Part shown: in pieces, positions 1 through 24,000 of the stretch
Numbering within the stretch: the first letter of the stretch is position 1
How the letters are laid out: each line of letters starts with the position of its first letter
NCBI GenBank assembly: GCA_034189905.1
Contig: JAXHTY010000022.1
Location: 53,795-77,794, forward strand
Direction: 5' to 3'
Length of the DNA: 24,000 nucleotides
From: Thermodesulfobacteriota bacterium
GTDB lineage: Bacteria > Desulfobacterota > Desulfobacteria > Desulfobacterales > Desulfosudaceae
Position numbers and translations under genes: made by a program
The notes under the pieces: model-generated
Seen by the model: the letters and a program-made list of their open reading frames with translations, nothing else
Told to the model about the DNA's origin: nothing
Database searches by the model: none

Positions 1-1026
1 CCCCATATACTCATTTACACCGGCGATGAGGTTCCACCCGGAAAACTGTTCGTCTGTCAGGTCCACCATGATAAAAAAGCCGTGGTTCTGATCGACAAAA
101 TCGCCATATCCGTCAAAATTAAACCCGCTATCATCCAGTTCCACCGAATTCTGGTTGGTATTAAAAACAAACTGCCGAAAGCCTGAACCATTTGCGGGAT
201 TCAAATGAAAAGAAGAGATCTGCCAGTACTGATCAAGAAACATGTCCCGCTGCATCTGGAAAATCCGGTCAACATCATCCGCCCCCATGGTTGTCACAAC
301 GTCATCAGGAAGATTTGTCAGCTGTGAGTTCAGCCAGGCCGATGTGACCAGCGGCCGATTGACTTTTCCATATCCGTAAAGCTTGTTGCTGCCGATAATG
401 AGCCGCCGTAATTCCTGATCCCCCTGACCGAAGTTGGAATACTCGGCCCGAAGAACAATGCCGTACAAACGGACTGGATGATCTTCGTCATACCCCATCT
501 GCAGGCCTTCCCAGTTGACATCCCACTGTGTATATTCAGCGCCGTTGCTGGCACCGAAATTTCGATAAAACCCGGACGAAAGATCGGCATGGAGGTTCAC
601 CTTTTTCCCAAAATATCCTGTGCCGTCTTGCGGATTGGTCCGGCTCTGCGTATAAGCAAGGATATTACTCGAATCTGCAGCCAGCATGGGGCCAAGTTCA
701 CCCGCGTCACGTTCGTAATTACCCAGCCGGAGTTCACTGAACTCACCGTAATTTTCTATATAGATATCACTGGAAAAGCGGACAACTGTTACATTTTCAT
801 TCGTGCCATAGTAACCGGGATCACTGATGTCGATGCTGAGAACCTCCCCGCCCTGAACATCCTGAAGCTGCTTGTCCGTCATCACATCCATGCCGGCATA
901 CAGGTTCGTGGCCATAAGTGAACAGAAGGCAATCCCAACCATGGATGTCCACACAATCACATGTGACAACCGTTGTTGAAGCCCTGTTGCCGGGCAACAG
1001 GAAATAACTTTCAAATAATTAATCAT
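1..1026 (-). CDS. Secreted acidic protein, 5' part only (342 codons; the C-terminus lies beyond the left window edge). A Sec signal peptide is followed by a double-glycine-leader-like motif. Third member of the family encoded at 15713 and 16410.
   Basis: Absent from the ORF track because it has no stop inside the window. Plus-strand triplets 1-3, 4-6 ... 1024-1026 contain no TTA/CTA/TCA, so the minus frame is open from ATG (1026-1024) to position 1. There is an in-frame stop upstream at 1047-1045 and a GGAGG at 1035-1031. My translation begins MINYLKVISCCPATGLQQRLSHVIVWTSMVGIAFCSLMATNLYAGMDVMTDKQLQDVQGGEVLSIDISDPGYYGTNENVTVVRFSSDIYIENYG... A hydrophobic signal-like segment precedes MTDKQLQDVQGG (nt 882-847). 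Track ORFs 330-590(-), 478-921(+) and 528-740(+) lie inside it. Confidence 0.75.
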   Translation of the reverse strand, partial: MINYLKVISCCPATGLQQRLSHVIVWTSMVGIAFCSLMATNLYAGMDVMTDKQLQDVQGGEVLSIDISDPGYYGTNENVTVVRFSSDIYIENYGEFSELRLGNYERDAGELGPMLAADSSNILAYTQSRTNPQDGTGYFGKKVNLHADLSSGFYRNFGASNGAEYTQWDVNWEGLQMGYDEDHPVRLYGIVLRAEYSNFGQGDQELRRLIIGSNKLYGYGKVNRPLVTSAWLNSQLTNLPDDVVTTMGADDVDRIFQMQRDMFLDQYWQISSFHLNPANGSGFRQFVFNTNQNSVELDDSGFNFDGYGDFVDQNHGFFIMVDLTDEQFSGWNLIAGVNEYMG

Positions 1027-1109
1027 CAACCCTCCATGCAGGGCCTAACGATGCAAAAACAAGGTACGATAGAGCGAACATCGTTACGCAGTGTGATTCA
1101 ACTTCAATA

Positions 1110-1137
1110 AATATACCATCTGCCCCGACTATGTCAA
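1110..1137 (-). promoter_or_regulatory. Candidate sigma70 promoter for the minus-strand gene
   Basis: The minus strand reads TTGACA (plus 1137-1132), a 16-nt spacer, then TATATT (plus 1115-1110), preceded by a T-rich tract. The predicted transcript start is ~75-80 nt upstream of the ATG at 1026. Confidence 0.45.
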
Positions 1138-1310
1138 CAAAAAAATCAAAACCCTGCGTCACTTCGCAAAGATCCATTATTTCAAGATGCAATATCAATG
1201 CCTTTGGCGACCCTTTTAACAGCCTCCTCAATTAAGCCGTAATACCTTAAATTTTATGATAATATTAATATTCTACCATTTTTGCGCAATCTTGCCTGAT
1301 CAATTGGTCT

Positions 1311-1344
1311 CATTTTTTGTCATTATTTTCGCCATTTTTTGTCA
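1311..1344. repeat. Two direct copies of the 12-mer CATTTTTTGTCA, 22 bp apart, in the divergent intergenic region; candidate regulator-binding sites
   Basis: Exact copies at 1311-1322 and 1333-1344. A third exact copy is at 15199-15210, and a 10/12 copy lies on the opposite strand at 15480-15491. Confidence 0.5.
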
Positions 1345-1462
1345 TGCAGGCTGCAGATTTTTCCTTGACGCAAGACAGGCATTTATTATTTCATTATTCA
1401 GGCCTGCCTCATGACAAATTTTAAGCACCGGCTGCAAACAAAAAGGGATCGCATATTTTATA

Positions 1463-4063
1463 ATGACAGCAAAGCACCCACCGCAGCATCCCATGACCTT
1501 TGTCTTGATATTCATGGTGTTTGTTCTGACCGGCATTCTGATATATGGCAACACCTTCTCCTCTCCCTTTGTAATGGATGATTACGCCAATATCACAGAA
1601 AACCCTGCCATTCGAATGAACCATTTCACAGTGCAGAAGGTGTTAAAAGCATTGCAATTAACCTCCGCATACCGGCCCCTGCCCTGTTTTTCCTTTGCCC
1701 TGAACTATTTCTTCCATGAATACCGTGTTGCAGGATACCATCTGGTTAATATTGCGATTCATATCGTAACCGGTTTTCTTGTTTTTCTGGTTGCCCGACA
1801 AACCATGCGCTTGTGCGGCATGAGCAGCGCGGTGCCCCCTCTGCTGGCCGCCATGCTCTGGTTCGTAAACCCGGTCCACAATCAGTCTGTAACCTATATT
1901 GTTCAGCGGATGACCAGTATGGCCACAATGTTCTACATGTTGAGCCTGTGGATCTATATAAAAGCCCGTTCTGAGGGTTCGGCAACGCAGAAGCGGTTCC
2001 CTGTCCGCACAGTACTCCTTTCCGCCGCAAGTATTATCGCCGGTATCTGCGCCCTCGGATCAAAACAAATTGCCGCCACCCTGCCGGTAATAATCTTCTT
2101 TTATGAATGGTACTTTTTCAGGAATATTAACAGGACCTGGCTGATACACCGGATAAGGTGGCTGGTTGCGCTTGGCGTTGTTGTTTCCGCCATTGCCCTG
2201 ATCTACCTTGGGACAACCCCGTTTGAAAAAATTCAAAGCATGTATGCGCACCAGAATTTTACCATAACCCAGCGATTATTCACAGAACCCCGGGTTATCC
2301 TCTTCTATCTGGTCCTGATGTTTTACCCCCATCCCGACCTGTTGAGTATTGACCATCATTATCCGATTTCTTATGCCCTTCATCATCCACCCACCACGAT
2401 TGCCGCTCTCATTGCCCTTGCCGGACTTATTTCAGCCGCGATAATTTCAGCCAGAAGAGAAAAGCTTATATCATTTGCCATTATCTGGTTTCTGGGCAAT
2501 CTTGTCATCGAGTCGTCTCTCATCGGCCTGGCCCTGATCTTTCAGCACCGTACCTACCTGCCATTTATTTTTCCGGTGATTACAATCAGCTGGCTTGCGT
2601 TTCAATATCTGCCAGCCCGTAAATACGGGATTCTTCTTTTTTGCGTGGTCATCGGCATTTTCAGTTTGTGGACTTTCCAGCGCAATCAGGTCTGGAAAAA
2701 CCGCTTCACTTTCTGGCAAGATACGGTAGCTAAAGCGCCTTACAATGGCCGGGCAAGAAACGATCTTGGACTGGCACTGATGGATAACGGCAAAATGCAA
2801 GCGGCCATTGCTGAATTAAAAAAAGCCGTGGACACGACACCCGATAATGTGCCTGCCCACAACAATCTGGGTTTGGCATTCACCAGACTCGGACAACTGG
2901 ACAAGGCCATTTCATTCTATGAGAAAGCCCTCAGCCTGGGTCCCGGCCATCCACAGGCATACGCCAATCTCGGAGCAACGCTGCTGATGGACAACAGACC
3001 GGAAGAGGCCATTACAGTTCTAGAGAAAGGGATTCAAGTTGCACCGGATGTCGTGGAAATTCATGACAACCTTGCAAATGCCTACATGCAAGCCAATAAG
3101 CCCGTCAAGGCCAAGCAACACGCTGAAAAAGCGCTCGACCTGATGCCGGGCGATCCTATTGCCCTGAATGTTCTGGGATTAATATTTTCCGATAAGGGCG
3201 ATTATACACAAGCAATACAGTATTTTAAAAGGGCATTGAAGAAAAGCCCGCTTAATCTCAAAAGTAATCTTCACATAGCCAGAATATACATGATGCTGAA
3301 TCAGCCGGTAATGGCGACTCCCTATCTTCAGGCCGTCATTCAGATAAATCCTGCAAACGCATTCGCCCATGGCGAACTGGGCGCCGCGTACGCCCTCTCT
3401 GGAAAGCCCGCCATGGCACTTCGACATCTTCAGAAAGCCATTGAATTAAATCCGGGGGATGCGGTCGCACACTTTAATTTAGGCAATGTATTGACGGCAA
3501 ATGGCAACCTGAAAGACGCATTGGCGCACTATAATGCCGCCCTGGCGATCAACCCCGACTATACGGAAGCCCGGCTGACCTTAGGAAAGGTACTGCTCCA
3601 CCACGGCGACATTGAGGAAGCGACACATCAGTTGGACACATTGACCAACACCAGTAAAGACCCCCAATTACTCTACCGGATCGCAACACTTTATAAAAAA
3701 TATGAGATACTGAATAACGCCGCAACACTCTATGAAAAGGCCATCGACATTGAACCGGCTTTCCCCCAGTGCCTCGACAATCTGGGAAGTACCTACGTCC
3801 GGCTGGGACGCCTTGAAGACGCCGTGCAGGCATACCGGCGCCTAAAAAAGCTGATGCCGGATGCGGCCACGGTGCCTTATAATCTTGCCTGCGTTTATGC
3901 CCTGCAGGGACGAAAAGAAGACGCCGTGGCTGCCATCAAAGAGGCGCGGTCCAAGGGATACAACGATCTACGCCGTCTGTTATCCGACCCTGATCTTGCC
4001 ACCCTTCAGGATACGGAATATTATAAAAAATTGAAAAATGCATGGGAGTCGGGCCTGTTATGA
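1463..4063 (+). CDS. Paralog 1 of 6: polytopic membrane protein with a TMTC/DUF1736-like GT-C glycosyltransferase domain fused to roughly a dozen TPR units (866 aa)
   Basis: Track ORF. The N-terminal ~430 aa are hydrophobic and multi-pass. Motifs present: FVMDD after the first TM helix, AYRPLPCFSFALNYFFH, GYHLVNIAIH, NPVHNQSVTYIVQRMTSMATMFY, SKQIAATLPV, YEWYFF, FYPHP, SFAIIWFLGNLVIESS and FQHRTYLPF. As I recall the eukaryotic TMTC family, these parallel FVFDD...SYRPL...LNY...HPIHTE.V...YLPS. The C-terminal half shows 34-aa TPR periodicity (NNLGLAF, AxxxYxxALxxxP) and ends with the cap YNLACVYALQGRKEDAV...DPDLATLQDTEYYKKL. The CDS call is firm; the function is motif-based. Confidence 0.9.
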   Translation: MTAKHPPQHPMTFVLIFMVFVLTGILIYGNTFSSPFVMDDYANITENPAIRMNHFTVQKVLKALQLTSAYRPLPCFSFALNYFFHEYRVAGYHLVNIAIHIVTGFLVFLVARQTMRLCGMSSAVPPLLAAMLWFVNPVHNQSVTYIVQRMTSMATMFYMLSLWIYIKARSEGSATQKRFPVRTVLLSAASIIAGICALGSKQIAATLPVIIFFYEWYFFRNINRTWLIHRIRWLVALGVVVSAIALIYLGTTPFEKIQSMYAHQNFTITQRLFTEPRVILFYLVLMFYPHPDLLSIDHHYPISYALHHPPTTIAALIALAGLISAAIISARREKLISFAIIWFLGNLVIESSLIGLALIFQHRTYLPFIFPVITISWLAFQYLPARKYGILLFCVVIGIFSLWTFQRNQVWKNRFTFWQDTVAKAPYNGRARNDLGLALMDNGKMQAAIAELKKAVDTTPDNVPAHNNLGLAFTRLGQLDKAISFYEKALSLGPGHPQAYANLGATLLMDNRPEEAITVLEKGIQVAPDVVEIHDNLANAYMQANKPVKAKQHAEKALDLMPGDPIALNVLGLIFSDKGDYTQAIQYFKRALKKSPLNLKSNLHIARIYMMLNQPVMATPYLQAVIQINPANAFAHGELGAAYALSGKPAMALRHLQKAIELNPGDAVAHFNLGNVLTANGNLKDALAHYNAALAINPDYTEARLTLGKVLLHHGDIEEATHQLDTLTNTSKDPQLLYRIATLYKKYEILNNAATLYEKAIDIEPAFPQCLDNLGSTYVRLGRLEDAVQAYRRLKKLMPDAATVPYNLACVYALQGRKEDAVAAIKEARSKGYNDLRRLLSDPDLATLQDTEYYKKLKNAWESGLL

Positions 4064-5898
4064 CAAAGCTTCATAACCATGCGGCCGCTTTGATTACCGC
4101 CCTGGCCATCGCAGTTATCGGCATCCTGGTTTATGCCAACACCTTTCATGCGCCTTTTCTATTTGATGATCATATCAACATTATTGATAATCCACGTATT
4201 CGTATGACAGCATTATCCTTTTCCGGCATTGCCACAGCAGCTAAAAACGAATCCCGTCATCGCCCCCTGCCGAATGTTTCATTTGCATTCAATTACTTTT
4301 TTCACCAATACGATACATCTGGCTATCATATCATCAATCTGATCATCCATCTGACAACCGCATTTCTGATCTTTCTGGTCGCCCGGCACACCCTTCAGCA
4401 ACTGAACCAGGATAGTACAATGACAGCTGCACTTGCGGCCGTTCTCTGGCTGACCAACCCGATTCATACCCAGTCGGTCACCTATATTGTCCAACGCATG
4501 ACATCAATGGCCGCCATGTTCTATATGCTCTCCCTGCTCCTTTATATAAAGGCACGAACAAAACAGTTCAAACAAAATGACTTAACCACCGGCACGGCGA
4601 TCCTGCTTGTGGCATCTGTCTTGTGCGGGATATGTGCACTGACATCCAAACAAATTGCCGCCACTCTCCCGGTATTTGTCTTTCTCTATGAATGGTATTT
4701 TTTTCAAAATTTAGATACGGCCTGGCTGAAACGTCAGGTTTGGTTGCCCATTATCCTTGTCATCACGTTGGCCATTATCATAATGGTCTATCTTGGCAAC
4801 AATCCAATCGACAAAATTCTCAGCATGTATGACAGCCAAGGTTTTTCCATAGGCCAGCGACTGCTCAGCCAACCGGGCGTGGTCCTCTACTATCTTTCTC
4901 TTCTGTTCTTTCCCCATCCCGCCCGACTGAACTTTTATTATGACTTTCCCTTATCCACACTGACGGTCCATCCCGAAGCCACGGTTTTGTCCTTCTTTGG
5001 GATAGCCGGACTGCTGATCACTGCTATGATTGCAGCAAGAAAACAACGACTGGTGTCGTTTGCCATCCTATGGTTTCTGGGCACACTTGTGATTGAATCC
5101 TCCTTTATCGGCCTGGCACTGGTTTTCGAACACCGGACTTACCTGCCCTCAATCTTCCTTTTTATTGCCATTGTACCGGTTTTGATGCAGTTATTGAAAC
5201 ACCGGGAACTGGCCATGATGCTCACAGGCACTGCAATAGTGGTTTGCGGCGTCTGGACCTTCCAGCGTAACAGCATATGGCAGGACGCCGTTCATTTCTG
5301 GCAAAACAACGTTGCCAAATCTCCCCAAATAGCATTACCATACAACAACCTGGGACTGGCTTACAAAAAAGCTGGAAAAACGGAATTGGCGCAACAGGCA
5401 TTTGAAACGGCAATTGAAAAAAACCCCCGGCATTACAGAACATATAACAATCTCGGGCTGTTCTTTATCGACCGGGGGAAACCGGAAGCGGCCATCGATT
5501 ATTTTAATAAAGCCCTCAGCATCTATCCGTTCACTGACATCACGCATATTAATATGGGCAATGCTTTTCTTGCTTTGGAAAAATTTGACAAGGCAATTCA
5601 GCATCTTGAAAAAGCTATTGCAATAAACCCATATTCAGCCGAAGCCTTCAACAGCCTTGGCATTGTTTACCTTAAAACCGGTGACCCGGGAAAAGCAGCA
5701 CATTATTTTCAAAAAGCGATTCAGATCAATCCGTATTACGGGAAAGCCTTTAACAACCTTGGCATTGCTTATTTTTACGCCGGCCAGACAGCAAAAGCCG
5801 TCCGGTATTTTAAAAAAGCCGAAACCGTTGCTCCGAATCAGACGAGTGCAAGTGCCAATCTTGATAAACTCCTAAAGATCAAGGATAGCCCGGAATGA
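4060..5898 (+). CDS. Paralog 2 of 6: GT-C (TMTC-like) membrane domain with about 5 TPR units. It is the shortest member and lacks the C-terminal cap module.
   Basis: The track ORF starts at 4042. I prefer the ATG at 4060 for three reasons. It forms an ATGA overlap with the stop of paralog 1 (4061-4063), the same junction recurs at 5895-5898, and it gives an N-terminal length matching the paralogs. Motifs: FLFDD, RHRPLPNVSFAFNYFFH, NPIHTQSVTYIVQRMTSMAAMFY, SKQIAATLPV, YEWYFF, FFPHP, FEHRTYLPS. TPRs run from PYNNLGLAYKKAG to FNNLGIAYFYAG. Confidence 0.88.
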   Translation: MTKLHNHAAALITALAIAVIGILVYANTFHAPFLFDDHINIIDNPRIRMTALSFSGIATAAKNESRHRPLPNVSFAFNYFFHQYDTSGYHIINLIIHLTTAFLIFLVARHTLQQLNQDSTMTAALAAVLWLTNPIHTQSVTYIVQRMTSMAAMFYMLSLLLYIKARTKQFKQNDLTTGTAILLVASVLCGICALTSKQIAATLPVFVFLYEWYFFQNLDTAWLKRQVWLPIILVITLAIIIMVYLGNNPIDKILSMYDSQGFSIGQRLLSQPGVVLYYLSLLFFPHPARLNFYYDFPLSTLTVHPEATVLSFFGIAGLLITAMIAARKQRLVSFAILWFLGTLVIESSFIGLALVFEHRTYLPSIFLFIAIVPVLMQLLKHRELAMMLTGTAIVVCGVWTFQRNSIWQDAVHFWQNNVAKSPQIALPYNNLGLAYKKAGKTELAQQAFETAIEKNPRHYRTYNNLGLFFIDRGKPEAAIDYFNKALSIYPFTDITHINMGNAFLALEKFDKAIQHLEKAIAINPYSAEAFNSLGIVYLKTGDPGKAAHYFQKAIQINPYYGKAFNNLGIAYFYAGQTAKAVRYFKKAETVAPNQTSASANLDKLLKIKDSPE

Positions 5899-8180
5899 GG
5901 AAGAAAAGACCATTGCATTCAAAAGCACCAATAGCCGCGCTGACCGCTATAATCATAATCGGTATTCTGGTCTATGCCAACACCTTCCATTCCCCTTTTC
6001 TTTTTGACGATAAGCCCAATATTTCAGAAAATCCGCATATCCGGATGACGGATTTATCCTTCTCAGAGATCATGGATGCAACGAGAAGTGTCTCCGGTTA
6101 CCGGCCCCTGCCCAACATCTCTTTTGCCTTCAACTATTATTTCCACCAGTACGACACATTCGGATATCACACCATCAACCTGGCCATTCATTTGGCAACA
6201 GCCTTCCTTCTCTTTCTTGTCGCCAGGCAAACCCTGCAACAACTGAACCAGGAAAGCGCGCTGCTACCCCTGTTGGCCGCCATTCTATGGCTGGTCAACC
6301 CGGTCCACACCCAGTCGGTCACGTATATTGTGCAGCGCATGACATCAATGGCCGCCATGTTCTACCTGTTGTCCCTGTTTCTCTACATAAAGGCCCGGAC
6401 AAACCGGATGAAACAGTCCCGCATGTCCACCGGTATAATAATATTGCTTGTCATGTCTGTCGTGTCGGGGCTATGCGCCTTGGCGTCCAAACAGATCGCC
6501 GCCACTCTGCCGGTATTTATCTTTCTCTATGAATGGTATTTTTTCAGGGATCTCAATATCACCTGGCTCAAGCGCCAGATCAAATGGATCTTCATCCTTT
6601 CCATGGCAATTGTCGTCATCGCCCTGATCTATCTCGGCAAAAGCCCGCTCGAAAAAATCCTTTCCATGTATGACAAGCAAGACTTCTCCATGGGTCAGCG
6701 ACTGCTCAGTGAACCCCGTGTCATTATGCACTATTTGTCACTGCTGTTTTTTCCTCACCCCACCCGGCTTATCATCGACTATGACCTCATTGCCTCCACA
6801 GCATTGCTGAGGCCGGCCACCACGGCCCTTTCGATTGCCGCGCTATCAGGGTTGGTATTCACGGCTTTTGCCACAGCAAAGCGATACCGGCTGTTATCCT
6901 TCGCCATTCTCTGGTTTCTGGGCAACCTCGCCATTGAGTCTTCTTTTATCGGTCTTGCGCTTGTCTTTGAACACCGCACCTACCTGCCGTCAACCTTCCT
7001 GTTTATTGCCATCGTGCCAATAATCACCTACCGTATTCCCCTGCGCGCCATTACCATAGCGCTTTTCTGCTGTCTGATTGCTGTTGGTGGCTACTGGACC
7101 TGGCAACGAAACTACGACTGGAGAGACGCCGTATCCTTCTGGCTGGATTGTACAGAAAAAAGGCCGGATACGGCCCGGGCGTTTAACAATCTTGGCATTG
7201 CTTACAGGAGCACAAATGAATTCAAAAAGGCGCTGCCCGCGTTTCAGACCGCTATTGAAAAAGATCCGACTTTTGAAAGAGCTTACAACAATCTTGGCAT
7301 AATCCTTCGGGATGCCGGGGAAGCCCAATCCGCCATTCCCTATTTTACAAAGGCCTTGGAAATCAACCCCGCATATGCTGATGCCCATTATAACCTGGGG
7401 CTTGCTTTTTATGACAAGGGCATGATTGAAAAAGCGGCAACAGCCTTTCAGACTGCTATCAGGCTGAACCCACTTTATTCGAGAGCTCACAACAACATGG
7501 GCATTATCCGGCAATATCAGGGAAAAACAGAAGAGGCGATGGCTTATTTCCGCAAAGCACTGGATACAAACCCTTATTTTGACAAAGCATACAATAACCT
7601 TGGTATCTCCTTTTACCGAAAAGGAGAGATTGACAAATCAATTCAATGCTTTCAAAAATCACTGGCCATCCACCCGGCATACAGTGATGCCCGAAATAAT
7701 CTGGCCAAAGCAAAAAAACAAGAGGCCCGATACAGTCCGGTAATAAATGAGTTGACCGAGAAGCTGCGGCGATCTCCCGAAAACGATGCCATCGCCTTCA
7801 AACTGGGGCAGGTTTATGAAGAAGCCGGCATGCTGGACGGCGCCATTGACCAATACCGGCAAACCCTGGCAATACAGCCGGACCATGCCGCCTGCCTGTA
7901 CAGACTGGGGAATTTATATGTAAAAACCCGTCAACTTGAAAAAGCCATCGGGCCGATGACGAAACTGACCCGGGTACTGCCGGGAAACCCGGCAGTATTT
8001 TACAACCTTGCCTGCCTTCATGCCAAGCTGGCCGAAAAAGAACAGGCGATTCGGTATTTAAAAACAGCCGTGTCTAAAGGATTTGACAAATGGGATGCGC
8101 TTAAAACGGACAAAGACCTTGAAAATATAAGAAACTCCGAATATTATAGGGATTTGATGAAAAAAATCGGAGAAAATTGA
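5895..8180 (+). CDS. Paralog 3 of 6: GT-C (TMTC-like) membrane domain with about 8 TPR units and the C-terminal cap (761 aa)
   Basis: Track ORF. The ATG at 5895 overlaps the stop of paralog 2 (ATGA). AAGGA lies 9 nt upstream. Motifs: FLFDD, GYRPLPNISFAFNYYFH, NPVHTQSVTYIVQRMTSMAAMFY, FEHRTYLPS. Cap: FYNLACLHAKLAEKEQAIRYLKTAVSKGFDKWDALKTDKDLENIRNSEYY. Confidence 0.9.
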   Translation: MRKKRPLHSKAPIAALTAIIIIGILVYANTFHSPFLFDDKPNISENPHIRMTDLSFSEIMDATRSVSGYRPLPNISFAFNYYFHQYDTFGYHTINLAIHLATAFLLFLVARQTLQQLNQESALLPLLAAILWLVNPVHTQSVTYIVQRMTSMAAMFYLLSLFLYIKARTNRMKQSRMSTGIIILLVMSVVSGLCALASKQIAATLPVFIFLYEWYFFRDLNITWLKRQIKWIFILSMAIVVIALIYLGKSPLEKILSMYDKQDFSMGQRLLSEPRVIMHYLSLLFFPHPTRLIIDYDLIASTALLRPATTALSIAALSGLVFTAFATAKRYRLLSFAILWFLGNLAIESSFIGLALVFEHRTYLPSTFLFIAIVPIITYRIPLRAITIALFCCLIAVGGYWTWQRNYDWRDAVSFWLDCTEKRPDTARAFNNLGIAYRSTNEFKKALPAFQTAIEKDPTFERAYNNLGIILRDAGEAQSAIPYFTKALEINPAYADAHYNLGLAFYDKGMIEKAATAFQTAIRLNPLYSRAHNNMGIIRQYQGKTEEAMAYFRKALDTNPYFDKAYNNLGISFYRKGEIDKSIQCFQKSLAIHPAYSDARNNLAKAKKQEARYSPVINELTEKLRRSPENDAIAFKLGQVYEEAGMLDGAIDQYRQTLAIQPDHAACLYRLGNLYVKTRQLEKAIGPMTKLTRVLPGNPAVFYNLACLHAKLAEKEQAIRYLKTAVSKGFDKWDALKTDKDLENIRNSEYYRDLMKKIGEN

Positions 8181-8229
8181 ACCCGATCCGGCACAAACCG
8201 CAAAAGACAGGAAATAAGCAGAACAGACA

Positions 8230-10611
8230 ATGCCTGAAAACAAAATATTCTCATCCACCCGAGTGCCGTTGTTATGCACAATAGCAATCATTGTCTTGAC
8301 GGGCATCCTGATTTACTCAAATACCTTTGGCGTCCCTTTTGTTTTCGACGATGTGCCGAATATAATCGACAACCCCCATATCCGGATGACCGCCTTAACA
8401 CCGGAACAGCTTGCCGACGCTGTTCAAGGACCTGCAGGCCACCGGCCACTTGCCTACCTTTCCTTTGCATTCAACTACTTTTTCCATGAATATCATGTAT
8501 TCGGGTATCATCTGATAAACCTGATCATTCATCTGATCACCGGGCTGCTGGTTTTTTTAACAGCCCGGCAGACCCTGCGCCTCACAGGCACTGATAATCG
8601 TTTCATTCCGGTATTGGCCGCCGTTCTCTGGCTGGTCAGCCCGGTCCACACCCAGGCCGTCACCTACATTGTTCAACGAATGACGGCCATGGCCACCATG
8701 TTTTATCTGCTGGCCCTGTTCCTTTACATCAAGGCACGGATTATTCAAACCAATACCAAGATGCAGACAAAACGTGCGGCACTCTTCTTTGTTGCAAGCT
8801 TATTGTCCTGGATCTGCGCACTTGGCGCCAAAGAGATCGCCGCGACACTCCCTGTATTTGTTTTTCTATATGAATGGTTCTTTTTTCAGAATTTAGACAC
8901 AGATTGGCTGAGAAGACAGACTGTTTGGATTCTGGGACTCTGTGTGGTTGTGACATTCATTGCTTTTTACTACCTGGGCACCACCCCACTGGAAAGGATC
9001 CTGAAAGTTTATAACTACAGAGATTTCACGCTGGTACAGCGCCTTCTCACAGAGCCCAGAATAGTACTTTATTATCTCTCGCTCCTGGCATTCCCTCATC
9101 CGGGCCGCCTGAACCTGAATTATTATATCAGCGTATCAACATCGCTCATTAACCCCGTTACGACTCTGTTTTCAATCCTCGCCTTGATCGCTTTTTTTGC
9201 TGTTGCCATTATATCGGCCAAAAAAAATCGCCTGCTCTCCTTTGCAATCCTCTGGTACCTGGGTAATCTGGTGATCGAATCCTCCTTTATCGGCCTTGAA
9301 CTCATTTTTGAACACCGCGCATACCTGCCTTCAATCTTTGTGTTTATTGCCACTACCGCCCTGCTGACATCCCGGGACAAAAGGGCTTCTGCCGTAACAC
9401 TACTGTGTGCGCTTATTATTATTTCAGGATTCTGGACATACCAGCGCAACAAAACATGGGCCGATAAAATTTCGTTATGGGGAGACGCTTCAGCAAAAGC
9501 ATCCAGAAATCCAAGGCCGCATAACAACCTGGGTATGGCATTGCAAAAAAAAGGCCTGTATAAACTGGCAATGGAGAAGTACAAAAAAGCCATTTCCGTT
9601 GATCCGACTTATGAAAATGCATACAACAACATGGGGTTTGCCTTGCTTGAAAACGGCTCCCCCGATGAGGCCATTCCTTATTTAATAACCGCCCTGAAGA
9701 TCAGACCCACTTTCAAGGACGCCCACAACAATATTGCGGTAGCTTATCATCGAACCGGTAATACGGAGAAGGCCATTGCACACTGCAAAACGGGCCTTGC
9801 CATTGATCCTGATTTTACCAAAATCAGAAACACGCTTGGTGTCATCTATCTTGGGCAATCGAAACTAAAACAGGCCGCAGACTGTTTTACCACCGTCCTG
9901 AAATCACAACCCGGCTTATTTGAAACCAATATGAACATGGGATTAATCCGACAGAGAGAAAACCGTCCCCAAAAAGCTGCCGATTTTTTCGAAACCGCTG
10001 TTGCCCTGAATCCCAATAGTGTCGAAGCCCATTATCATCTTGGCAGTGTACTTGCCATGTCAGGCGACCTCATCGATGCCCGGCACCATATTGAAGTGGC
10101 GCTCAAGATCAAACCGGACTATCCACAGGCACATAACGCCCTTGGCAATATTCTCTTGAAGCAGGGCGAGATCGATAAGGCAATCACATATTACCAAAAG
10201 GCCCTGCAATATGCGACCGTCTATGCTTCTGCCAGCATCAACCTTGCCAACGCCCTGAGTATGAAGAGGGAATACAATGCGGCCATCGCCAGTCTTAATG
10301 AAGCCCTTCCCCAGGCCCCGGAAAACCCGTCCCTGCTGAGCAAACTCGGCATGCTCTACTCAAAAACAGAGAAATACGATGAGGCAATTGACGTGTTTAA
10401 GACACTGGGCACTGTTCTTCCCGGAAATGCAACCGTTTTCTATAATATTGCCTGTCTTTATGCAAAACAGAACAACACAGAAAAAGCTGTGGAGAACCTG
10501 AAAAAAGCCATTGAAAAAGGTTACGCCAGTATGGAAAGGATAAAAACAGACCCGGATCTCGAAGCCATACGGAATACCGACTATTACAAACAATTGACAT
10601 CACAACGATAG
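8230..10611 (+). CDS. Paralog 4 of 6: GT-C (TMTC-like) membrane domain with a TPR domain and cap (793 aa)
   Basis: Track ORF. Motifs: FVFDD, GHRPLAYLSFAFNYFFH, SPVHTQAVTYIVQRMTAMATMFY, AKEIAATLPV, YEWFFF, FEHRAYLPS. Cap: FYNIACLYAKQNNTEKAVENLKKAIEKGYASMERIKTDPDLEAIRNTDYY. Confidence 0.9.
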   Translation: MPENKIFSSTRVPLLCTIAIIVLTGILIYSNTFGVPFVFDDVPNIIDNPHIRMTALTPEQLADAVQGPAGHRPLAYLSFAFNYFFHEYHVFGYHLINLIIHLITGLLVFLTARQTLRLTGTDNRFIPVLAAVLWLVSPVHTQAVTYIVQRMTAMATMFYLLALFLYIKARIIQTNTKMQTKRAALFFVASLLSWICALGAKEIAATLPVFVFLYEWFFFQNLDTDWLRRQTVWILGLCVVVTFIAFYYLGTTPLERILKVYNYRDFTLVQRLLTEPRIVLYYLSLLAFPHPGRLNLNYYISVSTSLINPVTTLFSILALIAFFAVAIISAKKNRLLSFAILWYLGNLVIESSFIGLELIFEHRAYLPSIFVFIATTALLTSRDKRASAVTLLCALIIISGFWTYQRNKTWADKISLWGDASAKASRNPRPHNNLGMALQKKGLYKLAMEKYKKAISVDPTYENAYNNMGFALLENGSPDEAIPYLITALKIRPTFKDAHNNIAVAYHRTGNTEKAIAHCKTGLAIDPDFTKIRNTLGVIYLGQSKLKQAADCFTTVLKSQPGLFETNMNMGLIRQRENRPQKAADFFETAVALNPNSVEAHYHLGSVLAMSGDLIDARHHIEVALKIKPDYPQAHNALGNILLKQGEIDKAITYYQKALQYATVYASASINLANALSMKREYNAAIASLNEALPQAPENPSLLSKLGMLYSKTEKYDEAIDVFKTLGTVLPGNATVFYNIACLYAKQNNTEKAVENLKKAIEKGYASMERIKTDPDLEAIRNTDYYKQLTSQR

Positions 10612-10687
10612 CCGACATAATAGGCACAGGCATGACAGACCACTGGGACTCTCACGAACTCAACCTGGAACTTTACGGAAGCCACAG

Positions 10688-12991
10688 ATGAACGTAAGGA
10701 AAAGCCATTCCGCCCAATGGCAGATTTTTGTCATCTCCGGCGTTATTATCTTGCTGGGGACTCTGATCTATGCCAACACTTTTCATGTACCATTTATTTT
10801 CGATGATATCCACAATATTAAAGAGAACAGTCTTATCCGACTGACAACGATCACACCGGGAAAAATTCTTCAACTGAAAAACAGCCCTTGTCCGCATCGG
10901 CTCATAGCAAACTTTTCCTTTGCGTTAAATTACTTTTTTCATGATTATAACGTATTCGGGTATCACCTTATAAATCTGATCATCCACCTGATCACCGGTT
11001 TGCTGGTCTTTTTGACTGCCCGGCAGACCCTGCGCCTTACCGGTACCGATGACCGCTTTATTCCGGCATTGGCCGCCGTCCTCTGGCTGGTCAACCCTGT
11101 TCATACGCAGTCGGTCACATACATTGTTCAGCGGATGACAGCCATGGCCACCATGTTCTATCTGCTGGCCCTGTTCCTTTATATTAAGGCGCGGCTGATG
11201 CAGCACGATTTGCCGAAGAAAAAGGCTGCCCACATACTGCTGTTTGCCGGATGCGCCTTAGCCGGCCTGCTGGGGCTGGGCTCAAAAGAAATAGCCGCCA
11301 CGCTGCCGCTGTTTCTGTTTATTTATGAATGGTTTTTTTTTCAGGACCTGAATGGGCAGTGGGTGAAGCAACGACTTTTATGGATTGGCATTGCATGTCT
11401 GGCATTCTTGGCCATTGCCGCCGTCTACCTGGGAACCAGTCCGGTTGAAAAAATCCTGAAAGGTTATGGTCACAGAGACTTTACGCTAGGCCAACGCCTC
11501 CTCACAGAACCAAGGATCATACTTTACTATCTCTCGCTTCTTGTCTTCCCTCACCCGGACCGCCTGAACCTCAATTACGACATCAGTGTCTCCACATCCC
11601 TCATTGATCCTGCTACGACGCTGCTTTCAATTCTTACCCTATCCGGCCTTTTTGTCGTCACCATGGTTGCGGCCCCCAAAAACCGCTTGCTCGCTTTTGC
11701 AATCCTCTGGTTTTTGGGAAACCTGGTTATCGAATCCTCTTTTCTCAGCCTTGAACTCATTTTTGAACACCGTACCTACCTGCCTTCAATATTCATCATT
11801 ATTGTATTAACCACTGCCCTGCTGACATCCTCCCGCATCCGCAATACCGGCATTACAGCATTGTGCGTGACGATAGTTGTCTTCTGTTACTGGACGTATC
11901 AGCGCAATCAGGTTTGGGCCGATAAGGTTTCTCTGTGGAAAAACTGTTCAGACAAAGCGCCGGGGAGCCCAAGGCCATATATTAATATGGCTTCCGCACT
12001 GATGGAATCCGGGGATATGGCCCGGGCCAAAACGCTTTTTCAGAAAGCACTTCAACTCGACCCATCTAACGATGCAGCCCATAAGGAATATGGCCTGCTG
12101 CTCCTTGAAGAGGGTTTTACCGATCAAGCAATTGATCACTTTCGCAAAAGCATCGTCCTGAACCCACGGAATATTGCTGCTTATAATAATCTGGGATATG
12201 CCTTGCTTCGCAAGAACCAAACCCCAAAAGCGATTTCGGCGCTTGAAAAAGCCCGACATTTGAATCCTTACATCCCTGAAGTTCATTATAATCTTGCGAA
12301 AGCCTATCTGCAGAATGATCACACAACAACAACTTTTGACACAGCAGAAAAAGCTTTCCAGGAGGCCATTTCTCTCGATCCTCTCTATTACAAAGCATTT
12401 AACGATCTGGGCGCCTTATATCTTTTAACCGGACAAACAGACAAAGCTGTTCACGTTTTGAACGAGGCCATTCGCATCAATCCCGAGTATGCCCCGGCCC
12501 ATAAGAACATGGCTTTAACACTGAACCGTCAGGGGAACGCTTCCCAGGCACTCCATCATATACTTGAAGCTTGTCGTATTGCCCCGAACATCCCCGGTTT
12601 CCATATAACTGCCGGGGATATGCTGATGACACAGGGGAAAACGGAAGATGCCCAACATCATTACAGCAAAGCATTGTCTCTGGCCGGTGGGTCTCCCCGG
12701 CAAATTCTGCGTATCGGCAATCATTATGCCGGCGCAGGCCTGTATTCACAGGCAGTTCAAGCGTATCAAAAACTGGCCGCCTTAATGCCGGACAATCCCG
12801 CTGTTTTTTATAATCTTGCATGCCTGTATGCAAAACAAAAAAACCCGGAACAGACAATAGCCTATCTTGAAAAGGCCATCAATAATGGATATGATGATGT
12901 GGATCACCTGAAAACCGACAAGGACCTTGAGATTATCAGAAACACGGAATTCTACAAGAACATTCTACATAAATTGCAGGGTCGAAAATAA
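10688..12991 (+). CDS. Paralog 5 of 6: GT-C (TMTC-like) membrane domain with a TPR domain and cap (767 aa)
   Basis: Track ORF. GGAAG lies 6 nt upstream of the ATG. Motifs: FIFDD, PHRLIANFSFALNYFFH, NPVHTQSVTYIVQRMTAMATMFY, SKEIAATLPL, YEWFFF, FEHRTYLPS. Cap: FYNLACLYAKQKNPEQTIAYLEKAINNGYDDVDHLKTDKDLEIIRNTEFY. Confidence 0.9.
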   Translation: MNVRKSHSAQWQIFVISGVIILLGTLIYANTFHVPFIFDDIHNIKENSLIRLTTITPGKILQLKNSPCPHRLIANFSFALNYFFHDYNVFGYHLINLIIHLITGLLVFLTARQTLRLTGTDDRFIPALAAVLWLVNPVHTQSVTYIVQRMTAMATMFYLLALFLYIKARLMQHDLPKKKAAHILLFAGCALAGLLGLGSKEIAATLPLFLFIYEWFFFQDLNGQWVKQRLLWIGIACLAFLAIAAVYLGTSPVEKILKGYGHRDFTLGQRLLTEPRIILYYLSLLVFPHPDRLNLNYDISVSTSLIDPATTLLSILTLSGLFVVTMVAAPKNRLLAFAILWFLGNLVIESSFLSLELIFEHRTYLPSIFIIIVLTTALLTSSRIRNTGITALCVTIVVFCYWTYQRNQVWADKVSLWKNCSDKAPGSPRPYINMASALMESGDMARAKTLFQKALQLDPSNDAAHKEYGLLLLEEGFTDQAIDHFRKSIVLNPRNIAAYNNLGYALLRKNQTPKAISALEKARHLNPYIPEVHYNLAKAYLQNDHTTTTFDTAEKAFQEAISLDPLYYKAFNDLGALYLLTGQTDKAVHVLNEAIRINPEYAPAHKNMALTLNRQGNASQALHHILEACRIAPNIPGFHITAGDMLMTQGKTEDAQHHYSKALSLAGGSPRQILRIGNHYAGAGLYSQAVQAYQKLAALMPDNPAVFYNLACLYAKQKNPEQTIAYLEKAINNGYDDVDHLKTDKDLEIIRNTEFYKNILHKLQGRK

Positions 12992-12993
12992 AA

Positions 12994-15183
12994 ATGCAAA
13001 CGACAAAAACAGATAGCCACTGGCAAACACTTGCCGTACTTGCAGTAATGATTGCCCTCATCATTCTGATTTACGCCAACGCCCTTGACGCGCCCTTTGT
13101 TTTCGACGACATGCCGAATATAGTCGACAATCCTCATTTACGACTGACCGCCTTCACGCCGGAACGGCTTACCGGGGCAATAAAGGGGCCTTCCGGCAAT
13201 CGGCCCTTTGCATTTTTCTCCTTTGCCTTAAATTACTTCTTTCATGGTTATACTGTAAACGGATATCGCCTTGTAAATCTGATTATTCACCTGATAACCG
13301 GAATGCTGGTCTTTTTGACTGCCCGGCAGACCCTGTACCTCACAGGCACTGACAATCGTTTTATTCCTGTATTTGCTGCCGTTCTCTGGCTGTCAAGCCC
13401 CATTCACACCCAGTCGGTCACATACATTGTTCAGCGGATGACAGCCATGGCCACCATGTTTTACCTGCTGGCCATGTTCCTTTATATAAAAACACGGCTG
13501 GTACAGCGCGATTTTCCGGAAAAAAAGACTATCCCGATACTCTTGTTTACCGGATGTGCAGTGGCTGGGATTCTAGGGCTGGGTTCAAAGGAAATAGCCG
13601 CCACGCTACCGCTGTTTCTGCTGCTGTATGAATGGTTCTTTTTCCAGAATCTGAACGGGCAGTGGATGAAACAACGGCTTTTGTGGATTTGTATTGCATG
13701 CGTAGCCATTGTTGCCATTGCCGCCATTTACCTTGGCACAAGCCCGATTGAGAAAATACTTGGTATGTACGATAAGCAAGATTTTACCATGGGCCAACGC
13801 CTGCTCACCCAGCCGGGAGTCGTGCTCTACTATCTGTCCCTTTTGCTGTTCCCCCATCCCGGCCGCCTGAATCTGGATTACGATTTTCCGGTATCAACAC
13901 TTGTGAACCATCCGCTTACGACAGCCCTGACCATCCTTGCTATTGCCGGCCTCCTGATGGGCGCGATTTCCCTGGCCAAAAAACATCGACTCCTCTCATT
14001 TGCCATTCTGTGGTTTCTGGGCACCCTGGTTGTTGAATCATCGTTTTTGGGACTTGCCCTGGTGTTTGAACACCGCATCTACCTGCCTTCGGTATTTGTG
14101 CTGATTGCATTAACCGCTGCCCTGCTAACACCTTCACACTCCCGCCGCGTCGGTATTGCACTATTGTGCACCGCCACTGTTGTCTCTTGTTTCTGGACAT
14201 ACCAGCGAAACCGGATATGGACCGACAGTATTTCACTCTGGAAAGACTGTATCGCCAAAGCACCCGATAATGGACGACCGTACAACGGCCTGGGCGGGGC
14301 GTTTCAGGAAGCCGGGGACTATGAAAAAGCGCAGTTAAACTTTGAAAAAGCCATTCATCTCAACCCTGACGATTACAGGGTGAACAATAACCTGGGGGCC
14401 CTCCTGCTTGGCACCGGTAAACCAATGGACGCGATACCTTATTTTCAGAAAGCCCTGACAATCAACCCTGAATATCATGAGGCCTATTGCAACCTGGGCG
14501 TCGCGCTGGATCGGATAAACCAGCAAGAGGAAGCAATCCGGTCTTTTGAAAAAGCTTTGGCGATCTATCCCGATTATGCCGAGGCCCACAACAACCTCGG
14601 GTCCACTCTGCTGAATACCGGAAAGCCACAGGCGGCAATATTCCACTTTAAAAAAGCCGTCCGTATCAATCCTTTATATCCCGAAGCTTACAGCAACCTC
14701 GGCCTGGCCCTGATGAACCAGAAAAAGGTCGACCAGGCCATCGGATATTATCAAAAATCCCTGAAACTTTCACCGGAATCAGCCAACACCCATTTTAACC
14801 TCGGCTCGGCGTATTTCATGAAAGGCGACATTCCAAAAGCGATCCATCACCTGGAACAATCGGCTGCCATCAACCCCGCTTCCATTCTTGTGCTGAACAA
14901 CCTGTCCACCCTTTATACCATGGACAAGCAGTACGACAAGGCGATTGCAATACTGGACCAAATTGAAGCGCAACTGCCGGCGAACCCTACGGTCCACTAT
15001 AACAAGGCCTGTGTTTACTCGCTGGCCGGTCGTAAAGAGGCTGCTGTCACAAGCCTGGAAAACGCCATCCGCCTCGGCTATAATAAATGGCACCAGATAA
15101 GGACCGATTCCGACCTGGAAAACATACGGGATACAGCCTATTATAAAAAGCTTGAACAAGCAGTACTTTCTTCTTCGCCATAG
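12994..15183 (+). CDS. Paralog 6 of 6: GT-C (TMTC-like) membrane domain with a TPR domain and cap (729 aa); mosaic relative to the other paralogs
   Basis: Track ORF, starting 2 nt after the stop of paralog 5. Motifs: FVFDD, GNRPFAFFSFALNYFFH, SPIHTQSVTYIVQRMTAMATMFY, FEHRIYLPS. Cap: HYNKACVYSLAGRKEAAVTSLENAIRLGYNKWHQIRTDSDLENIRDTAYY. Confidence 0.9.
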   Translation: MQTTKTDSHWQTLAVLAVMIALIILIYANALDAPFVFDDMPNIVDNPHLRLTAFTPERLTGAIKGPSGNRPFAFFSFALNYFFHGYTVNGYRLVNLIIHLITGMLVFLTARQTLYLTGTDNRFIPVFAAVLWLSSPIHTQSVTYIVQRMTAMATMFYLLAMFLYIKTRLVQRDFPEKKTIPILLFTGCAVAGILGLGSKEIAATLPLFLLLYEWFFFQNLNGQWMKQRLLWICIACVAIVAIAAIYLGTSPIEKILGMYDKQDFTMGQRLLTQPGVVLYYLSLLLFPHPGRLNLDYDFPVSTLVNHPLTTALTILAIAGLLMGAISLAKKHRLLSFAILWFLGTLVVESSFLGLALVFEHRIYLPSVFVLIALTAALLTPSHSRRVGIALLCTATVVSCFWTYQRNRIWTDSISLWKDCIAKAPDNGRPYNGLGGAFQEAGDYEKAQLNFEKAIHLNPDDYRVNNNLGALLLGTGKPMDAIPYFQKALTINPEYHEAYCNLGVALDRINQQEEAIRSFEKALAIYPDYAEAHNNLGSTLLNTGKPQAAIFHFKKAVRINPLYPEAYSNLGLALMNQKKVDQAIGYYQKSLKLSPESANTHFNLGSAYFMKGDIPKAIHHLEQSAAINPASILVLNNLSTLYTMDKQYDKAIAILDQIEAQLPANPTVHYNKACVYSLAGRKEAAVTSLENAIRLGYNKWHQIRTDSDLENIRDTAYYKKLEQAVLSSSP

Positions 15184-15195
15184 CTTGGATGCATA

Positions 15196-15210
15196 TGACA
15201 TTTTTTGTCA
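15196..15210. promoter_or_regulatory. Inverted repeat TGACA-N5-TGTCA containing the third copy of the 12-mer CATTTTTTGTCA; candidate activator (UAS) site
   Basis: TGACA at 15196-15200, TTTTT, then TGTCA at 15206-15210. It lies ~120-135 bp upstream of the sigma54-type element at 15331. Confidence 0.35.
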
Positions 15211-15329
15211 CAAAAAAACACAAAAATACGGCATCTGCTTTCATTACCAGGTCTTCATTCCGGTCGGCTTATAGATTTAACTATTTGAAAAAATTTTGTT
15301 AATAGCAATCGACCCAATAAATCTCAAAA

Positions 15330-15346
15330 CGGCACCCCCATTGCAT
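15330..15346 (+). promoter_or_regulatory. Sigma54 (RpoN)-type -24/-12 promoter element
   Basis: The sequence cGGCAC-CCCCA-TTGCAt has GG at 15331-15332 and GC at 15343-15344. This is the correct 12-nt GG-to-GC register of the TGGCAC-N5-TTGCW consensus. Only the first T is missing. Confidence 0.5.
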
Positions 15347-15478
15347 ATCAAAACTAGTGCAGAAATGGGATTGCGACCGCATTTTTATTCTGCAAAACGG
15401 CTTAGGAAAATTAACATGTTGTTTTTATTAATCTAAGCCAGATGTCTGCAAAAAAAAAGGCTGCTCAGATTTTTTTGC

Positions 15479-15507
15479 TTGACAAAAAAACAGGATGTGG
15501 TAAAAAT
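15479..15507 (+). promoter_or_regulatory. Sigma70 promoter candidate upstream of the 15713 gene
   Basis: Consensus -35 TTGACA (15479-15484), a 16-17 nt spacer, then the A/T -10 TAAAAAT (15501-15507). A-tracts and T-tracts lie just upstream. The predicted start near 15513 gives a ~200-nt leader. Confidence 0.5.
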
Positions 15508-15591
15508 GATGGAACATAAACGCTGTTTACAGAGATGAAAGGGGGTGAGGCTTCCAAAATCTCATTTTTGTAATACACATATAGTGTATAT

Positions 15592-15682
15592 TTAGAGAAA
15601 AAGCCAAACCCCGGGCAACCGGGGGGCGGAAAGCCACGAATCCATAAGGACATTCCCTGTGGAGAGTCGGGCCGCCTCTGGG
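15592..15682 (+). promoter_or_regulatory. Structured 5' leader resembling a c-di-GMP-I (GEMM-I) riboswitch aptamer
   Basis: 15603-15635 reads GCCAAACC CCGG GCAA CCGG GGGGCGGAAAGCC. That is a CAAACC block, a 6-bp GC stem (15609-15614 / 15619-15624) capped by the GNRA tetraloop GCAA, then a CGGAAAGCC block. It has the same length and order as the Vc2 aptamer segment as I remember it (GGCAAACC AUUC GAAA GAGU GGGACGCAAAGCC). A second hairpin follows: CCACG/UGUGG (15634-15638 / 15658-15662) enclosing AAUCC-AUAA-GGAcAUU. An outer pairing is possible between UUUAGAG (15591-15597) and CUCUGGG (15676-15682). Not verified with a covariance model. Confidence 0.45.
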
Positions 15683-15712
15683 AAAAAACCTTAAACCTGG
15701 AGGGAGTAAAAG

Positions 15713-16237
15713 ATGAAAAAATTATTAGTAGCGTTAGTCGTAGGTGCATTAATGGTTCTGCCGATGTCTGCAATGGCTATGGATTCTATTTCAGATGCTG
15801 ATCTCGGCGGCATCACCGGTCAGGCCGGTGTTACCATCGCCTTTGGCGGCAATCAGACCACAGAAGTGACTTTTGACGCCGTATCCTGGGGCGATCCCGA
15901 TGGCATGGGTGGTGCTAACCAGACTGCCGGTTGGGTCATTTTTGACGGCACAATTGGCATCTCCGTAATCATCGCCGACGGTGAGATGCTGACCATTGAC
16001 GTTGCAACAGCTAATGGTGCTGCATACAGCGTTGGCAATGTTACTATTGCTGACGGCACGACCTTTGTCGCCATTGGCCTGCCCAGCCAGACCATCAATG
16101 TGGACACACCGTCTACGCTGGCCATTGGCCTTGGCACCAGCGCGGGTAGCATTGCCGGCACAATCGGTCTGCTGAACCTGGAAAACCTGAGTGTTTCCCC
16201 GGGTACGCCTGACGCGCTCTACATTTACGCACATTAA
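15713..16237 (+). CDS. Small secreted, extremely acidic Gly/Thr/Ala/Ile-rich protein (174 aa) with a Sec signal peptide followed by a double-glycine-leader-like motif; candidate major structural subunit
   Basis: Track ORF. A strong SD, GGAGGGAG (15699-15706), precedes the ATG. Signal peptide: MKKLLVALVVGALMVLPMSAMA | MDS. Motif ISDADLGGITGQ at nt 15788-15823. After the signal peptide there is no Lys, Arg or Cys, against 12 Asp and 3 Glu. Four N-x-S/T sequons are present (NQT, NQT, NVT, NLS). It shares VSWGDPDGMG and a C-terminal LYIYAH strand with the 16410 product (VYWGDADGFG, IYVYES). Confidence 0.9.
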   Translation: MKKLLVALVVGALMVLPMSAMAMDSISDADLGGITGQAGVTIAFGGNQTTEVTFDAVSWGDPDGMGGANQTAGWVIFDGTIGISVIIADGEMLTIDVATANGAAYSVGNVTIADGTTFVAIGLPSQTINVDTPSTLAIGLGTSAGSIAGTIGLLNLENLSVSPGTPDALYIYAH

Positions 16238-16280
16238 TTCAAGTTCTTAATGAATATTATGCGTAATTGCACAAAAATGT

Positions 16281-16318
16281 CCCCTGGAGTGGAATCTCCC
16301 CATTCCAGGGGATTTTTT
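16281..16318 (+). terminator. Rho-independent terminator after the 174-aa gene
   Basis: The stem CCCCTGGA (16281-16288) pairs with TCCAGGGG (16304-16311). It is followed by A and T6 (16312-16318). Confidence 0.8.
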
Positions 16319-16321
16319 CCC

Positions 16322-16350
16322 TTTACAGACCAGCATTTTTGTTGTATAGT
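16322..16350 (+). promoter_or_regulatory. Sigma70 promoter for the 16410 gene
   Basis: TTTACA (16322-16327), a 17-nt spacer, then TATAGT (16345-16350). It sits directly after the terminator and ~55 nt upstream of the ATG at 16410. Confidence 0.6.
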
Positions 16351-16409
16351 TAAATACATACAATAAAATGTGGCTATCAGGAGAGGACAGAAATGGAGAA
16401 CATATCAGC

Positions 16410-17408
16410 ATGAACACCAAGAAATGTTTTTCATCCAGCCTGCCTGCTCTTTTTCTCATTATTGTCGGATTATCAGTTCTATCTTCTGTTGTTCCCACCG
16501 CCCATGCTGTGACACTGCTTTCAGACAAAACCATTGCCCAGATTTACGGCGGTCAGCAGGTTATTATTGAAGTTGAAAACGGGTCAGCCGCTTTTTTTAC
16601 CATTGATGATGTTTACTGGGGTGATGCAGACGGCTTTGGCAATGCCACCAGCCCCGGCTATATCGATATTCAGGTCCCGTATAAAAATTTTCAATATGAC
16701 GCATTTCGATATCAGTTCAACACCAAGGAAGACGCCGATGCCTTCATTGAAGCTCTGGATGACCTGACCTATATGGATATAGAGGTCGAGGATACGGAAT
16801 TTTTCTACAAAGTCCCCAATGCCCAGGATATCGGCATAAACGATACCACTGGCAGAGAGATTGATTATGTAATTGTTACCACAGACAGATCGGTCCCTAG
16901 CAATATTATACAAAACCACAGAGGAACTGTCATCAGCCAGGAAATCCAATTTACCATTTCTTTCCCCGACGAAGAAGACCCATACCGGAAAACGTACGAA
17001 ACCGTCACCTATGACGCGGCCAATGATGAGTTTGTCTTCGATTCAGCAGACTACGGTCAGTTCATCACTGAAGTTCACAATACGGGCAATCAGCCCATTC
17101 GGGACAGTGAAGGCAACATAATTGTGCCGACAGACACAACTTACTTACAAGCTCGCACTGCCACGCTCCAAGTGGATAGCCCCATGATCGCCTTTTCCAT
17201 TGCTCTGATTCCGGAGGGTGATGTGCCCATTCCCGATAGATTCATGCAGAACCCCACCAGCACGCCGAGTCACTACCCTGATTTTGACGCTGCCAATGAC
17301 CCAGGAAGGCAACTGGGATACTTCGGCATTTCTGACCTCCAGGTGCGAATCGGCGGCGGAGAACCCATCTATGTCTACGAATCAGATATTGTCTATCCTT
17401 TTGAATAA
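16410..17408 (+). CDS. Secreted acidic protein (332 aa from the ATG at 16410) with a Sec signal peptide followed by a double-glycine-leader-like motif; larger paralog of the 15713 product
   Basis: The track ORF starts at 16368. I prefer 16410 (MNTKKCFSSSLPALFLIIVGLSVLSSVVPTAHA | VTL) because it gives a canonical n-h-c signal peptide and has GGAGA ~10 nt upstream. Motif LSDKTIAQIYGG at nt 16518-16553. D+E clearly outnumber K+R. The WGDADGFG block and the C-terminal PIYVYES strand are shared with the 174-aa protein. Confidence 0.85.
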   Translation: MNTKKCFSSSLPALFLIIVGLSVLSSVVPTAHAVTLLSDKTIAQIYGGQQVIIEVENGSAAFFTIDDVYWGDADGFGNATSPGYIDIQVPYKNFQYDAFRYQFNTKEDADAFIEALDDLTYMDIEVEDTEFFYKVPNAQDIGINDTTGREIDYVIVTTDRSVPSNIIQNHRGTVISQEIQFTISFPDEEDPYRKTYETVTYDAANDEFVFDSADYGQFITEVHNTGNQPIRDSEGNIIVPTDTTYLQARTATLQVDSPMIAFSIALIPEGDVPIPDRFMQNPTSTPSHYPDFDAANDPGRQLGYFGISDLQVRIGGGEPIYVYESDIVYPFE

Positions 17409-17721
17409 TAACTAGCGCTTTATTAAACAACTCCCATACCCTTTATAACTTTCTCCCGGTATACAATATCCAAAGCGTGTTTTATCCCAATCACTCCTTG
17501 TCTCCATTTTTCCCGCCCTTTTGTGCTCCCGACTATCCTTTCATACGACCAAACAAGATTAATACCTATTTTCATCAATCCGGACGTGTTGCTAAAACTG
17601 ACGGCTGATGGGCTCCTGTGTTTATATCGGTACAACCTCTCAGGCCTTTTGGAACAGCATCAATCTCAACATTTTCGATCAAAATACCTTGCGTGGATAA
17701 AATTTCTAAAAAATTGTATTT

Positions 17722-17749
17722 TTGCTTTACAAGCCCATTTTCATATGAT
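17722..17749 (+). promoter_or_regulatory. Candidate sigma70 promoter for the C39-peptidase operon
   Basis: TTGCTT (17722-17727), a 16-nt spacer, then TATGAT (17744-17749). An AT-rich tract lies upstream. Confidence 0.35.
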
Positions 17750-17760
17750 ATTTGGTTAAT

Positions 17761-17777
17761 AGTAAACAATGTTTACT
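17761..17777. promoter_or_regulatory. Perfect 8-bp inverted repeat AGTAAACA-a-TGTTTACT; operator-like site just downstream of the candidate -10
   Basis: AGTAAACA at 17761-17768, A at 17769, TGTTTACT at 17770-17777. It lies 12 nt after the -10 hexamer and 41 nt before the ATG at 17818. Confidence 0.35.
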
Positions 17778-17817
17778 GTTTGATATTGGGGGATCTAAAG
17801 GCAGGAGTCTTCATAAA

Positions 17818-18576
17818 ATGCATATATTGGTTGCTTTTGTTATCGCTGTTGCGCTCATCTCCGGATTTAAGCCTATCAAGGAAGTACCGGACAACGAAAT
17901 TCGAATCGCCGTCAATACCGATGGGGGGATTGTCCCCAACCTTCCGCCTGAAGTTGAAATTCGTCATGAAATAGGACCGGCGTCGGAAATCAACTTTAAA
18001 CATATTGTCACGCAGCAATTTGATTATAGCTGCGGCTCCGCAGCCCTGGCCACCATACTGCGATACCAGCTTGGGGAAAAATTCACTGAGACCCAGGTTA
18101 TTGCCGGCCTTTTCCGGTATGGCGACAAGGAACAGGTTGAAAAGAAGCGCGCGTTTTCACTGCTTGACATGAAGAAGTTCGTGGGCGTTCTGGGCTACAA
18201 CGGGGTGGGCTACCGGGCCGATATAGAAGACCTCAAAGATCTGAACATGCCATGCATTGTCCCCATCGAAGTGTTTGGTTACCGACATTTTACCGTTTTC
18301 AAGGACGTTTATAGAGGGCACGTCTTTCTTGCCGACCCGTATCGGGGGAATTCCAGTTATACCATCGATCAGTTCGAAAAAATATGGCACCAGAATGTTA
18401 TTTTTGTCGTGTATCCCAGAGGGGAAGAGCAGCTTTCACTGCTGGAATTATCCCATCGTGACCTTCGATTTATTGACGAGGCCATGGAATACGACATCCT
18501 CTTTAATGGTCAGCCGCCTTTGGACAGCCTGCCGCCGGAACCGGACACAGGCGGAAGACAGCGCTTCAGGTATTAA
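17818..18576 (+). CDS. Stand-alone C39-family (bacteriocin-processing type) cysteine peptidase with an N-terminal signal/anchor helix and no ABC-transporter domain (252 aa from 17818)
   Basis: The track ORF starts at 17752. I prefer the ATG at 17818 (AGGAG at 17803-17807, 10-nt spacer), which gives MHILVAFVIAVALISGF as an N-terminal hydrophobic helix. C39 signature blocks: QQFDYSCGSAALATIL (oxyanion Gln; Cys codon at 18031-18033), FSLLDMKKFVGVLGY, MPCIVPI, GYRHFTVF (His), VFLADPYRGN (Asp), FEKIWHQNVIFV. Confidence 0.85.
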   Translation: MHILVAFVIAVALISGFKPIKEVPDNEIRIAVNTDGGIVPNLPPEVEIRHEIGPASEINFKHIVTQQFDYSCGSAALATILRYQLGEKFTETQVIAGLFRYGDKEQVEKKRAFSLLDMKKFVGVLGYNGVGYRADIEDLKDLNMPCIVPIEVFGYRHFTVFKDVYRGHVFLADPYRGNSSYTIDQFEKIWHQNVIFVVYPRGEEQLSLLELSHRDLRFIDEAMEYDILFNGQPPLDSLPPEPDTGGRQRFRY

Positions 18577-18621
18577 AAAAACAGAAAGCCAAATATTCAG
18601 ATAAAGCCGGGAGGTAGCAAA

Positions 18622-20289
18622 TTGAATAGAAAAAATAAAACGATGACCGTATGCATGGCATTAACGCTTCTTCTCTGCCAACTTGCATTCGCAAACCAGC
18701 CCTCTCAAACAGGAGAAAGGCAGTTGATGACGGATATTTCTGTCGATGAACTGGCAACCATCATCGGCAGAGGATTTATTGCCAGCCTGAGCCCCGAGGA
18801 AATTGAAGAGATCAACGCCCGCGGCATCACCGCCCCCGATATTCTGGATATGAAAACTAAAGATCTCGCCCGTATCAGTGCCCGCGGTGTCACATATGTC
18901 TTTGATACATCCAAAGTCACCGATGAGGACCTTCAGGATATCGCCGGTCGCGGAACAGTCCAGGAAATCGGTCGCTCGCCTTACTCTGTACAGGTTGGAG
19001 TCTTTAAGGTAAAGGAGAATGCGCTTTCCCTGCTTAAGGAGCTGGAGGGGAAAGGGTATGAACCTTATATTTTCCAGACCATTGGCGATGCCGATGAAAA
19101 ACTGTTTGCAGTCCGGCTTGGCGACTATGAAGATGTAAAAGACGCCTACGCCGCGGTAACGCACTTCAAATCAAAAGAAAAAAAACCGGCTGTGGTCACC
19201 TATATCAACTCCCTGAAAACCGTTCAAAAAGCAGATCTTATGCAGGAGGAGGCCACCACGAGACTTTCTGATGAATTGTCCGCTGCGGACTTCGAAGATG
19301 AAAACCTGAACTCCCTTTACAGGGAATTAACCGCATTACGCAAAGAGGTGGATCAACTCAAGGCTGAAGCCGAAGCCCGTGAAAAGCTTCGCATGACAGA
19401 AGCCGAGGAGGAAAAAGAAGAGGAAGAAATCCTCTCTGCCGCCGGCAGGGAATACACCATGGCACAAAAAGGGACCCTGACCTTTGATTATTCATTTGGA
19501 TATACGTTTAACACTTATGAACAGGTCAGTGTGGCCTCCACAGCGACATCCGCAACCTCTTACCAGGTTGACCATGTCAACGGCCATACCCTGAGAAACA
19601 GCGTTGCCACGGGATACTCGCTGTTTGACAACCTCAAGGTAACCGCCTCTGTTCCGTTTGTGTACAAATATCAAAAACTGGGCCGTATCGGTTCCAAAGA
19701 TGTCAGTGACATCGGCGACATCTCGCTGGGCGCGAACTGGCAGCCAATCAAAGCCGGCGGAAACTTCCCCGCAACCATCCTTACAACCAATATCAACATA
19801 CCTACCGGGCGAAGTCCTTATGAAATCAATCCCGACGTTGACATTGCTACCGGTTCGGGGGTTTATTCCGCCACTGTGGGTTTTACCGCCAGCAAAACCA
19901 TTGATCCCATCGTGGCGTATGGCGGTATGGGATATACCCACTCCCTTGAAGAATCCGGCCTGAACCAGCAATTGTCTTCCGGCAACGTTCTTGACAGTGT
20001 TGAACCCAAGGGTGTTATCAGTACCAGCCTGGGCGTAGGCTATGCCATGTCCTACAAGGCCTCCATCTATACTAGCTTCTCTTATTCCTACCTGTTTGGC
20101 GCAACCTATAAATATGCGAATGGCAGTGATGCCTCCACCGGAAATTCAGCAACCGCCAGCCTAGTGGTGGGAACGGGCTGGAAAATATCGCCTGAGCGGA
20201 CTGTCAGCATAAACCTGGGCCTGGGGTTGACCAATGAGGCATCCGACTTTGCCTTCTCCTTCAGGCTCCCCTTTGATTTTGAGATGTAA
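18622..20289 (+). CDS. Outer-membrane protein with five parts: signal peptide, four motif repeats, a SPOR peptidoglycan-binding domain, an acidic coiled-coil linker, and a C-terminal beta-barrel of the MetA/phenol-degradation transporter type
   Basis: Track ORF with a TTG start at 18622, preceded by GGGAGG (18609-18614, 7-nt spacer). Signal peptide: MTVCMALTLLLCQLAFA | NQ. SPOR-like block: YSVQVGVFKVKENALSLLKELEGKGYEPYIFQ...LFAVRLGDYEDVKDAYAAV. Linker: LRKEVDQLKAEAEAREKLRMTEAEEEKEEEE. The last ~270 aa show alternating beta-strand patterns with the DIGDISLG, NIPTG and ATGSG motifs I associate with that barrel family, and end FSFRLPFDFEM. Confidence 0.85.
   Translation: MNRKNKTMTVCMALTLLLCQLAFANQPSQTGERQLMTDISVDELATIIGRGFIASLSPEEIEEINARGITAPDILDMKTKDLARISARGVTYVFDTSKVTDEDLQDIAGRGTVQEIGRSPYSVQVGVFKVKENALSLLKELEGKGYEPYIFQTIGDADEKLFAVRLGDYEDVKDAYAAVTHFKSKEKKPAVVTYINSLKTVQKADLMQEEATTRLSDELSAADFEDENLNSLYRELTALRKEVDQLKAEAEAREKLRMTEAEEEKEEEEILSAAGREYTMAQKGTLTFDYSFGYTFNTYEQVSVASTATSATSYQVDHVNGHTLRNSVATGYSLFDNLKVTASVPFVYKYQKLGRIGSKDVSDIGDISLGANWQPIKAGGNFPATILTTNINIPTGRSPYEINPDVDIATGSGVYSATVGFTASKTIDPIVAYGGMGYTHSLEESGLNQQLSSGNVLDSVEPKGVISTSLGVGYAMSYKASIYTSFSYSYLFGATYKYANGSDASTGNSATASLVVGTGWKISPERTVSINLGLGLTNEASDFAFSFRLPFDFEM
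18727..18957 (+). repeat. Four tandem protein-level repeats of an acidic-Leu/Ile-x-x-Ile-x-(Gly/Ala)-Arg-Gly motif in the periplasmic N-terminus of the SPOR barrel protein
   Basis: The four repeats are SVDELATIIGRG, SPEEIEEINARG, KTKDLARISARG and TDEDLQDIAGRG (aa 36-112). The R-G pairs are spaced 17, 21 and 22 residues apart. Compare TDKQLQDVQGG, SDKTIAQIYGG and SDADLGGITGQ in the three secreted proteins. Confidence 0.7.
18979..19206 (+). other. SPOR-like peptidoglycan-binding domain within the 18622 gene
   Basis: aa 120-195 follow the beta-alpha-beta-beta pattern YxVQVGxF...A...L...G....v......FAVRLGxY....A typical of SPOR domains. Confidence 0.6.
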
Positions 20290-20330
20290 TTCTTTTATCG
20301 TTAAAAGCCATTTGTAGCACAGGAGACTGA

Positions 20331-22070
20331 ATGCGATTGAAAACGCAGACAAGAACAGCACCAATTCTTTTCATAACGGCAGTCGTGTTCCTTCTTTGCA
20401 TTAATGAGAACCGTCTGTGCCATGCCGCCTTTTTTGAAAACATTGCCGTCCATGCCAAGGCCATTTCACTGGCTAATTCATGTGTTGCCTATCCGCCCGG
20501 CCATATGGCAATCCATTACAATCCTGCCGGTCTTTCCAACCTGCATGCCGGTAAACAGCTCAGCCTGGGCCTGCTCACAGCGGATCTTTCCATTGAATCG
20601 AGCTTTAATGCAGATCCGGATTTTGACGGCTGGCTGGACACATTCAGTAATCAGGATGACCCCCTGGACGGCACGAACAGCAGCGTTGAAGGCTGGCATC
20701 TATATATGCCGATACTGGGCGAACAGGATACCGACATCATTGGTGTGGACACGCCCGCCGGGTTTCTTCCGGCTGCGCCGTTCCCGTTAGGATTGTCATA
20801 CCGGGAGCCAGGATCCCGATGGACATTCGGATTTGGTGCCTATGCCCCGACGGTTGGCGGTTATTACCGGTCGGATGCGGATCCCGGCCGCTATAACGGG
20901 CGGGCAGTATCAATGCAACAAATAACATACGCTGCGCCGTCTGTCAGTTACCAGCTCACAGACACACTATCGCTCGGCCTGACCGTCAGCTTAAGCCAGG
21001 GCGCCACTCAGATGGATCTGGATATGCGCATGCCCAACGACCTGATGGCTCTGACCAAAACACTTGGCGATGCAACAGAAGGATTGACCATTCCGATTGT
21101 CTCTCAGTTAACCCTTCCCGCCCCGTGGTTTGGCGGCGGCATCGGGCCGTATGAGGATTTTGCCAACCTGAACATCAAAAGCCGAGACGACTATTGTCCC
21201 GGATATAATATCGGCCTTTTATGGGAACCCAAAAACTGGTTTTCTTTTGGTGCCAATTATCAAAGCAAGGTCCGTATGGAACAGCAGGGTACATATAAAT
21301 TCAGTTATAATGAGAACTGGCAGCGTATGGTAAACTGGTTTGGCAGTTCCGTGCTGTTATTGCCCATTTCAGTCATGCTTGACCTTCCCTATAATGCAAC
21401 CCCCTATCAGGCCGGTAACGTTTATATGGATGGATTTGATGCGCCCCAGCGTGTCCAGATGGGGGTTATGCTCAGGCCCTTCAAGCGACTGCGACTGATG
21501 TGTGATGCCCACTGGATCGACTATTCTGAAACAAAAAAATGGACCATTCAATTCGATCAGAACATCCAGGTACTTCAACTGGCAAAACTGGTAGGACACG
21601 CAGACGGTTCCAACAGACTGACCTTGACCCGGGATATGGAAGATGAAATTCATATGAGTTACGGCGCAGAACTCCAGCTACTGGAGTGGCTCTTTTTGCG
21701 ATGCGGCTATGAAGACAGAAAAACATCTGTCAGCCGGCAATATTTCGATGTTATTGCACCCGTCCCGGATCTGGATTTTTACGGTGCCGGCTTAGGCATA
21801 AAACTTAAGAGCGGGGTTGAAATTGACCTGTCTGTGGGCTATCTTGAATCCGAAAGATGGTATGTACCCAATAACACCAGCGACAATCTGAATTCAACCG
21901 ATTTCACAGACGCGGTATACAATCCGTATGGCGGCCTTGATGTGTCCGGTGAAATGGATATTACAGTCGTTGCGGCCAATGTGAGTATGCCGTTTAAATA
22001 TATTTATCGCATCAGCAATATTCTCAAGGATTCATTGGAAAAAACAAAAGAACTCATTCCTTTCCATTAA
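20331..22070 (+). CDS. FadL/TodX/OmpP1-family outer-membrane channel homolog, enlarged (579 aa)
   Basis: Track ORF. AGGAG lies 5 nt upstream of the ATG. A signal peptide ends in CHA | AFFE. The N-terminal hatch-like block AKAISLANSCVAYPPGHMAIHYNPAGLSNL matches the family hallmark (G.A..A...d.....NPAGL). The remainder is rich in amphipathic beta strands with aromatic girdle residues. Confidence 0.8.
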   Translation: MRLKTQTRTAPILFITAVVFLLCINENRLCHAAFFENIAVHAKAISLANSCVAYPPGHMAIHYNPAGLSNLHAGKQLSLGLLTADLSIESSFNADPDFDGWLDTFSNQDDPLDGTNSSVEGWHLYMPILGEQDTDIIGVDTPAGFLPAAPFPLGLSYREPGSRWTFGFGAYAPTVGGYYRSDADPGRYNGRAVSMQQITYAAPSVSYQLTDTLSLGLTVSLSQGATQMDLDMRMPNDLMALTKTLGDATEGLTIPIVSQLTLPAPWFGGGIGPYEDFANLNIKSRDDYCPGYNIGLLWEPKNWFSFGANYQSKVRMEQQGTYKFSYNENWQRMVNWFGSSVLLLPISVMLDLPYNATPYQAGNVYMDGFDAPQRVQMGVMLRPFKRLRLMCDAHWIDYSETKKWTIQFDQNIQVLQLAKLVGHADGSNRLTLTRDMEDEIHMSYGAELQLLEWLFLRCGYEDRKTSVSRQYFDVIAPVPDLDFYGAGLGIKLKSGVEIDLSVGYLESERWYVPNNTSDNLNSTDFTDAVYNPYGGLDVSGEMDITVVAANVSMPFKYIYRISNILKDSLEKTKELIPFH

Positions 22071-22094
22071 ACTCCCAAAGTAACGGTCGAAAAA

Positions 22095-23768
22095 ATGCAA
22101 AAAAAACTGCATGCATGCATGTATTTCTGTCTTATTGCCTTCTTTGCCAATATCACCCCAACGGCCTTTGCAACTACCCTTTCAGAAAATTCTGTAAAAT
22201 TGGGAACCGCGTCAAAAAGTGAAAAAATCTACGCTCAGTCCCTCAAAATCAGCGATGACAAGCAGCACATTGCATATGTATCAAAAAATAAAACAGGCAT
22301 GCGGGTCTGGAAAGATGGTACTCCGGGACCAGTTTATCAGGGCATTTCCATTGAAACGCCTGTGTTTGCACCGGGAAGTGATAAGGTCTGTTACATTGCG
22401 ATTGAAGCAAATCAAATGAGAGCGGTTATTGACGGGGAAAAAGGACCTGTTTTTCAGGCAATCGACAGCCTGACCTTTTCTTATGACGGGACAAGGACAG
22501 GATACCGCTACATTAATAATGCAGAAAAAATGCAAGTCATGATTGACAACAAGCCCGGTCCGGAGTTTGCCAAAATTGCGGATGAACCAGGAATTGTATT
22601 CTCACCGGATGGAAAGCATTTTGCCTATGTGGGCATCAGCAGCACCGGGTCTCATATTCTTGTCAAAAACCATAAAAAACAACAAGCATTTGACGATATC
22701 CAGACCGTCTTGTTCTCTCCTGACGCCAGACATCTTGCCATCGTCGCCAAGCAGGCAGATATGTGGCATGTGATTTTCGACGGGAAAACCGGCAATCCGT
22801 ATAAAAAAATTACGCAACTCTCTTTTTCGCCGGATTCAAATCACATCGTCTATACCGCTCAAAAGCAGAAGCAGTTTGTTGTTGTAAAAGACCATAATGA
22901 ACTGCCATCCGGCCAATCCGCCTTGTCTCCGCAATATTCCCCTGACGGTAAAACACTAGTCTATGCTATGGGAAAAAACAATAAATGGCACCTGGTCGTT
23001 AATGGCAAAGCGGGGCCGCCGGTAGAAAAACCGGGAAAAATCGGTTTCTCTGAAAAAGGGAGTCATTTTGCATACTCGGCATTAATGGACGATCAGTGGA
23101 CGGTTTTTTTTGATAACAAAAAAGGGCCGCTTTTCGACAATATCACCTATCTGGATTTCTCACCATATGACCCTACACTTGTCTATATTGCCCACAAGAA
23201 AGACCACCAGTGCATTGTCAAAAACCAGATCCCTGATGTCTTTTATGATTCGGTCGGCTTGCCAGTGTTTTCTGGAAAACCAAACGGCCATTTCGCTTAT
23301 GTTGCACTGGACACGCAGCAGCACAAAACATTCATAATTGAAAATATCGCCGGCAGTACTAAAAAACACGAACCATTTGATATGATCGGTATTCTAATGG
23401 CCGATAAAAAAGGCGATCCCTTTTATGCCGCCCAGCGTCCGTTTTTCTCTGCAGATGGCCGGCATATGGCCTATCCTGTCATCCACAACAAGAAAAGTCT
23501 CATGGTGGTAGATAACAAACCCCAGAAACGGTTTGATGTGGTTTCCAGGCCATATTTTTCTCCTGATGGCACTCATGTCGCGTATATGGCAAAGACCAAT
23601 GACAGATGGTTTGTAGTGGTGGACGGTAAAACAGGCAAAAAAAGCTTTGACAGTTTTCTCAAGGAGGGAGGTATCGTTTTTGATGGACCGGACCGTTTTT
23701 CCGTGCTTGCCTTAAACCTGCCGGGGCCTGATTTCTACCGGCTTACGGTGAACATCAAATCGAATTAA
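22095..23768 (+). CDS. Periplasmic repeat protein (557 aa) built from about a dozen 37-38-aa FSPDGxHxAY-type repeats; likely beta-propeller or beta-solenoid
   Basis: Track ORF. Signal peptide: MQKKLHACMYFCLIAFFANITPTAFA | TT. Repeat anchors: FSPDGKHFAYVG, FSPDARHLAIVA, FSPDSNHIVYTA, YSPDGKTLVYAM, FSEKGSHFAYSA, FSPYDPTLVYIA, FSGKPNGHFAYVA, FSADGRHMAYPV, FSPDGTHVAYMA, plus degenerate copies. Each is followed by W-x-V-(V/I)-x-D-G-K-x-G-P-x-F-D. Confidence 0.85.
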   Translation: MQKKLHACMYFCLIAFFANITPTAFATTLSENSVKLGTASKSEKIYAQSLKISDDKQHIAYVSKNKTGMRVWKDGTPGPVYQGISIETPVFAPGSDKVCYIAIEANQMRAVIDGEKGPVFQAIDSLTFSYDGTRTGYRYINNAEKMQVMIDNKPGPEFAKIADEPGIVFSPDGKHFAYVGISSTGSHILVKNHKKQQAFDDIQTVLFSPDARHLAIVAKQADMWHVIFDGKTGNPYKKITQLSFSPDSNHIVYTAQKQKQFVVVKDHNELPSGQSALSPQYSPDGKTLVYAMGKNNKWHLVVNGKAGPPVEKPGKIGFSEKGSHFAYSALMDDQWTVFFDNKKGPLFDNITYLDFSPYDPTLVYIAHKKDHQCIVKNQIPDVFYDSVGLPVFSGKPNGHFAYVALDTQQHKTFIIENIAGSTKKHEPFDMIGILMADKKGDPFYAAQRPFFSADGRHMAYPVIHNKKSLMVVDNKPQKRFDVVSRPYFSPDGTHVAYMAKTNDRWFVVVDGKTGKKSFDSFLKEGGIVFDGPDRFSVLALNLPGPDFYRLTVNIKSN

Positions 23769-23784
23769 CCGGGCACATTTGCAG

Positions 23785-23810
23785 AAGGCCCTATTCATCA
23801 GGCTTTTTTA
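23785..23810 (+). terminator. Weak candidate terminator after the last operon gene
   Basis: AAGGCC (23785-23790) pairs imperfectly with GGCTT (23801-23805), leaving one bulge. It is followed by a T-rich run, TTTTTATTT. Confidence 0.3.
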
Positions 23811-24000
23811 TTTATGAACTAGTGTCCATCCATTTCACATGGACGGCACAATCTGAAGTTTCCAATCCAGAAATGTGAATTTTTTCGCAAGATCAAGGAA
23901 AACAAGGGGTTGCGCGGAGGCGTACTGGATGTACGCCGCACAAGCAAGCCCGCAGTTTGACGCAGATATTGCGGGAAAAGGCCATTTATGGATGGAAACG

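Follow-up and report, generated by a model that had tools for sequence, protein, structure and literature searches.

A probable surface-fibre locus of distant Fil type with a C39 peptidase and a TMTC-like gene array in a Thermodesulfobacteriota genome

Introduction

Does a stretch of 24 000 nucleotides (the window) from the MAG of a sulfate-reducing Thermodesulfobacteriota bacterium, a relative of Desulfosudis oleivorans, encode an envelope system of a new kind? A preliminary description of this DNA proposed an undescribed system in which Sec export, a periplasmic C39 peptidase and dedicated outer-membrane barrels yield a processed, possibly glycosylated surface or matrix polymer, and stated that no known secretion or fibre pathway was visible. 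We find that this functional sketch fits the evidence and that the claim of novelty does not. The window is probably one surface-fibre locus. Judged by sequence, the region from 15.3 to 23.8 kb belongs to the Fil-type system as a distant member, in the Fil gene order; the Fil-type system, which includes a FadL-like barrel, is sister to the Fap amyloid exporter of Pseudomonas.

Results

Identification of the Fil-type genes

The features of the window are listed in Table 1. NCBIfam models for FilA, FilB, FilC, FilD, FapD and FapF match its proteins with E values from 3e-9 to 3e-98, although the scores on the four Fil models all lie far below the curated cut-offs; Pseudomonas proteins score intermediate between the window proteins and the Acinetobacter models. 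No match to FapA, FapB, FapC or FapE was obtained with the Pfam and NCBIfam profiles, and no equivalents of FilE or FilF were found. The genes are homologs, in the same order, of the FilA-FilB-FilC-FilD set that NCBIfam names a 'putative pilus system'. Since this homology is accompanied by a Sec/C39/barrel logic already shown for Pseudomonas Fap (Rouse et al., 2017), the system cannot be called undescribed.

Table 1. Predicted genes and elements of the window
Feature	Position	Strand	Basis
Third acidic secreted protein, partial, extends past left edge	1-1026	-	Six-frame translation
Putative sigma54-type -24/-12 element AGGCATTGATATTGCA	1188-1203	-	9/11 consensus positions, GG and GC in register
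12-mer CATTTTTTGTCA, two direct copies	1311-1322, 1333-1344	+	Upstream of first GT-C gene
GT-C/TPR paralog 1, 866 aa	1463-4063	+	TPR families; N-domain DD, RP, K[EQ]xxxT, EW, E-H-R-x-Y-LPS motifs
GT-C/TPR paralog 2 (P0122), 618 aa (612 aa by NCBI start)	4042-5898	+	TPR; weak DUF6056 match
GT-C/TPR paralog 3, 761 aa	5895-8180	+	TPR families, N-domain motifs
GT-C/TPR paralog 4, 793 aa	8230-10611	+	TPR families, N-domain motifs
GT-C/TPR paralog 5, 767 aa	10688-12991	+	TPR families, N-domain motifs
GT-C/TPR paralog 6 (P0121), 729 aa	12994-15183	+	TPR families, N-domain motifs
Sigma54-type -24/-12 promoter element CGGCACCCCCATTGCA	15330-15345	+	10/11 consensus positions
Conserved leader block	15479-15550	+	Sigma70-like TTGACA-17-AAAAAT, palindrome ATAAACGCTGTTTAC, GAAAGGGGGTGAGG
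c-di-GMP-I-class (GEMM-I clan) riboswitch aptamer	15594-15680	+	Best-scoring model RF03167 (GGC variant)
FilA-like major subunit (DUF6160), 174 aa	15713-16237	+	DUF6160 E 2.7e-9, pilus_FilA E 3.4e-9, family alignments
Intrinsic terminator behind major-subunit gene	16279-16323	+	14-bp stem, 8 GC pairs, then T run
Second acidic secreted protein, 346 aa	16368-17408, likely start 16410	+	Motif LSDKTIAQIYGG at 16518-16553
Periplasmic C39 cysteine peptidase, FilB/FapD-like	17752-18576, annotated start 17818 (252 aa)	+	Peptidase_C39 E 7e-18, FilB E 1.2e-55, FapD E 2.9e-37
FilC/FapF-like outer-membrane transporter	18622-20289	+	SPOR E 5e-12, FilC E 1.7e-55, FapF E 8.9e-23
FilD-like FadL/OmpP1-family barrel	20331-22070	+	Toluene_X E 1e-43, FilD E 2.8e-98
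Secreted beta-propeller-like repeat protein, PD40/TolB-like	22095-23768	+	PD40/TolB-like model matches

Acidic secreted proteins and their control

Three acidic, beta-rich secreted proteins, one encoded on the minus strand, each carry, as had been noted earlier, an N-terminal double-glycine-type motif (ISDADLGGITGQ, LSDKTIAQIYGG and MTDKQLQDVQGG, respectively, in the FilA-like, second and third proteins); all three have Sec signal peptides, and the motif lies directly behind the signal-peptidase site. In the FilA-like protein the leader motif, at 15788-15823, comes after the signal peptide; the chain also contains an SWGDPDG motif, ends in LYIYAH and has 15 Asp and Glu against two Lys and Arg residues. 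Its AF2 model is all-beta with long hairpins (pLDDT 76.7). No structural neighbour of the model was found in the PDB, so that the label 'fibre subunit' depends on FilA homology and context. The 346-residue protein carries a FilA-like YWGDADG motif (55 acidic against 18 basic residues); it matches no family in the Pfam and NCBIfam profiles, and its homologs occupy the equivalent position in related loci L002-L010. The third protein has a signal peptide followed by the motif at 847-882, 43 acidic against 20 basic residues and a weak DUF6160 match that spans the motif. Its homologs lie directly upstream of the C39 gene in L045, L027, L063, L017 and L036 (E values 5e-13 to 1e-7), every one with a motif of the same kind.

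The FilA-like gene has a conserved sigma54-type promoter, a c-di-GMP-I-class riboswitch and a strong terminator, which agrees with the signs of c-di-GMP and sigma54 control reported earlier. Seven of 12 related leaders keep the sigma54 box, for which the background rate is 0.06 per kb per strand; in L002, L005, L006, L087, L091 and L027 an equivalent element precedes the first FilA-like gene by 300-620 nt. The leader block is kept in six related leaders. The aptamer, 33 nt ahead of the FilA-like ATG, scores 60.3 bits with RF03167 (gathering score 59; E = 3.7e-12). The same class occurs upstream of DUF6160 genes at 15 other loci; all 25 matches, from 16 sources, precede signal-peptide proteins with a similar leader, most of them DUF6160-like. 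The putative element AGGCATTGATATTGCA precedes the minus-strand gene for the third protein by about 160 nt. Shared intergenic 12-mers had also been proposed. One 12-mer, CATTTTTTGTCA, does occur at three sites, the third at 15199-15210 within the palindrome TGACATTTTTTGTCA; the plural was wrong, the signal is weakly above chance (shuffled sequence gives a mean of 0.36 shared 12-mers) and CATTTTTTGTCA is absent from every related locus.

Peptidase, barrels and propeller

The C39 peptidase retains Gln66, Cys72, His157 and Asp173, invariant in 21 homologs, and has a single N-terminal hydrophobic segment, consistent with the catalytically intact, periplasmic enzyme envisaged previously. Among solved structures, its profile matches the double-glycine proteases 6MPZ and 4RY2. 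FapD is located in the periplasm, and FapC secretion depends on the catalytic Cys of FapD (PMC5557850).

The SPOR-bearing barrel with four motif copies was also correctly recognized. Four copies (18736-18954) are followed by the SPOR domain (about 18973-19200), a charged heptad-like stretch (about 19309-19446) and a barrel (about 19612-20280) that matches the FapF structures 5O65, 5O67 and 5O68 with an E value of 1.5e-16. The SPOR domain and four-motif block occur in one clade only, the block being kept in L001-L010. The second, FadL-like barrel is likewise present; it gives a weak PorV/PorQ match and matches the TodX structure 6Z38 (E = 6e-4). What had been called a periplasmic repeat scaffold comprises at least eight FSPDGxHxAY units with a 37-residue period.

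Among the 65 related loci whose downstream sequence is long enough, 57 have the triad of peptidase, FilC-like and FilD-like proteins; they range from Desulfobacterota (39 of 47) to Pseudomonas and include all 18 gamma-proteobacterial loci. Of the 36 Desulfobacterota Fil-like loci whose flanks are long enough, 19 have the propeller; no gamma-proteobacterial locus does. Because the triad is widespread while the propeller, the SPOR/motif block and the array are patchy, the quartet plus array, whose synteny had been put forward as a test, is a lineage-specific elaboration and not a single conserved unit; only the triad is very widely co-inherited.

The GT-C/TPR array

The six paralogs are TMTC-like GT-C/TPR proteins by their sequence features, in line with the earlier assignment. 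Each has an N-terminal membrane domain of about 410 residues and a C-terminal TPR part of 203-451 residues, with mean identities among the six of 55% and 35%, respectively. Their pooled hydropathy fits about 11 transmembrane segments, and the TMTC motifs are unchanged in all 44 homologs. In Pfam, none of the six paralogs attains the gathering score of a GT-C family or matches DUF1736, and profile searches yielded no match, either in the PDB or with ArnT. Two homologs, P0208 and P0240, pass the gathering scores of the Pfam families PMT_2 and PMT, and the PDB fold matches at probability >0.5 are to GT-C enzymes only.

Discussion

We consider that the locus as a whole is probably best explained as a Fil-type fibre locus with a C39 leader step and, less firmly, GT-C glycosylation. 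Subunits would be exported by Sec and relieved of their signal peptides, after which the C39 enzyme would dock on the leader motif and probably cut it. Processing would allow the subunits, still unfolded, to pass through the trimeric FapF-like barrel and then to polymerize extracellularly. The FadL/PorV-like barrel and the periplasmic propeller may act as accessory factors, and in the L001-L010-type clade the SPOR domain would tie the transporter to peptidoglycan. The same peptidase may dock on, or cleave at, the four motif copies of the FilC-like protein, as has been proposed for the FapF linker. More tentatively, the six TMTC-like enzymes might O-glycosylate periplasmic clients from polyprenol-phosphate sugars, with fibre subunits as the likeliest clients and the TPR domains selecting the client. 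Nearly all the parts listed in the preliminary description are present; it erred over the absence of a known pathway and the plural 12-mers.

The Fil-type genes and the array could instead be separate neighbours: the GT-C enzymes would then glycosylate the envelope or proteins in general, without the fibre subunits as clients. GT-C genes are missing from the 10 kb around most Fil-like loci; among the 36 Desulfobacterota loci with 6 kb or more of upstream sequence, 24 have none nearby, nor has any gamma-proteobacterial locus, the Pseudomonas-type loci included. The GT-C/TPR family is very large, thousands of its proteins being annotated as TPR proteins and nothing more, and occurs in unrelated contexts: paralog P0173 of a 2.7-Mb genome has GT4 and sulfotransferase genes as neighbours and is distant from the Fil locus, and the arrays of GCA_040753795.1 are inside a larger glycan-type cluster (GT2, methyltransferase, acetyltransferase and radical SAM genes). 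Moreover, no sigma54 box or riboswitch stands ahead of the window array itself. Against this, arrays are situated directly upstream of FilA-like genes, on the same strand, in L002, L003, L005, L006, L019, L021, L028, L087 and L091 (D. oleivorans Hxd3), an adjacency that holds to about 50% C39 identity and spans different FilA subtypes (L019, L021 and L028 versus the window clade). It extends over two or three Desulfobacterota lineages, including the cultured D. oleivorans Hxd3; the loci that have thi4/thiC downstream are orthologous regions and were therefore counted as one event. In L027 the array is on the opposite strand. The window array is bordered on both sides by motif-protein genes, and a second TMTC-like subfamily is found near Smithella-type DUF6160/C39 loci. 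Separate systems are a real possibility, though not the one that we favour; since most Fil-like loci lack GT-C genes, the coupling of the fibre system to glycosylation is plausible but unproven.

The role of the N-terminal motif deserves similar scrutiny. In all three proteins it fits the double-glycine leader of bacteriocins at six positions (-12, -11, -8, -7, -4 and -2), and we infer that the C39 enzyme recognizes and probably cuts it; it may be the long-sought target of the periplasmic protease of this system. A logo built from 125 unique DUF6160 N-termini gives Ile/Met/Val/Leu at -12 (100%), Ser/Thr at -11 (75%), Asp/Glu at -8 (80%), Leu/Met at -7, Val/Ile/Leu at -4, Gly/Ala at -2 (100%) and Gly at +2. 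Position -1 of the FilA-type motif is Gln or Glu in 100% of cases, never Gly, Ala or Ser, which is unusual among C39 substrates, and the following residues (+2 Gly, +3 Val, +4 Thr/Ser and +5 Ile), which form the first beta strand of the FilA-like model, are conserved as strongly as the motif. The motif might accordingly not be a cleavage site but serve in targeting or assembly, for example as a strand or helix docking on the FilC/FilD barrels or the following subunit, with the peptidase acting mainly on the transporter; the four copies on the FilC-like protein and the FapD cleavage of the FapF linker proposed by Rouse et al. (PMC5557850) would suit such a role. We think this the less likely reading. 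The leader pattern is matched at six positions in three unrelated families (two of them beyond DUF6160), the 346-residue and third-protein families do have Gly at -1, and most FilC-like proteins lack the motif copies yet the peptidase is kept.

With leader processing retained as the preferred reading, the nature of the product can be considered. A Fap-like functional amyloid, with the subunits as cross-beta amyloid in a biofilm matrix, would accord with the FapD-like and FapF-like proteins, with the all-beta, long-hairpin subunit model and with cyclic-dinucleotide control, which suits a matrix component. It is nevertheless improbable, given that the FapA, FapB, FapC and FapE profiles find no match, that the subunits lack Q/N-rich imperfect repeats, that the window proteins score much higher on Fil than on Fap models and that a FadL-like FilD is present, which is not among the six described Fap components. 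Finally, a categorically new, self-contained envelope system unrelated to known pathways might be read from Pfam alone, which gives generic domains (C39, SPOR, Toluene_X, PD40, TPR and DUF6160), and from our full-text literature searches, which found no mechanistic description of the Fil machinery, but it is effectively ruled out by the highly significant FilA-D and FapD/FapF homology, the equal gene order and the match of the barrel to solved FapF.

Comparison with known systems

The Fil-type fibre locus favoured here is closest to the Acinetobacter Fil system (NCBIfam NF050077-NF050080), with which it shares the order subunit, C39 peptidase, FapF-like barrel and FadL-like barrel; the FilA model alignment covers the window signal peptide and leader motif. 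FilA is reported, in a paper citing Hori (2011), to be a pilus subunit on cells of Acinetobacter sp. Tol 5 (PMC11784438). Besides its sub-cut-off scores and lack of recognized FilE and FilF, the window differs in its anaerobic Thermodesulfobacteriota host and in several additions: the second and third motif proteins, the beta-propeller, the SPOR domain and four-motif block on FilC, the GT-C/TPR array, the riboswitch and the sigma54 promoter.

With Pseudomonas Fap (FapA-F; Rouse et al., 2017, PMC5557850) the window has in common initial Sec export, a periplasmic C39 peptidase and a FapF-type barrel behind a periplasmic coiled-coil-like segment. It differs in lacking FapA, FapB, FapC and FapE homologs and Q/N-rich repeats and in the added FadL-like barrel. 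A leader-like motif is clear in the window substrates, whereas Rouse et al. (PMC5557850) identified no canonical sequence for C39 recognition among the Fap proteins. The C39 domains of bacteriocin ABC exporters (PCAT1, 4RY2; LahT, 6MPZ) share the peptidase fold, the catalytic residues and the leader pattern (hydrophobic -12, Ser -11, Glu/Asp -8, Leu -7, Ile/Val -4, Gly/Ala -2). The window enzyme, however, is stand-alone and periplasmic with no ABC transporter fusion, its motif follows a Sec signal peptide where the bacteriocin motif is at the extreme N-terminus, and the main subunit family has Gln or Glu at -1, unlike bacteriocin leaders.

The eukaryotic TMTC1-4 O-mannosyltransferases and the GT-C/PMT clan (Eisenhaber et al., 2021, PMC7801869) resemble the window paralogs in a multi-pass N-domain followed by TPRs, in the DD of the first loop, in the RP, K-E/Q-xxx-T, E/D-W and E-x-R-x-Y-LPS motifs and in the occurrence of multiple paralogs with divergent TPRs. 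The window proteins are bacterial, form a six-gene tandem array and lack a DUF1736 match or GT-C gathering score. Among c-di-GMP-I (GEMM-I) riboswitches, including RF03167, the window aptamer reaches the Rfam gathering score and is typical in its location in the 5' leader of a surface-structure gene; its ligand could be c-di-GMP or a related cyclic dinucleotide. Here the genes that recur behind the riboswitch belong to the DUF6160/FilA-like family, often with two to four aptamers in tandem.

Identification of a Fil-type system

Judged from sequence comparison, the locus is a variant of the known, poorly characterized Fil-type putative fibre system. Pfam gives only generic names to the right half of the window (DUF6160, Peptidase_C39, SPOR, Toluene_X and PD40). 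With NCBIfam, the 174-residue protein (DUF6160, E = 2.7e-9) matches pilus_FilA (E = 3.4e-9), the peptidase matches FilB (E = 1.2e-55) and FapD (E = 2.9e-37), the SPOR-containing protein matches FilC (E = 1.7e-55, residues 208–553) and FapF (E = 8.9e-23) and the FadL-like protein matches FilD (E = 2.8e-98). The FilB, FilC and FilD matches each span most of the respective model and the Fil gene order A-B-C-D is kept (starts at 15713, 17752, 18622 and 20331), with one additional subunit gene intervening. Residues 331–553 of the SPOR-containing barrel match the solved FapF structures 5O65, 5O67 and 5O68 (E = 1.5e-16). The peptidase profile matches the double-glycine protease domains 6MPZ and 4RY2, and the catalytic Gln, Cys, His and Asp are all invariant.

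Fap export employs Sec, a periplasmic C39 peptidase with an essential catalytic cysteine and a FapF barrel that is trimeric and has a coiled coil in the periplasm (Rouse et al., PMC5557850). The preliminary description of this DNA had rightly sketched that logic, with Sec, a periplasmic C39 peptidase and dedicated outer-membrane barrels. It erred in finding no component of a known fibre pathway, because the FilA–D, FapD and FapF models and the FapF structures match. For Acinetobacter sp. Tol 5, FilA itself is reported as a subunit of the pili on its cells (PMC11784438). No mechanistic account of the Fil machinery was found in the literature on DUF6160, Fil pili and FilA–E with C39 or FapF.

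None of the scores reaches the NCBI curated cut-off (36.5 versus 220 bits for FilA, 188.9 versus 475 for FilB, 189 versus 630 for FilC and 329.6 versus 970 for FilD); the curated FilA–D models are Acinetobacter-level 'exception' models. Pseudomonas homologues also fall under these cut-offs, with scores intermediate between the cut-offs and the proteins of the window, and we therefore consider that there is a continuum of Fil-type systems.

The plus strand holds every large gene of the window except one.

Features of the window and c-di-GMP-I-class riboswitches in related loci (L numbers)
Feature	Position	Strand	Remarks
Six tandem GT-C/TPR paralogues	1463-4063, 4042-5898, 5895-8180, 8230-10611, 10688-12991, 12994-15183	+	Some overlapping
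FilA-like protein	15713-16237	+	174 residues
Second motif protein	16368-17408	+	346 residues
C39 peptidase	17752-18576	+	
SPOR-containing FilC-like protein	18622-20289	+	555 residues
FadL-like protein	20331-22070	+	
Repeat protein	22095-23768	+	557 residues
Third motif protein	~1026 to beyond left window edge	-	Translated reading frame; signal peptide, then GMDVMTDKQLQDVQGG
Sigma54-type box	15330-15345		
Predicted c-di-GMP-I-class aptamer	15594-15680		
Riboswitch, L008	59-153		
Riboswitch, L027	7174-7265		
Riboswitches, L017	7198-8255, 15689-16017		
Riboswitches, L062	6821-6915, 15448-15851		
Riboswitches, L024	10213-10460		
Riboswitches, L013, L012, L036, L020, L037, L040, L041, L011, L065, L023			

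Conservation of the locus

A pattern scan using one genome per species gave 80 loci, which were annotated with the proteins of the window. Among loci with enough downstream sequence, the triad of C39 peptidase, FapF-like barrel and FadL-like barrel is present in 39 of 47 from Desulfobacterota and in all 18 from gamma-proteobacteria; the other eight, all of Smithella type, have just subunit genes and the peptidase. The repeat protein, a putative propeller, occurs in 19/36 Desulfobacterota loci and in none of the gamma-proteobacterial loci, and the SPOR domain with its four-motif block is restricted to the clade of the window (L001–L010). The co-inheritance envisaged in the preliminary description was thus borne out for the triad, which is widely co-inherited, but not for the propeller, the one-clade SPOR/four-motif block or the GT-C array, which most loci lack nearby.

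The Smithella/Syntrophaceae 'satellite' loci (L025, L042, L043, L048, L055, L056, L064 and L066) carry between two and four small FilA-like genes together with a larger motif protein and a C39 peptidase, with no adjoining FapF-like or FadL-like gene. In five of these loci, genes of a second TMTC-like subfamily lie upstream on the opposite strand, with the DD motif as INFDD, FLVDD or similar.

The FilA-like subunit

FilA-type proteins have in common the motif SWGDxDG and a C-terminus ending ...[YW]AH. A fuller form, ...[LVI]x[IV][YWFS]-A-H, is conserved in the FilA-family alignments A5 and A6 (window 16220–16234). The histidine is the final residue in 79 of 109 homologues, and most others are one residue longer (Asn, Asp or Pro); this conserved terminus may act as a signal for export or assembly. 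The mature protein is predicted to be all-beta (AF2, pLDDT 76.7). A chaperone-usher-type pilin fold was considered and is unsupported, the model having no PDB neighbour (best E = 0.18).

A DUF6160/FilA profile search returned about 1,000 representative clusters. Many DUF6160 members (P0350–P0354 and others) are 300–770 residues long and carry two to six tandem FilA-like modules. The public annotation of the window protein (P0315, 152 residues) begins MDSISD and so omits the Sec signal peptide (window 15713–15778); the start conserved among FilA homologues is that of the 174-residue form, with MKKLLVALVVGALMVLPMSAMA. This form has four N-x-S/T sequons (NQT 46–48, NQT 68–70, NVT 108–110 and NLS 157–159).

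A leader-like motif and the C39 peptidase

The preliminary description had noted three secreted acidic proteins with an N-terminal GG-type motif. All three are indeed acidic, and each carries the motif behind a Sec signal peptide. Past the signal-peptidase site, 125 unique DUF6160 N-termini share the consensus [IMVL]-[ST]-[DE]-x-[DE]-[LM]-x-x-[VIL]-T-[GA]-[QE]-x-G-V-[TS]-I, in agreement with the double-glycine leader LSxxELxxIxGG at positions -12, -11, -8, -7, -4 and -2. Six of the seven consensus positions are kept, while position -1 is Gly in the 346-residue and third proteins and Gln or Glu in FilA-type proteins. The motif terminates in [GA]-G in the family of the 346-residue protein and in G-[QGTE]-G in that of the third protein; the FilC-like protein carries it four times with fixed spacing, as ..I.[GA]RG. 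In five other loci the peptidase gene is immediately preceded by the gene for a homologue of the third protein, which makes this protein part of the system.

We infer that the C39 peptidase recognizes and cuts this motif. A serious rival is that the motif is a targeting or assembly element rather than a cleavage site, because position -1 is Gln or Glu in FilA-type proteins and the residues that follow the motif in these proteins are conserved as strongly as the motif itself. When Rouse et al. (PMC5557850) established in 2017 that the Fap peptidase is indispensable, they left its target open, as it still is in Fap/Fil-type systems. As a candidate target, the leader motif is new and testable: every putative substrate in the window bears it right behind the signal peptide, which allows a precise and cheap test of cleavage by the peptidase.

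The GT-C/TPR paralogues

The N-domains of the six paralogues average 55% identity; the TPR parts average 35% and vary in length from 203 to 451 residues. The motifs listed for TMTC proteins (PMC7801869) are present, namely DD in the first loop, RP, K-[EQ]-xxx-T, EW and E-H-R-x-Y-LPS. Invariant across the six are Asp39/Asp40, Arg71, Lys201...Thr206, Glu215-Trp216 and His362-Arg363-x-Tyr365, and across 44 homologues Asp40/Asp41, Arg72, Lys201, Glu215-Trp216 and His362-Arg363 (numbering of paralogue 4). The C-terminal TPRs are certain; the roughly 11 hydropathy segments of the pooled paralogues, read with the topology of TMTC proteins, suggest that they are extracytoplasmic.

No paralogue reaches a Pfam GT-C gathering score or matches DUF1736, the sole match being DUF6056 at 19.6 bits (cut-off 27). 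The homologues P0208 and P0240 (44–48% N-domain identity) pass PMT_2 (33.7 versus 26.1) and PMT (27.9 versus 22.7), and JGI labels several homologues 'protein O-mannosyl-transferase'. With a poor AF2 model of the N-domains (six paralogues, pLDDT 53), the PDB matches above 0.5 probability are exclusively STT3, DPY19, AftD and PimE, at weak E values of 0.05–0.5. An N-domain profile of six or 19 sequences gave no hit against PDB sequences. The hhalign comparison with E. coli ArnT (probability 0.26) is uninformative because the template is one sequence and the profile shallow. On this indirect basis we accept the six paralogues as TMTC-like GT-C proteins.

Does the array belong to the putative fibre system? 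In the clade of the window, including Desulfosudis oleivorans Hxd3 (CP000859.1, 2.91–2.93 Mb), a cultured organism with the same layout, arrays of this family immediately precede the FilA-like gene on its strand. The same holds for L019, L021 and L028, where the FilA subtype differs and C39 identity is about 50%; in L027 one array lies on the opposite strand. Loci flanked by thi4/thiC count as one event because they are orthologous regions. Genes for motif proteins stand on both sides of the array in the window, a second TMTC-like subfamily occurs near Smithella-type loci, and in GCA_040753795.1 the arrays are accompanied by GT2 genes; GT2 enzymes could supply polyprenol-phosphate sugar donors. 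Against coupling, most Fil-like loci have no GT-C/TPR gene nearby, and the family is huge, with members elsewhere in the same genomes too. We regard the chances of functional coupling as roughly even. The very large bacterial family of TMTC-like GT-C/TPR proteins is annotated just as 'TPR proteins', and the locus supplies concrete candidate clients for it, a proposal that is new and testable.

The GCA_040753795.1 locus (L089, JBFMDX010000013.1, 1–20185) has a 20 kb same-strand cluster upstream of its Fil-like genes, comprising three GT2, DUF2304, two radical SAM, two LPG_synthase_TM, methyltransferase, hexapeptide acyltransferase and five GT-C/TPR genes.

Regulation

Signs of c-di-GMP and sigma54 control reported in the preliminary description were confirmed. 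The predicted aptamer scores 60.3 bits with Rfam RF03167 (GGC variant), above the gathering score of 59, and ends 33 nt before the ATG of the FilA-like gene. The canonical c-di-GMP-I model matches the equivalent position in L027 and L008, so the best-scoring model varies by locus. A covariance model built from the window, L027 and L008 aptamers gave 25 hits in 16 sources. Each hit precedes, by 14–261 nt, a gene whose signal-peptide protein has a similar leader, and most of these proteins are DUF6160-like. Outside the window, 15 loci have such aptamers immediately ahead of DUF6160-like subunit genes; L017, L024 and L062 have two to four tandem aptamers. The covariance model found no riboswitch in L002, L005, L006, L087 or L091 (D. 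oleivorans Hxd3), nor did Rfam in L091 at E up to 10, and none was found in the Pseudomonas loci. The leaders of the closest relatives (L091 9647–10003, L002 1991–2344 and L006 1323–1684) are well conserved, with lengths of about 340 nt. Their GC-rich hairpin region aligns with the riboswitch of the window, matches no Rfam family and could be a decayed or variant aptamer.

The sigma54-type box matches at 10 of 11 positions, with GG at -24, GC at -12 and correct spacing. Boxes with at least 9/11 matches occur in seven of 12 related leaders, far above the background frequency of 0.06 per kb and strand. A similar box lies upstream of the minus-strand gene; no cognate sigma54 enhancer-binding protein is encoded within the window, although the genome could encode one elsewhere. 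Besides a conserved sigma70-like box, the FilA leader contains a palindrome and a box rich in purines. Six related FilA leaders conserve the palindrome GTAAACAnTGTTTAC and the box GAAAGGGGGTGAGG (window 15516–15550, columns ~198–235 of leader alignment A8) downstream of the sigma70-like promoter; these two elements may serve as a protein operator or form RNA structure. The shared intergenic 12-mers said to link the two halves reduce to a single, low-complexity, unconserved 12-mer, and we rejected this as a regulatory link.

A strong intrinsic terminator behind the FilA-like gene fits a major-subunit gene. It is followed, within 16279–16350, by a sigma70-like promoter (TTTACA-17-TATAGT) before the next gene, an arrangement which suggests that the subunit is highly expressed and that less transcription reads through to the genes for the machinery.

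The predicted, recurrent control of DUF6160 genes by riboswitches is new and testable. It would tie second-messenger signalling to this putative fibre family in sulfate reducers and syntrophs, organisms whose aggregation and biofilms are relevant to corrosion and syntrophy.

A possible maturation pathway

The motif, the array and the peptidase could be united in one scheme, although we think it unlikely to be correct. The double-glycine-type motif behind the Sec signal peptide would be a portable tag, recognized first by the TPR domains of the six TMTC-like enzymes, which would O-glycosylate the unfolded subunits; the stand-alone C39 peptidase would afterwards take the tag off, releasing the subunits into a FapF-like/FadL-like outer-membrane exporter. 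If true, such a pathway would extend RiPP-like leader logic to a surface polymer that is glycosylated, provide the very large bacterial TMTC-like family with its first named clients and identify the substrate rule of the FapD/FilB peptidases.

Comparison with known systems

In bacteriocin C39 systems the peptidase is fused to an ABC exporter and the leader is at the extreme N-terminus. The peptidase of the window, in contrast, stands alone and has a hydrophobic segment at its N-terminus, the window holds no ABC gene and the motif comes after a Sec signal peptide. The Fap system differs in its subunits: FapA, FapB, FapC and FapE have no Pfam or NCBIfam match in the window, so that a Fap amyloid, which we considered, is unsupported, and the subunit sequences lack Q/N-rich repeats of the FapB/FapC kind. 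What the window shares with Fap is the intact FapD-like C39 peptidase and the FapF-like barrel. In the Fil system the difference lies in FilE and FilF, for which the 346-residue protein, the propeller and the third protein give no NCBIfam match; the likeness lies in the FilA–D homologues, which follow one another as they do in Fil.

Follow-up and report, generated by a model that had tools for sequence, protein, structure and literature searches.

Six adjoining genes for TMTC-related membrane enzymes with distinct TPR tails in an uncultured sulfate-reducer-type bacterium

Genes and features of the locus

The window (the whole stretch of 24,000 nucleotides that was analysed) comes from an uncultured sulfate-reducer-type bacterium (MAG) and carries six adjoining forward-strand genes for membrane enzymes related to TMTC, each with a distinct TPR tail (Table 1). 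The ORF calls agree with an earlier note on this DNA as to the coordinates and lengths of the six same-strand frames; an alternative ATG at 4042 would lengthen gene 2 to 618 aa. The junctions described there are likewise present in the DNA: two ATGA overlaps (4060-4063 and 5895-5898) and three gaps, one of 2 nt (12992-12993) and the others of 49 and 76 nt. Because no convincing forward-strand terminator was found within the array, its prediction as a single transcription unit is plausible. Chance is ruled out for the array genes, since the ORFs are long and intact and have thousands of homologues in the databases. Antisense ORFs within these genes (e.g. 6990-7514 and 9123-9593 on the reverse strand) lie wholly inside conserved coding sequence and were rejected as genes. 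Gene 1, the most divergent copy of the array, matches database entry P0121 (856 aa), gene 2 matches P0004 (612 aa), and gene 6 is 100% identical to P0001, an NCBI protein listed under 'MAG: Thermodesulfobacteriota bacterium'.

Table 1. Features of the window
Feature	Position	Strand	Description and basis
Secreted acidic protein gene	1-1026	-	divergent, runs off the window start; open frame and sequence
Promoter-like site	1137-1110	-	on the side of the left-flank gene
Gene 1	1463-4063	+	ORF of 866 aa; membrane GT-C domain ~1463-2722; TPR (~13 repeats) and cap 2723-4060
Gene 2	4060-5898	+	ORF of 612 aa; membrane domain 4060-5307; short TPR 5308-5895; without C-terminal cap
Gene 3	5895-8180	+	ORF of 761 aa; membrane domain 5895-7148; TPR and cap 7149-8177
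Gene 4	8230-10611	+	ORF of 793 aa; membrane domain 8230-9486; TPR and cap 9487-10608
Gene 5	10688-12991	+	ORF of 767 aa; membrane domain 10688-11944; TPR and cap 11945-12988
Gene 6	12994-15183	+	ORF of 729 aa; membrane domain 12994-14247; TPR and cap 14248-15180
c-di-GMP-I-GGC riboswitch aptamer	15594-15680	+	leader of DUF6160 gene; Rfam RF03167, full-length match
Secreted acidic DUF6160 protein, 174 aa	15713-16237	+	Pfam PF19657, E 2.7e-9
Strong terminator-like hairpin	16279-16313		3' of the 174-aa DUF6160 gene
DUF6160-like acidic protein	16368-17408	+	Pfam
C39-like peptidase	17752-18576	+	Pfam
SPOR-plus-barrel protein	18622-20289	+	Pfam
FadL-like outer-membrane protein	20331-22070	+	Pfam
PD40 beta-propeller	22095-23768	+	Pfam

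The bacterial TMTC-like family comprises 68,146 clusters at 50% identity. Desulfobacterota genomes often hold several copies, genomes with nine copies or more occur, and arrays similar to the present one are found in independent assemblies (L002, L013, L017, L045 and L080). The six-fold array had been called unusual; it is the largest observed, but arrays of three to four family genes occur elsewhere, and in kind it is not new. No bacterial member characterised for activity, donor or acceptor was found in the literature searched.

Relationship to TMTC and the GT-C fold

The published alignment of TMTC1-4 (PMC7801869, supplementary file 2), turned into an HMM, matches genes 1 to 6 with 89.8, 96.7, 102.9, 99.4, 87.5 and 82.6 bits, respectively, and an HMM of the bacterial family matches 12 of 12 TMTC sequences (E 4e-20 to 6e-36). 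Aligned by hhalign, the bacterial family and TMTC give a probability of 99.9% (E 3.8e-32) over 377 columns; reversed-sequence controls reached at most 4.7 bits with the TMTC HMM and 0.1% probability with hhalign. As judged from the sequences, the membrane halves of the array are true homologues of the catalytic domain of animal TMTC1-4.

The AlphaFold models of gene 2 (pLDDT 89.5 and pTM 0.91 for the membrane half, pLDDT 91 at full length) show 11 long helices ahead of residue 408 and, after them, 12 helices of TPR type. The membrane half was modelled alone because Foldseek with the full-length model was flooded by TPR proteins. Searched against the PDB, it yielded 17 top matches at probabilities of 0.87-1.0, the next ones dropping to about 0.1, and all of the 17 are GT-C enzymes (AglB, STT3, PglB, Pmt4, Pmt1/2, EmbA/B/C, AftD and ArnT) except the GPI-transamidase chain 8imx_U. 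The query TM-score was up to 0.52, with modest E-values of 2e-3 and weaker. TMTC HMM, hhalign and Foldseek agree on the identity first proposed for these proteins, a TMTC-like GT-C/TPR fusion, and the membrane domain was not placed in a non-glycosyltransferase family.

Searched one sequence at a time, the membrane halves gave nothing usable with Pfam or NCBIfam, and a profile of the six halves had no match among PDB sequences. Pfam DUF1736 was without a match at E-values up to 10 in the six genes and 61 family members, and DNPA is absent; hhalign nevertheless aligns the DUF1736 region (TM7-TM8 loop) of the array proteins to TMTC. In the human TMTCs the DUF1736 signature is found in this loop at E < 1e-30 (PMC7801869). 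Pfam PMT, PMT_2 and MIR were not matched, nor was DUF2723 in the six genes or in any of the 61 members. DUF6056 is matched by gene 2 at 19.6-20 bits (E 3-4e-4), below the gathering threshold of 27 bits, and some relatives carry precomputed PF19528 matches. Some relatives bear the name 'protein O-mannosyl-transferase' in entries from JGI and one NCBI submitter, as annotation only. K+R counts in the short loops (6/33 inside versus 2/30 outside) show a weak bias. The odd helix count and the TMTC homology imply a predicted topology in which the N-terminus is cytoplasmic and the TPRs, like the DD loop, are periplasmic.

Conservation of the catalytic membrane half

Aligned with one another, the six proteins show a mean column identity of 69% over their first ~420 aa, and the DD pair and all the blocks that had been listed for this shared domain are invariant or nearly so. 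Pairwise identity across the array is 48-66% in the membrane halves and 31-44% in the TPR halves, which bears out the stronger conservation claimed for the former. Residues D36, D37, R68, Q138, R146, K197, E346-S347-S348 and H358-R359-x-Y361 do not vary among the 61 family members, and D36/D37 align to the DD pair of TMTC (motif M1, first luminal/periplasmic loop). Gene 1 reads PVHNQ for PVHTQ and QHR for EHR.

The remaining TMTC motifs are kept in part. Of M2 (SHKSYRP in TMTC) the array keeps RP alone; in M3 (RxD) the R is kept and the D is replaced by T or N; and in M4 (KE(T/Q)xxT) K and T are kept, the E being Q in genes 1-3 and E in 52 of 61 family members. The D of M5 (DW), found in 47 of the 61, is present in genes 1, 3 and 6 only, genes 2, 4 and 5 having Y, N and N. 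M7 (ERxxY) reads E-H-R-x-Y, with the R one position off, and gene 4 reads LNLNYY and so lacks both acidic residues of the LDYD stretch of the family. The earlier note had assumed the same chemistry for all copies. The invariant core supports this, but positions that align to modelled metal ligands of TMTC vary among the six copies, and some copies may therefore differ in chemistry or be inactive. The ligand roles of these positions come from homology models of TMTC, not from experiment (PMC7801869).

TPR halves, C-terminal cap and mosaic history

TPR Pfam matches were found in the array proteins. The TPR half is shortest in gene 2 (196 aa) and longest in gene 1 (446 aa), in line with the size spread reported before and with about 5-6 to 13 repeats. 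The C-terminal cap, confirmed by the six-protein alignment to be missing from gene 2 alone, corresponds to the TPR-like helical module PF22316 of Pfam, with scores above the cutoff in genes 3 and 4.

The best database matches differ between the two halves, the TPR halves being nearest to proteins of other genomes and the catalytic halves grouping with their array-mates. The membrane half of gene 3 is 65% identical to that of gene 2, and its TPR half is closest to the external protein P0154 (49%). All 100 bootstraps place the external P0009 or P0048 nearest to the TPR half of gene 5, whose membrane half is sister to that of gene 6; P0009, which carries the gene 5 type of TPR, is encoded elsewhere by a lone gene beside pheST. 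The groupings {g4,g5,g6} and {g2,g3} have bootstrap values of 98 and 98 in the membrane tree versus 1 and 8 in the TPR tree, which is to be read with the caveat that TPR alignments are error-prone. Synonymous identity is in excess in the membrane halves: identical-codon fractions for pairs of genes 4, 5 and 6 are 0.55-0.58 in the membrane halves and 0.38-0.40 in the TPR halves, with a null of 0.36-0.39 (p 7e-4 to 1e-2). Near-identical DNA tracts between copies, a sign of recent gene conversion, were not found.

The pattern of a conserved catalytic half and diversified TPRs thus stands, but simple divergence after duplication does not account for it, since the TPR halves are closer to other genomes. 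Because they are nearest to other genomes while the catalytic halves cluster in the array, the TPR types would be older than the present catalytic similarity. The different histories of the two halves, a new finding here, point to gene conversion or module swapping as the probable process.

Neighbouring genes

The riboswitch downstream of the array matches RF03167 with 60.3 bits (gathering score 59; E 4.8e-14), and its arrangement ahead of a DUF6160 gene is also found in L080, L023 and L129. The gene for the 174-aa DUF6160 protein has a promoter-like site of its own as well. The gene order of the downstream module recurs in L023, L144, L150, L153, L154 and L160, mostly without TMTC-like genes; the downstream genes are an autonomous, widely conserved module. 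On the left flank, an N-terminal motif of the divergently encoded protein weakly resembles DUF6160 (E 0.17, below threshold), and no riboswitch was found upstream of its gene. The neighbouring secreted proteins, which had been described as Ser/Thr-rich and acidic, are acidic (pI 4.05-4.08) but only modestly rich in Ser/Thr (14.5-17%). Functional data on DUF6160 or on the GGC riboswitch variant were not found in the literature searched.

No donor-synthesis gene lies within the window, and among 80 immediate neighbours of family members that were searched for a conserved operon partner none was found, the neighbours being heterogeneous. GT2 relatives are present in 17 of 80 loci and a GT2/DUF2304 pair in two only (L080 and L038), where a GT2 gene and one for a small DUF2304 membrane protein stand directly upstream of the TMTC-like genes. 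This context is supportive only as regards a lipid-linked donor.

Proposed function and alternatives

We regard it as fairly probable that the array encodes six paralogous inner-membrane GT-C enzymes of TMTC type with periplasmic TPRs, acting as client-selective transferases and forming a mosaic. In this model the catalytic domain of each protein would have 11 helices, carry the invariant DD in its first periplasmic loop and be joined to a TPR domain in the periplasm. Judged by homology, the enzyme would take one sugar from a polyprenyl-phosphate-sugar at the periplasmic face and pass it to an acceptor held by the TPRs, with Ser/Thr of exported proteins as the likeliest target. Clients may differ from one TPR type to the next. 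The TPR modules would be older types, found in other genomes too, brought together as a mosaic in which gene conversion or module exchange has presumably held the catalytic halves similar.

The acceptors may, with a smaller probability, be other than proteins. Sugars would then go to LPS, exopolysaccharide or some further glycan, lipid or polymer of the envelope, and the TPRs would dock partner proteins rather than clients. ArnT, EmbC and AftD add sugars to glycans or lipids, and the Foldseek neighbours include ArnT, Emb and AftD besides protein glycosyltransferases; the array of L080, moreover, sits among polysaccharide-type genes (GT4, acyltransferase_3 and GT2). However, the closest sequence relatives by far are the TMTCs, which are protein O-mannosyltransferases, and variable TPR fusions of types conserved across genomes fit the selection of protein clients.

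It is unlikely that the enzymes glycosylate the flanking secreted proteins of the DUF6160 family, the array being then a battery for a fibre or matrix protein under cyclic-dinucleotide control. DUF6160-type genes do adjoin the array downstream, and possibly upstream too. The two largest arrays with known flanks, those of the window (six genes) and of L080 (four), are both followed by the riboswitch and DUF6160; the glycosyltransferase genes of these two arrays are only distantly related. L023, L144 and L019 likewise pair such a gene with DUF6160. Against this, DUF6160 is present in only three of about 40 long glycosyltransferase loci and a TMTC-like gene in only two of 18 long DUF6160 loci, close to the level that chance might produce among abundant paralogues. 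The DUF6160 gene is served by a promoter-like site, a riboswitch and a terminator of its own, its module recurs intact where no such glycosyltransferase is found, and its products are modest in Ser/Thr. The neighbouring proteins, once named as the obvious acceptors, can no longer be called so. An O-glycosylation 'specificity battery', with one lipid-linked donor chemistry that gene conversion keeps uniform, ancient distinct TPR modules and clients that include the flanking, riboswitch-controlled DUF6160 proteins, is a distinctly unlikely combination; were it true, bacteria would have their first TMTC-type O-glycosylation system, and with it a natural model of the choice of TMTC substrates by TPRs.

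It also seems improbable that metal or donor binding has been lost from some copies (genes 2, 4 and 5, or genes 1-3), leaving them as TPR scaffolds or as partners that regulate the active copies. Heteromers are known among eukaryotic GT-C enzymes, and the minority residues at M4 (genes 1-3) and M5 (genes 2, 4 and 5), with the loss of the LDYD acids from gene 4, would agree with such a role. All six copies nevertheless retain every residue invariant in 61/61 members (DD, R68, K197, ESS and HR-x-Y) in intact full-length ORFs, and the ligand roles are known only from the TMTC homology models (PMC7801869). An artefact of MAG assembly, with paralogues from different strains or loci joined into a chimera, is highly improbable: the source is a MAG contig and repeated genes are prone to misassembly, but nucleotide identity between the copies (mostly 0.4-0.88, without near-identical tracts) is too low to mislead an assembler, the six frames are intact with precise ATGA junctions, and the independent assemblies named above hold similar arrays.

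The array bears on how TMTCs choose their clients in animals, and bacteria hold tens of thousands of uncharacterised relatives. If the enzymes are client-selective transferases, the joining of one catalytic scaffold to six old and distinct TPR modules amounts to an experiment of nature on how clients are selected. The GT2-DUF2304 partners that recur in L080 and L038 suggest a donor pathway open to reconstruction in E. coli. Practical use is limited, with an uncultured MAG as the source and a weak link to any acceptor.

Comparison with known systems

Animal TMTC1-4 (CAZy GT105) are protein O-mannosyltransferases of the ER that act on cadherins and protocadherins. The array proteins resemble them in the order of an 11-helix GT-C domain and TPRs, the latter predicted to lie on the non-cytoplasmic side, and in homology across the whole catalytic domain. 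Common motifs are the DD of loop 1, the RP of M2, (H/N)P(I/V)HT(E/Q).V....R, K(E/Q)xxxT and an M7-type E..R.Y(L/M)PS. They differ from TMTC in having neither a DUF1736 match, DNPA nor the 'SHKS' of M2, in T or N for the D of RxD, and in the D of DW, kept in three of six copies; the array family also has invariant E-S-S and H-R motifs of its own, unlike TMTC. Being bacterial, the array enzymes would have to draw on a bacterial polyprenyl-phosphate-sugar in place of dolichyl-phosphate-mannose.

The fungal and actinobacterial PMT/POMT enzymes (GT39) and ArnT (GT83), the latter acting on lipid A, share the GT-C(A) fold, a lipid-phosphate-sugar donor (for the array, by homology) and, in their first external loop, an acidic pair or Asp; each of them also came up in the Foldseek search. 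The array differs from them in lacking MIR, PMT and PMT_2, with 12-14% identity in structural alignments. TMEM260/DUF2723 (GT117) has 11 transmembrane helices followed by C-terminal TPR-like repeats (PMC10214176), and bacterial homologues exist. The general design is that of the array proteins, which have no DUF2723 match and whose sequence relation is to TMTC.

On the donor side, the GT2 and DUF2304 genes ahead of the TMTC-like genes in L080 and L038 resemble the synthase/accessory/GT-C logic of GtrA/GtrB/GtrX and ArnC/ArnEF/ArnT, from which the array differs in having no GT2/DUF2304 genes within its window. Mycobacterial PpgS-Rv3632-Rv3779 is a three-component lipid-linked glycosylation system of the same logic.

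Gene array and membrane-half family

Six consecutive forward-strand open reading frames (genes 1-6) make up the array, at exactly the positions given in the earlier note, and the DNA at their junctions agrees with it as well: genes 1-2 and 2-3 overlap by an ATGA each (4060-4063 and 5895-5898), genes 5 and 6 meet as TAA-AA-ATG at 12989-12996, and the other two junctions are gaps of 49 and 76 nt. When the six proteins are aligned, the mean column identity is 69% over the first ~420 residues, and the DD pair and every motif block listed previously are invariant or near-invariant. The C-terminal cap, which matches Pfam PF22316, a TPR-like helical module, is indeed missing from gene 2 alone.

Features of the array and its flanks (window positions)
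Feature	Position	Strand	Remarks
Divergent gene, secreted acidic protein, pI 4.3	1-1026, continues past window start	-	N-terminus MTDKQLQDVQGGEVLSIDI
Strong sigma-70-like site	1137-1110	-	left flank; TTGACA, 16 nt spacer, TATATT, with TG
Gene 1	1463-4063	+	ORF
Gene 2	4042/4060-5898 (two starts)	+	ORF
Gene 3	5895-8180	+	ORF
Gene 4	8230-10611	+	ORF
Gene 5	10688-12991	+	ORF
Gene 6	12994-15183	+	ORF; 100% identical to NCBI protein, 'MAG: Thermodesulfobacteriota bacterium', 77.8-kb contig
c-di-GMP-I-GGC riboswitch aptamer	15594-15680	+	RF03167, 60.3 bits, E 4.8e-14; DUF6160 leader
DUF6160 secreted protein	15713-16237	+	Pfam; first gene downstream of array

Library searches by themselves leave the membrane half unplaced. 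Pfam and NCBIfam gave no match to DUF1736 or PMT_2, the families named in the earlier note, nor to DUF2723; their sole match was DUF6056, below threshold, and a profile of the six matched no PDB sequence. The structure search was informative: when the membrane half of gene 2 was modelled with AlphaFold (pLDDT 89.5, pTM 0.91), the top 17 Foldseek matches of the model in the PDB (probability 0.87-1.0) were GT-C enzymes (AglB, STT3, PglB, Pmt4, Pmt1/2, EmbA/B/C, AftD and ArnT) except for the GPI-transamidase chain 8imx_U, and unrelated transporters followed at ~0.1. An HMM built from the published TMTC1-4 membrane-domain alignment (PMC7801869, supplementary file 2) scored 82.6-102.9 bits against all six genes, and a bacterial HMM matched 12 of 12 TMTC sequences (E 4e-20 to 6e-36). 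Aligned by hhalign, the bacterial and TMTC profiles gave 99.9% probability and E 3.8e-32 across 377 columns, which is nearly all of the domain; reversed-sequence controls reached at most 4.7 bits and 0.1% probability. In the full-length gene 2 model (pLDDT 91) a TPR solenoid comes after 11 long helices, the same architecture as in TMTC. On these grounds the reading as a TMTC-like GT-C/TPR fusion is correct, which confirms the assignment to the family and makes it more precise; any function beyond that of a TMTC-type GT-C transferase with periplasmic TPRs would be inferred.

Mosaic history of the two halves

Identity among the six is 48-66% in the membrane halves and 31-44% in the TPR halves, so that the contrast between conserved catalytic and diversified TPR parts stands; its evolutionary interpretation changes to one of a mosaic history, which this analysis adds. 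The best match of every membrane half is an array-mate (~65% for genes 2-3, 4-5 and 5-6; 52% for gene 1 to gene 4), with external proteins at 57% maximum. The TPR halves find their best matches in other genomes, namely the database proteins P0154 for gene 3 (49%), P0008/P0092 for gene 6 (46-48%) and P0009 for gene 5 (45-46%). Neighbour-joining groupings of the halves disagree, with bootstraps of 98% for genes 4-6 and 98% for genes 2-3 in the membrane halves vs 1% and 8% in the TPR halves, whose alignments are noisy; the nearest neighbour of the gene 5 TPR half was external in 100 of 100 replicates. Where residues agree between genes 4, 5 and 6, the codons agree too at a fraction of 0.55-0.58 in the membrane halves vs 0.38-0.40 in the TPR halves (p 7e-4 to 1e-2), the latter being the codon-usage expectation. 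The pair of genes 2 and 3 has no codon difference between halves. No near-identical DNA tract was found between copies; any gene conversion is therefore not recent. The simplest reading of these comparisons would be one of old TPR types, with catalytic halves that have been homogenised or exchanged inside the array.

A mosaic akin to this one was found in the comparison locus L013 and none in L017 and L024. In L013 (595-7675) the membrane halves of copies 1 and 2 are 74% identical, the TPR half of copy 1 is closest to that of copy 3 (69%), and the membrane half of copy 3 is 96% identical to the unrelated database protein P0042. P0009, the closest relative of the gene 5 TPR half, is in other assemblies a lone gene adjoining pheST/rplT/infC; at L161 1544-3655 and L162 991-3102 it is the single TMTC-like gene between a racemase-like gene and merR/pheT/pheS/rplT, and the family thus also occupies housekeeping neighbourhoods.

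Abundance and genomic context

The six-sequence profile matched 68,146 clusters (50% identity) at E <= 1e-3 and 12,648 at E <= 1e-30; relatives are annotated as 'tetratricopeptide repeat protein' or 'protein O-mannosyl-transferase'. The best 80 loci among species-representative genomes are nearly all from Desulfobacterota MAGs; they hold four tandem copies in L002 and L080, three in L013, L017 and L045, and two in several others, and one MAG has at least nine copies spread over four contigs. The array is the largest among those examined, a big case of a widespread habit, which reduces the rarity formerly claimed for it.

The neighbouring DUF6160 proteins, proposed earlier as acceptors, are possible but weak candidates. 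Among arrays whose flanks are known, the two largest, in the window and in L080, both have a riboswitch and then DUF6160 on their 3' side, even though their TMTC-like genes are distant relatives, and the left-flank N-terminus (MTDKQLQDVQGGEVLSIDI) faintly resembles the DUF6160 motif (E 0.17), both of which favour a link. Against it, a TMTC-like gene occurs in 2 of 18 DUF6160 loci of at least 8 kb, and DUF6160 in 3 of ~40 long loci with TMTC-like genes.

The DUF6160 gene is probably a regulated unit of its own, since it has the riboswitch, a promoter-like site 5' of that riboswitch and, 3' of the gene, a strong terminator-like hairpin. In the predicted fold the 3' P1 strand (CCUCUGG) and the GGAGGG Shine-Dalgarno region form a pairing at about 15675-15706, an arrangement that points to translational control; the c-di-GMP-I-GGC variant is not known to have an established ligand. 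Riboswitches of the c-di-GMP-I type (RF03167 or RF01051) also lie directly 5' of DUF6160 genes at L080 18883-18961, L023 8359-8441 (-) and L129 2013-2074, the last being the one positive in a scan of 20 further DUF6160 loci (19 without). Four DUF6160 members (window 15713-16237; L080 19001-19645; L023 7576-8316 (-); L019 17024-18025 (-)) share a signal peptide, the N-terminal motif (S/T)-D-x-(D/E/N)-(L/M)-x-x-(I/V/L)-T-G-Q-(A/S)-G-V-(S/T)-I, a C-terminus ending in (A/P)-H, near absence of Lys/Arg (1.1% in the window protein) and ~27% Gly plus Ala.

Downstream of the DUF6160 gene follow genes for a second acidic protein, which is DUF6160-like, a stand-alone C39-like peptidase, a SPOR-plus-barrel protein, a FadL-like outer-membrane protein and a PD40 beta-propeller. 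When metagenome contigs were scanned with the DUF6160 alignment, the order DUF6160, C39, SPOR-barrel, FadL, PD40 recurred across many loci (window 15713-23768 (+); also L023, L144, L150, L153, L154 and L160). This conserved module, on which no literature was found, may serve to export or assemble the DUF6160 proteins.

No donor-synthesis gene was found within the window, and the genes immediately next to family members differ in kind from locus to locus. In L080 and L038 a 241-aa GT2 and then a DUF2304 membrane protein are encoded directly 5' of the TMTC-like genes, and in L080 stop codons overlap with start codons; 17 of 80 loci contain GT2 relatives. GT-C enzymes are expected to use a polyprenyl-phosphate-sugar donor, which these neighbours would fit, but GT2 genes are common. 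The order at L080 3028-18435 is acyltransferase_3, GT2, DUF2304 (127 aa), GT2-like, four TMTC-like genes and a gene whose 1126-aa product fuses an MFS transporter with a spermine/spermidine-synthase-like domain and TPRs; in L038 the same GT2, DUF2304 and GT2-like set is close to the TMTC-like gene.

Comparison with TMTC enzymes

The existence of prokaryotic TMTC homologues is mentioned in PMC7801869, and no characterised bacterial TMTC-like member was found in the literature searched. The residues D36, D37, R68, Q138, R146, K197, P285, E346-S347-S348, H358, R359 and Y361 are invariant in 61 family members. In a comparison with the seven motifs that PMC7801869 gives for TMTC, both positions aligned to the modelled metal ligands are variable, with minority states in window copies. 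Motif M4, KE(T/Q)xxT in TMTC, is K(E/Q)IAAT in the bacterial proteins, with Q in genes 1-3 (E 52, Q 9 in the 61). The D of M5 (DW) aligns with the first D of the bacterial LDYD stretch; gene 2 carries Y there, and genes 4 and 5 carry N; the two acidic residues of LDYD are D in 47/61 and 50/61 relatives, and gene 4 has neither in residues 289-300 (9094-9129, PHPGRLNLNYYI). Metal or donor binding may be altered in some copies. The chemistry claimed to be the same in all six is likely common for the core, given the invariant residues, and falls short of proof because the metal-ligand positions vary. As to the remaining motifs, the DD of TMTC is retained in genes 1-6, RP alone remains of SHKSYRP, HPIHTEAV...GRAD has become NP(V/I)HTQSVTYIVQRM(T/N), whereby R is retained and D lost, and ERxxY corresponds to EHRxY.

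Follow-up and report, generated by a model that had tools for sequence, protein, structure and literature searches.

The leader of a gene for a small acidic protein (15713-16237, + strand) raises the question of whether a c-di-GMP-I (GEMM-I) riboswitch is present, as proposed by the original prediction from sequence features, and, if so, which ligand it senses and how it acts on the downstream gene. The gene lies in a 24-kb stretch of DNA from a Thermodesulfobacteriota metagenome-assembled genome (MAG), in the following referred to as the window. According to the reading favoured here, which is held to be very likely, a class I c-di-GMP aptamer resides in the ~200-nt 5' UTR of a FilA/DUF6160-like gene and operates as a translational ON switch.

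The regulated gene codes for a DUF6160/FilA-like secreted acidic protein of 174 aa (Pfam PF19657, E = 2.7e-9; NCBIfam pilus_FilA, E = 3.4e-9, below cut-off). It shows 100 % identity to a database entry of a Thermodesulfobacteriota MAG. Residues 1-22 form a signal peptide, and the mature protein of 152 aa (pI 4.05) contains 15 D+E but 0 K+R, in agreement with the small acidic product originally predicted. The NCBI annotation places the start at M23 and thereby loses the signal peptide; homologues keep the MKK start, with M1, K2, K3 and L4 retained in 27 of them. 3' of the gene, a strong intrinsic terminator (16279-16323, +; 14-bp stem and T-run) is followed by a promoter-like site (16322-16350), which suggests that the riboswitch controls mainly a monocistronic unit.

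Scanning of the whole window against 4227 Rfam families yielded a sole match at gathering threshold, i.e., a member of the c-di-GMP-I clan at 15594-15680 (+), with RF03167 as top model (60.3 bits, gathering 59; E = 3.7e-12). A second clan member also reached at least its own gathering score at this position, but is hidden by clan competition. With the E threshold raised to 10, nothing but noise was otherwise retrieved in 15560-15730. A covariance model (CM) built from five related aptamers (R1) scored the same segment with 104.9 bits.

The core at 15603-15635 (GCCAAACC-CCGG-GCAA-CCGG-GGGGCGGAAAGCC), already singled out in the original prediction, can be aligned gap-free with the c-di-GMP-I consensus GGCAAAcccgucGAAAgacgggGACGCAAAgCc. 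All elements of the aptamer are encoded on the + strand. P1 (15594-15597, AGAG, with 15676-15679, CUCU) is short, comprising 4 Watson-Crick pairs and up to 3 G·U pairs, and encloses two adjacent hairpins, P1a and P2, an arrangement backed by covariation. J1/2 (15598-15603) leads into a 2-bp helix (C15604:G15629, C15605:G15628), and the 6 bp of P1a (15609-15624; 15609-15614 with 15619-15624) are capped by a GCAA tetraloop of the GNRA type (15615-15618). The second hairpin, which had been placed at 15634-15662, exists but is longer than assumed, since P2 spans 15632-15673, including A·C (15632/15673) and A·G (15640/15664) mismatches. Within its 3' part, the C-GGG element recognized earlier at 15668-15671 forms part of UCGGGC (15667-15672), which aligns with CCggGc of the model.

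Based on the CM alignments, G15603 at the end of J1/2, A15630 and C15675 correspond to canonical G20, A47 and C92, the ligand-contacting residues of Vc2 (PMC4744006, PMC5888326). Likewise, C15627 in a 3-nt bulge 3' of P1a and G15666 in an AG bulge of P2 are the equivalents of C44 and G83, which form a universally conserved interhelical pair (PMC4744006); the tertiary pairing itself is putative in the present case. The bulge before G45 reads GGC, the usual form being GAC. On the minus strand, a terminator-like site (15624-15609) represents the reverse complement of P1a followed by that of the AAAAAG junction; it was rejected as a terminator, there being no minus-strand gene to terminate.

To place the aptamer among its relatives, 35 loci with homologous genes were collected and searched with R1 and a broader model (R2). 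R1 revealed ten homologous aptamers, all of them located just upstream of DUF6160/FilA-like genes. Six are canonical (window, L014a, L014b, L033 with its identical copy L034, L003 and L004), and four are variants that appear degenerate relative to the models: L006 carries U in place of C92, a UUCG loop and no GAC bulge, whereas L005, L013 and L028 share an irregular P1a without GNRA loop and a shortened P2. The closest orthologue, L014 (protein 71 % identical), possesses two tandem subunit genes with one aptamer each, that of L014b being nearly identical to the window aptamer. The aptamer of L033 scores 96.8 bits with R1 despite a protein identity of merely 50 %, which argues for purifying selection on the RNA.

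Base pairing is maintained across these relatives. In a MAFFT alignment of 5 sequences, 90.9 % of the cells are paired and 6 pairs are double-changed, a level matched by 2 of 500 shuffles; sliding of the 3' partners as a control on the same 5 sequences lowered pairing to 32-59 %. With all 10 sequences, in an alignment fitted to the model, 91.3 % are paired and 10 pairs double-changed (0/500 shuffles). Compensatory changes occur among the 10 aptamers in every long helix, i.e., P1, P1a and both segments of P2. The exchanges at 15604 (G to C) and 15629 (C to G), suspected in the original prediction to compensate each other, indeed constitute a swapped G:C pair, which is C:G in 9/10 related aptamers. 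None of the 10 aptamers deviates at the G20 or A47 equivalents, and 9 retain C92. For the 2-bp junction helix the canonical CM register was used, RNAalifold alone mis-registering it.

The expected conservation of the CAAACC block, GNRA-capped stem and AAAGCC block in orthologous leaders thus holds, with covariation, but in a patchy manner: next to the six canonical and four variant aptamers, 12 distinct orthologous leaders, including that of Desulfosudis oleivorans Hxd3, contain no aptamer detectable with R1 or R2 at filters off. Control is therefore dispensable for the gene family, and the riboswitch is recurrent rather than universal. Diverged aptamers in the latter leaders, suggested by a two-hairpin 'GGGAAAC' appearance by eye and by the minimum free energy (MFE) folds of L007, L010 and L027, were dropped: with R1/R2 at filters off, the best in-leader match (L010, 42-139) reached 9.3/11.3 bits (E = 0.73/0.35) and represents noise, and Rfam retrieved nothing in the aptamer-less leaders at E <= 0.5 and <= 0.1.

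Upstream of the aptamer, a sigma-70-like promoter (TTGACA, 17 nt, AAAAAT; 15479-15507, +; 10/12 matches) preceded by an A/T-rich tract predicts a transcription start near 15513-15515. Of 17 orthologous leaders, 15 carry TTGACA ahead of the AAAGGGGGTGA motif, at a distance of 53-62 nt or, in four loci, of 76-77 nt, the exceptions being L004, which has none, and L007, which is cut by the contig end. The conserved 5'-leader motif TAAACGCTGTTTAC...GATGAAAGGGGGTGAGG (GAAAGGGGGUGA motif; 15517-15550, +; consensus TAAACAnTGTTTACnnnnGnGAAAGGGGGTGAT, 17 distinct loci) combines a 5'-proximal hairpin/palindrome with an SD-like stretch showing complementarity to the 3' tail of 16S rRNA. It occurs in leaders that have the riboswitch as well as in those that do not, lies outside the aptamer, and may act in a stabiliser-like manner. 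Directly 5' of P1, a hairpin (AUACAC-AUAUA-GUGUAU; 15573-15589, +; -5.2 kcal/mol) possibly serves as a folding insulator; the same position is occupied by UACACA/UGUGUA in L014b and by AUGCACAA/UUGUGCAU in L033, the latter with A:U changed to G:C on both sides.

Downstream, the Shine-Dalgarno sequence GGAGGGAG (15699-15706, +; core GGAGG at 15699-15703) precedes the AUG by 9 nt, measured from G15703. The MFE and centroid folds of 15590-15725 (z = -2.6) contain P1a and P2 as well as an SD-sequestering hairpin (15675-15703, +), in which CCUCUGGG (15675-15682) and CCUGGAGG (15696-15703) pair over 8 bp around a 13-nt loop. Both competing pairings of the original prediction are recovered, AGAG (15594-15597) with CUCU (15676-15679) as proposed, and the strand CCUCU with the SD core as part of a wider helix. 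Since the 5' arm of the sequestor consists of the C92 equivalent and the P1 3' strand, it is incompatible with the closed, ligand-bound aptamer. The sequestor state folds with -43.9 to -45.2 kcal/mol, compared to -36.5 kcal/mol for the P1-closed state, the sequestor helix alone accounting for -10.7 kcal/mol, and the probability of the SD being unpaired is ~0.01 in the unconstrained ensemble. Tight binding of c-di-GMP could conceivably pay for this energy gap. When P1 is enforced, a weak 4-bp hairpin (15689-15692 with 15700-15703) is still partly able to cover the SD.

Equivalent sequestor helices are found in L014a/b, L033, L004, L005/L013 and L006. In L014a/b and L033, the P1 3' strand and the SD compete in identical fashion, and other sequences set up the same competition in L004 (CCUGUG:CACAGG), L006 (UCUCC:GGAGG) and L005/L013. 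L003 departs from this scheme, a GUGAUCAU/AUGAUCAC hairpin forming the platform 3' of its aptamer. No intrinsic terminator is present on the + strand between 15594 and 15713, i.e., from the aptamer to the AUG. Because the SD sequestor represents the MFE state, in support of the original switch proposal, because its logic recurs in relatives and because no terminator precedes the AUG, a translational ON switch with increased translation of the subunit at high c-di-GMP is most likely according to these folding models.

In the ligand-free state, C15675 and the P1 3' strand within CCUCUGGG would pair with CCUGGAGG and bury the Shine-Dalgarno sequence. Binding of c-di-GMP in the three-helix junction, with contacts to G15603, A15630 and C15675, would allow P1 (AGAG:CUCU) to close, thereby blocking the sequestor and freeing the ribosome-binding site. 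High c-di-GMP, i.e., the sessile/biofilm state, would thereby lead to synthesis of the acidic protein that forms the major subunit of a Fil/Fap-like system of surface fibres.

Blocked translation often exposes mRNA to Rho or RNases, and a real aptamer could therefore have its main output in Rho-dependent termination/transcript elongation or mRNA decay instead of SD occlusion. The differing platform of L003 and the stabiliser-like 5' motif conserved in the same leader would be in line with such an output. It is nevertheless regarded as unlikely to predominate, since 15594-15713 (+) contains no terminator-like site and the SD sequestor, besides being the MFE state, is built anew from other sequences in several lineages. 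As a secondary effect, Rho action or decay would be partly compatible with the SD-occlusion mechanism.

With SD occlusion retained as the preferred mechanism, the identity of the ligand has to be considered. The Fil/Fap-linked aptamers might represent a lineage on the border of RF01051 and RF03167 that diversifies its pocket and tertiary contacts, such that the window RNA would recognize not plain c-di-GMP but maybe another cyclic or linear dinucleotide. The altered residue 92, loop and bulge of L006 and the irregular P1a and shortened P2 of L005/L013/L028 point in this direction, and the GGC bulge and C:G-swapped junction pair may be invoked for the window itself. This reading is considered improbable.

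The original prediction had named RF01051 as the model to be searched; the clan is indeed as expected, but the best-scoring model is RF03167 (c-di-GMP-I-GGC), though the position that defines this variant is occupied by the canonical A in the window. The two Rfam consensus sequences, GACGCAAAgCc (RF01051) and GACGCGAAgCc (RF03167), differ in a single conserved base, at the Vc2-A47 position, and their consensus lines suggest that 'GGC' denotes G20/G47/C92. A literature search on RF03167 retrieved mentions of the family that carry no variant definition, a query for A47G found none, and a ligand of the GGC variant was not established from the literature searched. The window clears the gathering score of RF03167 by 1.3 bits only. 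Clan competition hides its individual RF01051 score, and the scores of orthologues are therefore placed beside it: 54.1 bits on RF01051 (gathering 35) and 50.4 on RF03167 (gathering 59) for the L014b aptamer (2618-2704), 49.6 and 50.0, respectively, for that of L014a (1266-1352), and 49.1 and 54.5 bits on RF01051 for L003 and L004.

True membership in RF03167, with an altered pocket and recognition of a ligand different from c-di-GMP, would agree with the top-scoring family (60.3 vs 59) and with the weaker relatives L005 and L013, which likewise score best on RF03167. It is, however, very unlikely, because A and not the variant's G occupies the A47 position in the window (A15630) and in all 10 related aptamers, and because the L014 aptamers stay below the gathering score of RF03167 yet pass that of RF01051. 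Considering that A47 is the sole conserved-base difference discerned between the consensus sequences, the pocket of the window aptamer may be regarded as canonical. That RF03167 scores slightly higher is probably due to backbone features in common rather than to the pocket. Both the simple P2 of the window and its AAAAAG junction suit this model well, in contrast to the conserved G of the model at the A47 position. On account of the canonical A and of the near-identical L014 aptamers passing RF01051, 15594-15680 is filed, judging from its sequence, as an ordinary GEMM-I aptamer of the GYRA-tetraloop type.

Sensing of 3',3'-cGAMP, or promiscuous recognition of cGAMP and c-di-GMP as by GEMM-Ib of Geobacter-type deltaproteobacteria, deserves mention since the host is represented by a Thermodesulfobacteriota MAG and Geobacter is known to possess GEMM-I variants that respond to cGAMP (PMC7266159, PMC8835794). 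Variants of this kind have a changed base at a ligand-contacting position (PMC9481103), and the G20A exchange confers binding of cGAMP (PMC7288161). The hallmark of GEMM-Ib is A at the G20 equivalent, whereas the specificity position is G in the window (G15603) as well as in all 10 relatives, and the gene context indicates a surface fibre, not extracellular electron transfer; a cGAMP sensor is thus highly improbable here. A decayed or chance GEMM-like sequence without regulatory function, as could be suspected from the many aptamer-less orthologous leaders and the degenerate L005/L013/L028 and L006, is practically negligible in view of the E value of 3.7e-12, the fully intact pocket residues, the compensatory changes and the high-scoring L033 aptamer (96.8 bits, R1) at 50 % protein identity. 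c-di-GMP is maintained as the probable ligand of the window aptamer.

The genes surrounding the regulated one resemble the Fil and Fap systems. NCBIfam models for FilA, FilB, FilC and FilD match in the expected order (E 3e-9 to 3e-98), although all scores are far below the curated cut-offs: FilA with 36.5 bits at 15713-16237 (cut-off 220), FilB, a C39 peptidase, with 188.9 bits at 17752-18576 (cut-off 475; FapD 128), FilC with 189 bits at 18622-20289 (cut-off 630; FapF 80.7), and FilD of the FadL family with 329.6 bits at 20331-22070 (cut-off 970). Six tandem membrane+TPR proteins are encoded upstream and a PD40 protein downstream, and the cluster includes a SPOR domain. The same cluster is present in D. 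oleivorans and in other MAGs. An AF2 model of the subunit (pLDDT 73) retrieved no significant PDB match. Taken by its sequence relationships, the locus is a putative distant Fil/Fap-like fibre secretion cluster, with the regulated product as putative surface-fibre subunit, the role assigned to FilA in Acinetobacter sp. Tol 5 (PMC11784438).

This context of FilA/B/C/D and FapD/FapF relatives is in keeping with the known targets of c-di-GMP-I, among them adhesins and fibres, and the setting, a surface/matrix gene, is typical for the class; the FilA/DUF6160-like nature of the subunit is consistent with the link to biofilm and surface behaviour drawn in the original prediction. In a limited literature search, no account of a Fil or Fap system controlled by a riboswitch was retrieved. 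The riboswitch may serve as a regulatory handle on an uncharacterised DUF6160/Fil-like cluster, predicting that the major subunit is made at high c-di-GMP. This prediction points to a biofilm/surface-fibre role in Desulfobacterota of the sulfate-reducer type and could guide expression experiments. The RNA as such is a further example of a well-known class with thousands of members, not a new kind of element. The added value is modest and resides in the link of c-di-GMP to a Fil/Fap-like system, in the variant aptamers and the 5'-leader motif, and in an annotation pitfall, namely that Rfam clan competition would label the RNA 'c-di-GMP-I-GGC' despite its canonical A47, a misleading automatic assignment.

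Among known systems, Vc2 of Vibrio cholerae (RF01051, PDB 3IRW) shares with the window RNA a P1 closing two hairpins, the 2-bp helix, AAA bulge and 6-bp P1a with GNRA loop, the G20, A47 and C92 equivalents, the C44:G83 pair (putative in the window) and the position in the 5' UTR of a surface/adhesion gene; orthologous copies of the window lineage, moreover, score 49-54 bits on RF01051. Differences concern G21:C46 of Vc2, which is swapped to C:G in the window lineage, the tetraloop (GAAA vs GCAA, with GYRA across the lineage), the bulge (GAC vs GGC) and P2, which is a long irregular hairpin in the window. The GYRA-loop form corresponds to the GEMM 'type 2' reported by Weinberg et al. (2007), which lacks the 11-nt GAAA receptor.

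Vc1 and Bc2 share with the window a class I aptamer upstream of an adhesin/matrix gene. Repression of cap by Bc2 reportedly involves a terminator, whereas the platform of the window is a simple SD sequestor sharing the P1 3' strand, for which the ON direction is a prediction. Vc1 is a c-di-GMP-I ON switch for gbpA (PMC4744006). Bc2, located upstream of cap, is likewise a c-di-GMP-I ON switch, with expression raised by c-di-GMP (PMC4933901) and the riboswitch described as repressing this downstream gene.

Compared to Fil of Acinetobacter (FilA-D) and Fap of Pseudomonas (FapD, FapF), the window cluster scores far below the family cut-offs and additionally contains the tandem membrane+TPR proteins, the SPOR domain and the PD40 protein. 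In gene order and content downstream of the riboswitch it resembles these systems, comprising a FilA-like protein, a FilB/FapD-like C39 peptidase, a FilC/FapF-like outer membrane protein and a FilD-like member of the FadL family.

The DUF6160/FilA-like subunit gene is assigned a start at position 15713, which has a strong Shine-Dalgarno (SD) sequence and agrees with the MKK N-terminus conserved in 27 homologues (15713-15778); the public annotation (MAG protein SWH61_14135, 152 aa) begins at M23 and leaves out the signal peptide. The mature subunit is devoid of lysine and arginine, and four N-x-S/T sequons are present in the protein. Based on these sequons, a part in fibre modification or assembly is conceivable for the products of six tandem paralogous ORFs (618-866 aa; 1463-15183) directly upstream of this riboswitch-controlled gene. 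Each carries C-terminal TPR repeats and an N-terminal region of ~400 aa, for which Pfam searches yielded no match in any of the six; that of the 729-aa paralogue appears hydrophobic and membrane-like by sequence. In D. oleivorans and other MAGs, 1-3 ORFs of this kind occupy the equivalent position.

On the 3' side of the terminator, a promoter-like site (16322-16350) precedes a 346-aa ORF (16368-17408), the similarity of which to the DUF6160 subunit is limited to the first ~50 mature residues (BLASTP E = 5e-5), with …SD..L..I.G…WGD.DG in common. Such a pattern would be expected of a minor or tip subunit with an N-terminal assembly module in common with the DUF6160 protein.

The closest orthologous contig (L014, 1161-3266) carries two DUF6160 genes in tandem. 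Each copy has its own promoter, 5' motif and GEMM-I aptamer as well as an identical SD sequestor; the duplication took in the entire regulatory cassette, beyond the coding sequence alone. Directly 5' of aptamer P1, the window contains a hairpin (AUACAC-AUAUA-GUGUAU; 15573-15589), which may serve as a folding insulator for the aptamer. Hairpins at the equivalent position are found in the second L014 cassette (L014b, UACACA/UGUGUA) and in the homologous locus L033 (AUGCACAA/UUGUGCAU), and among the three an A:U pair is replaced by G:C with both strands changed.

Two deviating forms of the aptamer were detected. Desulforapulum-type loci harbour a GEMM-I-like element (L005, 3872-3955; L013, 2371-2455; L028, 1371-1455) scoring a sub-threshold 26-30 bits with the Rfam models and 29-32 bits with R1, the model built from five aptamers. 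The ligand-contacting positions G20, A47 and C92 are all kept. P1a, a helix of 7 bp, contains a tandem A·A internal loop and ends in a hexaloop, P2 is reduced to a short hairpin, and the two elements that normally make the tetraloop-helix contact are jointly altered. Its recurrence across three loci suggests a maintained structural subtype rather than decay. A variant aptamer in a metagenomic orthologue (L006, 266-358), represented by one 1.1-kb contig, was recognized by R1 (37.3 bits, E = 2e-9) and had no Rfam match at gathering. It displays C92 changed to U, a UUCG loop instead of GNRA, no GAC bulge and a shortened J1/2, and retains the P1/SD-sequestor design (UCUCC:GGAGG); the specificity of its pocket may be altered.

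Nearly all DUF6160/FilA-like leaders share a common 5' beginning (window 15479-15550), whether or not a riboswitch is present (window, L001-L004, L006-L008, L010-L012, L014 (twice), L016-L024, L027, L030 and L033). Most open with an A/T tract and a TTGACA-N17/18-TAnnnT promoter, followed ~2-3 nt 3' of the predicted transcription start by TAAACAnTGTTTACnnnnGnGAAAGGGGGTGAT. The leader sequence GAAAGGGGGUGAU is complementary to the canonical 16S 3' tail AUCACCUCCUUUC over an uninterrupted stretch of 13 potential pairs, including a single G·U, and no start codon lies at a usable distance 3' of it. These features suggest a 5' mRNA stabiliser that binds ribosomes, together with a hairpin at the 5' terminus. 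Alternatively, the motif may represent a protein operator, since the substitutions that the hairpin has acquired do not restore pairing and AAACA..TGTTT is present as two copies at some loci. As a ribosome-binding 5' mRNA stabiliser, the leader motif would be comparable to the STAB-SD of cryIIIA.

Follow-up and report, generated by a model that had tools for sequence, protein, structure and literature searches.

In the Pseudomonas Fap amyloid system, FapD is a periplasmic C39 peptidase whose catalytic Cys is needed for Fap secretion, and FapF exports protein (PMC5557850). According to the authors, Fap proteins have no canonical C39 recognition sequences (PMC5557850); since the system works without canonical leaders, this class of peptidases must act on something else as well. 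Rouse et al. noted GG/GA motifs in the linker of FapF and suggested FapD cleavage there. FapF is the characterised relative of FilC, which belongs to the Acinetobacter Fil operon (FilA-F, "putative pilus system"). No functional characterisation of the Fil system was found in the literature searched.

The window studied here is a stretch of 24,000 nucleotides from a Thermodesulfobacteriota MAG of sulfate-reducer type. Judged by sequence, its gene cluster is a distant relative of both the Acinetobacter Fil operon and the Pseudomonas Fap system, and its cargo has a predicted two-part N-terminal address, i.e., a Sec signal and then a leader. The genes are ordered as FilA-like substrates, FilB/FapD-like C39 peptidase, FapF-like barrel and FadL-like barrel, which is the order of FilA (DUF6160), FilB (C39), FilC and FilD in Acinetobacter, and the NCBIfam models NF050077-NF050080 were the best matches for all four window proteins. 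Scores well under the curated cutoffs (36.5 vs 220, 188.9 vs 475, 189 vs 630 and 329.6 vs 970) mark the relationship as a distant one. In contrast to the Fil operon, a beta-propeller protein takes the place of FilE and FilF.

Leaders behind the Sec signals

The 12-residue motif of double-glycine type behind a Sec signal is a real and general observation. All three proteins in question had a Sec signal followed 3-4 residues on by the 12-residue motif in the register of double-glycine leaders, and the translations were identical to those described in the original prediction. Signal-peptidase I sites were assigned by the -3/-1 rule and conservation. The first protein, a FilA-like/DUF6160 secreted acidic protein of 174 aa (15713..16237, plus strand; Pfam DUF6160 37.6 bits, cutoff 27), begins with a signal peptide of aa 1-22 (15713-15778) ending in PMSAMA, and after the predicted cut comes the 15-residue leader MDSISDADLGGITGQ (15779-15823). 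Its body downstream of the leader is beta-rich and begins with AGVTIAF, it contains no Lys or Arg, and the leader was conserved in its 58 homologues. The second, a divergent DUF6160-type protein of 332 aa (16410..17408, plus strand), has a signal peptide of aa 1-33 ending in VPTAHA, followed after the predicted cut by VTLLSDKTIAQIYGG (16509-16553). The N-terminal ~65 residues matched a custom DUF6160 HMM (E 2e-8 in the locus ORF set; 29.2 bits in a single-sequence alignment), which also matched the C-terminal strand weakly. The sole homologue, P0060, has kept LSDKTIAQIDGG and the same synteny. The third protein (1..1026, minus strand) extends past the window edge and comprises 372 aa in full; its signal peptide of aa 1-44 ends in ATNLYA, and the predicted cut is followed by GMDVMTDKQLQDVQGG (nt 894-847, minus strand). 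Mature forms of all three proteins are acidic, with pI 4.0-4.2.

A strict regex of the shared pattern gave five matches in the six-frame translation of the window, i.e., the three known sites and a further two, previously overlooked, within the N-terminal part of the 18622 gene. Residue-shuffled frames gave 0.13 matches on average and two at most (200 shuffles); as the regex was built from the three sites, only the two extra matches are independent. Outside the window, the motif was conserved in approximately 100 distinct DUF6160/FilA-type N-termini (96 profiled), and likewise among the 25 proteins of a second family, that of the third protein, which is not otherwise related to the first. Among the 96 distinct DUF6160-type N-termini, position -7 was L/M in 98%; under a regex which preset -12 and -4 as hydrophobic and restricted -2 and -1 to a few residues, -4 was mostly V/I, -2 was G in 85 and A in 11, and P1 (-1) was Gln in 82, with R, G, A, K, E and S as variants. 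The family of the third protein had the form AG, predicted cut, MDVMT[DN]xELxxxxGG in those 21 of its 25 members from which an N-terminus was extracted, except that positions -2/-1 read AG in two of them and M replaced L in three, and its consensus is the canonical M-T-x-x-E-L-x-x-x-x-G-G. Alignment of the two families by hhalign covered 34 columns only (E 1e-4), spanning the end of the signal peptide, the leader and the first strand, with GQ placed on GG. The N-terminal peptide of the third protein gave bacteriocin-leader profiles as top matches, with the generic leader model TIGR01847 at its cutoff of 15.7 bits, and matched in addition the ComC, cerein, lactococcin G-beta, EntF and Bacteriocin_IIc leader models; the DUF6160 peptide had no match to TIGR01847.

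Counted from the predicted signal-peptidase site, 110 of 137 leaders measured 14-16 residues, which comes close to a minimal GG leader. It was also present on further non-DUF6160 proteins adjoining C39 genes (1472 in locus L004, 5004 in L007, 3943 in L010 and 12043 in L085). On these sequence grounds, the leader behaves as a portable double-glycine-type module and not as an oddity of three proteins. The profile of predicted mature N-termini showed the leader, but with P1 mostly Gln and with positions +1 to +5 (A/D-G-V/I-T/S-I) conserved at least as strongly, G at +2 being found in 94 of 96. Such a junction is atypical between leader and cargo, unlike that of classical substrates, and would fit an uncleaved structural or recognition element as well. 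In AF2 models of the 174-aa protein (overall moderate, pLDDT 78, pTM 0.50) beta strands start at residue 40, and the leader has pLDDT ~60 with a short helix at 28-32; the model for the family of the third protein was of low confidence (pLDDT 44).

Peptidase and gene cluster

The stand-alone C39 cysteine peptidase is encoded at 17818..18576 (plus strand), with AGGAG 10 nt ahead of its ATG at 17818. A profile search assigned it to Pfam Peptidase_C39 (65.1 bits, cutoff 22), and in NCBIfam it matched FilB (1.2e-55) and FapD (2.9e-37), both under cutoff. The full catalytic set described for it held across 40 stand-alone homologues, where Q66, C72 and H157 were invariant and D173 nearly so. Its N-terminus is a hydrophobic export/anchor segment, and homologues also have N-terminal export signals. 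There were 902 clusters of homologues at E<1e-10. The closest solved structures are PCAT1 and LahT150.

The leader is genomically tied to this FapD/FilB type of peptidase. A DUF6160 gene was located within 10 kb in 57 of 86 C39-bearing loci, 80 of which were C39-centred, with a median gap of 190 bp. When only loci with full flanks were counted, the fraction was 45/60, leaving about a quarter without a leader-bearing neighbour. All five loci retrieved via a leader-bearing protein (four DUF6160, one of the 332-aa type; contigs of 14 kb to 6.3 Mb) were C39-FilC-FilD clusters. Marinobacter, where substrate and peptidase genes are unlinked, is an apparent exception in both directions, yet the same genomes hold both, as found at the genome level for Marinobacter only, by accession series.

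A c-di-GMP-I-family riboswitch aptamer of the GGC variant model (15594..15680, plus strand; Rfam RF03167, 60.3 bits, gathering score 59, E 3.7e-12) precedes the first substrate gene (15713), with 33 nt in between, and the same clan was found upstream of DUF6160-type genes in loci L001, L004, L005, L007, L014 and L085. This c-di-GMP-type riboswitch probably acts as the switch for expression of the major subunit, in keeping with a role in biofilm or surface structure. Directly after the 174-aa gene follows a terminator-like hairpin with a T-run (16279..16322, plus strand; 14-bp stem, 8 GC pairs, TTTTTT), a consensus match only. Downstream of the peptidase gene, the plus strand encodes a FilC/FapF-like outer-membrane barrel with a SPOR domain (18622..20289; NCBIfam FilC 1.7e-55, FapF 8.9e-23; Pfam SPOR 5e-12). 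Its periplasmic N-terminus contains four leader-like repeats ending in G/A-R-G (aa 36-111, nt 18727-18954, plus strand), a region which scored 15.5 bits with TIGR01847. Such repeats were also seen in loci L001, L083, L084 and L003, and those of D. oleivorans end in GQG/AQG, resembling its own DUF6160 leader. The next genes on the same strand encode a FilD-like outer-membrane protein of the FadL/OmpP1/TodX family with conserved synteny (20331..22070; Pfam Toluene_X 9.9e-44; NCBIfam FilD 2.8e-98, under cutoff), and a PD40/WD40 beta-propeller protein with signal peptide (22095..23768; Pfam PD40 2e-13), found at the same position in the Desulfobacterota relatives L001, L083 and L084. No ABC transporter was found among the scanned large ORFs of the window. 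The label "transporter-less" missed the two barrels immediately downstream.

Six paralogues separate the gene of the third leader-bearing protein from the Fil-like ones (1463..15183, plus strand), each with a polytopic membrane domain of ~400 aa and C-terminal TPR repeats recognised by TPR matches; their N-terminal domains had no match in Pfam. This block flanks the cluster in loci L001, L083, L084, L085 and L087, and in L087 it is accompanied by GT_STM0557_N and Dpy19-type glycosyltransferase matches.

Possible roles of the leader

We propose that the Sec signal carries the protein over the inner membrane, and that the cut by signal peptidase I exposes the ~15-residue leader as a new N-terminus, with hydrophobic residues at -12, -7 and -4, the pair S/T-D at -11/-10, and an end formed by Gly (-2) plus Gln or Gly (-1). 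The exported, probably membrane-tethered peptidase would then bind the amphipathic leader and cut after G-Q/G-G, freeing a mature protein with a conserved beta-strand (AGVTI in DUF6160) as its first element. The FapF-like and FadL-like barrels might then take over the mature protein and export it or assemble it on the surface, a step proposed by analogy, as secretion of FapC requires FapD. The tandem leader-like repeats of the channel's periplasmic arm probably occupy the same binding site of the peptidase, and could tether it to the channel or be cut themselves. Taken as a whole, from Sec export over leader removal to handover, and together with the reading of the cluster as a Fil/Fap-type outer-membrane secretion or assembly cluster, this proposal is in our judgement about evenly balanced between right and wrong.

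It is rather unlikely that the leader instead serves the Fil machinery as a short linear signal for docking or targeting and stays in place, the true peptidase substrate being FilC or another component. It might then be bound by the peptidase, as a ligand that is not cleaved, by the channel arm, or by the beta-propeller or TPR proteins. The tandem repeats in FilC, the suggestion of Rouse et al. for the FapF linker, the strong conservation of +1 to +5, and the existence of some FilBCD operons without an adjacent DUF6160 gene would agree with such a signal. However, the FilC repeats are confined to the Desulfobacterota branch and absent from FilC of Pseudomonas, Marinobacter and Burkholderiales, yet DUF6160 proteins of the latter three retain the leader; the invariant catalytic residues and a register exactly that of cleaved GG leaders also count against this reading.

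We regard it as quite improbable that the motif merely opens the conserved structure of the DUF6160 fold (for instance as a cap at the N-terminus, or as a donor strand in fibre assembly), with no functional relation to C39 and a convergent likeness to GG leaders. The family with an (S/T)D..L...TGQ motif, mentioned in the original prediction, proved to be DUF6160, whose Pfam model includes the motif (positions 24-44 of 96), and the unbroken conservation across TGQAGVTI and the Gln, not Gly, at P1 would suit a fold element. Against this, the same module heads several other passenger types as well as a family otherwise dissimilar to DUF6160, the linker of a different protein contains tandem copies of it, which would not be so for a fold-specific element, AF2 leaves it unpacked against the beta body, and its linkage to C39 genes is tight. 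Finally, a hydrophobic-substrate uptake system on FadL-/COG4313-type channels, with accessory surface or biosurfactant-like acidic proteins and a peptidase for general periplasmic maturation or quality control, is very improbable in spite of the FadL/TodX membership of FilD, the precomputed Phenol_MetA_deg (COG4313) matches of FilC relatives and the many hosts that degrade hydrocarbons (Marinobacter, Alcanivoracaceae, Oleiphilaceae, Thalassolituus, Desulfatibacillum alkenivorans, Desulfosudis oleivorans, Macondimonas, Alkanindiges and a tar-biofilm MAG), since the characterised FilC relative FapF is a protein exporter, one leader type on several paralogous cargo proteins and the probable riboswitch control of the cargo gene better fit a secreted structural product, and no catabolic genes were found in the window.

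Comparison with known systems

As in Pseudomonas Fap, the gene of a stand-alone Sec-exported C39 peptidase adjoins that of a FapF-type outer-membrane barrel. Unlike Fap, the cluster lacks Q/N-rich amyloid repeat subunits of FapB/FapC type, its proteins score far under the FapD and FapF cutoffs, it adds the FadL-like barrel, the SPOR domain and the beta-propeller protein, and its cargo has canonical-looking C39 recognition sequences. The literature searched contained no account of secreted proteins that neighbour such peptidases and bear a leader of canonical appearance. The leader-bearing proteins are a concrete, testable candidate substrate for the free-standing periplasmic C39 class. A periplasmic C39 peptidase as such is already known from FapD (PMC5557850), and GG processing in the periplasm is no novelty; the original prediction is supported in part, in that the GG-type leader linked to C39 stands, whilst the "transporter-less" label needs mending.

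The PCAT/AMS double-glycine leaders (ComA, LagD, PCAT1, LahT) share this register, in which positions -12, -7 and -4 are hydrophobic, -8 is acidic or polar and -2/-1 are small, and their peptidases are of the same Pfam family. They replace the Sec signal, whereas the leader in the window comes after it, and the C39 peptidase here is predicted to face the periplasm and lacks a fused ABC exporter. Furthermore, P1 is mostly Gln in DUF6160-type leaders and classical C39 sites are GG, GA or GS, and the cargo here consists of beta-rich proteins of 15-36 kDa as opposed to small peptides. Secondary tags read after Sec export are known from PEP-CTERM/exosortase, GlyGly-CTERM/rhombosortase, the T9SS C-terminal domain and LPXTG/sortase, and in type V pilin maturation an N-terminal strand is removed by an Arg/Lys-specific protease. 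The window's proteins are alike in concept, with a second tag for a dedicated peptidase and with processing or export genes adjoining. The sorting tags are C-terminal, whereas the window's tag, of bacteriocin type, follows immediately on the signal peptide at the N-terminus.

Leader-bearing proteins

The open reading frames and translations of the three leader-bearing proteins were reproduced as the original prediction had described them. In the 174-aa protein (15713-16237, plus strand) the signal peptide MKKLLVALVVGALMVLPMSAMA is followed by the 15-residue leader MDSISDADLGGITGQ and by a body beginning with AGVTIAF. The 332-aa protein (16410-17408, plus strand) has a signal peptide ending in SSVVPTAHA, the leader VTLLSDKTIAQIYGG and a body beginning with QQVIIEV, and the third protein (P0211, 372 aa in full, minus strand, start at 1026) has the corresponding parts LMATNLYA, GMDVMTDKQLQDVQGG and EVLSIDI. 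The mature proteins are all acidic, with pI values of 4.0-4.2. The mature 174-aa protein (15779-16234) contains 15 Asp/Glu and zero Lys/Arg (pI about 4), and would thus escape standard tryptic proteomics. It is a member of DUF6160 (PF19657; 37.6 bits, gathering score 27). The 332-aa protein gave no match in Pfam; a custom DUF6160 HMM matched its first approximately 65 residues (E 2e-8) and, weakly, its C-terminal strand. The protein is a divergent DUF6160 member carrying an insertion of about 200 residues; LSDKTIAQIDGG is kept in its sole homologue. The third protein was not counted as a DUF6160 member, because the leader alone aligns. Public annotation of 15713-16237 (P0001, 152 aa) starts at the Met of MDSISD and loses the entire signal peptide, and the annotated starts of two proteins of the third family, P0219 and P0224, likewise lie inside the leader. 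Automated start calls mask the Sec signal in both families.

A strict regular expression derived from the three sites gave five matches in the six-frame translation of the window, compared to a mean of 0.13 and a maximum of 2 in residue-shuffled frames (200 shuffles). Three of the five were the predicted sites, and the other two, overlooked in the original prediction, fell near the N-terminal end of the 18622 product. As the expression was built on the three cargo sites, only these two extra matches are independent.

Fifty-eight homologues of the 174-aa protein carry a signal peptide, two to four residues and then the pattern h-(S/T/N)-x-x-(D/E)-(L/M)-x-x-(V/I)-(T/S)-G-Q-A-G-V-T-I, in which Q37 and G39 are invariant. 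A leader profile was made from 96 distinct DUF6160-type N-termini, taken from the homologues and from C39-centred loci. Counting back from the residue before the putative cut (-1, or P1), we observed M/L/I/V at -12, S/D/T/N at -11, D/A/E at -8, L/M at -7 (98%), V/I/L/M at -4, G (85) or A (11) at -2, and Q (82), R (6), G (3), A (2), plus K, E and S at -1; the expression used for extraction had pre-set -12, -7 and -4 to hydrophobic residues and -2/-1 to a few residues, and the spread is to be read within those limits. Past the putative cut, position +2 was G in 94/96 N-termini. P1 lay 14-16 residues from the best -3/-1 signal-peptidase site in 110/137 cases. Paralogues from one and the same locus swap G, Q and R at -1, e.g., VTGQ and VTGG in locus L003, VSGQ and VSGG in locus L072. 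Such swapping would fit a permissive S1 pocket.

The third family comprises 25 proteins separate from DUF6160. In the 21 members with an extractable N-terminus, AG is followed by MDVMT(D/N)xELxxxxGG, with AG at -2/-1 in two of them and M for L in three. Profile-profile alignment (hhalign) of this family with DUF6160 covered 34 columns, i.e., the end of the signal peptide, the leader and the first strand (E 1e-4, probability 58%); GQ was set on GG, and nothing further aligned. Additional leader carriers from outside DUF6160 were found beside C39 genes, among them 1472 in locus L004, 5004 in L007, 3943 in L010 and 12043 in L085. On these comparisons the leader is a conserved, portable module.

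As reference for bacteriocin-type leaders we used TIGR01847 (generic double-glycine leader) and the PF10439 leader, with the consensus L-S-x-x-E-L-x-x-I-x-G-G. The 25-mer of the third protein scored 15.7 bits against TIGR01847, which is exactly the cutoff, and also matched the ComC, lactococcin G-beta, cerein 7B, EntF and Pfam Bacteriocin_IIc leader models; these models are short and the E-values marginal (0.01-0.15), and all of the top matches were GG-leader families. The peptides from the 174-aa (DUF6160, Q at -1) and 332-aa proteins gave no match to the bacteriocin-type leader models. A cut after T-G or A-G was considered less probable than the canonical register, since the hydrophobic spacing, the end of the TIGR01847 alignment on GG and the ungapped hhalign result favour the latter.

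The AF2 model of the 174-aa protein (46 sequences; pLDDT 78, pTM 0.50) consists of the signal helix, a short helix at residues 28-32 amid a stretch with pLDDT of about 60, and a beta body from residue 40, a layout which puts the leader outside the predicted fold. No fold match to this model was found in the PDB. The model of the third family (24 sequences) had a mean pLDDT of 44 and was uninterpretable.

The C39 peptidase and its gene cluster

The C39 identity of the 17818-18576 product, proposed from its catalytic Gln, Cys, His and Asp, was confirmed by the Pfam profile search (Peptidase_C39, PF03412; 65.1 bits, cutoff 22), and these residues are present. PCAT1 and LahT150 were the top PDB matches. 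Q66, C72 and H157 are unchanged throughout 40 stand-alone homologues, and D173 is nearly invariant. The ATG is preceded by AGGAG 10 nt upstream, and the protein has a hydrophobic N-terminal segment, the place of which is taken by a classical signal peptide in more distant homologues. Stand-alone C39 peptidases of the periplasm are widespread, with 902 clusters (50% identity) matching at E<1e-10. In agreement with the original prediction, no ABC transporter was found among the large open reading frames scanned in the window, nor in the syntenic loci.

The window originates from a Thermodesulfobacteriota MAG with locus tags SWH61_141xx. Comparison to NCBIfam gave a weak FilA match for 15713 (174 aa; 36.5, cutoff 220), FilB (1.2e-55; 188.9, cutoff 475) and FapD (2.9e-37; 128.1, cutoff 330) for 17818, and FilD (2.8e-98; 329.6, cutoff 970) for 20331, a protein of the FadL/TodX family. 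The 18622 product has a SPOR domain and a FilC barrel (1.7e-55; 189, cutoff 630), with FapF (8.9e-23; 80.7, cutoff 700) as another match. All these scores fall well short of the curated cutoffs, and the cluster is thus a distant relative of Acinetobacter Fil and Pseudomonas Fap and a member of neither. The order FilA-FilB-FilC-FilD is found in the window (15713, 16410, 17818, 18622, 20331) and recurs in L001 (another MAG), L083 (a 2.7-Mb contig), L084 (Desulfosudis oleivorans Hxd3) and L085 (another delta-type contig), and in a shorter form in L086 (Pseudomonas).

Linkage of leader and peptidase was observed from both sides. A genome scan with a C39 alignment yielded 80 loci from Desulfobacterota, Pseudomonas, Marinobacter, Oleiphilaceae, Alcanivoracaceae and Burkholderiales. 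A DUF6160 match was located within 10 kb of the C39 gene in 57/86 C39-bearing loci, with a median gap of 190 bp and 46/57 within 1.5 kb; where at least 5 kb was available on both sides, a DUF6160 neighbour was present in 45/60. Desulfatibacillum alkenivorans has six DUF6160 paralogues at one C39 locus. From the cargo side, 5/5 loci retrieved via a leader-bearing protein (four of DUF6160, one of the 332-aa type; contigs of 14 kb-6.3 Mb) were C39-FilC-FilD clusters. The third-family gene adjoins a block of TPR paralogues and lies further off, about 17 kb from the C39 gene in the window and about 30 kb on the 2.7-Mb contig.

Cargo homologues lacking a C39 neighbour, which the original prediction had named as a point against itself, do exist. 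A DUF6160-centred metagenome scan gave 16 loci with long flanks and a perfect leader in which no C39 gene lay within 10 kb; the four representatives looked up were all Marinobacter, and in this genus both genes co-occur. Marinobacter is also the main genus where FilBCD operons occur without an adjacent DUF6160 gene. In the Marinobacter loci (L031-L055 and L099-L137) the DUF6160 genes encode 274-340 aa ending in VYGH and lie more than 10 kb from filBCD, and the same genomes contain DUF6160 and C39 genes, as indicated by paired accession series (ARM84989/ARM83817, AZR39895/AZR42658 and EDM49714/EDM47816) and by the same 4,632,059-bp contig. The linkage is thus broken in the genus, with co-occurrence kept; outside it the two are direct neighbours. 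Chance resemblance of the leader motif was rejected, since the motif is conserved, recurs in unrelated proteins and is linked to the C39 gene.

The FilC-like channel protein (18622 gene) itself carries four tandem leader-like repeats in its periplasmic N-terminal arm, between the signal peptide and the SPOR domain (aa 36-111; 18727-18954). These are MTDISVDELATIIGRG, LSPEEIEEINARG, MKTKDLARISARG and VTDEDLQDIAGRG, with ends GRG or ARG, and the region scored 15.5 bits against TIGR01847. The FilC of L083 (14018-15967) has at least seven such repeats, and they occur also in L001 (7233-9005). In D. oleivorans FilC (L084, 12341-14530) the repeats have GQG or AQG as their last residues (MTQAELDGIVGQG, VSPEELEKIQGQG) and closely mirror the DUF6160 leader of the same organism, ISDADLDGISGQAG. 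The repeats are limited to the Desulfobacterota branch and are absent from FilC of Pseudomonas, Marinobacter and Burkholderiales.

Fil-like C39-FilC-FilD clusters (loci L018-L082 and L099-L137) were strikingly frequent in hydrocarbon-degrading taxa, e.g., Marinobacter, Alcanivoracaceae, Oleiphilaceae, Thalassolituus, Bermanella, Macondimonas, Alkanindiges, Desulfatibacillum alkenivorans, Desulfosudis oleivorans and a tar-biofilm MAG. The FilC-like and FilD-like barrels are both from families known for passage of hydrophobic compounds. A PD40/WD40 beta-propeller protein with a signal peptide (22095-23768, plus strand), encoded next after the FadL-like gene, keeps this place in Desulfobacterota relatives; a MalM/DUF4124 protein occupies it in Pseudomonas.

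Regulation and flanking genes

An aptamer of the c-di-GMP-I riboswitch family was found at 15594-15680 (plus strand), 33 nt upstream of the start codon of the 174-aa gene. It was assigned to the GGC variant model (RF03167, clan CL00126; 60.3 bits, gathering score 59), a marginal call, because there was an overlapping match to the parent model, which was suppressed. The same clan occurs upstream of DUF6160-type genes in six relatives: L001 (3457-3543 and 13043-13310), L004 (63-148), L005 (3826-3908), L007 (5762-5855), L014 (14764-14859) and L085 (831-1025, minus strand). In L001 three aptamers stand in tandem (c-di-GMP-I, GGC and UAU), and L085 has a double array. The GGC and UAU variants have no known ligand. 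DUF6160 genes may be a main regulon of these variant classes, and riboswitch control is compatible with a surface or biofilm component under control of a second messenger.

A promoter-like site was located upstream of the 174-aa gene (15479-15507), a strong terminator-like hairpin with a 14-bp stem and a T-run directly downstream of it (16279-16322, plus strand), and another promoter-like site upstream of the 332-aa gene (16322-16350). The promoter-like site and hairpin around the 174-aa gene suggest a separately expressed major subunit, and this first cargo gene may be a separate, highly expressed unit. Between the gene of the third protein and the Fil-like genes, six tandem paralogues (1463-15183, plus strand) each encode a polytopic membrane domain of about 400 aa, which has an F-x-(F/M)-DD motif close to its N-terminal end, followed by TPR repeats at the C-terminus. 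The membrane domains gave no match in Pfam; the architecture suggests a resemblance to GT-C/TMTC-type protein glycosyltransferases, and the cargo proteins, which are rich in Thr/Ser, might be glycosylated. In a relative (L087) the TPR block is located beside Dpy19-like, GT_STM0557_N-like and sugar-nucleotide genes.

Proposed function of the leader and relation to known systems

The reading which we place highest, at roughly even chances and from sequence comparison, is that the FilB-like peptidase removes the leader. After Sec export, signal peptidase I would expose a leader of approximately 15 residues, which FilB would bind and cut after G-Q or G-G. The mature cargo, with its conserved beta strand first, would be exported or assembled via FilC and FilD, and the FilC repeats would tether or regulate the peptidase. 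Four observations speak against cleavage: P1 is mostly Gln, positions +1 to +5 are strongly conserved, some FilBCD loci have no leader-bearing neighbour, and Fap functions without such leaders. The leader could instead be a docking signal which is never cleaved, a reading that we regard as rather unlikely. That it is a purely structural element is still less probable, since it is found as tandem repeats in a linker of another protein, FilC, which is the behaviour of a short linear recognition element and not of a part of one fold. Least of all do we expect the cluster to serve primarily for hydrophobic uptake.

FapD, the sole periplasmic stand-alone C39 peptidase that has been studied, is essential for amyloid export. 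It is exported by Sec and acts in the periplasm, and FapC secretion depends on its Cys38 (PMC5557850; PMC6173800). According to the authors the Fap proteins have no canonical C39 sequences; the first ~70 residues of FapE gave no peptides in mass spectrometry, and GG and GA motifs lie ahead of the FapF barrel (PMC5557850; PMC6173800). The observation of the original prediction was confirmed and its interpretation supported in part. Its leader analogy is sound, and stronger than was known at the time, but its concept of a periplasmic C39 peptidase had already been published for FapD. Literature on the Fil operon is limited to its annotation and its use as a source of vaccine antigens, with FilF studied as a vaccine candidate for Acinetobacter baumannii. 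Our literature search found no paper on processing in DUF6160 or Fil, and none describing a leader of GG type that follows a Sec signal in Fil/Fap systems, the latter being weak evidence given the incomplete coverage. A role of FilA as subunit of a "thick pilus" was not relied on; a review ties thick pili to twitching motility.

Taken jointly, and as a tentative proposal only, a Sec signal plus a bacteriocin-type leader read in the periplasm may form a general two-stage address, i.e., a portable tag for sorting and maturation. Unrelated passengers would be routed via a free-standing C39 peptidase to an outer-membrane export or assembly machine of FapF/FadL type, the tandem mimics of the channel would tether or gate the peptidase, and the cargo genes would be under riboswitches of the c-di-GMP-I family, including the GGC and UAU variants. 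If true, FapD-class peptidases would gain the substrate logic that has long been missing, and a new sorting pathway would be defined. The cargo proteins of sister Fil-like systems, whose near-canonical double-glycine leader follows the Sec signal immediately, are candidate substrates with a predicted cut site and recognition code for periplasmic C39 peptidases, and bacteriocin-type leaders, typical of small peptides of the cytoplasm, would come to include those of structural proteins exported by Sec. The Fil operon, source of the FilF vaccine candidate, would gain a role, and there would be a handle on the surface structures of hydrocarbon-degrading bacteria.

In relation to known systems, none of the three cargo proteins matched the subunits of the Fap functional amyloid (FapB/FapC, with Q/N-rich imperfect repeats). 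The putative Fil pilus system gave the best matches for FilA-D of the window, but below cutoff, which makes the cluster Fil-like and not Fil. Classically, a double-glycine leader opens a cytoplasmic precursor at its very N-terminus and takes the place of a Sec signal, whereas here the motif stands two to five residues behind a Sec-type signal peptide in every case; and a dedicated ABC exporter cuts off the classical leader with its C39 domain, whereas here the C39 peptidase is stand-alone.

What the first reader, a model, noticed from the sequence alone, without database searches (positions are those of the whole stretch)
18727..18957. The outer-membrane SPOR barrel protein carries four tandem copies of the motif found once in each secreted protein
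Seen directly: aa 36-112 of the 18622 product contain SVDELATIIGRG, SPEEIEEINARG, KTKDLARISARG and TDEDLQDIAGRG.

The fourth copy is almost superimposable on the left-edge protein motif: TDEDLQDIAG-RG versus TDKQLQDVQG-G. The shared core is acidic, then (L/I)-x-x-(I/V)-x-(G/A), then G/Q/R.

A short linear motif shared by three putative cargo proteins and repeated four times in the periplasmic arm of the barrel suggests a common binding partner. That partner could be the C39 cleft, one of the TPR domains, or the repeat protein at 22095.

The outer-membrane copies might act as docking sites, decoys or regulators, or be cleaved themselves. I know of no described system with this arrangement.
Basis: seen in the sequence. 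Interest (0 to 1): 0.7.

Follow-up and report, generated by a model that had tools for sequence, protein, structure and literature searches.

The report
Leader-like repeats on a secretion channel
An outer-membrane secretion channel of a sulfate-reducer-type bacterium carries four degenerate copies of the short "cut-here" leader found at the front of the proteins it probably exports, which may be how the separate periplasmic processing protease is brought to the channel.

Summary
Residues 39-111 of the 18622 product form four about 21-residue units (z = 11 against shuffles). All four match a profile built only from cargo N-termini of other genomes (15.0, 12.5, 9.4 and 6.0 bits; 0 of 20,000 shuffles).

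The locus is a distant Fil/Fap/Nap-type system. It has DUF6160 (FilA-like) cargo, a standalone periplasmic C39 peptidase (FilB/FapD-like, catalytic triad intact), a SPOR + coiled-coil + FapF-like barrel (FilC-like) and a FadL-like FilD.

Cargo motif and channel units share the register of the double-glycine leader, L(-12)xxxE(-8)L(-7)xxI(-4)xG(-2). Position -1 is Q or G in cargo and R or Q in the units.

The units are kept in 26 of 45 homologues, in two architectures (before or after SPOR), at 4 to 13 copies. AlphaFold gives short helices at low confidence, not a confident repeat fold.

Best reading (0.42): the units are recognition sites for the C39 peptidase. They would tether it to the channel, or be trimmed by it.

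Main rival: the four-unit block is a small autonomous domain. It also occurs as standalone proteins encoded elsewhere.

No cleavage or binding was tested. I rate it a new variant of a known kind.

The parts
18622..20289 (+). FilC/FapF-like outer-membrane transporter gene: signal peptide, four leader-like units, SPOR domain, coiled coil, beta-barrel
   Evidence: NCBIfam FilC 1.6e-55 and FapF 8.6e-23, both below the curated cut-offs. PDB FapF 5o67, E 1.5e-16 over the barrel. Pfam SPOR 5e-12. AF2 model, mean pLDDT 77.6.
18622..18693 (+). Sec signal peptide MNRKNKTMTVCMALTLLLCQLAFA (TTG start)
   Evidence: Read from the sequence. Orthologues start MNRK/MNKP. The public model P0001 starts at internal Met36.
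18736..18774 (+). Unit 1, ISVDELATIIGRG (leader register -12 to +1)
   Evidence: Cargo PSSM 9.1 bits ungapped, 12.5 gapped. AF2 helix over VDELATII.
18787..18825 (+). Unit 2, LSPEEIEEINARG
   Evidence: Cargo PSSM 9.4 bits gapped. AF2 helix over PEEIEEINA. L, P, I, I and G invariant in 14 clade-A sequences.
18850..18888 (+). Unit 3, MKTKDLARISARG
   Evidence: Cargo PSSM 6.0 bits gapped. Followed by the conserved GVxxxxDxSK. AF2 gives a weak hairpin here.
18916..18954 (+). Unit 4, VTDEDLQDIAGRG
   Evidence: Cargo PSSM 16.4 bits ungapped, 15.0 gapped. AF2 helix over DEDLQDIA.
18973..19200 (+). SPOR (peptidoglycan-binding) domain
   Evidence: Pfam PF05036, 46.4 bits against a cut-off of 21. AF2 pLDDT above 90.
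19300..19443 (+). Long periplasmic helix (coiled-coil region as in FapF/FilC)
   Evidence: AF2 helix 220-267 in ATG numbering. Invariant R, L and E columns across 42 homologues.
19474..20289 (+). FapF-like beta-barrel
   Evidence: AF2 strands 278-547, pLDDT about 90. Aligns to FapF 5o67/5o68.
17752..18576 (+). Standalone C39 peptidase (FilB/FapD-like). Likely start is ATG 17818 (MHILVAF..., N-terminal hydrophobic anchor)
   Evidence: Pfam Peptidase_C39 7e-18. NCBIfam FilB 1.2e-55 and FapD 2.9e-37. Aligns to the PCAT1 peptidase domain with Cys (SCGSAAL), His (YRHFTV) and Asp (LADP) kept. Orthologues start at MHIL.
15713..16237 (+). FilA-like DUF6160 cargo. Leader-like motif ISDADLGGITGQAG at 15788-15829, directly after the signal peptide
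   Evidence: Pfam DUF6160, 37.6 bits against a cut-off of 27. G36, Q37, G39 and V40 invariant or nearly so in 35 homologues. AF2: the motif is a flexible extension ahead of the first strand at V40.
16368..17408 (+). Second secreted cargo candidate (no family). Motif LSDKTIAQIYGG at 16518-16553
   Evidence: Orthologues in L001, L003 and L007 carry LLSDxxIxxI(S/T)AG.
1..1026 (-). Third cargo candidate, running off the left edge. Motif MTDKQLQDVQGG at 882-847
   Evidence: Weak DUF6160 hit over signal peptide plus motif, E 0.2.
20331..22070 (+). FilD-like FadL/OmpP1 family outer-membrane protein
   Evidence: Pfam Toluene_X 1e-43. NCBIfam FilD 2.8e-98, below cut-off. Next to the channel gene in 65 of 68 loci.

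Best explanation
The four units are degenerate copies of a double-glycine-type leader. The same leader follows the Sec signal peptide of the locus's DUF6160/FilA-type cargo proteins.

The units sit on a flexible periplasmic arm of a FapF/FilC-type outer-membrane transporter, next to its peptidoglycan-binding SPOR domain. I propose they are recognition sites for the separate periplasmic C39 peptidase (FilB-like). Each unit would offer the two-turn helix (-10 to -4) and the hydrophobic -12/-7/-4 residues that C39 domains bind.

The array would keep the peptidase at the mouth of the channel, so that leader removal is coupled to export. That would be a non-covalent counterpart of the peptidase-transporter fusion in PCAT exporters. 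Alternatively, the array is itself trimmed by the peptidase.

Shown here:
- the homology of units and cargo motif
- their register with the double-glycine consensus
- an intact catalytic triad
- conserved synteny
- conservation of the units, with variable copy number

Inferred, not shown: that FilB binds the motif at all, and whether the units are docking sites, decoys or substrates.
For: 1. Units match the cargo profile far above chance. All four score positive, 0 of 20,000 shuffles reach them, and unit 4 scores 16.4 bits.
2. The cargo profile is specific for repeat-bearing channels.
   - After true cargo, the top hits among 1129 sequences are the repeat-bearing channels.
   - 24 of 26 of them have at least 2 hits of 6 bits or more.
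   - No repeat-less homologue does. Among the six-frame ORFs only the channel ORFs and one true cargo do.
3. Register. The units read hydrophobic(-12), S/T(-11), acidic(-8), L/I(-7), I(-4), G/A(-2). The published consensus is L(-12)xxxE(-8)L(-7)xxxxG(-2)G(-1), with -10 to -4 helical in the PCAT1 and LahT complexes (PMC6959990). The AF2 helices fall on -10 to -3 of units 1, 2 and 4. Unconstrained positions -12, -11, -4 and -1 show the same preferences in cargo and units.
4. The only Pfam matches to ortholog repeat regions are weak and sub-threshold, but several are double-glycine leader families: Bacteriocin_IIc, Lactococcin, Sublancin, ComC, Mersacidin.
5. The C39 peptidase keeps Cys, His and Asp and flanks the channel gene in 67 of 68 loci. 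The TPR and propeller genes do not always accompany the repeats.
6. In a second clade, the units are near-complete 16-residue copies of cargo positions -12 to +4 (IxxxELxxIDG[QR][AST]GT). There are 8-13 copies, placed after SPOR, and they include a recent 48-nt x 4.9 DNA expansion.
7. In D. oleivorans the units carry the same G-Q at -2/-1 as the cargo.
8. Precedent. The FapD target is unknown and cleavage of the FapF periplasmic linker has been proposed (PMC5557850). NapP/NapF work with GG peptides (PMC11798529).
Against: - No binding or cleavage data exist for any FilB-type peptidase.
- Position -1 is R in all four window units, and Q in most cargo. Canonical C39 clefts are described as too narrow for anything but Gly.
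- There is no co-variation between units and cargo motif across loci.
- Most FilC-like channels (58 of 68 genomes) work without any repeats, so the array is an accessory.
- FilB N-termini do not differ between loci with and without repeats.
- In the window's clade the four units carry unit-specific conserved residues outside the leader pattern (GFIxxLxP, GVxxxxDxSK).
- The four-unit block also exists as standalone small proteins encoded away from Fil loci. That fits a folded domain with its own function.
Confidence: 0.42

Rival explanations
1. The four-unit block is a small autonomous periplasmic domain built from internal repeats, with a function unrelated to the peptidase (for example binding peptidoglycan, the cargo body or another envelope component). 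Its likeness to the cargo leader would reflect remote common origin, or a shared helix-Gly-turn pattern only.
For: - Unit-specific invariant residues lie outside the leader pattern: F17, I18, L21 and P23 after unit 1, and V55, D60 and K63 after unit 3.
- The order U1-U4 is fixed in 22 clade-A orthologues.
- The block occurs alone in 120-181 aa secreted proteins (P0104-P0109).
- One of these, P0104, is encoded next to a PilZ protein and far from any Fil genes.
- AF2 gives a hairpin over unit 3.
Against: - AF2 confidence over the block is only 38-57, while the neighbouring SPOR domain exceeds 90 with the same alignment.
- The second clade has plain head-to-tail 16-residue copies of the cargo motif, with varying and recently expanded numbers. 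That is typical of linear-motif arrays, not of a domain.
- The distal units of clade A also vary from 0 to 6.
- All four units score on a profile trained only on cargo.
Confidence: 0.27
2. Cargo leader and channel units do share a partner, but it is not the peptidase. The leader would be an export signal read by the channel itself (coiled coil or plug), by the FadL-like FilD, or by a chaperone. The units would occupy that site in cis as an autoinhibitory or queueing element.
For: - FilD and the coiled coil are as universally present as C39.
- Q or R at -1 fits poorly with the canonical double-glycine cleavage site.
- In the FapF model, the periplasmic region regulates gating (PMC5557850).
Against: - The register match to a motif known to bind C39 domains would then be coincidental.
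- Two of the window's three cargo candidates have canonical GG at -2/-1.
- There is no evidence for any other leader receptor.
Confidence: 0.15
3. The units are helix-hairpin-helix-like elements, or merely a flexible acidic spacer between SPOR and the rest of the protein, with no specific ligand.
For: The single-sequence search of 1.84 billion proteins gave one weak hit (5e-4) to a protein made of RpoA-alphaCTD/HhH-like repeats, S.EEL..I.GxG. AF2 confidence over the region is low.
Against: - No Pfam HhH family matches the repeats, even at E = 10.
- The unit spacing of 17-22 residues leaves no room for the second HhH helix.
- Invariant L(-7), I(-4), G/A(-2) and G(+1) across orthologues argue against a mere spacer.
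Confidence: 0.07

Closest known systems
Fap functional-amyloid secretion system of Pseudomonas (FapD C39 peptidase + FapF trimeric barrel; Rouse et al. 2017, PMC5557850)
   Same: - The barrel is homologous to FapF (5o67, E 1.5e-16), preceded by a periplasmic coiled coil.
- The C39 peptidase is standalone and Sec-exported (FapD model 2.9e-37).
- Cargo crosses the inner membrane by Sec.
- The peptidase target is an open question, and the transporter's periplasmic region has been proposed as a substrate.
   Different: - The cargo is DUF6160-type, not FapB/FapC amyloid repeats.
- No FapA or FapE was seen.
- The transporter carries a SPOR domain and leader-like units that FapF lacks.
- Rouse et al. 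state that Fap proteins have no canonical C39 recognition sequence, whereas the cargo here does.
Fil pilus locus filABCD of Acinetobacter (NCBIfam FilA-FilD; Fil fimbriae of strain Tol 5, PMC3498257, PMC11784438)
   Same: Same four gene families in the same order: DUF6160 FilA-like, C39 FilB-like, FilC-like barrel, FadL-like FilD.
   Different: - All four score far below the NCBIfam cut-offs (36 against 220, 189 against 475, 189 against 630, 330 against 970).
- The FilC model aligns from its position 33 to residue 201 here. Acinetobacter FilC therefore has no room for SPOR or repeats.
- Extra genes are present here: six membrane+TPR paralogues and a beta-propeller.
Nap island of Neisseria (NapP C39 peptidase, NapF FapF-like channel, GG-motif peptides; PMC11798529)
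   Same: A periplasmic C39 peptidase and a FapF-like channel are proposed to process and export double-glycine-motif peptides.
   Different: The cargo there is small cationic peptides. No repeats on NapF are reported. I did not inspect the sequences.
Peptidase-containing ABC transporters (PCAT1, ComA, LahT) and their double-glycine leaders (PMC6959990)
   Same: - The peptidase domain is homologous, with the triad conserved.
- The motif register L(-12)...E(-8)L(-7)...(-4)..G(-2) is shared, with a helix over -10 to -4.
   Different: - The peptidase here is not fused to a transporter and acts in the periplasm after Sec export.
- Position -1 is Q or R in most copies.
- The motif is repeated on the transporter rather than present only on the substrate.

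Membership tests
Fil-type system (NCBIfam FilA/FilB/FilC/FilD) | Each protein reaches the curated NCBIfam score for FilA, FilB, FilC and FilD | tested here: not met
   Scores 36.5, 188.9, 189.0 and 329.6 bits against cut-offs 220, 475, 630 and 970. These are significant but distant relatives.
Fil-type system (NCBIfam FilA/FilB/FilC/FilD) | Gene set and order: DUF6160 subunit, C39 peptidase, FapF-like barrel, FadL-like protein | tested here: met
   Window genes at 15713, 17752, 18622 and 20331. Same order in L001-L007. C39 is adjacent in 67 of 68 loci and FadL-like in 65 of 68.
Fil-type system (NCBIfam FilA/FilB/FilC/FilD) | Makes a surface fibre of FilA subunits | not testable with these tools
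   Known only for Acinetobacter sp. Tol 5, from papers.
Fap functional-amyloid system | FapF-type barrel with a periplasmic coiled coil | tested here: met
   PDB FapF 5o67, E 1.5e-16. AF2 helix 220-267 plus barrel. The NCBIfam FapF score of 80.8 is below the cut-off of 700.
Fap functional-amyloid system | FapB/FapC amyloid subunits with N/Q-rich imperfect repeats | tested here: not met
   The cargo candidates are DUF6160 or have no family. No Fap subunit family was hit.
Double-glycine leader recognised by a C39 peptidase | Consensus L(-12)xxxE(-8)L(-7)xxxxG(-2)G(-1), with a hydrophobic residue at -4 | tested here: inconclusive
   All four units have hydrophobic -12, acidic -8, L/I at -7, I at -4 and G/A at -2, but R at -1. 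Cargo has GG (two proteins) or GQ (FilA-like). Pfam leader families hit the ortholog repeats only below threshold, and the window's own repeat region matched no Pfam family even at E = 10.
Double-glycine leader recognised by a C39 peptidase | Helical conformation of -10 to -4 | tested here: met
   AF2 helices 34-41, 51-59 and 94-101 cover these positions in units 1, 2 and 4, at low confidence. In cargo FilA only a short helix (28-31) is predicted.
Double-glycine leader recognised by a C39 peptidase | Binding to, and cleavage by, the cognate peptidase | not testable with these tools
   Complex prediction of chimeric or paired chains was not available. No experimental data exist.
C39 cysteine peptidase | Domain match and Cys/His/Asp catalytic residues | tested here: met
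   Pfam PF03412, 65.1 bits against a cut-off of 22. The alignment to PCAT1 keeps C (SCGSAAL), H (YRHFTV) and D (LADP).
SPOR domain protein | Pfam SPOR above the gathering score | tested here: met
   46.4 bits against a cut-off of 21. AF2 pLDDT above 90 with a beta-alpha-beta-beta-alpha-beta pattern.
Helix-hairpin-helix repeats | Match to an HhH family model | tested here: not met
   No HHH family among Pfam hits at E up to 10 on four repeat regions. Only one weak phmmer hit, to an alphaCTD-like repeat protein.

The most novel reading that the evidence does not exclude
A FapF/FilC-type outer-membrane channel carries an array of pseudo-leaders that recruits, or is processed by, the free periplasmic C39 peptidase. 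This would be a non-covalent, periplasmic equivalent of the peptidase-transporter fusion of PCAT exporters. It would also give the first concrete recognition motif, L/I/M-S/T-x-x-E/D-L-x-x-I/V-x-G-Q/G/R, for the whole class of periplasmic C39 peptidases (FapD, FilB, NapP), whose substrates are unknown. The standalone four-unit proteins would then be soluble regulators of the same peptidase.
Probability: 0.33. Interest if true: 0.75.

Novelty: new variant of a known kind. Interest (0 to 1): 0.6.

Why it matters
Periplasmic C39 peptidases are essential for Fap amyloid secretion, and they accompany the Fil pili and the Neisseria Nap peptides. What they recognise has remained open since 2017 (PMC5557850).

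This locus family offers a clear candidate. The cargo carries a Sec signal peptide followed by a 15-residue leader in canonical double-glycine register. The same leader is copied 4 to 13 times on the periplasmic arm of the channel.

That turns [quoted passage not shown] into a simple peptide-binding and N-terminomics experiment. A cultured host with a complete genome is available: Desulfosudis oleivorans Hxd3.

If the units turn out to be a folded domain instead, they define a new small periplasmic module, found both fused to channels and free-standing.

Tried and rejected
- **HMMER with a 19-column cargo-motif HMM.** It ranks the channels right after true cargo, but per-domain scores are crushed by local-alignment and null2 costs. 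I replaced it with an ungapped and one-gap PSSM.
- **Pfam on the window's own repeat region.** No hit at all. Only ortholog repeat regions gave weak leader-family hits.
- **Tandem Repeats Finder on the window.** Nothing found.
- **Co-variation of units and cargo motif across loci.** None seen. The cargo is invariant while the units drift.
- **Comparison of FilB N-termini in loci with and without repeats.** No difference: all start with the same hydrophobic segment.
- **Foldseek of the FilA model against the PDB.** No match better than E = 0.1. The idea that FilA is a donor-strand pilin therefore could not be tested.
- **Pfam on the membrane domain of the TPR paralogues.** No family found. My recollection that they resemble PMT/TMTC glycosyltransferases is unconfirmed.
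- **TPR proteins or the beta-propeller as the shared partner.** Rejected, because they are absent from the repeat-bearing loci L004 and L002.
- **Single-sequence search of 1.84 billion proteins with the repeat region.** Only 8 hits, so breadth outside this clade is unknown.
- **Literature searches.** Searches for DUF6160, FapF + SPOR and Fil gave no description of the repeats.
Full report
**What is in the window**

The window comes from a Thermodesulfobacteriota metagenome-assembled genome. Public protein P0001 is 100% identical to the product of the gene in question.

On the + strand there are:
- Six tandem paralogues with a polytopic membrane domain plus TPR repeats (1463-15183).
- A 174-aa DUF6160 protein (15713-16237; Pfam 37.6 bits, cut-off 27).
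- A 346-aa secreted protein with no family (16368-17408).
- A standalone C39 peptidase (17752-18576).
- The gene of interest (18622-20289).
- A FadL/OmpP1-family protein (20331-22070).
- A PD40-type beta-propeller (22095-23768).

A further secreted protein is encoded on the minus strand and runs off the left edge.

NCBIfam places the 15713, 17752, 18622 and 20331 products nearest to FilA, FilB, FilC and FilD. These belong to the putative Fil pilus system. The peptidase and the barrel also lie nearest to FapD and FapF of the Pseudomonas amyloid system. All scores are far below the curated cut-offs.

The barrel aligns to the FapF crystal structures (5o67, E 1.5e-16). The peptidase aligns to the PCAT1 peptidase domain with the catalytic Cys, His and Asp conserved.

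So the "outer-membrane SPOR barrel protein" is a distant FilC/FapF-type transporter. The locus is a distant member of the class [quoted passage not shown]. That class also includes the Neisseria Nap island (PMC11798529).

The protein starts at the TTG at 18622. Evidence: a GGAGG upstream, a basic n-region (MNRKNK), and orthologues that start the same way. The public model starts at an internal Met and loses the signal peptide.

After the signal peptide come four units of about 21 residues:
- ISVDELATIIGRG
- LSPEEIEEINARG
- MKTKDLARISARG
- VTDEDLQDIAGRG

A blind search for the best four non-overlapping 14-mers finds exactly these. The sum-of-pairs score is 151, against 17 +/- 12 in shuffles (z = 11).

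Each of the three cargo candidates has one copy directly after its signal peptide.

**The likeness to the cargo motif is not an impression**

I fetched seven related loci by exact-protein look-up. From them I collected 23 cargo N-terminal motifs, none from the window, and built a 14-column PSSM.

I scanned 1129 sequences: 45 channel homologues plus all six-frame ORFs of 60 aa or more from the loci and the window.
- True cargo scores 17-40 bits.
- The next-best sequences are almost all repeat-bearing channels.
- 24 of 26 of those have two or more hits of at least 6 bits.
- No repeat-less homologue does. Among the six-frame ORFs only the channel ORFs themselves and one true cargo do.

In the window, unit 4 scores 16.4 and unit 1 scores 9.1 bits ungapped. 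The cargo reads G-Q-A-G where the units read G-R-G. Allowing that one-residue gap, all four units score 15.0, 12.5, 9.4 and 6.0 bits. The 99.9th percentile of decoy windows is 2.7 bits, and no shuffle out of 20,000 reaches them.

**The motif is a double-glycine-type leader in canonical register**

The published consensus for leaders bound by C39 domains is L(-12)xxxE(-8)L(-7)xxxxG(-2)G(-1).
- Positions -10 to -4 form a two-turn helix in a hydrophobic groove.
- L(-7) and L(-12) form a hydrophobic knot.
- Position -4 sets specificity (PMC6959990).

The FilA-like cargo reads I(-12)S D A D(-8)L(-7)G G I(-4)T G(-2)Q(-1). The other two cargo candidates end in canonical G(-2)G(-1).

All four channel units have a hydrophobic residue at -12, an acidic one at -8, L/I at -7, I at -4 and G/A at -2. 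Position -1 is R.

Frequency tables over 141 cargo motifs, 179 clade-A units and 54 clade-B units show the same preferences at positions the extraction pattern did not constrain (-12, -11, -4, -1).

Pfam gives no significant family for the repeats. However, the weak hits on ortholog repeat regions include five different double-glycine leader families.

In a 35-sequence alignment of FilA homologues, including Pseudomonas DUF6160 proteins, G36, Q37, G39 and V40 are invariant or nearly so. The AlphaFold model puts the motif on a flexible extension ahead of the first beta-strand, which starts at V40. That fits a removable propeptide. The model is only moderately confident (pLDDT 70).

**Conservation and variation of the units**

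Of 45 homologues, 26 carry the units, and all 26 also have SPOR. Six have SPOR alone. The rest have neither.

There are two architectures.
- **Clade A (window, Desulfosudis oleivorans Hxd3 and relatives).**
  - Four units sit directly upstream of SPOR in a fixed order.
  - They are preceded by 0-6 further 12-13-residue units (L[ST]xxELxxx[ST]GAG).
  - In some members SH3 domains come first.
- **Clade B.**
  - SPOR comes first, followed by 8-13 head-to-tail 16-residue units.
  - The units read IxxxELxxIDG[QR][AST]GT, which is essentially cargo positions -12 to +4.
  - One genome shows a recent 48-nt x 4.9 DNA expansion.

In a scan of one genome per species, 68 FilC-like loci were found, all in Desulfobacterota. 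That limit comes from the search pattern used. Ten of the 68 have repeat-bearing channels.
- C39 is adjacent in 67 of the 68 loci.
- The FadL-like gene is adjacent in 65 of the 68.
- Cargo-motif ORFs lie within 7 kb in 39 of the 68.

**Structure**

AlphaFold2 with a 42-sequence alignment models SPOR, the long helix and the barrel at pLDDT of about 90. The unit region reaches only 38-57.
- Short helices fall on VDELATII, PEEIEEINA and DEDLQDIA, that is, on -10 to -3 of units 1, 2 and 4.
- A weak hairpin falls over unit 3.

This does not show an autonomous helical-repeat fold. The alignment is shallow, though, so it does not exclude one.

**Mechanism**

The best-supported reading is that the units are recognition elements for the FilB-type peptidase.

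The peptidase is free-standing. It has a conserved N-terminal hydrophobic segment that may keep it at the inner membrane. The channel arm is flexible and pinned to peptidoglycan by SPOR. An array of low-specificity pseudo-leaders there would concentrate the peptidase at the channel. Cargo, whose motif is far more conserved, would then be processed where it is exported.

The alternative outcomes, decoy or trimming of the arm, cannot be separated by sequence.
- The D. oleivorans units have the same G-Q as cargo, which speaks for cleavability.
- The window's G-R and A-R speak for non-cleavable docking.

For FapF, processing of the periplasmic linker by FapD has been suggested from peptide coverage (PMC5557850).

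**Evidence against, and the main rival**
- There is no co-variation between units and cargo.
- Most FilC-like channels lack units altogether.
- Clade-A units carry conserved residues beyond the leader pattern (GFIxxLxP, GVxxxxDxSK).

A search of 1.84 billion representative proteins with the window's repeat region found only eight proteins. Six of them are 120-181-aa secreted proteins that consist of the four-unit block alone, with a distinct C-terminus (EGWERFL). One was traced to a site next to a PilZ protein, away from any Fil genes. It lies in the same genome as a repeat-bearing channel.

This shows the block is an independent evolutionary module. It supports the rival that it is a small domain with its own function. 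It is equally compatible with soluble regulators of the peptidase.

A weak hit to an alphaCTD/HhH-like repeat protein is not backed by any Pfam HhH match.

**Novelty**

The underlying system is a known kind (Fap, Fil, Nap). I found no paper describing SPOR-bearing FapF-like channels, DUF6160 leaders, or leader-like repeats on the channel. The library does not cover subscription-only papers, among them the original Fil fimbriae paper, which reports an Edman sequence of FilA. I rate this a new variant of a known kind.

Noticed in passing
P0104-P0109; loci L076 7414-7860 and L077 168-614: Six of the eight hits from the 1.84-billion-protein search are a family of 120-181 aa secreted proteins. They consist only of the four-unit block (U1-U3 plus a variant U4 ending EGWERFL). 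P0104 is encoded next to a PilZ-domain protein and an alpha/beta hydrolase, far from any Fil genes. It lies in the same MAG (CAYTQK01) as the repeat-bearing channel locus L011.
   Followed up: partly
window 1463-15183 (+): Six tandem paralogues (618-866 aa) share a conserved polytopic membrane domain (YANTFxxPFxFDD near the N-terminus) followed by TPR repeats. The membrane domain hits no Pfam family. Similar genes flank Fil-like loci L001, L003, L005 and L007 but not L004 or L006. A resemblance to PMT/TMTC-type glycosyltransferases is from memory only.
   Followed up: partly
window 18622-18726: The public annotation of this protein (P0001, 520 aa) starts at internal Met36 and lacks the signal peptide. 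The TTG at 18622, with a GGAGG upstream, matches the MNRK/MNKP starts of the orthologues.
   Followed up: yes
window 17752-17870; FilB orthologues in L008-L075: FilB-type peptidases begin directly with a hydrophobic segment (MHILVAFLIxVALIxGF) without a basic n-region. The likely start in the window is ATG 17818. This may be an uncleaved membrane anchor rather than a normal signal peptide.
   Followed up: partly
P0004 (728 aa); P0005, P0006, P0008 and P0009 (675-690 aa): Some orthologues elaborate the arm further. P0004 has two consecutive [units]-SPOR modules. The D. oleivorans-type proteins add SH3 domains upstream of the units.
   Followed up: no
window 16368-17408; L001 8160-8942; L003 7847-8956; L007 7857-8984: A second cargo family with no Pfam match has the leader LLSDxxIxxI(S/T)(A/G)G. 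It has canonical AG/GG at -2/-1 instead of the GQ of FilA-like proteins. It also shares a WGDxDG motif downstream with the DUF6160 proteins.
   Followed up: no
L004 2425-8982: In one clade-B locus a 2185-aa protein lies directly upstream of the C39 gene, where the other loci have small cargo genes. No leader motif was seen at its annotated N-terminus.
   Followed up: no
window 22095-23768 (+): The beta-propeller protein downstream of FilD scores 6e-34 on the NCBIfam TmcD family (below cut-off) and on PD40/TolB repeats. It is syntenic in L001, L003, L005 and L007 but absent from the clade-B loci.
   Followed up: no
P0110 (482 aa): A protein made of six or so RpoA-alphaCTD/HhH-like repeats (DLxLSVRxxNALxxAGIxxVxxLxxxSxxELxxxxGVG) was the weakest hit of the repeat-region search. 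The likeness to the units looks superficial.
   Followed up: partly
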